From a virus (lineage: Duplodnaviria > Caudoviricetes): a stretch of 25,657 bases of DNA. Both the position numbers and the translations under genes were made by a program. This document shows positions 1-25,657 of the stretch, piece after piece (positions within the stretch are counted from its first letter, which is position 1; every line of letters starts with the position of its first letter). The notes below the pieces were generated by a model, which saw only the letters and a program-made list of their open reading frames with translations, had not been told where the DNA came from and made no database searches. The stretch is taken from IMG/VR virus record IMGVR_UViG_3300020045_002833, positions 1 to 25,657 of that record. One strand, 5' to 3'.

Positions 1-859
1 TCACATCAGCTGGTGTGCCGAGTTGACGTTTTGCACCAAGAAGAGTAAACGGCAACTGTGTCAACGCCATCATTTCAAGTTCGTGCGGATCGGTGAAGGT
101 GTTTGCAAAGGCACTCCACCCCTCACCTTTTGGTGCAACAATCCCATTTTGAACAGCCGCACTGGCAACCTGCGCCCCAAACATACCAGCTTCGTGTCCG
201 GCATAAGAAACAGCGCGAGCAGGGAGGCCAAGAAGCTGTCCACCCTGAGTTAATGCTTGTCCACCTGCTGCAACAGTTTCAGCCGCCGCCGGTCCTCGTG
301 CAAGGAAGCTCCCGAGTTGACCCGACAACACATCATTCCCAGCAGCAAGTGCTTCCGATCTTGCAACATTCAACCCAAAACGCTCTCCGAGGTTTAAGGC
401 CGCATTTGCACCAACCCTTCCAGCCGCCGGAAGCAGTGGCATCATTGCAGCAGACACCAACCCCGCGCCTGCACTATCAGTCTTCTCGAAGGTGTTTGCC
501 CCCGCCATCAACGAACTTCCTGCCATGCCAATCGCAGGAAGTGCGCCAGCCATACCCCCCGTCAACATCATCGGAGCCATGTCAACTGTCATCCGAGGAA
601 CACTCTCAAACAATCCTGCTGGTGCACCAAGAGCCTGACCAAGTTGGTCTGTGGCCTGTGGTGCACCAGTGGCATTGATCATTTGATCAAGTCCAAAACT
701 ACCTGCTTTGAACAACTTCCCCACACCATTCCCAAATCCCGCAGAATAATCGTTTGCAGGATCATTTGCTTGTTGTTGACGTGCGAAGGCATCGGAAGAC
801 ATTTCTGTCAATCCGTATTGTTCTTGTAGTTTTCGAATGTCGGAGTAGGAGAGTTTCAT
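1..859 (-). CDS. Large internal virion/ejection-type protein, N-terminal part (runs off left end of window)
   Basis: Not in ORF track because it has no stop in the window. ATG at 859 reads MKLSYSDIRKLQEQYGLTEMSSDAFARQQQ... and stays open to base 1. Gly/Ala/Met-rich hydrophobic stretches (MMLTGGMAGALPAIGMAGSSLMAG). Third gene after two Gln-rich genes, as in podovirus ejection protein clusters. Confidence 0.7.
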   Translation of the reverse strand, partial: MKLSYSDIRKLQEQYGLTEMSSDAFARQQQANDPANDYSAGFGNGVGKLFKAGSFGLDQMINATGAPQATDQLGQALGAPAGLFESVPRMTVDMAPMMLTGGMAGALPAIGMAGSSLMAGANTFEKTDSAGAGLVSAAMMPLLPAAGRVGANAALNLGERFGLNVARSEALAAGNDVLSGQLGSFLARGPAAAETVAAGGQALTQGGQLLGLPARAVSYAGHEAGMFGAQVASAAVQNGIVAPKGEGWSAFANTFTDPHELEMMALTQLPFTLLGAKRQLGTPADV

Positions 860-868
860 ACAGAAGGT

Positions 869-1705
869 TTAATATGGCGCAGAGAATTGTGTTTTGCCAA
901 AGAAGAAGGGTTTCGAACGAGGTGTTGGGGTTCCACTGACATTTGGTTCAGTTGAACGAGGAATGCCGAGAAGAGAGGTCAACCAGGTTTGGGCGTCGAA
1001 TTGAGGGTTGTCAACTCGACCCCGCATAGTGTTGACCCAGTCCGACATTTGTGAACTAGGTTGTTTGATTGGACCCCAAGCAGGCTCAGGGGTTTGAGAT
1101 GGAATGGCTGTGCCAGGTGCAGAGAATTGTTGTTGTGGTGCCAAAGCACCTTGCATGAACGGAGCAACCGAACGGTCTTGCTGTCTCTGTTGGTATGCTG
1201 GACTTGCTACCTCAGCCTTTGCCCGGTTGATGATCGCATCCCATTCAGTCGCTGGGTTCGTCGCAGCAGACACAAAAGATGGATTCCCCTGAACTTTCTG
1301 GAATCCACCTTGCGCCGCCATTGGTTGGCTTTGAGGTGCATTATTCGGATCGTTGAAGAATTTGGAAAAACCTTCTTGTTGCAATCCACTTGGATTCTTT
1401 GGTTCAAATGGGTCGGGTTGACGAACGGCAGGAGATTGCGCAGCAACTTGTGGGGCCGCTGGAGTTGGCGCACTCGGTGCCTGCATTCTCCACGCCGCCA
1501 TGGTTTGTGGAGCCTGCTGTTGACCTGGCATCTGAATACTTCCATCCAGATTCCGTCGAATCTGCATCTTCCCACTCCCCATGAGGAGGAGGGCGAGATT
1601 TGGGTTGATTCCACCAACCCCCTGTTGCTGACCGTTAAGTCCACGCCTTGTTGAAATTCCACCCTGCCCTTGCAGGAGTGCCATTAGATTTGGGTTTGAA
1701 GTCAT
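869..1705 (-). CDS. Gln/Pro/Gly-rich putative internal virion (ejection) protein, 278 aa
   Basis: ORF packed between neighbours, low-complexity composition, N-terminal duplicated motif; function inferred from position. Confidence 0.6.
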   Translation of the reverse strand: MTSNPNLMALLQGQGGISTRRGLNGQQQGVGGINPNLALLLMGSGKMQIRRNLDGSIQMPGQQQAPQTMAAWRMQAPSAPTPAAPQVAAQSPAVRQPDPFEPKNPSGLQQEGFSKFFNDPNNAPQSQPMAAQGGFQKVQGNPSFVSAATNPATEWDAIINRAKAEVASPAYQQRQQDRSVAPFMQGALAPQQQFSAPGTAIPSQTPEPAWGPIKQPSSQMSDWVNTMRGRVDNPQFDAQTWLTSLLGIPRSTEPNVSGTPTPRSKPFFFGKTQFSAPY

Positions 1706-1708
1706 GGT

Positions 1709-2770
1709 TTAGCGATTGTAGAAGTTTGGTGGGAGGGGTGCGGTGAATTTGGGAGCCTGATTGTTGACAATTTGTTGCTGCAACATCGGACCCTGAATGC
1801 CGGTTGGGGAAAGTAGTCCCATAAGCCAAGACATAATCCCCGGACTTTCTTTGGTTCTGCGTTGTTCCGGGGTTTGGTTTTGCCAACCCAACAAGCCTTC
1901 CATATCCTTCGGCCCAAGTTGGGGGAGAATGGAAGGATTGAAGTCTGGTTGAGTTGCAAGAGTTTGGTATCCTTTGAGGTAGTTTTGTTGCATCGGGGAC
2001 AGGCTGCCTTGGAGGTCTGGTTGCTGTTGGATTGCTTGGGAAACTTGTTGTCCGGCAACAAATGGGGTTTGTGAGTTGGCCTGCATGGAATTCACAAAAG
2101 GCTGGAGTTGCTCCGGCGGAAGCTGTGTGGCGGGGTACATCCCACGAATACGATCAGCAAGTTCCGAAGGTAAGAATGCAGCAACATTGTCAATCTTTTG
2201 TCGCTGCGCTTGCAAACCGGAAAGGTCCGTCGCCGGTCCTTGTGGAAGAAGGGGCACAACATTCTGAGCCATACTGGCAAGCTGTGCTTGCTTCTGCGTC
2301 ATGTAAATGTCTTTCTGCATTTGTTGCATTGCCATTTCAGCCTCCACCTGCTGAGGATAATACTGATTCTTCAACATCTGTTGCTCCAGTTGCAGCGGCT
2401 GAAGTTGAGAATTGAAATCCAGCTGACTCCGAACCCCTTGGCCTTGGAGTTGCTGATTATCGTATTCTTGTTGAAGCATCTGCAACTTCAACGGATCGAC
2501 CTGCTGTTGCAAATCCAGTTCCTGCTGGAGTTTCTGCACCATCAACGGATTGAGCACCCCTTGTTGGGCCTGCTGCTGTTGTTGTGCATCATACTGCGCC
2601 TGCAACATCTGGAGTTGGATCGGGGACATCTGTCCGCGAATATCCATTTCCTGTTGTTGGGAGGCGAGTTGTTGCTGAAGTAATTGTTCGCGAGCTGTCT
2701 GTTCAGGTGAGAACATCTGATACATCTGCAAGAGTTCTTGCATTCCAGAATTTTTGTCTTTACGTTTCAT
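1709..2770 (-). CDS. Gln-rich coiled-coil putative internal virion (ejection/pilot) protein, 353 aa
   Basis: Very Q/L/M-rich helical N-half with repeated PLxLQMLQQEYD-like motif; follows tail genes in podo-like order. Confidence 0.65.
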   Translation of the reverse strand: MKRKDKNSGMQELLQMYQMFSPEQTAREQLLQQQLASQQQEMDIRGQMSPIQLQMLQAQYDAQQQQQAQQGVLNPLMVQKLQQELDLQQQVDPLKLQMLQQEYDNQQLQGQGVRSQLDFNSQLQPLQLEQQMLKNQYYPQQVEAEMAMQQMQKDIYMTQKQAQLASMAQNVVPLLPQGPATDLSGLQAQRQKIDNVAAFLPSELADRIRGMYPATQLPPEQLQPFVNSMQANSQTPFVAGQQVSQAIQQQPDLQGSLSPMQQNYLKGYQTLATQPDFNPSILPQLGPKDMEGLLGWQNQTPEQRRTKESPGIMSWLMGLLSPTGIQGPMLQQQIVNNQAPKFTAPLPPNFYNR

Positions 2771-2772
2771 AA

Positions 2773-3294
2773 TTAAAATAGATACGAGGAATAGCTGATT
2801 TGTGGGACATGGCTTGGGATAGATGCAACGTTAATCGTCATAGCGAGTTCAGGACTCAAGGCGATGTAGGGGGATGCAGTCTGATCACCAAGGGGCCATG
2901 CGAGAGGAATAATGTCGTTGTTTGGGCCAATCGCAAACAGAGGAAGGTAGAAGGTGCTCGATGCGTTTGCAGGGATGGAGGATTGCCAGATGATGTCTTG
3001 GGTTGAACTACTCGTCCCCGGACTGAAATACTCATTCCCAAACCCATCAACATCCCAAGCAACCTCAGTTCGAAGGATGACAAAGCCGGTTGTAGTTGTG
3101 CGAGGAACTACATTATTATGCCAATCACTGGAATCCAGAGAAACCGTTGCAATGGTGATTGGAGTGGAATCGCTTGTGAAAAAGGGGATCAAAACAGAAT
3201 CATCCAACAACACCCCAGCACCCCAAGGAAAACCAGCAAGGACTCCGAAGAAGTAATCAAAATTCCGGTCAAACTCTGATGCATGGTCTCTCAT
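2773..3294 (-). CDS. Hypothetical virion/tail protein, 173 aa
   Basis: ATGA overlap with upstream gene; beta-strand-like, aromatic/Ser/Thr-rich sequence. Confidence 0.6.
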   Translation of the reverse strand: MRDHASEFDRNFDYFFGVLAGFPWGAGVLLDDSVLIPFFTSDSTPITIATVSLDSSDWHNNVVPRTTTTGFVILRTEVAWDVDGFGNEYFSPGTSSSTQDIIWQSSIPANASSTFYLPLFAIGPNNDIIPLAWPLGDQTASPYIALSPELAMTINVASIPSHVPQISYSSYLF

Positions 3295-3818
3295 ACAAGA
3301 TAATTGAAGGTGCCATTCCAGAATGGTGCGACTGGGGTTGTTTTGAACAGCGAATACGAACAGAAGAGAATTGCACCTGTGTTGTCAAGGGATGCAATGT
3401 CAAAATATGTTACTGTGCTGGTGGGTGCAGGAGCCGCTGCGGTGTCCATGACAATCTCACACGCAGAGATAGAAACCGTCCCATTCGGGTATGGCCCACT
3501 AGGGGCAACTTGGGAGTAGGTGAATTTTGCCCTAATATAGACAGGATTGGCAACCGAAACACTAAGAATATTTGAAAGATAATTCAGGTCCATTGCAGAC
3601 CCGCCAACCGACGGAATGATGATGGTTCCATTGAAGGTGAAGATGCCGAAGTTCAAGCAAACACTACTGGAGGAAACCCTCCGAACAAGCCACGAATGGT
3701 TGATTTGGTATCGTGGGTTTTCTAGGGGTTGGCTGGCAAGGGAACGCGGATCAACCTGACCATTCCCTTTCGGTAACATGAAGGGTGCGTCAACGTTTCT
3801 GGAGTTAAAAATTTCCAT
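3291..3818 (-). CDS. Putative tail protein, 175 aa (HSW/HPW-motif type)
   Basis: Coupled ORF; NHSWLV...FNGTIIIPSVGG...VYIRAKF resembles motifs in 22051-22638 and 21197-22054. Confidence 0.6.
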   Translation of the reverse strand: MEIFNSRNVDAPFMLPKGNGQVDPRSLASQPLENPRYQINHSWLVRRVSSSSVCLNFGIFTFNGTIIIPSVGGSAMDLNYLSNILSVSVANPVYIRAKFTYSQVAPSGPYPNGTVSISACEIVMDTAAAPAPTSTVTYFDIASLDNTGAILFCSYSLFKTTPVAPFWNGTFNYLV

Positions 3819-3820
3819 GA

Positions 3821-5104
3821 TTATTCAAGATAGACATACATTCTCCGTCTCCACAACAAACAATAATTCCACGGCCTGCGTTCATCGGAAATACAAACCT
3901 CAGTTTCAACTGCATCCACATAATCCTGTGCAGTAAAAGGAGTTCCACCAACAGTTAAAGATTCCACCGCAAGACTGCCATAGTATGTGTCATCAATGTG
4001 GGTGGTGGCCTCAAGTAAAAACGGATCAAGGAGGAGGTTTTGAAGTTGAAGGGAGAATAAACGCCCCTGAAAAAGCACATCCGCAAGTTGGGGGGAGAAC
4101 ACACTATCTGTGGGTGTGGGTGTTGGAACCGCAACCGTTGGGTCGGCAGGTAGAAGTGAATCCACAACCCGAACCGAAACATTCCTAGTGAAGCCCCAGC
4201 GAACATCGAGAGTCAACGAAAATTCACTCCTACCTTGAGGTGTAATGAACCAACTGCTGGGAACAATATTATCCGCCAACAAGTAGCTGGGGAAGGTGAA
4301 GGGTTGTGTTGTGTAAAATTCCCTCTCCCAAGTATCCCAACCCAACAATTCTCGAACCTCCTTAACAAGGGTGTTCTTCTGTTGCACAATTCTTGTTGAT
4401 GTTCCTGGAACACAATCAAGGTTGCTTTGAGCCAACGCCAAAGATGGGGTGCCAACGATTCGGGTTTTAGTTGTGGAAACCTCTAAGCAGGTTTCAGAAT
4501 CACACTCAAGGCCGTAGGTTGTTTTATTTGTGCTGCGGGTTTCAGCACGCTGGATTGTGTGCTGGCAATCAACCTCGGCCTGCGTATAAATGACAGTGTC
4601 TGTGCTGGCAGGAAGACTTGTGCCGGGGGCAACAACAGTTTCGGTAATTGTAATTGTATTCCCATCCTCATCCAACTCCACACTAGCCCTTGCTTCAAAC
4701 CCAGTTGTGGTGGTTGTTTCACGCAGAAAATTCGCCGTGTTGAGTTGCTTGACAGTCGACCCAACCACAAGAAAACCCTCCTCAGAATTTGTGCCCGCAG
4801 GCATGACCTTCTTCGTGGTTGTGCTGGTGCAGATGAACTTCTGCAACCCAGAAAAAACAATGGTGTCCTTGTCGATGACATTGGCCGGGGTTCCACTAAC
4901 CTTCTTGTATCGGCTCTTCTGCGTGTTTCTTTCATTGACAGTTTCCGACAAAAGCGTCCCATAAGCGAGGGCGGTTGGATCAGTGTCATGGGGAACCTCC
5001 TGATCAATCTTGGTTGCAACAGAACCCAAAACCGGATCATACCCCTCGGATTTGAGGGGTTTGCCGGAGAAATTGTTGTCGGGGTTGTTTGTGGAGATTG
5101 CCAT
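3821..5104 (-). CDS. Thr-rich putative tail protein with ~4 degenerate internal repeats, 427 aa
   Basis: Long ORF directly after the adaptor; Thr/Val/Glu-rich alternating patterns suggest beta structure. Confidence 0.65.
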   Translation of the reverse strand: MAISTNNPDNNFSGKPLKSEGYDPVLGSVATKIDQEVPHDTDPTALAYGTLLSETVNERNTQKSRYKKVSGTPANVIDKDTIVFSGLQKFICTSTTTKKVMPAGTNSEEGFLVVGSTVKQLNTANFLRETTTTTGFEARASVELDEDGNTITITETVVAPGTSLPASTDTVIYTQAEVDCQHTIQRAETRSTNKTTYGLECDSETCLEVSTTKTRIVGTPSLALAQSNLDCVPGTSTRIVQQKNTLVKEVRELLGWDTWEREFYTTQPFTFPSYLLADNIVPSSWFITPQGRSEFSLTLDVRWGFTRNVSVRVVDSLLPADPTVAVPTPTPTDSVFSPQLADVLFQGRLFSLQLQNLLLDPFLLEATTHIDDTYYGSLAVESLTVGGTPFTAQDYVDAVETEVCISDERRPWNYCLLWRRRMYVYLE

Positions 5105-5111
5105 ACAAAGA

Positions 5112-5813
5112 TTACCAATTCATTTCATTATCGAGACTGCTTTCGTGTTGGAAAGTATCAAAATTCTGGAGCGCCATAAGCGCACTTTCCCACATGCTTT
5201 TCGGTTCAGGTTGAACCCCTTCTTGCCGAGGAAGAAACACCCCGTATTGTTTGTTCATGAAAACAACAGCATACCAGAGAAGGTATTCCCACCCATGAGT
5301 TAGAAAGAAATCCTCGTCAGCTTCTTCATCGGCATAATCCGAGGTGAAGAAATAACCCGAAACCTGACAGGTGAAGGGGACCTGTTCCACATCGGAACAA
5401 TAGATGCTGTTACCTTGAAGCAACAAGACATTTTCTGCCCCCGAATAAACATAACTATTTTCCTTCTCTGCCTTCCGAATCCGTCCGTGTTGGGTTTTCA
5501 ACCGCTGGAGAACAACCTTCTGATATTTCCCACCCCCCACACTAGAGAGCACCCACCCGCTACTTGTGGTGTAGGCTTCTGCAAATTCAATACTCTTCAA
5601 CAAGGGGAACTCTGTCCCCAAGTCAACCCGCTCGGAACCATCCAACACAAACTGACCCTCACCCCAACTAAAACGCCAGTCGTAGTTTAGCTCCGCTTGC
5701 TTCTTCGCTGCGTTGATCGCCATAAGAGCAAAAGCACGAGCAGCAGCATCCCCCGTCGGATTGGTTACCGAGAGGATTGTCAGCGCCTGTGTGATTAGAG
5801 AGGTGAGGGTCAT
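5112..5813 (-). CDS. Head-tail adaptor (podovirus tail tubular A/P22 gp4/SU10 adaptor-like), 233 aa
   Basis: N-terminal MTLTSLI...AINAAKKQAELNYDWRF helix pattern and C-terminal HGWEYLLWYAV recall the adaptor family; position just after the capsid gene. Confidence 0.65.
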   Translation of the reverse strand: MTLTSLITQALTILSVTNPTGDAAARAFALMAINAAKKQAELNYDWRFSWGEGQFVLDGSERVDLGTEFPLLKSIEFAEAYTTSSGWVLSSVGGGKYQKVVLQRLKTQHGRIRKAEKENSYVYSGAENVLLLQGNSIYCSDVEQVPFTCQVSGYFFTSDYADEEADEDFFLTHGWEYLLWYAVVFMNKQYGVFLPRQEGVQPEPKSMWESALMALQNFDTFQHESSLDNEMNW

Positions 5814-5825
5814 GAGTTTGACGGG

Positions 5826-6014
5826 TTAGGAATTGCCTGCCCGATTGCCGTTCATGGCGTCGGGGTAGGACGTCTTTTTGGGAGCATACTCCTTGTAGGA
5901 GGTGTCCTTGTTCGGGTCGTGGCTGGCAACTGGACTTGCCGAAGTGGGGCAGTCCATCTTGCGAGTCGGGATGACTCCAGTTGGGGAGTCCTTCATTTTT
6001 TCAACGTCGATCAT
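5826..6014 (-). CDS. Small hypothetical protein, 62 aa
   Basis: Fills the gap between capsid terminator and adaptor; A/C-rich leader (acacaaaccaaacaccactATG) like other genes in this block. Confidence 0.55.
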   Translation of the reverse strand: MIDVEKMKDSPTGVIPTRKMDCPTSASPVASHDPNKDTSYKEYAPKKTSYPDAMNGNRAGNS

Positions 6015-6034
6015 AGTGGTGTTTGGTTTGTGTT

Positions 6035-6066
6035 AAAGAAGGGAGGGCCGAATTAACGACCCTCCC
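6035..6066 (-). terminator. Intrinsic terminator after major capsid gene
   Basis: Minus strand GGGAGGGTCG-TTAATT-CGGCCCTCCC (10-bp stem, one G-U) followed by TTCTTT, 13 nt after the capsid stop. Confidence 0.75.
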
Positions 6067-6079
6067 GCGAGCGGACAAC

Positions 6080-7465
6080 TTAGGAAGCCGTGATGGATTT
6101 GAAGTTACGCAAATACATGTGGGTTTCAGGAAAGCGCACCTCGAATCCGACGTCGGTGAAGAACTCGTCTTTCCGTCCATCGAAGTCAGGGGCGTGGATG
6201 CTTTGGTTGATGTGGGTGTCCCGACCAGCGGTAGGACGCAGGCGGAGGTTTCCGACATCCAGAACAAAGCCATCATACTTCAACCAGCTCTGCGCATTGA
6301 AGCGTGGGTGAGAGCGGAAGTGAAGCACACCATGGCTGGTTTCGATTGTGCGAAGATCGAAGCCGAGTTTGTGCTCAGCTGCGAAGTCCTTGTTCGTGAC
6401 GATTTTGTCCTTGTAGTAGGTGTTGAGTGCCACGATGACACCCTGACCACAGAGAAGGAGTTTCTCATCCGAACATTTGACCTTCTTGGTGAAGATCCGT
6501 GCGAGGAGGTTTTCGAACTCAGCCTCGGTCAATGCACCCGTGGAAGGCACAGTGACAATGCGCTTGTCTTCATCATCCCATGCGGTGAGGGCCGAGCCAC
6601 CTGGACGGTAGCCGAAGGTTCCGCCACCACTCTTTTCCCACTCTTGCAAGAACCAGTAGATTCCACCAAGCGTGCGCACATTCGTGGCAGAGGTGGCAGC
6701 GTCAGTTGCGGTTGTGGCGAACTTCGTCCGGGAACCAAAGAGGAGGGCATTCTCCAACCCAACCATGTGCACGAGTTGCAACTCACGCATTGCGGTTTTG
6801 TAGAACCCGCTCTTGTCGAACTCGGCAGGCTGAGTCAATGCGGTTGCACTGAAGGCCTGAGAATCGCGGAAGATTTGGTTGTAGTTGGTGATTTCGATTG
6901 GGAAAATCAACGGACGGGAGTTGCCAGAAAGCGAACCCTCGATTTGAGCATTGCCCAAAAGGATGACTGTTTTGCCTGCATTGCCAATGGCATTGTCGAT
7001 GGTGAGAGCATCAAACACCCGAAGAGTGAGGATGCCACTTGCCACAGCGGTGACTTGAGCGCGAACGTGTGTGGTTGTGGAACCGCCATTGATCACACAG
7101 TCTTGGACCATGATGATACTTCCAACAGGGAATTTGGCCTCATCACCCGTGGTGATGGCGAGCCGTTCCGTGTCATCAGCGGCGAGAACAACCGTTGCAG
7201 TGGCGACACCAGAAGCGCCGGGAAGCCAACCGCCAAAATTAGCGGAAGCTCCAACCGATTCGACGGTGACAGTAGTGACTTCTTTCCACCGATTCTCAAG
7301 CCACGAATATTCGGGGCCGTCGATAGGATCGGGTTCAAGAAGCGAGAGGAGGCCACAAAGCGGGGATGCGCCAGTGGGGAATGCGTACATGATTTCACGG
7401 CGCATGTTTTTGCGCTTCCATGTTGCGATGTCTGAGCCGATAAGGGCTTGGAATCCGAGTGCCAT
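6080..7465 (-). CDS. Major capsid protein (SU10/DUF5309-like, HK97 fold), 461 aa
   Basis: Motifs YSWLEN, GNAQIEG, NYNQIFR, LENALLFG, LGGI and C-terminal DGRKDEFFTDVGFEV recall this family; follows scaffold, precedes terminator. Confidence 0.85.
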   Translation of the reverse strand: MALGFQALIGSDIATWKRKNMRREIMYAFPTGASPLCGLLSLLEPDPIDGPEYSWLENRWKEVTTVTVESVGASANFGGWLPGASGVATATVVLAADDTERLAITTGDEAKFPVGSIIMVQDCVINGGSTTTHVRAQVTAVASGILTLRVFDALTIDNAIGNAGKTVILLGNAQIEGSLSGNSRPLIFPIEITNYNQIFRDSQAFSATALTQPAEFDKSGFYKTAMRELQLVHMVGLENALLFGSRTKFATTATDAATSATNVRTLGGIYWFLQEWEKSGGGTFGYRPGGSALTAWDDEDKRIVTVPSTGALTEAEFENLLARIFTKKVKCSDEKLLLCGQGVIVALNTYYKDKIVTNKDFAAEHKLGFDLRTIETSHGVLHFRSHPRFNAQSWLKYDGFVLDVGNLRLRPTAGRDTHINQSIHAPDFDGRKDEFFTDVGFEVRFPETHMYLRNFKSITAS

Positions 7466-7509
7466 ATTATTAGTTGGTTATTGGTTTTGTGTTTGGATTG
7501 AAACTAGGA

Positions 7510-8205
7510 CTATTCGTCCCAGATGGATGTGGGCTGTTGCGACTTTGCACCAGCACCAGGACCGCCTGCGCCTTGCCCTCCACCAGACAGGGATGCTGGT
7601 GCAGGATAAGTGGAAGGCGGCGTGCCTCCCGATGATGGTGTTGCAGAGGGTGCTTCGAGAGAAAATGTGGGGTCAACCCCCTTAACAGTTTCAGCCGAGC
7701 GCTGAGCCAACAACGAAAAGAGTTCCTCCCGCGTCTGCGGAGGGTTTGGAAGATTACCAAGTTCGGCAAGGGTCATTTTGACGAGTTTATCGTGCTTCTT
7801 GAGGCCGGGGTTCGACTCGTAGAAGTCGTTGAACTGAGCCTTTGTGTGGAGTTCCTGTGCAGCCGCAAGATGGGAACCGTAGTTCTTTTGAAACTCCTGT
7901 TGGTATTGGCCGAGGTCGTGCCGATACAAATGTTGGGAGGTTGTGACGGCCTCGGTGACAGCGCCTGCAACAATCTGCTTGAGCGCCTGTAGGCGTGTTT
8001 GCTGAGTTGCGGTTTCGGAAAACAGCGCATTCAGGTGGGATTCATCAGGATTGAACCGCTTCAACATCTTTCCAAGTTCTTCATCGGAAAGGGGTTGTTG
8101 TTGCTGTTGAGGCTGCGCACCCACACCAGCCATCTTTAGGGCTTGTGCAAGTTCGGCAGCAGTGAGGCCCCCTTTAGAGGGTGGTTCTGTGGCGGGAGTT
8201 GACAT
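7510..8205 (-). CDS. Capsid scaffolding protein, 231 aa
   Basis: Helical Q/E/A-rich body, FYESNPGL motif, Gly/Pro/Ser-rich tail ending SIWDE; between portal and capsid. Confidence 0.7.
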   Translation of the reverse strand: MSTPATEPPSKGGLTAAELAQALKMAGVGAQPQQQQQPLSDEELGKMLKRFNPDESHLNALFSETATQQTRLQALKQIVAGAVTEAVTTSQHLYRHDLGQYQQEFQKNYGSHLAAAQELHTKAQFNDFYESNPGLKKHDKLVKMTLAELGNLPNPPQTREELFSLLAQRSAETVKGVDPTFSLEAPSATPSSGGTPPSTYPAPASLSGGGQGAGGPGAGAKSQQPTSIWDE

Positions 8206-8206
8206 G

Positions 8207-8560
8207 TTATTGTTGGTTTTGGTTTGGGAGGGATTTGAGGACTTCTTCGGCTTCGGCAGAAGCCAGTTGATCGTTCAAATCGGAGAGAATAATTTCAAAC
8301 ATTTGGACCTTTTCTTGCACAATTCGGAGTTGGCCGAGTTGCTGTTCCCTTAAAATGAAGGTTGCAAAGTCAGTTGGCGGGATTGCAACCGACGAAATGA
8401 TTTCATTCAGCTCAGCCTGGGCTTCTGCAACAATCGAAAGCCCCACGTCACTGGACTGGAACTGCTGGGTCTCCAGGATTAGGCGTTTGATTTCCGGCAG
8501 ACTGAGCGAGGGCAAGCTGCTGTTGCTGTTGTTGGAGGGCGAGAAGCTGTTGGGGGTCAT
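8207..8560 (-). CDS. Small helical protein between portal and scaffold, ~117 aa (start uncertain)
   Basis: Preferred ATG at 8560 with AT-rich leader (caattcaaatATG); amphipathic helices LSLPEIKRLILETQQF and LREQQLGQLRIV; overlaps portal 3' end. Confidence 0.6.
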   Translation of the reverse strand: MTPNSFSPSNNSNSSLPSLSLPEIKRLILETQQFQSSDVGLSIVAEAQAELNEIISSVAIPPTDFATFILREQQLGQLRIVQEKVQMFEIILSDLNDQLASAEAEEVLKSLPNQNQQ

Positions 8561-10319
8561 ATTTGAATTGAGATAGTCCGCCGATTCCACGGAGTTTATA
8601 GATACCTTGAAGGATTCGGTTCGGATCAAGGTTGAATTGGAGAGCAGCTTGAGGGTTAGTGAGGAGGATGCTGAGAAGTTCCTGCAATGACTGGGCAAGG
8701 AATCCTTTCTCACTAGGGAGAGAGCCGTCATAAACAGTTGTATCGTAGCTTTGAGCCAAATCCTCAGGGGTTCCGTGGAATTGAGGATACAAACCAGCCT
8801 CAGAATCACCAACAATACGAACAAAAGTTTCTTCCGAAAGAGCCTGCCTGTGGTTCAAGAGCAGCCGTTGTGATTGTGGCCGGAAAGCACAGGTCCAGAG
8901 AATGTCCAGAACCAACTTCATCCGACTTGCAGCACCCTGAACAACCGAACGAGCCTCTGTGGCACTTCGACGCCCACCATTGTATTGTCCCATGGCGTTG
9001 TCATTAACCCCAGACACCATCTGCATGACAGTCATGAGATTGTTCGCATCACCCACATGGCCAGTTGTTGTGTCCTGGACCTGAACTTGGGTGATGTAGC
9101 GACGAACATCAGTGCGAGCAGCACTCTTTCGAAGAAGAATAATCCTGGACCGCTTTTCGATTGAACTCACCTCAATCCCGGTAGGATCGACAATGAATTG
9201 ATTGTCAATGGTGCGGGAAACACTCGCCACACGAGAATTGATGAACCAGGAAATTGTGGCTTGGAGGTTATCAATAATACCCGCAAGGCCTGTTGGGGAA
9301 AATTCGTTGATATCGGCAGAAAACTGACCAACCGAACAAGGGTATTGATTATGAATGGTGTTGCTGGGTTCGCATTTGATGACCCGACTGTCATTCGCCA
9401 CCCAAATCACATAGCGGACGGGGAAAGTTTCAGGCCCGAGGGGTTGCATATCCTCGTCCACAAACTCGGATGGAACCAGCCACGTGTGGAATTCTGTTCG
9501 GCTGACTATATTCTTCTCCTTATCTGGTTTGCTCCAGTTGAAAATCCCAGACCGCATTTGATTCCGTCCCCACTGTTTGAGGTTGGTTTCAGCAAAAGCC
9601 TGGACATGTTTGATGCCATGCACCGACCCAAGGGATTCAAGATGCTGGAGTTCCATCTTGGAAATCTCATCCTCAAACCCGACAAAGGAACCCTTCTTCC
9701 ACTCAGCAATAGGATACGCAGGATCGGGGAAGAAACGATATGGGGAAACCACGTCGAGCCGATTCCCCTGAAACGTCCGAACCTTCTTGAATGTTGTGGT
9801 TGTGGTGTCGGGATCGCCATTCTGACCAGGAAAGACGTTGACCGTTGGAATGTAGGTGAATTCTTCCACCCAACTGTCTTTGAGAATGCCAATGGAAAAG
9901 CGTGCAACGTCAAGCAGAAATTGCATAACCAGCCGATCGCCTTCCGAGGTTTGGAAATCCCGTTCAACAATGGTGTCTGCCGCACCTGACCACGCCTTGT
10001 CAGTGTCACCTGTGCCGGAATAACCATAGAACGTGTCCTTCTGCTTGAGCAGCATATAACAGAATGCGACGAAGGTGTTAACCTGTGCATAGGTGAGGGG
10101 GATTGTCATCCCGGTGGGAAGGCCTTGCTCAGCCGCCTGAATGTCGGCTTTGGTCGGTGTCCTCTTACTCGAATACAATTCAGCCTGCTTGTCCCAATAC
10201 GAATAATATTCAGACATCTTGCTCCGTGACGCAACAATGCGATCCTTGACATGAGTCAGGATTTTCTGGTGAAGCGGAGTGATGTCTTCTTGTTTAAGTT
10301 GTTCGTTAAGAGTAGCCAT
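8448..10319 (-). CDS. Portal protein (P22/SU10-like), 623 aa
   Basis: Directly after terminase (TAATG overlap); motifs IPLTYAQVNTFV, VSPYRFFPDP, GVNDNAMGQ, RRSATE typical of podoviral portals. Confidence 0.88.
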   Translation of the reverse strand: MATLNEQLKQEDITPLHQKILTHVKDRIVASRSKMSEYYSYWDKQAELYSSKRTPTKADIQAAEQGLPTGMTIPLTYAQVNTFVAFCYMLLKQKDTFYGYSGTGDTDKAWSGAADTIVERDFQTSEGDRLVMQFLLDVARFSIGILKDSWVEEFTYIPTVNVFPGQNGDPDTTTTTFKKVRTFQGNRLDVVSPYRFFPDPAYPIAEWKKGSFVGFEDEISKMELQHLESLGSVHGIKHVQAFAETNLKQWGRNQMRSGIFNWSKPDKEKNIVSRTEFHTWLVPSEFVDEDMQPLGPETFPVRYVIWVANDSRVIKCEPSNTIHNQYPCSVGQFSADINEFSPTGLAGIIDNLQATISWFINSRVASVSRTIDNQFIVDPTGIEVSSIEKRSRIILLRKSAARTDVRRYITQVQVQDTTTGHVGDANNLMTVMQMVSGVNDNAMGQYNGGRRSATEARSVVQGAASRMKLVLDILWTCAFRPQSQRLLLNHRQALSEETFVRIVGDSEAGLYPQFHGTPEDLAQSYDTTVYDGSLPSEKGFLAQSLQELLSILLTNPQAALQFNLDPNRILQGIYKLRGIGGLSQFKYDPQQLLALQQQQQQLALAQSAGNQTPNPGDPAVPVQ

Positions 10320-11779
10320 TAGAATGCTTTAGCAAAAGGGACAATACGTTCGAAATCCGAATCCTCAAGTTGAATGTATTCAAGTCCAGTCAACGCAAGG
10401 CGGTAGAAATTCTCCATCATGTGGTCGTCCTTGTCCCTCGGTTTATTCGGACGCTTGTCGTCCCACGTATACCGGTCGATTTCAAAAAGAAATTCCGAAA
10501 GGTGTTGGGAAACATTAACCTTCCCCTTGACCGCTAGAAGTTGCTTTACAGCAGTGATACCACGGCTGGGGTCCTTGGGCCCTTTTTCGAGATAAATACC
10601 ATGTTCCGCCAGATCGTCCGCCATGCTGGTTTTGTCATTGGGAGACAACAAATAGGCCGAGGGATCGCAAATGGCACGAGCACAGAAATAAGCCCCAATC
10701 TTTTCGTTGATTTGGGCAGCAAGCTCTGTGCTTGTGCAGGGGTCAAAGATTTCATCAAAAATCCAAACACTGCCGTCAGGTGCCGTAGCAGCAAAAAGGA
10801 CAGCATGAGGGGTGTGAGGGTGCGGATCGAGAGCATAGCGGATGGTATAGTATGCAGGAGGTTTGTTCATCGCCTCCCAACCATTCGGAACACCCACATA
10901 AATATTATCATCCCGAAAGTCATTGTAGATGATGCCACCGAAATCCGTCGGCATCCCCATGATACGAGCTTGACGTTGGTTTTCGGTCAATCCCTTGTCG
11001 AATTCTTTCAACCCCTCGGAGGAGGTGTAGGGATTATCATACGAGGAACCAACAATAACCACCTTCGTCCCATCAATGATGTTGGCAATGGTAGGGTCGA
11101 GGTTGGCCCTCTTCGAGGCAGAAAAGAAATCATTGATCCAAGGTTCACGAAGGGGCGTGCATGTGAACCAAGCTTTACCATTCCGGTCGATAAGTCCCCG
11201 AGCAGAAGCCGTCCACATTTCTTTTGGAATCGGCTCATCCACATGGATCCAATCCCAATCAGAACTCTCAGAACGCTGGTCGTTTTGCTTGAAAGCTGCG
11301 ACCGTATCGAGGCAGATTGTAGATTCCCCACCATGGACGGATTTGACAATAATCTTGTCAATGTTGCCAGAATGATTCTTCTCAACCTTGACAACACTTT
11401 CCCTCGGAAGAAACTTGAAAATCTTCCCCATATCCACACCCTCAGATTGAGATGTGAAGATTTCATCTGCTTTACCCCAGTCGGTGCAGATGATTAAACC
11501 CTTCGTGGTTCTTTGTGGGATTCCATGAAAACGCATCGGGTCATTCTTCTCAAGCCAAGGGCGTTCACCAAGAGCAAAAGCACAATCCTCAGCTGCCCCC
11601 ATGTCACTTTTCCCGAAGCGATTCCCCGTCCGAACATAGCGGTATTTGAAATCCGCAAGACTGTGGAATTTGGATTGCTTCGCATGTGGGCGGTAGTAGG
11701 CAAGACCATTCGACTTCTTCAACTCTTTGCGGAGTCGGAGAAGCCGGATTAGTTCAATGTCTTCTACAATATCAGCCAC
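10319..11779 (-). CDS. terL: Terminase large subunit, 486 aa
   Basis: Adenine-binding PHAKQ, Walker A GNRFGKS, Walker B WIHVDEP, coupling motif FTCTP, RNase H-like nuclease YALDPH...CDPS...DDHMME. Confidence 0.93.
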   Translation of the reverse strand: MADIVEDIELIRLLRLRKELKKSNGLAYYRPHAKQSKFHSLADFKYRYVRTGNRFGKSDMGAAEDCAFALGERPWLEKNDPMRFHGIPQRTTKGLIICTDWGKADEIFTSQSEGVDMGKIFKFLPRESVVKVEKNHSGNIDKIIVKSVHGGESTICLDTVAAFKQNDQRSESSDWDWIHVDEPIPKEMWTASARGLIDRNGKAWFTCTPLREPWINDFFSASKRANLDPTIANIIDGTKVVIVGSSYDNPYTSSEGLKEFDKGLTENQRQARIMGMPTDFGGIIYNDFRDDNIYVGVPNGWEAMNKPPAYYTIRYALDPHPHTPHAVLFAATAPDGSVWIFDEIFDPCTSTELAAQINEKIGAYFCARAICDPSAYLLSPNDKTSMADDLAEHGIYLEKGPKDPSRGITAVKQLLAVKGKVNVSQHLSEFLFEIDRYTWDDKRPNKPRDKDDHMMENFYRLALTGLEYIQLEDSDFERIVPFAKAF

Positions 11780-11781
11780 AA

Positions 11782-12396
11782 TTACATCGGTTGGAGTTGG
11801 TATTGAACCCCGTTCACACGGGCGGGAACATCAGGGAAAATAGTATATTGCACAACCTTGCTGGTGGTGCCACCATGCCGAGGGCTTGGATTGAATCCGA
11901 GTGCAGCCGCGAGTGCCATCGACCCTTCTCCGAGTTTGCTCCTTGGTCCAATGTCGGCAACAACAGCATCCACAACCTTCCCGTTGCAGGAAACTCGTGC
12001 ATGGCATCCCATGACAACCCCAGGAACAGAGAGGCGGATTTGAGGGGGAACCACCACATAGGGGACACTCTCAGCATCCACATAGCGTAGGGGATTTTTC
12101 AACGAAAGAACCTTTCCTTCGGGAGTTTTCCGGTGTTGGTAGGTTGTTGGGGAAACATAATACCCAGGTGCAGGATCATTCGGCCCCTGAACAACGGGTT
12201 CGCCATTCTCAGTCACAATCCCCCACCAATTTCCAGGCCTCCCAGCACACGAAATGTCGTCAAGGCCCTTCTTATTCTGTGGGTGGTAGGCGCGATAAGC
12301 TCCATCTGCGTCAATAGCAAGACCTGCAACCCACGAAAGGGAGGCGTCTGCATTCAAAACGACAGGGATATTTGCAACAACAAGAAGAGTTTTCAT
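11782..12396 (-). CDS. Glycoside hydrolase family 75 (chitosanase-like) protein, putative endolysin, 204 aa
   Basis: IDADG, GYYVSPT, YVDAESVPYVVVP and ADIGP...GEGSMALA motifs match recalled GH75 consensus; last gene of a cluster of membrane proteins. Confidence 0.75.
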   Translation of the reverse strand: MKTLLVVANIPVVLNADASLSWVAGLAIDADGAYRAYHPQNKKGLDDISCAGRPGNWWGIVTENGEPVVQGPNDPAPGYYVSPTTYQHRKTPEGKVLSLKNPLRYVDAESVPYVVVPPQIRLSVPGVVMGCHARVSCNGKVVDAVVADIGPRSKLGEGSMALAAALGFNPSPRHGGTTSKVVQYTIFPDVPARVNGVQYQLQPM

Positions 12397-12647
12397 TGAC
12401 TAGGAGGAAGTGTTCGGGTGGGGTGCGGATCAGCCAAACGATAACCTTTGGGGATTGCACCATTGCCGGGAGCATTCTTGTCTCGGACAAGAGGGATGCC
12501 ATTATGGAAAAGGGGTTCTTCGGGGTCGCCCTGCCACTCATTCGGAACAACCGAAAATTCGGGCGGAGTCGGAAGCCACATGGAAATCAACAAAGAAATC
12601 CCCGCAACAAAACCGAGACCTAGAATGTATGGAAGGGCCGGTTTCAT
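12393..12647 (-). CDS. Single-pass membrane protein with Pro-rich tail, possible spanin component, 84 aa
   Basis: N-terminal TM helix ALPYILGLGFVAGISLLISMWL; ATGA-coupled on both sides. Confidence 0.6.
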   Translation of the reverse strand: MKPALPYILGLGFVAGISLLISMWLPTPPEFSVVPNEWQGDPEEPLFHNGIPLVRDKNAPGNGAIPKGYRLADPHPTRTLPPSQ

Positions 12648-12799
12648 TTGGCTGTTTTGGGTGGACGTGGAATATAGTTGTAGGTCGCAGATGCAGAACC
12701 AACAAGCTTTCCAGTCACCGGATCAGTTTGAATTGAAACGGTGGGAACGAGACCTTCACAGGAAGAGAGAAGAAAGGAGAGAAGAAACAGGATTTTCAT
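12644..12799 (-). CDS. Small lipoprotein (o-spanin-like), 51 aa, not in ORF track
   Basis: Translates MKILFLLSFLLSSCEGLVPTVSIQTDPVTGKLVGSASATYNYIPRPPKTAK; signal peptide II with lipobox LSSC; ATGA overlaps with both neighbours fill the gap exactly. Confidence 0.8.
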   Translation of the reverse strand: MKILFLLSFLLSSCEGLVPTVSIQTDPVTGKLVGSASATYNYIPRPPKTAK

Positions 12800-13305
12800 A
12801 GAATCATCGCCCCAGGTTTGGAATTACGAAACATCACCGCATCGTAGCGAGTGGAAAAAACTTTCGTCATCGGCATCCCATCCACATCATAAGAGACAGT
12901 GTGGGATTCAACAACAGGCGGGGAAGGCGGGAGCTGTGCAACTGCATCAACCAGCGGATACCGGAGCAAACCTGGAATTTCCACCCGTTCCTCAACCGAA
13001 GGAACCACAATCACAGGTAGAATTTCTGTTGGTTTGTCGGCGGGTGTCGGAGACACCTGAGAATCAGACCTCAAATCAACGAGTTCATCGCGGGTGTTGC
13101 TCCGCACATGGTTGGCTTCGGCACTAAGATAATACTCAAACCAAGCAATCGCAAGCGTAATCAGGCCGGAAACAATAGGTTCCCACGCAGATTGGCCTTT
13201 GGCAATGAGAAGTCCGGAGATAAGGAAGCCTGCATTCTTCAACAACTTGATGAGTTGTCGACTTGCATGGCCGTCAATGGAAATTAGAAAGGGAATAAAA
13301 TTCAT
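12796..13305 (-). CDS. Holin-like membrane protein with long soluble C-terminal extension, 169 aa
   Basis: Two short hydrophobic helices (AGFLISGLLIA; IVSGLITLAIAWFEYYL) at the N-terminus; within the lysis cluster. Confidence 0.55.
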   Translation of the reverse strand: MNFIPFLISIDGHASRQLIKLLKNAGFLISGLLIAKGQSAWEPIVSGLITLAIAWFEYYLSAEANHVRSNTRDELVDLRSDSQVSPTPADKPTEILPVIVVPSVEERVEIPGLLRYPLVDAVAQLPPSPPVVESHTVSYDVDGMPMTKVFSTRYDAVMFRNSKPGAMIL

Positions 13306-13589
13306 AAAGCATTTTGTGGTTTCCGCAAAGCGCGGAGTTTACGGAAATGGCAATCTTGGACCGGACAATATTCAACTTCACGAACCTCAAGGGCTAGGGC
13401 TGCATTTGTTTTGGTCAACTCGTTGTTCTGCTTCTCCAACAGATCGAATTCAACCCGCACCGCCTTGAGTTCAGCACGCAAATCCTCAACCTGTTTAACG
13501 AGATTGTTGTAGGAAAGCCTGGCAAGGGTGGCAATGATTGCGCCAGCACCTGCAAGGACGGAAAGGATGATGGTGTCGGAGAGGATCAT
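13302..13589 (-). CDS. N-terminal TM plus coiled-coil protein (holin/i-spanin-like), 95 aa
   Basis: Preferred ATG at 13589, just after upstream stop; TM IILSVLAGAGAIIATLA, heptad coiled coil, CPVQDC near C-terminus. Confidence 0.6.
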   Translation of the reverse strand: MILSDTIILSVLAGAGAIIATLARLSYNNLVKQVEDLRAELKAVRVEFDLLEKQNNELTKTNAALALEVREVEYCPVQDCHFRKLRALRKPQNAL

Positions 13590-13597
13590 GACAAGAG

Positions 13598-13906
13598 TTA
13601 AGGATTTTGCAACAAAGCTTGTGCAGCTTGCCATTCCATGAGTTTAGGAATGGCCAAAGTGATCGCCTCAAATGCAACAGCAGCTTCCGGCACGGCAGCA
13701 AGAACTTCAAACAATTTGTCGCTGGAGAACGTCACCATCTCGGATGCCGGACCAAGCGTTTGCCCGTCGAAGGGAAGCAGTTCGAGGCGGAGACTTCCAA
13801 CCCCGACGACTGGTGAATGCGCGGAGAGGTTGTAGATGTAGAGCTTGTCGAAGGTTTTCGCTGCGACTGCTGGGATGGTGATTTTGGTGTGTGGAATTTC
13901 GGCCAT
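13598..13906 (-). CDS. Tail-fibre-associated small protein (possible chaperone), 102 aa
   Basis: Preferred ATG at 13906, 4 nt after the fibre stop (MAEIPHTKITIPAVAAKTFDKLYIYNL...); function from position only. Confidence 0.6.
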   Translation of the reverse strand: MAEIPHTKITIPAVAAKTFDKLYIYNLSAHSPVVGVGSLRLELLPFDGQTLGPASEMVTFSSDKLFEVLAAVPEAAVAFEAITLAIPKLMEWQAAQALLQNP

Positions 13907-13910
13907 GGTG

Positions 13911-15533
13911 TTATGCAATTTTAAGGGTTCCTGAGTCGTTCCAGATGTCGCCAGCGGATAATCCAGCGGCACTGGTTGGAAGGTTTGATAGATTCAGACG
14001 TGAGGCTCGAAGCGGGGCGTCTGCGGAGTCGTCACCTAACCTTGAGACTAGGGTGGTTCCGTCGCGCTTGATCGCTGGGAAAGATGATGAATTCCCACCC
14101 AAACACATAATGTGATCCGAAAACAAAAAAACCGAGCCACCGAAACGGATAGCGGGATACCCGGCCCCAACGTCCCCAAAACCAATGGACAGTGTCCCGC
14201 CATTGTCCGCGATGTGCCCTGCGGTTTTAATTTTAATGCCGGATGAATTCACCGTCAGTGTGGCGTCTCCATCGCGACGAATAATCAAATCCCGCGCACT
14301 CCCCCCACTCGCTCCCTTCTCAGTCCCGATCACGAACGCGCCAGAGCCGCTGTCATACTTGGACGACAGGCGCTCGTAAACGGTGGATGAGGTGTCCGTG
14401 GCATAAATCTCGAATGTTTGAGCGCTTGCCCCGTTTGCTAGACACACTTTATTTGCCGTGCCTTTCGATGAAATAAATGTCCCGTGAAGGCCGATACCAA
14501 AACCGGATGATGCATCCGTAATCGTTAGGTTTCCAAAGTAAGCACCAGCCCCATAAACATTAGAAAATCCCGATCCTGAATTCCTGAAAACCCAGCAGGT
14601 ATAAGCGTTAAGGTATGCCAATCTTGCCTGAACAGTCGTCCCGTCGGTGTCTTTAGCGATGATGTTCGCCTCGTTGGAGAGTGTAATCGATCCAACTCCG
14701 GTTGTTGCTCCAATGGAACTCGGATTGATCGCCTCTCTGTCTTTTGCTGCTACGCCTAAATTTGCCCGCGCTGTTGATGCGCTGGTGAGGTCTGAGAGGT
14801 TGCTCGACTTGTCCATCTTTGATGTCGAGAGCGAGCCAACGGAACTTGAAACCGAGGAGATGGCGCTTGCGTTATCGCTTAACTCTGTTGCCACGTCCAC
14901 TCCACCCGATAGAGTTAGTGAATTGTGAGTAACGTCATCGTCAACGCCTAGCCCAATATTGGTTGCCGCTTGCTCTTTCTGTCCTGCGTCGAGAGTTTGC
15001 GCGGTGTAAAGGACGGCATCTGTTGCGCCTCCAGACTCCAAAGCTGTCACCCTGTCGTCAATAGCGCCAACGGTTGCGATGGTTGCGTAAACCGCCGCCA
15101 CCGCTTCCGATGTTAAATAGATGTCAGTCACCGCCGGAGGATCTGCCGTGAGACTTGCGGTTGAGTCGTCCGCATTCAGTTTCAGCGTCCCAATCCACAG
15201 CGTCCGGTGCGTGTCGCCTTCGGTTGCGTAAAGGATCAGCGCGTAATCTGTGGCAGTCTTATCGACTGCCTGATTCATCTGCGCCGAGGTAAACGCCAGT
15301 GTCACACTCGCGCCTGTTGGAGATGCTGAAGACGAAACGCGAGCAAGTAATCCATCATCTCCCGGTGTGGACGCTGCCCGCAATTCCAGCCTGACAACAT
15401 CTGCGCCGTTGAAAGTTTGCCCTGTCGGCAAAGTGAAAACGAAGCTCGCAGGATTCGCCTGGAATAGTTCGCACTCGGTTGGAGTCGTCGATGATTCCGG
15501 TGTGATTGCGAAAGATTTTGTCGAGAGTGCCAT
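13911..15533 (-). CDS. Tail fibre / receptor-binding protein, 540 aa
   Basis: BppU-like beta N-terminus, shaft motifs (QTLDAGQKEQAATNIG, NLSDLTSASTARANLG), fibre modules NGASAQTFEIY...YER, SSSFPAIKR and C-terminal LPTSAAGLSAGDIWNDSGTLKI. Confidence 0.8.
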   Translation of the reverse strand: MALSTKSFAITPESSTTPTECELFQANPASFVFTLPTGQTFNGADVVRLELRAASTPGDDGLLARVSSSASPTGASVTLAFTSAQMNQAVDKTATDYALILYATEGDTHRTLWIGTLKLNADDSTASLTADPPAVTDIYLTSEAVAAVYATIATVGAIDDRVTALESGGATDAVLYTAQTLDAGQKEQAATNIGLGVDDDVTHNSLTLSGGVDVATELSDNASAISSVSSSVGSLSTSKMDKSSNLSDLTSASTARANLGVAAKDREAINPSSIGATTGVGSITLSNEANIIAKDTDGTTVQARLAYLNAYTCWVFRNSGSGFSNVYGAGAYFGNLTITDASSGFGIGLHGTFISSKGTANKVCLANGASAQTFEIYATDTSSTVYERLSSKYDSGSGAFVIGTEKGASGGSARDLIIRRDGDATLTVNSSGIKIKTAGHIADNGGTLSIGFGDVGAGYPAIRFGGSVFLFSDHIMCLGGNSSSFPAIKRDGTTLVSRLGDDSADAPLRASRLNLSNLPTSAAGLSAGDIWNDSGTLKIA

Positions 15534-15556
15534 TAAAAAACGGCGAGTGTCAACCC
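15534..15556 (-). promoter_or_regulatory. GGGTTGACA motif 14 nt upstream of tail fibre ATG (copy 1)
   Basis: Minus strand gggTTGACActcgccgttttttaATG; similar copy at 20355-20379. Confidence 0.6.
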
Positions 15557-15557
15557 T

Positions 15558-16358
15558 TCAAAGGAACCTGTGGAGTTTGTGATTCGGCGTTTTCAATATC
15601 CGTTGCCATCCTGAGTTGAACTTGTCGAGAGCGTCGGGGAATTCTCGTTCCAGAATCTCGGTCACAAGCGCCACTGCTACAGGATCGCGCTTTCGCTCGC
15701 CAGCCAAGTGTGTGTAATCCAGTCCTGCGAAGTCTGCAATGTATGGGTGACCGTCCGTTAAAGTTGTCACCTCTGGAACGATTCCACCAATCAGATACTG
15801 CTCAATCTGCATTGAGAGCGTTGTCCCGCTGATGTCGCTTCCAATTAGCTTTCCAGCATCGCTTAAAGCCCGCTCTGCGTATACTTTGACTTGCTGGTAA
15901 TCATTCCCGCCGATTAGCCCGCAGTTGTAGGGAATCCATCCATCTGGATAACCGAGAATCCGCCGAGTCTGTTTTGCATTCTCGAGATAGTAGCCAGCTT
16001 CATAATCTTTCGATTGCGTGATGAATCCGCCAGCGAGGAAACTTTCAGGCGGGGGGGAGAGGGTCAAAACGTCGCCGTCGAATTGCAGAACCGGACCACC
16101 CGCTTTTATCAGCGTCCAGAGCTTACCGATTGCCCAAATCCTCCGCAGTCCGGTGCGTGGCATGTCGTCTAACCATCTTTCGATACGGACATCCCATCCC
16201 AATTCACGCGCTAAAATCTCGCCACCTTTGTCCGTGGAAAATGTGATTTCGCCATGATGCTTTTGCGCCAAGCAATGCGCCAGAGTTTGCACAAGTAACG
16301 GTTCGCGCCGGACCTTAAAGCGGTCAGTGCCAGTCCAGATGCTTGTGGCGAATCGCAT
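15558..16358 (-). CDS. DUF6734-like / GT-A nucleotide-sugar transferase-like protein, 266 aa
   Basis: STDKGG, WAIGKL, PVLQFDGDV (DxD), YNCGLIGG, IEQY and YTHLAG motifs recall DUF6734 and GT-A fold enzymes. Confidence 0.65.
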   Translation of the reverse strand: MRFATSIWTGTDRFKVRREPLLVQTLAHCLAQKHHGEITFSTDKGGEILARELGWDVRIERWLDDMPRTGLRRIWAIGKLWTLIKAGGPVLQFDGDVLTLSPPPESFLAGGFITQSKDYEAGYYLENAKQTRRILGYPDGWIPYNCGLIGGNDYQQVKVYAERALSDAGKLIGSDISGTTLSMQIEQYLIGGIVPEVTTLTDGHPYIADFAGLDYTHLAGERKRDPVAVALVTEILEREFPDALDKFNSGWQRILKTPNHKLHRFL

Positions 16359-17233
16359 TACACAGAGGCAACGCTGATGGAATTATCGTCGAGAGCTTCG
16401 CAAGTGCGGAGGAAATTCACAACCAACTGAGCTGCATCAACCACTCCCGGCCCTGCTCCCGGTTGGTTATAGTCCGCATCCAATGTGCAAGATCCAAGAT
16501 CGTTCCACGCTACTCCTTCAAATTTGAATCCACCGTTAAAGCCTGGGTAAGCTGTGCCAAGTTGGATTTCTTCGTCAACTTCGCCAGCGTTCAGCGTAAC
16601 AGAGATGTCACCAACCCCTTTAGGTCCGCCCATGATCGTAACCTTTGCAATAACGTCCACGGTTGCTGGTGCCGAGAGTAAACAATGCCGCTCGTTATTT
16701 TCTGGCGTGCCGTAGTCAACGATTGCTGTGATCACGATTCGCGCCTCGCCTGCGGTGCCAGTGCCGTGTGGTGGGTGCGATGATCCGCCGCCCCCACCTC
16801 CTCCGCCGCCCCCGCCACCTGCTCCTGCGCCCCCGCCTCCACCGCCCCATGATCCACCGCCACTACCTCCGCCAGCAACTACAGGCTCGCCAGTTACAGG
16901 ATCGGGGAAAGTGTCAGGTGGTGGAGTTGTTGATCCTCCCGCTGGCGGTGTCGTTGTAGTTGGCGGAACGATGATGCCGTCTGTTGGTGCTGGCGGGGGA
17001 ACGATAACCTCGCCATTCCCATCCGTTACCCATGGTTCGTCTGTCCAATCGTTCGCGAGGAATTCACCACGCTTGAATTCCGCTGCTACAACTACGTGGT
17101 CCGTCTCTGATTCTTGCTGATGGAACCAAAGCGAAGTGGTGTAGTAAATCCATTCCTTCCACGCCTCACGCCGGATTTTTGATCCTTGGAAGGCGAGTGC
17201 CCGAGCCTGAAACCAGTTTAATTTTCGGCTCAT
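16358..17233 (-). CDS. Fusion protein: Tad2/DUF2829-like N-domain, Pro/Thr and poly-Gly linker, beta-rich C-domain, 291 aa
   Basis: Start at 17233 (TAATG overlap): MSRKLNWFQARALAFQGSKIRREAW...EFLANDW. Confidence 0.6.
   Translation of the reverse strand: MSRKLNWFQARALAFQGSKIRREAWKEWIYYTTSLWFHQQESETDHVVVAAEFKRGEFLANDWTDEPWVTDGNGEVIVPPPAPTDGIIVPPTTTTPPAGGSTTPPPDTFPDPVTGEPVVAGGGSGGGSWGGGGGGAGAGGGGGGGGGGGGSSHPPHGTGTAGEARIVITAIVDYGTPENNERHCLLSAPATVDVIAKVTIMGGPKGVGDISVTLNAGEVDEEIQLGTAYPGFNGGFKFEGVAWNDLGSCTLDADYNQPGAGPGVVDAAQLVVNFLRTCEALDDNSISVASV
16784..16873 (-). repeat. Low-complexity poly-Gly coding tract
   Basis: GGGSGGGSWGGGGGGAGAGGGGGGGGGGGG encoded by mixed GGN codons. Confidence 0.85.
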
Positions 17234-17985
17234 TAGTTTGGAATGATTTCGCGCACAACTTCCGCGATGAAGGTTCGCGATGATGTGACCGATGTAGCAG
17301 CGCCGAGCGTCGCCGGTGCAACCCATGTGAATTCTGCGAGTGCATTGATTTTGGTTCCTTTGGGATCTTCTTCGTCGGATAGAGCGGCATCGAGTGCGCC
17401 CGCTGTCAGCGTTGCGCGAAGGAGGTAACTTGTGTTCTCGCCGCTGCCCGCTTTCGCGAACGTGCCGGAATCCACAAGAACCGGCTCATCATCGAGTGAT
17501 TTGATACCAAACGTGAGCTCGTCCAAGTCAAGATCAGCAATCACGCCGCCCTTAGAAAAGCGAATGCGGAAGAAAACATCGTCGTTGCTTTTGATGCTAA
17601 CGAGAGGCTTATCCTTTTCGATTTGTTGCGTCACCGTCGCGCTGATGACATTTGAGAATGTGACAATCTTGGTTTGTAGGTCAATCCACAAATCCACTTC
17701 ATCTTTCGGCGGCCCGTAGCCGCCAGCCTCGATTCCGATTGTAATCGTGAGCATGGCAGAAGCGCCGGCATCATTACCTGCAATCAAGCCGCAATTGTAA
17801 ACGCCGGGGAGTTCAGCCGCGCCACTAATTAGCCCTGAAACAGGGTTGAAATCCATGCCTGTTGGTAAGCCGGAAATATTCCAATAGGTGTCATCCCCCA
17901 AGACTGTCATGGGTTGGAATTCCCAAGTCTGCCATTGGCGGTAACCGAGAACGCTAGTTGTGCTGTTGATCGTTGGAATAGCCAT
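17233..17985 (-). CDS. Putative Ig-domain (He_PIG-like) tail protein, 250 aa
   Basis: SGLPTGMDFNPVSGLISG...PGVYN...AGNDAG matches the putative Ig consensus; second beta-sandwich-like domain follows. Confidence 0.75.
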   Translation of the reverse strand: MAIPTINSTTSVLGYRQWQTWEFQPMTVLGDDTYWNISGLPTGMDFNPVSGLISGAAELPGVYNCGLIAGNDAGASAMLTITIGIEAGGYGPPKDEVDLWIDLQTKIVTFSNVISATVTQQIEKDKPLVSIKSNDDVFFRIRFSKGGVIADLDLDELTFGIKSLDDEPVLVDSGTFAKAGSGENTSYLLRATLTAGALDAALSDEEDPKGTKINALAEFTWVAPATLGAATSVTSSRTFIAEVVREIIPN

Positions 17986-20354
17986 TAGGTGAAGGAAACT
18001 TTAGCGTTGGACATCTTGGCCCAAACTGCGCCTTTTTGGTCGCGTGTTGAGTTCTCAGTGTCGAATTGTCCGAGTCTGAAACGAATCAGGAACGATGATT
18101 TTTCACTGTCGAAAGTTGGCGCGTCGTCGGAATCCTCCCATGATCCATAAAGCAACTTCTTGGCAGTGATGACATCGGAAATTGAACGGAATACGGCCAC
18201 GCCAAACGTATGCTTGACTCGCGTGTTGGAAACGATGATTCGCTTGTCACTAGCCCAATCGTCGGTTGACGCGGTTGGATATGAAATGTCCTCAAGGTTG
18301 TCGTCTGTTGTCGCCGGAGACGTGTCCATTGAGTCGTCGCCGAATTCAATCAGTGCGAGGTATTGGCAATTTACGTCGGTGCCGATTGTCTGAATTTCCA
18401 AGTCGAAAGTGAGAGTCATTTCCTTCCCAAGTTTCAGCATTCCAGCATTGACCGGAACCGAGAAGAATTCGTGGTCGAATGCTTTCGGGAAATAGGATTT
18501 GAAGGTAGGGCGGTTGTAAACTTTGTAAAACCTTGCTCCATCACCTGCGAAAAACTCGTTCGTCTCAACGTAGAATGACTTGTGACCGCCGCCACCTGGA
18601 ACAAGGAAGCGCGTGCTTGTATTCTTCCAAACGATGCTCGCGATGGATGGTAGAGAGGTAACTTCCGTTGGTGCGGACGAATGATTTGCGGGCAACAAAA
18701 TCTTGTAGCGGTTAAGCGCCACTGGTCCTTCCTTGAGCTTGGAAAGTTGCGTTTCTGGAATCTCGCCCGGGTATTGCCAGCTTGCGTCTGGAATAGTGAT
18801 TTCTGCCTTGGTTGCTGAATCTGCCACGCTTGAAGGTGAAGTGTAGGGTAAGCGGTCCTCGATTGCTGTTAAGCGGTCCGCGAGATCGTCCAGAGCATCT
18901 TGCAATCCGACAATCTGCGCAATCGTGTGAGTGTGGCTTTGAAAGGCTGAAATTGGCCCTGCTGTTGCAATGACAATCAGAAGCGCGTTCGTTGCTGGAG
19001 CGGAACCAAGCCACGTCACGACTGCGACATTCGCGTTTGTGAAAGTGACGGTGTAATGCGTGCCAAGCTGGTAAAGCGTGCCACCGCTGGCATTACCGCG
19101 AACGAGAACGCCCGCCACGTTGTCAGTCGCGAGGTTGTGCGTGACTGTGAAGGAGGTGAGAACGCCATTTCCGACCGCGACTGAATAATACTGCGTTCCC
19201 GTGATAACTTGGTCAACGGTGAACGGGATATAGTTCGTCGGCTCTGGTGGAATCAGCCAATCGATGCCTTGCACCGTGCCGGCCAACTCTGGAAAGATTT
19301 GCTGGCGAACACAATTTGATAGGACTTGGAAAGTGATAATCCGGCCCGCGATTTCAGGGTCTTCTGGATCTTCACCGAGTTCCATGACTTCAACCTCGAT
19401 TTCAAACGGGATGTTTTCGAGCTTGTCAGCGGCCCGCAATGCTGCGTCGAATTCCACCGTGTTGAGATCCAAAAGGAATTCAGGCGTGCCAGGCTGGAAC
19501 GTCTCAACGGTGACTTCCGCCAAGTCACGCGAGCCATCCGAAAGCAGTCCGATGAATTCGATATAGGCCTCGTTCTCAACTGGATTCGTGACGCGGAAAC
19601 GCTTCAATCCATCATCCCACATTTGGTTAAGCGCATCCTCAATCTGGATTGGTGACGCATCGTTTCCAAGAATGATTGTGGAGCGGTAATCGTATTTTAG
19701 ATAGAACGTGCCGCGAAAGTCCGCCGGAACGAGTAACGATTGAATCTCGTTGATGCTCGTCTCTGTCACGCCGTCACCCGTATTGCCTGCGCGGATTCGC
19801 TCAACGCTTGGTTGATCTGCGAGGTTTCGCACCCACGTGTCGGCAAATGCCCACGGTGATTGCAAATACTTGATTTCAACCGTCCACTTGCCGTTAAATT
19901 TGATATACCGAATGCGGACAAATGATCTTGGATCGAGTGAATTCGCTGTGACTGTAAAGGCCGGCTCCGGTTCAGTGTCGGCAAGATCAAGCGTAACTCG
20001 CCATTCGGAAGATCCAAGCAGGTCCACACTTAACGCGTTCCAGTCAGCCTCTGCCGTGTCGAAGATTTCAGCCGCCGTTGCATCAAACGGAATTGAAATT
20101 GCAATACTCTCGTATTCCAACTGCGCCGCTCCGCTGGTCGGTGCCGCGAAACGTCTGCCAAGTGAAGCGCGAATGGAACGAATCGGAACATCGTTGCGGA
20201 TCTTCACTCCAGTTGCGTCGTCTGCCTCAACGAGCGAGAATGCGAACTTCGGCTTGTCACCAAGAATAAACGTCCGCACGGGAGGTGTCCCGCCCTCAGA
20301 GGTTACAAAGGATTGAGTGGCGATGTCGCCGTAAAGTTTTGTTGGTGCAGCCAT
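17985..20354 (-). CDS. Large tail/baseplate structural protein, 789 aa
   Basis: Long acidic beta-rich ORF; fibre-like motifs GNGVLTSFTVTHNL and HTHTIAQIVGLQDALD; internal similarity IPFDATAAEI vs LGNDASPIQIEDAL. Confidence 0.7.
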   Translation of the reverse strand: MAAPTKLYGDIATQSFVTSEGGTPPVRTFILGDKPKFAFSLVEADDATGVKIRNDVPIRSIRASLGRRFAAPTSGAAQLEYESIAISIPFDATAAEIFDTAEADWNALSVDLLGSSEWRVTLDLADTEPEPAFTVTANSLDPRSFVRIRYIKFNGKWTVEIKYLQSPWAFADTWVRNLADQPSVERIRAGNTGDGVTETSINEIQSLLVPADFRGTFYLKYDYRSTIILGNDASPIQIEDALNQMWDDGLKRFRVTNPVENEAYIEFIGLLSDGSRDLAEVTVETFQPGTPEFLLDLNTVEFDAALRAADKLENIPFEIEVEVMELGEDPEDPEIAGRIITFQVLSNCVRQQIFPELAGTVQGIDWLIPPEPTNYIPFTVDQVITGTQYYSVAVGNGVLTSFTVTHNLATDNVAGVLVRGNASGGTLYQLGTHYTVTFTNANVAVVTWLGSAPATNALLIVIATAGPISAFQSHTHTIAQIVGLQDALDDLADRLTAIEDRLPYTSPSSVADSATKAEITIPDASWQYPGEIPETQLSKLKEGPVALNRYKILLPANHSSAPTEVTSLPSIASIVWKNTSTRFLVPGGGGHKSFYVETNEFFAGDGARFYKVYNRPTFKSYFPKAFDHEFFSVPVNAGMLKLGKEMTLTFDLEIQTIGTDVNCQYLALIEFGDDSMDTSPATTDDNLEDISYPTASTDDWASDKRIIVSNTRVKHTFGVAVFRSISDVITAKKLLYGSWEDSDDAPTFDSEKSSFLIRFRLGQFDTENSTRDQKGAVWAKMSNAKVSFT

Positions 20355-20379
20355 CTAAAAAATGGCTGTCTGTCAACCC
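20355..20379 (-). promoter_or_regulatory. GGGTTGACA motif 16 nt upstream of ATG (copy 2)
   Basis: Minus strand gggTTGACAgacagccattttttagATG. Confidence 0.6.
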
Positions 20380-20403
20380 GTGTAAAATTCCCGAATTTAG
20401 CTA

Positions 20404-20431
20404 TTGCATTCCTCTTGAGGTATGGGATTAT
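20404..20431 (+). promoter_or_regulatory. Possible sigma70-like promoter for the structured RNA region
   Basis: TTGCAT (20404-20409), 16-nt spacer, TGn-GATTAT (20423-20431); imperfect match. Confidence 0.3.
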
Positions 20432-20447
20432 TTCGTAGATTCAACTG

Positions 20448-20694
20448 GTTCGCTTCGTGATGGGAGCAATCCCGCAGAGCGAACACTCAAGCCCGATACG
20501 CCCATCACCGTATCGGGCTTTTTGTTTGCACTGATCATTGTCCTCCTCAGCTCAAAAGAGGTCATCGGCCACCGTAAGGCAAGGCCAAACACTCGCTGGG
20601 GGCTTGTATGTCGGAGCGAGGATAAACTAAATCCGGCAAGTCCTCCCTTTTCACCTTTTTTCGAGTCTATCGAATGAGGGGAGGGGGAGTCTTG
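20448..20694 (+). ncRNA. Candidate structured RNA / attenuator leader
   Basis: Stem GTTCGCT/AGCGAAC enclosing GGGA-GCAA-TCCC GNRA hairpin; 12-bp terminator-like hairpin; GGCC...ccGTAAgg...GGCC; long hairpin 20637-20694. Confidence 0.5.
20489..20527 (+). terminator. Intrinsic terminator-like hairpin
   Basis: AAGCCCGATACG-CCCATCAC-CGTATCGGGCTT perfect 12-bp stem followed by TTTGTTT. Confidence 0.8.
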
Positions 20695-20717
20695 AGAAGG
20701 ATAGTAGATAATCTATT

Positions 20718-20888
20718 ATGAAGGAAGAGAGAAGACTAGATCGACAACGAAAAAGGTTTCTGCAAATGCACGAAACAACACTTCGCGCCATTATCAAAAA
20801 TCCAACGGTCAATCCCGCAACCGTCACAAACGCAAAGGCTGAACTCTCACGGCGAGTCAATCCTTCGCGGACTGAACTCCCAAGCTGA
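20718..20888 (+). CDS. Small basic helical protein, 56 aa, not in ORF track
   Basis: MKEERRLDRQRKRFLQMHETTLRAIIKNPTVNPATVTNAKAELSRRVNPSRTELPS; lies directly after the structured leader; only plausible plus-strand gene. Confidence 0.55.
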   Translation: MKEERRLDRQRKRFLQMHETTLRAIIKNPTVNPATVTNAKAELSRRVNPSRTELPS

Positions 20889-21000
20889 TGACCAGAAAAG
20901 CGACAGCGCCCAAAGCCGCCAACCATTCCTTCTCAAATCCTGAGTAGATCGCGAACAGTAAAAGACAGATGTTCGTCGTGTTGTGGATATATTTACGCAT
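20857..21000 (-). CDS. Small two-helix membrane peptide, 47 aa, not in ORF track
   Basis: MRKYIHNTTNICLLLFAIYSGFEKEWLAALGAVAFLVISLGVQSAKD; two hydrophobic segments; starts 30 nt after the upstream stop. Confidence 0.5.
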   Translation of the reverse strand: MRKYIHNTTNICLLLFAIYSGFEKEWLAALGAVAFLVISLGVQSAKD

Positions 21001-21030
21001 GTCAGAAAAGTGCGCGAAATTCTAAAAAGA

Positions 21031-21192
21031 TCAAACCACTTTCTTAGGCGGATCCGCAGTCACACCAAACACGCCAGCAGGAAAAGGAATCGCCACAAAT
21101 GGAAACTTCGGATTGAGCGGAGGAGGCTTAGGAATAGCCGCCCGTGCTTTTGCCTGCGCTGCTGCTGCGTTTGTTTTTGGGTCGAGTGGCAT
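21031..21192 (-). CDS. Small Pro-rich protein, 53 aa
   Basis: Preferred ATG at 21192, 4 nt after upstream stop: MPLDPKTNAAAAQAKARAAIPKPPPLNPKFPFVAIPFP... Confidence 0.55.
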   Translation of the reverse strand: MPLDPKTNAAAAQAKARAAIPKPPPLNPKFPFVAIPFPAGVFGVTADPPKKVV

Positions 21193-21196
21193 ATTG

Positions 21197-22054
21197 TTAA
21201 ACGGTCCAAAAATATCCTTGTGACGCCGACTTAGCAAACCAAGCGTTGATCTGCGCTGAAAGAAATTGGTCCTGCTGGATCTCCGCGAAACTCGGATTCC
21301 CGATGCCGCCAGCAAGCGCCGTCAAGAATGACACTTTCAACTCTTCGAAACTGCTGCCGATGTCCGCCCTGCTCGCGTGGTTGAGATTCCAGAAGCAGTA
21401 GTGGCGCACGTAAAGATCCCAGCTTTGATCTGGATCGTCGCCCGCAACATCTGGCGCCACCGCGTAAATGGTCGCGATTCTTTGCTGATCATAAGGCGGT
21501 TCAACCGCAAGCCCAAGATACCATTCCAAATCTGTAGGCTCTGCGAGCGCTTCTAGTTCGCGACTGGTAACAACTTGATAGCGCGGCACGTTGTTAAAGA
21601 TCGTTGCCGAAAATGAAGTCGTGATGTCGATTTGCCCAAGCGTGGAACTGATTTTCTGATTTGCCGTGATCCGTGGAGAAATTAGAATCACCTCGCAAGT
21701 CTTCAAGAATCGGTCGCCAACTTCCTCCGCGATTGCTGCCGGTGCCGCCGCTCCTACGTTCCAGCCTCCAACTCGTAGTGTGAAACCTTCGCTGATTGGT
21801 TTCCCATTCGCCATGACTTCGCAGCCGTTGACCATGCCAGGCTTAATCCTGATGCGCCAAATCGGCTTTTCATCTCCTTCCTCCTGCGTGAAGACTGGCC
21901 TGCAAAACCATGGATGTTCGTAGTCGTCGGAAGTGTAGCCGTTGAGAATTGCGCCAACTCTGCGATGATCCACCTTGCCGTTGCGCACGGAGATAATCCG
22001 CTCGCGGTTGATCGCCCGTGCCGTGTCGTTGTAATCTCTCGCCGTGCCTTTCAT
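21197..22054 (-). CDS. Putative tail tip protein, 285 aa
   Basis: ATGA-coupled; YEHPWFC...RIKPGMVNG motif; downstream of tape measure. Confidence 0.65.
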   Translation of the reverse strand: MKGTARDYNDTARAINRERIISVRNGKVDHRRVGAILNGYTSDDYEHPWFCRPVFTQEEGDEKPIWRIRIKPGMVNGCEVMANGKPISEGFTLRVGGWNVGAAAPAAIAEEVGDRFLKTCEVILISPRITANQKISSTLGQIDITTSFSATIFNNVPRYQVVTSRELEALAEPTDLEWYLGLAVEPPYDQQRIATIYAVAPDVAGDDPDQSWDLYVRHYCFWNLNHASRADIGSSFEELKVSFLTALAGGIGNPSFAEIQQDQFLSAQINAWFAKSASQGYFWTV

Positions 22055-22638
22055 CCCGCAGCATAAGCCAAATGGCGAGCTTTGCCACTTGCGGCCCCTC
22101 CCGGTCGAGTTCTGACTTCGAGATTATGGATTACGTGCTGAATCGAAATGATGCGCCCCTTGATGTTTTTGATGAACAGAATCGGCACGTTGACCGTTCC
22201 ATCGTCCAAGGTGTCATATCCGCCGATGCCGGGATTGCTGTCGCCCGCGAAAGGTTTCGGCGTGAATTCGTAAGTCCAATATTCAACGCTCCAATCATCC
22301 TTGAAACGGATCTTGGCAACGATCCACGCCCGACCTTCTGCGTCGTAGCTTGGTGAAAACTTGATACTGAAGGGCTCCACCACTTCTTCACCATTGTTGA
22401 GCGGTAGCTTTTTGTTAATCAAACCCGGATTGATCTGGCAAGTGTTACCCTGTAAATCGCATTTGTGAGGGTGATTGAAACTTGCGCCACCGCCAATGAA
22501 ATGCACCCGTGTGCCGTTTGGTGATTTGGCCAACCTTACGTTGCGCCCTGCAATCAGTCGATTCGCTGCAACGCCATCGTCGATAGCTTGCCAGTCATCA
22601 GCCTTTAAAGGGTCGCCCGGTTGAATGTCCTTAATCAT
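22051..22638 (-). CDS. Putative tail tip protein, 195 aa
   Basis: IQPGDPLKADDWQAI...IAGRNVRLAKSPNGT N-terminus and FNHPHKC...INPGLIN motif; ATGA-coupled. Confidence 0.65.
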   Translation of the reverse strand: MIKDIQPGDPLKADDWQAIDDGVAANRLIAGRNVRLAKSPNGTRVHFIGGGASFNHPHKCDLQGNTCQINPGLINKKLPLNNGEEVVEPFSIKFSPSYDAEGRAWIVAKIRFKDDWSVEYWTYEFTPKPFAGDSNPGIGGYDTLDDGTVNVPILFIKNIKGRIISIQHVIHNLEVRTRPGGAASGKARHLAYAAG

Positions 22639-22847
22639 CGCTTCTTGGAAGTTTTTACCATCTGCCGTTCAAGTGTAGATGTTAACTCCTTTGTCAAGGA
22701 GTGCGCGCAGAGTGCATCCGCAAGTTTCCTGCCAGCCTCATTAATGATGGCCACATCACCGATCAACAGTAACACCCCTCTTCGATCAACCGCCAAAGCA
22801 GTTATTTCGCCGTGAATATTGTGGATTTCTATTCTTGTGATGTCCAT
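22635..22847 (-). CDS. Hypothetical protein, 70 aa
   Basis: Fills the gap exactly, with ATGA overlap to the next gene. Confidence 0.55.
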   Translation of the reverse strand: MDITRIEIHNIHGEITALAVDRRGVLLLIGDVAIINEAGRKLADALCAHSLTKELTSTLERQMVKTSKKR

Positions 22848-22849
22848 AG

Positions 22850-23602
22850 TTATGTCAGTTGTGACGATGAGTAGATTTTCTTAAGCCATCCGCGCGGTCC
22901 AGAAAGCATCCATTCAGCGGAAATCTGATAACGGTTACCACGCTCGGAAATCTTCGGCCCAAGTTTCAGCCAGTTGCGCTTGATGGGAATGGTGATGCCG
23001 AGTTTGGACAAGCCTTGTGGCCTGTTGGTAATGGTGCCGATGCCCTGCATTACCCAAGATGGAATAGTGCGGCCTGAGAACGAAACGCGGAGTTGAGCGC
23101 CTGGAACCAGCCAAGCCTCTGTCCCGTATGCGTCCGACCGTTGCACGTTGTCCTTTTGCAGTCCGCTTTGAACGCTAGTAAGGGTTTCATCTCCCGGCAT
23201 GAATTCCTTGAATTTGTGCTCGTTGTAATCCCACCCGTAGTATTCAACCAGAGATTTGAAATCAGGGTGCGCTTCCATAGGCGCTTCCGTCATCGTGTTA
23301 TCAAGCTCGACTGTATATTCAGACTCCGACATCTCACCCTGCGAATCACTGCCGCCCTCGTAATTGTAAGTCACGAACGCCACGCCTTTTTCCACCTTGC
23401 AACTTGAGCCGACACATGGAATCCCGAATGGATCTGGAGCCGATGAAGGTAGAAGCCAATCAGGATTGATTTTCGCGTCCGTGGTTTCGATCTGGAAACG
23501 CGATTCAACCTCACCGCTAAAAATGAGCAGTTTGTTGCACCGCAAACCCTTGATTGAATAGTTCGCGCTTCCTAATGCTCTTCCTCTGATGTTTATTGCC
23601 AT
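22850..23602 (-). CDS. Putative distal tail/hub-like protein following tape measure, 250 aa
   Basis: Overlaps TMP stop; EAPMEAHPDF and RNWLKLG...YQISAEWMLSGPRGW motifs; positional inference. Confidence 0.65.
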   Translation of the reverse strand: MAINIRGRALGSANYSIKGLRCNKLLIFSGEVESRFQIETTDAKINPDWLLPSSAPDPFGIPCVGSSCKVEKGVAFVTYNYEGGSDSQGEMSESEYTVELDNTMTEAPMEAHPDFKSLVEYYGWDYNEHKFKEFMPGDETLTSVQSGLQKDNVQRSDAYGTEAWLVPGAQLRVSFSGRTIPSWVMQGIGTITNRPQGLSKLGITIPIKRNWLKLGPKISERGNRYQISAEWMLSGPRGWLKKIYSSSQLT

Positions 23603-25149
23603 ACGGGTTTTTTATCTCGAATTTCCTTGAGTAGTTCGGTCTGCGTGTTCGCCTGCCGCTCAATCTTCTCAGATGCACGGGCAATGCGTTCCTCTGTGGT
23701 GCCGCGTGACGTGCCGACGAATCCGCCGCCGCCGATCTTGGTGATTGCGTCGCTTACAACCGTGTCTTTGATTTTTGATGCCACCTGAGCGAGCTTCTTT
23801 TGCCGCTCCTCTTCCTCTTTCATCTTCCGGTTCTCTTCCTCGTTCTTGCTGCTCTGCGTCTGCGATGGAGCGACTTGGAAATTGTCCTTGGTGAATTTGC
23901 CCGCAAGATTGGAAACGGAATCAATGAACGCATTTCCTGCCGCTTGCTGCGCCGTGTTTGAATTGCGCATCATGTCCGCGGCCTGAGCGTTTGCGCCTTG
24001 CGCCCTGATCTTGGAAAGCTGATCTTGAACGTCTTTGATTTCCTGCTCGAATGGCCCCTTGTTCAAAATGGCCTCAGTCTGGATTTCACCGATTGCTTTG
24101 CTCCTCTCTTCCAAGCTCTTAAACGGCTTCACCATCTCGAATCCGATCTTGATCTCAGCGAGCACGTTTGCCATTTTGATGGCGAAGAAATTCGCAGCTT
24201 CCAGCAGTCCGAGCTTGAGCGGCTGAATGATCGCATCAACCGCATTCCCTTTCTCGAATGCTCCGCGAATGTAAGATCCCCATTCGGCGATTGAACTTCC
24301 AACGTCTTTCGCTGCCGTCTTCATTCCGCCGAGTTTCTCAATCGCAAACTGCATCAGAGGCTTGAGCGAGTCCATGATTGGCGTAGCAAACTCAACTTTC
24401 ACAGCATCCCAGCCCGCCAAGAGCGTTGACTTCAAACCGTTGAACGTGCCGCTCTGCTGCGCCATCATTCCGTTGAACTTGCCACCGCGTGCTGTCATGT
24501 CTTGGAATGCCTTTTCCAGCATTCCGAAATTGATTTTCCCCTCACTTCCCATCTTTTTCACCTGCTCGACACCTACGCCGAGTTGTGCCGCGAAGGAATC
24601 CAGCACGTTGATCCCCCTGCCTGTTAGCTGGTTGATGTCTTCTGCGAAAAGTGTTCCTTGCACGCGAGCCTTGCCGAAAATCTCGGAGATCTCACCAATT
24701 GGAGCACCAACGCCAGAGGCAATGTCTCCGATGGTTGTCAGTGTCTGCGCAACGGTGCCGGCTGATTGCCCGAACGCGAGCAGGCTTTTCGCTGCGTCGT
24801 TGATCTCCTGATCTCCATAAGGCGAAGTGTCCGCGAGCTTTTTAAGCTGCCCTAGAACCTGGGTTGTCTCTTCAACGCTGCCAATGAGAACCTTGAAGCT
24901 GGTTCGCGTCTGCTCTGCTTGTCCAGCAACGTCAAACGCGCTGGCTATTTGATCCTTGAGAGCGCCAAGCGGTGCCGTTAGTTTACCAATGAAATCAAAC
25001 GCGCCATTGAGGACGTTTAGCTTCCCGGCCAATCCAGTGATGCCTTTCAACTGCTCACGCATTGCGCCGAATGACGAATTAAGTTTCGCCAATCCGGTAT
25101 TCAACGCGCTGGCATCTAAGCCAACATTTACTTTGACGCCATCAGCCAT
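23593..25149 (-). CDS. Tail tape measure protein, 518 aa
   Basis: N-terminal VKVNVGLDASALNTGL; tape-measure domain EQTRTSFKVLIGS...ADTSPY...AKSLLAFG...IGDIASG...EDINQLTGRGI...QSGTFNGLKSTL. Confidence 0.9.
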   Translation of the reverse strand: MADGVKVNVGLDASALNTGLAKLNSSFGAMREQLKGITGLAGKLNVLNGAFDFIGKLTAPLGALKDQIASAFDVAGQAEQTRTSFKVLIGSVEETTQVLGQLKKLADTSPYGDQEINDAAKSLLAFGQSAGTVAQTLTTIGDIASGVGAPIGEISEIFGKARVQGTLFAEDINQLTGRGINVLDSFAAQLGVGVEQVKKMGSEGKINFGMLEKAFQDMTARGGKFNGMMAQQSGTFNGLKSTLLAGWDAVKVEFATPIMDSLKPLMQFAIEKLGGMKTAAKDVGSSIAEWGSYIRGAFEKGNAVDAIIQPLKLGLLEAANFFAIKMANVLAEIKIGFEMVKPFKSLEERSKAIGEIQTEAILNKGPFEQEIKDVQDQLSKIRAQGANAQAADMMRNSNTAQQAAGNAFIDSVSNLAGKFTKDNFQVAPSQTQSSKNEEENRKMKEEEERQKKLAQVASKIKDTVVSDAITKIGGGGFVGTSRGTTEERIARASEKIERQANTQTELLKEIRDKKPVWQ

Positions 25150-25657
25150 CTTGAACCTCCTTTTTCATTTCCTCTTCCATTTCTTTGATGAATTCCGCTT
25201 CGTCTGGCGTTACGATCTGGCTTGAAGTAACTCCTTCGATTTCAGCGATTGCTGCCGACTTCCAGAAAATCTTCCCAATCGGAGCAGTCCAGATTTCCGC
25301 CTCTGTCATGTTCGTTTTAAGCTCCAAGAATGACGCAACCGAGAGCAGTGCCGGTGCCCGCATTGGCTCACCGTTTTTTGATTCCCAAAAGATTGGGCGA
25401 GAATCAAAGTCCTTGAGGTAAGCGCGAAACTTGGCGAGTTCCTGGGCAAACGAAACACGCTTGCATTTGTGCGCCCAAAACGTCCGCCTGAACCCCTCTA
25501 GTGAAACTCTTCCAGCCTGCAAATCCTCATACTTCGATGAGCAAACCAAAACCGCAGCGAGCAAGTCTTCTTGAGTCGGATTATCTCCGAAATATGCCGC
25601 GTTCTGGTCGAGAGAGAGAAAGAATAAGTCATACAGACAGAACGGGTGAAGACGCCG
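25142..25657 (-). CDS. Pre-tape-measure protein (tail assembly chaperone-like), 5'-truncated by window
   Basis: Frame is open from the last base (RRLHPFCLYDLFFLSLDQNAAYFGDNPTQEDLLAAVLVCS...); MTEAEIWTAPIG motif; overlaps TMP start. Confidence 0.65.
   Translation of the reverse strand, partial: RRLHPFCLYDLFFLSLDQNAAYFGDNPTQEDLLAAVLVCSSKYEDLQAGRVSLEGFRRTFWAHKCKRVSFAQELAKFRAYLKDFDSRPIFWESKNGEPMRAPALLSVASFLELKTNMTEAEIWTAPIGKIFWKSAAIAEIEGVTSSQIVTPDEAEFIKEMEEEMKKEVQDG

What the first reader, a model, noticed from the sequence alone, without database searches (positions are those of the whole stretch)
1..25657. Long-tail module joined to a podovirus-type head and ejection module in one co-oriented run
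Seen: right half encodes a tape measure and tail-tip genes; left half encodes terL, P22/SU10-like portal, scaffold, capsid, adaptor and three Gln/Gly-rich ejection-type proteins, with no promoter-sized gap at the seam. Established: tape measure proteins and podoviral ejection proteins are normally alternative DNA-delivery solutions. Inference: a hybrid/dual-tail phage, one phage nested in or recombined with another, a head-only element using a foreign tail, or an assembly chimera.
Basis: partly seen in the sequence, partly recalled or inferred. Interest (0 to 1): 0.85.

Follow-up and report, generated by a model that had tools for sequence, protein, structure and literature searches.

The report
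Two different phages joined mid-contig
This contig joins the tail genes of a long-tailed phage to the lysis, head and injection genes of an unrelated short-tailed phage at the end of a tail-fibre gene, most likely by an assembly error or a one-off recombination, so it is probably not a new two-tailed virus.

Summary
In detail: one minus-strand run carries a tape measure and tail-tip cluster (14–25.7 kb) and a podoviral terL, portal, SU10-type capsid, adaptor and ejection-type genes (0–11.8 kb). The halves belong to two families never found together elsewhere. Of 50 tail-family records, 0 carry this portal and 46 carry a lambda-like one; 0 of 50 head-family records carry the tail-tip gene; positive controls 5 of 5 each. 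Codon usage splits right after the fibre gene (p=0.002; change point 13.6–14.2 kb). About 92%-identical podophage relatives in two studies follow the window up to 13,590 or 13,906 and then continue into other sequence. The lysis cassette belongs to the podophage; the fibre gene to the long-tailed phage. An in-frame misjoin of the same head family exists in the same collection (L018). Reads of the source sample were unavailable, so assembly chimera (0.62) versus real recent recombinant (0.25) stays open; a working hybrid is unlikely (0.05). Side lead: this podophage lineage has no recognisable nozzle.

The parts
25142..25657 (-). 5'-truncated ORF before the TMP; tail assembly chaperone by position (inferred)
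   Evidence: No Pfam/PHROG hit; homologues in 42 of 158 tail-family loci
23593..25149 (-). Tape measure protein, 518 aa
   Evidence: TMP_3 2.2e-22; phrog_9959 1.8e-49; 94% relative on a separate 3.1-kb contig
21031..23602 (-). Tail-tip cluster: 250, 70, 195, 285 aa and a short ORF; the 195- and 285-aa proteins are paralogues
   Evidence: Homologues of the 250- and 285-aa genes in 89 and 83 of 158 loci in the same order; hhalign 98%
17985..20354 (-). 789-aa tail-tip protein, marker of the long-tailed family
   Evidence: 44 homologues, one 96% identical; 158 loci fetched
15558..17985 (-). Ig-domain protein (250 aa), Gly/Pro-rich protein, DUF6734 protein
   Evidence: He_PIG 1e-4, DUF6734 1e-17; same order in L081, L084, L108
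15535..15556 (-). TTGACA-containing leader motif, shared with 20357-20379; promoter role inferred
   Evidence: 2 matches in the window (pattern made after seeing both sites); TTGACA within 30 nt of ORF starts in 99 of 1205 tail-family versus 5 of 494 head-family upstream regions
13911..15533 (-). Mosaic tail fibre, 540 aa: anchor module aa 1-169 plus a patchwork C-terminal part; belongs mostly to the long-tailed phage
   Evidence: P0047 shares aa 1-169 only, 52%; short 80-90% matches from several different contigs; codon score +20.8 and +17.2 towards the right half
13606..14241 (.). Interval holding the junction between the two phages
   Evidence: Markov change point 14,139, 100-fold likelihood interval 13,606-14,241; loose ends of podophage relatives at 13,590 and 13,906
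13598..13906 (-). 102-aa fibre-associated small gene with many alleles (shared cassette, inferred)
   Evidence: 16 clusters at 65-98%; the allele on a 3,822-nt Logan contig, the length of the relative's contig, is 75% identical while holin-like and endolysin proteins on 3,822-nt contigs are 92% and 98%
11782..13589 (-). Lysis cassette of the podophage: holin-like 95 and 169 aa, small lipoprotein-like 51 aa, 84 aa, GH75-type endolysin 204 aa
   Evidence: Glyco_hydro_75 1.2e-5, under cut-off; one relative contig spans 10151-13906; codon scores -12.5, -18.4, -32.9; holin and spanin labels inferred from hydrophobicity and position
10319..11779 (-). Terminase large subunit
   Evidence: phrog_2 9.5e-18; 215 related stretches in IMG/VR, 80 kept
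8448..10319 (-). P22/SU10-type portal
   Evidence: in 70 of 80 terL loci
7510..8205 (-). Scaffold (by position, inferred)
   Evidence: homologue between portal and capsid in 27 of 80 loci
6080..7465 (-). SU10-type major capsid protein
   Evidence: PF17236 1.4e-23
5112..5813 (-). Podoviral adaptor (tubular tail protein A type)
   Evidence: Model pLDDT 84.7; Foldseek 1.8e-7 to cyanophage A4, 8e-6 to SU10; VIA Z 13.3, rmsd 3.8, 190 aligned to Vibrio VP1
2773..5104 (-). 427-aa beta-rich protein in the nozzle position, plus 175- and 173-aa ORFs; tail role inferred
   Evidence: 31 hits, all in head-family loci; model pTM 0.46
2..2770 (-). Two Gln-rich ejection-type proteins and the N-terminus of a giant protein cut by the contig end
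   Evidence: Composition; 39% over 281 aa to a 2,587-aa protein in G078, 5e-43; LPD37 1.4e-13 in one relative's giant

Best explanation
The contig holds DNA of two unrelated phage families joined at 13.6-14.25 kb, and the join was most likely made by the assembler, which would have crossed from one genome to the other in a fibre-end/small-gene cassette that both likely carry. Right of the join is the tail operon of a long-tailed phage whose family uses a lambda-like head. Left of it is a 41-50 kb-class short-tailed phage whose native order is terS, fibre, lysis, terL, portal, capsid, adaptor, ejection proteins. Both families put fibre genes just before lysis genes, so a crossover there gives one co-oriented run with intact frames. 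Shown: two families, their separate genomes, the position of the seam. Inferred: that both parents share near-identical DNA at the seam, share a host, and that the crossover happened in silico.
For: Separate genomes: window portal in 0 of 50 tail-family records, 0 of 18 near-complete; SU10 capsid 0 of 50; lambda-like portal 46 of 50; tail-tip gene in 0 of 50 head-family records, 0 of 14 near-complete; positive controls 5 of 5. Locus flanks: 0 of 80 terL loci match any gene right of the endolysin; 0 of 158 tail loci match terL, portal, capsid or downstream genes. Composition: 9 of 9 right genes and 11 of 11 left genes score to their own half in leave-one-out codon tests; best split after the fibre, G 41.5 per 1000 codons, p 0.002, against 7.3-28.2 in 12 intact relatives; neither half splits further (p 0.13, 0.66). 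Close relatives: a 3,822-nt contig follows 10151-13906 at about 92% (80% over the last 198 nt) and then goes on unlike the window; in study P2 the loose end is at 13,906 (X4, X5, X6), in study P1 at 13,590 (X1, X3). Native order: endolysin within 3.5 kb before terL in 16 of 34 distinct neighbourhoods (80 of 119 candidate ORFs scanned); terS before fibre and lysis in G053 and G061; terS family in 11 of 14 near-complete relatives but not in the window. Precedent for misjoins: L018 fuses a tail-tube-like ORF in frame to residue ~100 of a terL of this family with GC rising from about 0.33 to 0.50, 1 of 80 terL loci.
Against: No reads or assembly graph of the source sample: the best indexed run held 0.07 of the words. 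All frames across the seam are intact, which real recombination gives just as well. The relatives laid are about 92% identical, not the same strain. I did not recover the two parent sequences at the seam, so the shared repeat is inferred; the 102-aa gene was found in no IMG/VR locus. Four of 12 intact control genomes also gave a split with p under 0.05, so a codon break alone does not prove two genomes. Three of 14 near-complete relatives also lack a terS hit.
Confidence: 0.62

Rival explanations
1. A real, recent recombinant molecule: during co-infection a long-tailed and a short-tailed phage of one host crossed over in the shared fibre-end cassette. It would be transient or defective, since it replaces the podophage's terS and own fibre with a foreign tail operon.
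For: Intact frames at the seam; the fibre is visibly mosaic; close podophage relatives differ from each other just upstream of the lysis cassette; both families can use the GH75-type endolysin (4 of 50 and 1 of 50 records); unblended codon usage fits a recent event.
Against: A dead-end molecule would seldom be abundant enough to be assembled (inference). No second example in 50+50 records or 80+158 loci.
Confidence: 0.25
2. A working hybrid phage: a podoviral head with ejection proteins that builds a long tail, or two tail types, from one late operon.
For: Both modules are complete in frame and co-oriented with gaps of at most 24 nt. In this lineage the gene after the adaptor is not the phrog_3287 protein that G054 and G058 carry there.
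Against: Never seen twice. Estimated genome 51-55 kb before adding tail tube, terminator and terS, against 41-50 kb for 14 near-complete relatives (estimate). The adaptor's top 15 VIA matches are all short-tailed phages. Near-complete relatives with the same adaptor region lack the tail-tip gene.
Confidence: 0.05
3. One phage nested in or next to the other in a host chromosome (tandem prophages or insertion).
For: 12 of 50 tail-family records are classed as proviruses.
Against: 0 of 50 head-family records are proviruses; no integrase hit among 33 window proteins; no long repeat at the seam; the seam lies inside late operons of both.
Confidence: 0.05
4. A head-only, cf-PICI-like element that borrows tails and here sits beside the tail it uses.
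For: In G053 and G061 the adaptor is followed directly by Gln-rich ejection-type genes.
Against: The family has 41-50 kb near-complete genomes with their own fibres, lysis genes and a giant ejection-type protein; cf-PICIs borrow tails in trans and do not encode them (abstract of 10.1101/2025.02.11.637232).
Confidence: 0.03

Closest known systems
Ejectosomal podoviruses of the SU10/phiEco32-LUZ24 group (left half)
   Same: SU10-type capsid and portal profiles; adaptor fold shared with SU10, Pa223, VP1, KHP30; order portal, scaffold, capsid, adaptor, tail, ejection-type genes.
   Different: No close cultured relative: best terL matches 23-25% (Arthrobacter Jasmine/Adat group, MAnkyphage, Pelagibacter phage), capsid 24-26%. 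The 427-aa protein after the adaptor could not be assigned to the nozzle family.
Uncultured long-tailed phage family with lambda-like portal (phrog_21), terL phrog_15, protease phrog_53 (right half)
   Same: TMP followed by the same tail-tip gene order in 158 loci; head genes of G022 and G001.
   Different: No match in 50,697 GenBank phage records for the 789-aa marker. In the window its own head, tube and lysis genes are absent; the contig ends before them on one side and switches family on the other.
cf-PICI satellites (He et al., bioRxiv 10.1101/2025.02.11.637232; abstract and outline seen)
   Same: Idea of a head using a tail of other origin.
   Different: cf-PICIs carry no tail genes and join tails as particles; here the tail genes are in cis and the head family is a full-size phage.
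PhiGT1 dual-tubeA recombinant podoviruses (PMC10386132; passages seen)
   Same: A real recombinant between distinct structural modules.
   Different: Both parents were podoviral, the event is ancient and has many descendants; here one parent is long-tailed, codon usage is unblended and there is one contig.

Membership tests
Ejectosomal podovirus (left half) | P22/SU10-type portal and capsid | tested here: met
   SU10_MCP 1.4e-23 over cut-off; SU10_portal 1.4e-5 under cut-off, phrog_156 7e-9
Ejectosomal podovirus (left half) | Tubular tail A / adaptor | tested here: met
   Foldseek 12 matches at E<=0.001; VIA Z 13.3, rmsd 3.8, 190 aligned
Ejectosomal podovirus (left half) | Tubular tail B / beta-propeller nozzle after the adaptor (PMC10386132, PMC9509320 passages) | tested here: inconclusive
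   427-aa model pTM 0.46, best VIA Z 5.9 over 49 residues; see Tried and rejected
Ejectosomal podovirus (left half) | Ejection proteins after the tail genes | tested here: inconclusive
   Position, Gln-rich composition, giant protein with LPD37 in one relative and LPD39-like Atlas neighbours (0.91, family on 42% of members) for another; the three proteins were not folded
Ejectosomal podovirus (left half) | No long-tail module in complete genomes | tested here: met
   Tail-tip gene 0 of 14 near-complete (control 5 of 5); TMP 0 of 14 but control only 2 of 5
Kuravirus (SU10 genus) | Close sequence kinship of capsid and terminase | tested here: not met
   No Kuravirus among the 15 terL and 3 capsid matches at 1e-5 in 50,697 phage records
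Long-tailed phage with lambda-like head (right half) | Tape measure and conserved tail-tip cluster | tested here: met
Long-tailed phage with lambda-like head (right half) | Own portal, protease, capsid and tail tube upstream of the TMP | not testable with these tools
   The record ends in the gene before the TMP; met in relatives for the portal, 46 of 50
Long-tailed phage with lambda-like head (right half) | Non-contractile tail (no sheath) | not tested
   No family-wide sheath search; no sheath hit among the G022 and G001 proteins scanned
cf-PICI | Encodes capsid and packaging but relies solely on foreign tails | tested here: not met
   Head-family genomes are 41-50 kb with own fibres and lysis genes
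cf-PICI | Integrated satellite with integrase (recalled) | not tested
   No integrase search in the head family; 0 of 50 records classed as provirus
Stable hybrid / dual-tail phage | Both modules together in an independent genome | tested here: not met
   0 of 50, 0 of 50 whole records; 0 of 80, 0 of 158 loci
Stable hybrid / dual-tail phage | Reads spanning the seam at even depth | not testable with these tools
   Source run not among those served

The most novel reading that the evidence does not exclude
A podophage lineage without a recognisable nozzle has really taken up a complete long-tail operon in place of its own fibre region, and makes virions in which an SU10-type head with ejection proteins carries a tape-measure tail: a living crossing between the short-tailed and long-tailed DNA-delivery designs.
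Probability: 0.05. Interest if true: 0.9.

Novelty: not a real feature. Interest (0 to 1): 0.25.

Why it matters
If the join is an artefact, it is a warning: fibre and lysis cassettes shared between phage families can fuse unrelated genomes into a contig with intact, co-oriented genes that looks like a new virion type, and L018 shows a second misjoin in the same collection. If it is a real molecule, it shows recombination across tail types caught before selection. If it were a working hybrid, it would break the rule that ejection proteins and tape measures are alternative solutions. Apart from the join, both parents are abundant uncultured families with no close cultured relative, and the short-tailed one may build its tail without the usual nozzle.

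Tried and rejected
Source reads: not available. In runs X1, X2, X4, X5 the left half had depth about 8-41 per bin and most bins from 15.2 kb on had 0-1 (11 of 16 bins at 0 in all but one run or in all), and nothing lay on 15,112-15,967 in X1, X3, X4, X6; lack of cover in contigs is not taken as evidence. My first placing of the seam at 15,030 (inside the fibre, aa 169) was dropped: the matches over 13.9-15.0 kb are short pieces of different contigs and codon usage and the leader motif put the fibre with the right half. A seam between endolysin and terL was rejected: one relative contig spans it. Idea that the 427-aa left protein is homologous to right tail-tip proteins: hhalign under 0.1%. Nozzle searches: no Foldseek PDB match at E<=0.001, VIA best Z 5.9, BFVD only uncharacterised proteins with TM 0.25 or less, Atlas nothing over 0.80, PF11134 0 of 14 (control rang in E. 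coli), PF25675 0 of 14 with no positive control; none of this shows a new fold. Adaptor plus 427-aa complex: no verdict. Scans for other carriers of the fibre end and the 102-aa gene gave one unrelated podophage (L286) and nothing. GTDB scan with terL gave 7 loci in mixed MAGs, no host assigned; the tail-tip marker was not searched in GTDB. Host: only one 30% homologue named Verrucomicrobiota, a lead. Promoter/terminator scan at the seam at chance level; no long repeats. The full-library HMMER search was not obtained. Literature: 7 full-text searches listed no phage with both a tape measure and podoviral ejection proteins, judged from listings; subscription papers and bioRxiv supplements are not covered. 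Earlier findings: none.
Full report
What is there. The window is a whole 25,657-base virus record. Its main genes all lie on the minus strand. Reading in gene order: a truncated chaperone-position ORF, a 518-aa tape measure protein (TMP_3 2.2e-22; phrog_9959 1.8e-49), tail-tip genes of 250, 195, 285, 789 and 250 aa, a Gly/Pro-rich gene, DUF6734, a 540-aa fibre, a 102-aa gene, a lysis block ending in a GH75-type endolysin, terL, portal, scaffold, SU10-type capsid, a 233-aa gene, genes of 427, 175 and 173 aa, two Gln-rich genes and a gene cut by the contig end. The labels chaperone, scaffold, holin, spanin and 'BppU-like' for the fibre's first domain come from position or recall, not from a hit.

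The left half is a member of a large podophage family. terL found 215 related stretches in IMG/VR, of which 80 were kept; 70 of 80 hold the portal and 52 the capsid, and none matches any gene right of the endolysin (many loci have short upstream flanks). The 14 records that are at least 90% complete measure 41-50 kb. The 233-aa protein folds as a podoviral adaptor (pLDDT 84.7; Foldseek 1.8e-7; VIA Z 13.3, rmsd 3.8, 190 aligned). The leftmost ORF is the start of a giant protein (39% over 281 aa to a 2,587-aa protein); one relative's giant has LPD37 and another lies nearest to LPD39 clusters in the Atlas. That these are ejection proteins is inferred; I did not fold them. In this family lysis genes before terL are native: 16 of 34 distinct neighbourhoods have an endolysin within 3.5 kb (80 of 119 candidate ORFs scanned, one near-duplicate locus left out), and G053 and G061 read terS, small gene, fibre, lysis, terL. 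The window has no match to that terS family, found in 11 of 14 near-complete relatives.

The right half is a member of a separate long-tailed family. The 789-aa protein has 44 homologues; its alignment fetched 158 loci with the same tail-tip order, none matching terL, portal, capsid or anything downstream. Among the 50 longest of 78 viral records, 46 have a lambda-like portal, none has the window's portal or an SU10 capsid. Among the 50 longest of 80 head-family records none has the tail-tip gene. Positive controls were 5 of 5 for these three searches. The TMP search on the head family was also 0 of 50, but its control was 2 of 5, so it is weak. In L084 a fibre-like gene follows DUF6734, as in the window.

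Where the seam is. Leave-one-out codon scores put 9 of 9 right genes and 11 of 11 left genes on their own side; of the held-out middle genes the fibre scores right (+20.8, +17.2) and the 102-aa, holin-like and endolysin genes score left (-6.1, -12.5, -18.4, -32.9). The best single split falls after the fibre (G 317, 41.5 per 1000 codons, p 0.002); 12 intact relatives give 7.3-28.2, four of them with p under 0.05; each half alone does not split. A Markov scan puts the change at 14,139 (13,606-14,241). A TTGACA leader sits before the fibre and before the 789-aa gene only; the pattern was made after seeing both sites, but the hexamer is independently commoner before tail-family ORFs (99 of 1205) than head-family ORFs (5 of 494; related sequences, so not independent counts). 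Contigs of six public runs from two studies hold a podophage about 92% identical to the left half. One 3,822-nt contig spans terL, the lysis block and the 102-aa gene and then continues unlike the window at 13,906; X5 and X6 show the same loose end, X1 and X3 leave at 13,590. The fibre itself is a mosaic: aa 1-169 are shared with P0047 and no further, and the rest is matched in short pieces by different contigs. The 102-aa gene has 16 related clusters.

How it most likely arose. Both families place fibre genes just before lysis genes, and both can use the GH75-type endolysin (4 of 50 and 1 of 50 records). I infer that two co-occurring phages shared near-identical DNA at the fibre end or the 102-aa gene, and that a path entering from the long-tailed phage left through the podophage. 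An assembler or a recombinase gives the same sequence. I favour the assembler (0.62) over a real recent recombinant (0.25): the join is seen once, near-identical proteins of each half occur on separate short contigs, the product lacks the podophage's terS, and the collection holds another misjoin of this family, L018, where an HK97-type head and tail-tube region of GC about 0.33 runs in frame into the middle of terL at GC about 0.50. Against this: no source reads, intact frames, and no parent sequence at the seam. A working hybrid (0.05) would need about 51-55 kb before tube, terminator and terS are added, an estimate from the giant gene (6.5-8.2 kb) and the 19-22 kb non-structural block of G053, G061 and G063, above every near-complete relative.

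Comparison with what is known. SU10 has portal, adaptor, beta-propeller nozzle, needle and five ejection proteins (PMC9509320, passages seen); ejectosomal podoviruses are recognised by tubeB followed by ejection genes (PMC10386132, passages seen). The left half meets portal, capsid and adaptor; the nozzle test is inconclusive. cf-PICIs use foreign tails in trans (10.1101/2025.02.11.637232, abstract and outline seen) and do not fit a 41-50 kb family with its own fibres. PMC6777429 (passages seen) notes that metagenome misassemblies give false mosaic inferences. That tape measures and ejection proteins are alternatives is my own knowledge. Seven searches listed no phage with both.

Side lead. 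Two of six complete head-family genomes fetched (G054, G058) have a phrog_3287 protein after the adaptor; the window, G055, G063, G077 and G078 have the 427-aa family instead, and G053 and G061 go from adaptor straight to Gln-rich genes. The 427-aa family is found in 6 of 14 near-complete genomes. How this lineage closes its tail is open and deserves its own study.

Verdict. Observation confirmed; most likely not one functional virus. Interest 0.25.

Noticed in passing
L018:4571-6679: In-frame fusion of a tail-tube-like ORF of an HK97-type phage (GC 0.29-0.37) to residue ~100 of a terL of the head family (GC about 0.5); a second misjoined contig.
   Followed up: partly
window 3821-5104; G053, G054, G058, G061: The podophage family has at least two tail types after the adaptor: a phrog_3287 protein (G054, G058) or a beta-rich 350-600 aa protein with a variably repeated N-terminal domain; in G053 and G061 nothing lies between adaptor and Gln-rich genes, and in G053 a shorter homologue sits before terL.
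   Followed up: partly
window 21197-22638: The 195- and 285-aa tail-tip proteins share an N-terminal domain (hhalign 98%, 82 columns).
   Followed up: partly
window 20355-21030: 676-nt gap in the tail operon holding a 47-aa hydrophobic ORF at 20857-21000; short pieces at 20438-20486 and 20558-20666 are matched by contigs in runs X1, X2, X4.
   Followed up: no
window 15535-15556 and 20357-20379: Repeated TTGACA leader directly before start codons; common before tail-family genes. Left-half genes have A/C-rich leaders instead.
   Followed up: partly
window 15558-16358; L081, L108: DUF6734 sits at the end of the tail operon, followed in two relatives by genes that look by eye like glycosyltransferases; possible virion glycosylation (no family scan supports the label).
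   Followed up: no
window 13911-14020; L286:1967-2059: The fibre's last 30-35 residues recur in Roseobacter phage RDJL Phi 2 (69%) and in an unrelated podophage contig (73%).
   Followed up: partly
L279 (PBOZ01000004.1): A 46% terL relative lies on a 33.8-kb contig of a Rickettsiales MAG; may be a binned phage, not a prophage.
   Followed up: no

What the first reader, a model, noticed from the sequence alone, without database searches (positions are those of the whole stretch)
20448..20527. Terminator loop exactly complementary to an upstream hairpin arm (switch or pseudoknot)
GTGATGGG (20457-20464) is the exact reverse complement of the whole 8-nt loop CCCATCAC (20501-20508) of the 12-bp terminator hairpin, and overlaps the GGGA-GCAA-TCCC GNRA hairpin, so the pairings compete. 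Resembles in logic the antisense-controlled termination of P1 c4 and P4 CI RNAs, but family identity is not established.
Basis: partly seen in the sequence, partly recalled or inferred. Interest (0 to 1): 0.7.

Follow-up and report, generated by a model that had tools for sequence, protein, structure and literature searches.

The report
Phage small RNA, knotted terminator loop
A 90-base two-hairpin unit between the tail genes of an uncultured phage, kept intact in close relatives whose neighbouring DNA has been swapped, is likely a free-standing small RNA whose terminator loop is predicted to fold back onto its own first hairpin as a stabilising knot rather than act as an on/off switch; its target is untested.

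Summary
It lies in a ~90-nt unit (20438-20527) on the strand opposite the phage virion genes: weak promoter-like site, bulged GNRA hairpin, terminator; fold z -5.9. Three close relatives keep the unit while flanking DNA changes at its ends, so it is probably an RNA gene. No divergent homolog was found, so covariation is untested. The pairing competes with the GNRA hairpin, not with the terminator stem; the nested antiterminator fold peaks at 11% and loses by 15 kcal/mol, and the DNA downstream is not conserved. A termination switch and C4/CI membership are therefore not supported. Best reading: a small RNA whose terminator loop docks 5-7 bp on the upstream bulge, as in RydC, probably a base-pairing regulator (confidence 0.4). 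Chance complementarity inside a real small RNA remains a strong rival (0.3). No Rfam match.

The parts
20438..20527 (+). Candidate small RNA gene (about 90 nt), opposite strand to the virion genes
   Evidence: Fold -39.2 kcal/mol, z -5.9, 0 of 200 shuffles as stable; similarity to relatives begins at 20438 in one X1 contig and ends at 20529 in the other X1 contig and in L100. Expression not shown.
20404..20431 (+). Weak sigma-70-like promoter read by eye: TTGCAT (20404-20409), 16 nt, TG-n-GATTAT (20423-20431)
   Evidence: Sequence; identical in L100; NOT picked up by the consensus scan. Predicted start 20437-20438 agrees with the conservation boundary. Inference.
20438..20447 (+). Unpaired 5' leader, possible seed
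   Evidence: Unpaired in MFE and centroid; no target found
20448..20484 (+). First hairpin: 8-bp basal stem P1 (20448-20455/20477-20484, one U.G), internal loop/bulges, GNRA-capped P2
   Evidence: z -3.6; -17.7 kcal/mol on + against -13.8 on - strand
20457..20464 (+). Arm complementary to the terminator loop; first five bases weakly paired in the bulged region, last three in P2
   Evidence: identical in L100; no difference listed in X1 record 1
20462..20473 (+). P2: 4-bp stem with GCAA (GNRA) tetraloop
20489..20527 (+). Intrinsic-terminator-like hairpin (12 bp) and T run
   Evidence: no T run follows it on the - strand; 13 bp in L100
20501..20508 (+). C-rich 8-nt terminator loop, exact complement of 20457-20464
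   Evidence: identical in L100; no difference listed in X1 record 2
20530..21030 (.). Variable cassette downstream of the terminator (context, not part of the RNA): hairpins, a 56-aa + strand ORF (20718-20888), a 47-aa hydrophobic - strand ORF (21000-20857)
   Evidence: Absent from L100; ORFs; one full-length 52% homolog of the 56-aa ORF
17985..20376 (-). Divergent 789-aa tail-type gene with TTGACA 16 nt before its ATG (context)
   Evidence: (weak tail-repeat hit); homologs

Best explanation
The stretch 20438-20527 is likely a free-standing phage small RNA gene, and its terminator loop, which is the exact complement of a bulged arm in its first hairpin, is predicted to dock on that arm as a 5-7 bp pseudoknot that would compact and protect the finished RNA rather than switch termination. 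Steps: (1) shown: complementarity, two-hairpin fold, T run, conservation as a unit in three close relatives; (2) inferred: transcription from the weak promoter at 20404-20431 and termination at 20527; (3) inferred: docking of the loop's 3' five bases on the weakly paired first five bases of the arm with P2 intact, extendable if P2 opens; (4) inferred, weakest: the RNA works by base pairing, the knot masking the C-rich loop until a target displaces it; the nearest guaranteed partner is any late (minus-strand) transcript running from the tail genes through this site, to which the RNA is perfectly antisense, and trans targets may lie in the unseen 70% of the genome or in the host. Odds: RNA gene 0.75; loop-arm contact real given that, about 0.55; base-pairing regulator about 0.5.
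For: Strand-specific RNA marks on +: two U.G pairs, GNRA loop, T run; z -5.9 against -4.2 on the other strand. Relatives: L100 is 96% identical over 20254-20529 with 9 substitutions in 20254-20399 but none in 20383-20522 and one 1-nt insertion that lengthens the terminator stem (Fisher p 0.02, or 0.07 counting the insertion; boundaries chosen after looking). Two contigs of run X1 match only 20438-20520 and 20461-20529 and run on as unrelated sequence. Changes listed in X1 record 1 (substitution at 20476, 2-nt deletion at 20478, two linker insertions) fall outside both 8-mers and, read by hand, break the weak pairs that hold the arm in the MFE. Energy: freeing the five bulge bases costs 3.3 kcal/mol, freeing all eight 10.1; the 5-bp and 8-bp duplexes are -3.2 and -12.4 including initiation, so docking is within reach but marginal. 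Precedent: E. coli RydC has a 9-bp terminator whose 15-nt loop holds a 7-nt complement of nt 12-18, and breaking that helix cuts its half-life from over 32 to about 2 min (PMC4337610, passages).
Against: No covariation: all three relatives are near-identical in the two 8-mers and no divergent homolog turned up in six pattern scans or in 93 related or look-alike virus records searched with the RNA model. The X1 contigs are 151 nt at depth about 2, and 2 differences in each are not listed, so the variant may hold errors. The promoter is below the scan threshold. An 8-nt loop leaves no spare base for 8 pairs, unlike RydC's 15-nt loop. In the MFE most of the arm is paired. No target: duplex energies with 500-nt flanks are no better than shuffles (best fraction 0.10 of 200). 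No tool here folds pseudoknots.
Confidence: 0.4

Rival explanations
1. A real small RNA or promoter-terminator unit in which the 8-nt complement is a coincidence and never pairs.
For: About 1% per window by chance and the scan reads very many windows; no covariation; arm mostly paired in the MFE; conservation could reflect the whole RNA, not the pairing.
Against: Only 1 of 120 eight-base loops and 1 of 81 terminator-like hits in related phages shows it; the match covers exactly the loop and lands on the least stable part of the first hairpin.
Confidence: 0.3
2. A transcription switch: while the terminator's 3' arm is still inside polymerase, loop and arm pair, and a ligand, protein or antisense RNA locks this knot so that transcription reads through into the exchangeable cassette.
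For: At transcript end 20510 the alternative is only 0.7 kcal/mol above the MFE and holds about 11%; P1-junction-P2 plus a 3' hairpin loop pairing to the junction is the ZTP riboswitch layout (10.1101/521930, passages); a same-strand 56-aa ORF with a homolog lies 190 nt downstream.
Against: The terminator arm need not displace the loop pairing (no shared bases) and the terminator wins by 15 kcal/mol; downstream DNA differs in L100 and X1 right after the T run, and L100's downstream ORFs have no clear PHROG family; no ZTP or other Rfam match.
Confidence: 0.15
3. Inc/repZ-type control on the minus strand: the late mRNA forms the mirror pseudoknot (loop of the terminator's complement with the downstream 8-mer) to favour translation of a downstream gene, and the + strand RNA is the antisense that blocks it.
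For: The complement is symmetric; all long ORFs are on the minus strand; I-complex plasmids use this logic (PMC8383071, PMC10724649, passages).
Against: The next minus-strand start (20354) is about 100 nt past the 8-mer and has its own TTGACA box; the short minus-strand ORF through the site starts in DNA that L100 lacks; no YUNR in either loop (read by hand); X1 record 1 lacks our upstream flank.
Confidence: 0.08

Closest known systems
RydC small RNA of enteric bacteria (Rfam RF00505; PMC4337610, PMC3985669)
   Same: Short RNA with unpaired 5' end and a 3' terminator whose loop pairs with an upstream 7-8 nt segment (checked on the E. coli sequence); the knot stabilises RydC and opens for target pairing (passages).
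   Different: No sequence or model match. Here the partner sits in a bulge of a separate GNRA hairpin, the loop is 8 nt (RydC 15), the gene is in a phage, and neither Hfq dependence nor a target is known.
ZMP/ZTP (pfl) riboswitch (RF01750; 10.1101/521930)
   Same: P1-junction-P2 domain plus a 3' hairpin whose loop pairs with the junction; terminator adjacent.
   Different: No model match. In pfl the pseudoknot strand lies in the terminator's 5' stem and is displaced; here it is the terminator loop. No conserved downstream gene.
P1 c4 / P4 CI antisense RNAs and Gifsy-1 IsrK (RF01695, RF01394; PMC4825925)
   Same: Small structured phage RNA with a terminator; weak IsrB-like outline (E 3.2, 14.8 bits against a cut-off of 35).
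   Different: No C4 match, no separate target sites up- and downstream, no icd/kil/antirepressor gene.
Inc RNA / repZ pseudoknot of I-complex plasmids (PMC8383071, PMC10724649)
   Same: Counter-transcribed small RNA whose hairpin loop, or its complement, pairs with a nearby sequence.
   Different: No rep gene or leader peptide; the complementary site lies inside the small RNA's own span, far from a start codon.

Membership tests
C4/CI antisense RNAs | Match to Rfam C4 model (RF01695) | tested here: not met
   No match at E<=10 (controls rang only below the cut-off, so the control is weak); none in the all-family scans
C4/CI antisense RNAs | Complementary target sites upstream and downstream on the same transcript (seqA/seqC as described in PMC4825925) | tested here: not met
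   No perfect complement of 10 nt or more on the same strand within 1.7 kb; flank duplexes no better than shuffles
C4/CI antisense RNAs | Downstream icd/kil/antirepressor gene (recalled) | tested here: not met
   No such family among flanking ORFs
ZMP/ZTP riboswitch | Match to RF01750 | tested here: not met
   control over the cut-off in 2 of 14 genomes
ZMP/ZTP riboswitch | Pseudoknot strand inside terminator stem; purine/folate gene downstream | tested here: not met
   Strand is the loop; downstream DNA variable
RydC | Match to RF00505 | tested here: not met
   only a sub-threshold hit elsewhere (5347-5398); control over the cut-off in 1 of 14
RydC-like fold (works-like claim) | Terminator loop complementary to an upstream segment | tested here: met
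   RydC itself
RydC-like fold (works-like claim) | Pseudoknot supported by covariation or probing | tested here: inconclusive
   Three near-identical relatives only; no divergent homolog
RydC-like fold (works-like claim) | Knot needed for stability; trans target paired by 5' seed | not testable with these tools
   Needs experiment; about 70% of the phage genome and the host are missing
Intrinsic terminator | GC-rich stem followed by a U run | tested here: met
   12 bp, 7 G-C pairs, T run on + strand only

The most novel reading that the evidence does not exclude
An uncatalogued phage RNA switch: a portable promoter-aptamer-terminator module in which a ligand- or protein-locked pseudoknot between the first hairpin's bulge and the terminator loop gates read-through into whatever gene cassette has been swapped in behind it (or into antisense against the incoming tail-gene transcript). 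It would be a new riboswitch-like class with ZTP-like architecture and unrelated sequence.
Probability: 0.12. Interest if true: 0.75.

Novelty: new variant of a known kind. Interest (0 to 1): 0.4.

Why it matters
Small RNAs of phages outside the model hosts are barely catalogued, and terminator loops are only now being recognised as functional (PMC11979758, passages). If the contact is real, this is a compact, easily made 90-nt test case of a terminator loop docking on an upstream bulge, an arrangement known from RydC but here built on a different scaffold in a phage that probably infects Verrucomicrobia. If it is a switch it would be a new class. With only three close relatives, it is a candidate, not an established family.

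Tried and rejected
Rfam: 0 matches at E<=1 over the window; 3 sub-threshold hits in 20350-20750. Pattern scans for homologs: 11 loci, none with the 3' hairpin, 3 loci, none, 7 loci, 1 true relative, L100, 33 loci, none with the 8-mer in a terminator loop, 16 bacterial loci, none. RNA model R1 (two near-identical sequences, so sensitive mainly to close kin): 85 sources, only window, L100, L010 and one generic terminator; 0 of 50 terminase-relative records, 0 of 4 tail-relative records (L100's record not held), 1 of 39 further records, being L010, which had been fetched by the same motif; 4 weak hits in 249 kb of G051-G054, three read as generic terminators or GC-rich hairpins and one (L170:7696-7727) a plain hairpin that pairs the motif in its stem; no second copy in the window. 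blastn in phages and plasmids: chance-level only. Flanking proteins as single queries found no viral loci; with an alignment, 17 loci, of which the 4 full-length ones show no such RNA upstream. Leader-peptide idea (25-codon ORF starting at 20457): frame-shifted in L100, rejected. A 10-nt complement at 20810-20819 on the minus strand: absent in L100, not better than shuffles. Expression: no RNA holder listed. Verrucomicrobia genomes could not be searched for want of a genome handle. A translation was out of frame and is superseded. The pseudoknot folding routine tried is not in this ViennaRNA build.

Full report
Setting. The window is a linear virus record, about 28% complete. Major head protein, portal, large terminase and tape-measure genes, and all other long ORFs, lie on the minus strand. 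The finding sits on the plus strand in the gap between a 789-aa tail-type gene (starts 20354) and the next tail-module genes (end near 21031). No cultured relative was found. Gene starts mostly lack a Shine-Dalgarno sequence and two have TTGACA 14-16 nt before the ATG; the same spacing marks 10 of 154 long-ORF starts in tail relative G051 against 0 for the reversed word. Earlier AI notes of this scan tie that box to Verrucomicrobia phages; I tested the motif, not the host link, so the host is a lead only.

Observation. Confirmed base for base. The complement is exactly the loop and does not extend. P is about 4e-4 per hairpin (40 of 100,000 shuffles), 1 of 120 eight-base loops in related phage DNA and the only 8-nt case among 81 terminator-like hits, duplicates not removed. 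With 22 comparable hairpins in the window this is about 1% per window.

What the unit is. 20438-20527 folds into a 10-nt free 5' end, an 8-bp stem with a bulged middle and a GNRA-capped tip, a 4-nt linker and a 12-bp terminator with a T run; z -5.9, and the plus strand is preferred. A weak extended -10 promoter can be read by eye at 20404-20431 but is missed by the scan. Metagenome contig L100 keeps promoter and RNA with no substitution in 20383-20522 and one inserted base, against 9 substitutions in the preceding 146 nt (p 0.02-0.07, boundaries post hoc), and becomes unrelated after 20529. In run X1, which also holds 85-95% matches to nearby coding DNA, two 151-nt contigs match only 20438-20520 and 20461-20529 and continue as unrelated sequence. 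The conserved block therefore coincides with the predicted transcript. This is the best evidence for an RNA gene; no RNA data were available.

Switch or knot. The loop bases are not in the terminator stem, so arm-loop pairing competes with the GNRA hairpin only. In nested folding of growing transcripts the alternative helix holds 3% at 20508, 10-11% at 20509-20511, 1% at 20513 and none from 20514; forced, it is 0.7 kcal/mol worse at 20510 and 15.7 worse at 20520. A switch also needs something conserved downstream, and the DNA there differs in the window, L100 and X1. Docking in the finished RNA needs no such thing: freeing five bulge bases costs 3.3 kcal/mol and all eight 10.1, against duplex energies of -3.2 and -12.4 including initiation; pseudoknot loop penalties are not included, so the balance is marginal. 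The changes listed in X1 record 1 weaken the pairs that hold the arm (read by hand) and spare the arm, but this is one low-depth contig with two unlisted differences.

Function. No trans target was found in the available DNA. The RNA would be perfectly antisense to any late transcript crossing the site. I commit to a base-pairing regulator whose C-rich loop is parked on its own arm, at low odds.

Homologs and families. Six pattern scans and five model searches found nothing beyond L100 (details under Tried and rejected), so covariation is untested. No Rfam family matches. The closest working analogue is RydC: the E. coli gene, fetched and folded here, has a 9-bp terminator with a 15-nt loop holding the complement of nt 12-18 (read by eye, the script caught only 5 nt of it), and disruption of that helix destabilises it (PMC4337610). 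The ZTP riboswitch shares the domain layout but not the logic of displacement (10.1101/521930). C4/CI control needs separate target sites (PMC4825925), which are absent.

Literature seen. Passages only: PMC4825925, 10.1101/521930 (74), PMC10724649, PMC11979758, PMC3985669, PMC4337610, PMC8383071. PMC5737381: a term search with no hits (117). PMC10690425: search listing plus supplements 3-6 searched for the element's motifs with no hit; its two zip files and three large files could not be read and may hold the alignments, so the element may be among its candidates. Searches listed no paper on this RNA; the library lacks most subscription papers. The icd/kil/ant context of C4, YUNR loops and phi29 pRNA rings are recalled, not taken from a call.

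Verdict. Real and non-random in sequence; probably a small RNA gene; pseudoknot plausible but unproven (best reading 0.4, chance 0.3, switch 0.15). New variant of a known kind; interest 0.4.

Noticed in passing
window 20376-20354 and 15553-15533 (- strand); G051 (L168-L171): TTGACA 14-16 nt before the ATG of SD-less genes; 10 of 154 long-ORF starts in G051, fewer in G052-G054, and 2 at 13-14 nt among 1704 starts in terminase relatives. Already noted by earlier agents in Verrucomicrobia phages.
   Followed up: partly
window 20530-21030; L100 1-1281: Exchangeable cassette right behind the terminator: different small ORFs in window and L100, several hydrophobic; similarity ends at 20529 in both L100 and an X1 contig, which may mark a recombination point.
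   Followed up: partly
window 20637-20694 (+): Long G.U-rich hairpin (z -4.1 on +, -2.3 on -) that buries a G/A-rich tract 24 nt before the 56-aa ORF 20718-20888; that ORF has one full-length 52% homolog (P0157) and no family.
   Followed up: partly
window 21000-20857 (-): 47-aa hydrophobic ORF without Pfam match, convergent with the small RNA and overlapping the end of the 56-aa ORF; the terminator-like site 20921-20901 lies inside it.
   Followed up: no
L010 1451-1532 (-): Intergenic two-hairpin region of a prophage record shares about 20 nt with the arm and GNRA hairpin; the second hairpin recurs on a Methylobacterium replicon. Fetched by that same motif, so the match is circular; unresolved.
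   Followed up: partly
L102-L134 (most of them), around 1501-1584: A widespread long hairpin directly followed by an inverted repeat enclosing a promoter-like AT-rich core, seen in many virus contigs; unrelated to this finding.
   Followed up: no
window 869-12396 versus 13911-25564: Terminase relatives are complete at 44-50 kb and lack the TTGACA box, while tail-gene relatives are 50-80 kb and have it; the record may be a mosaic or a misjoin.
   Followed up: no
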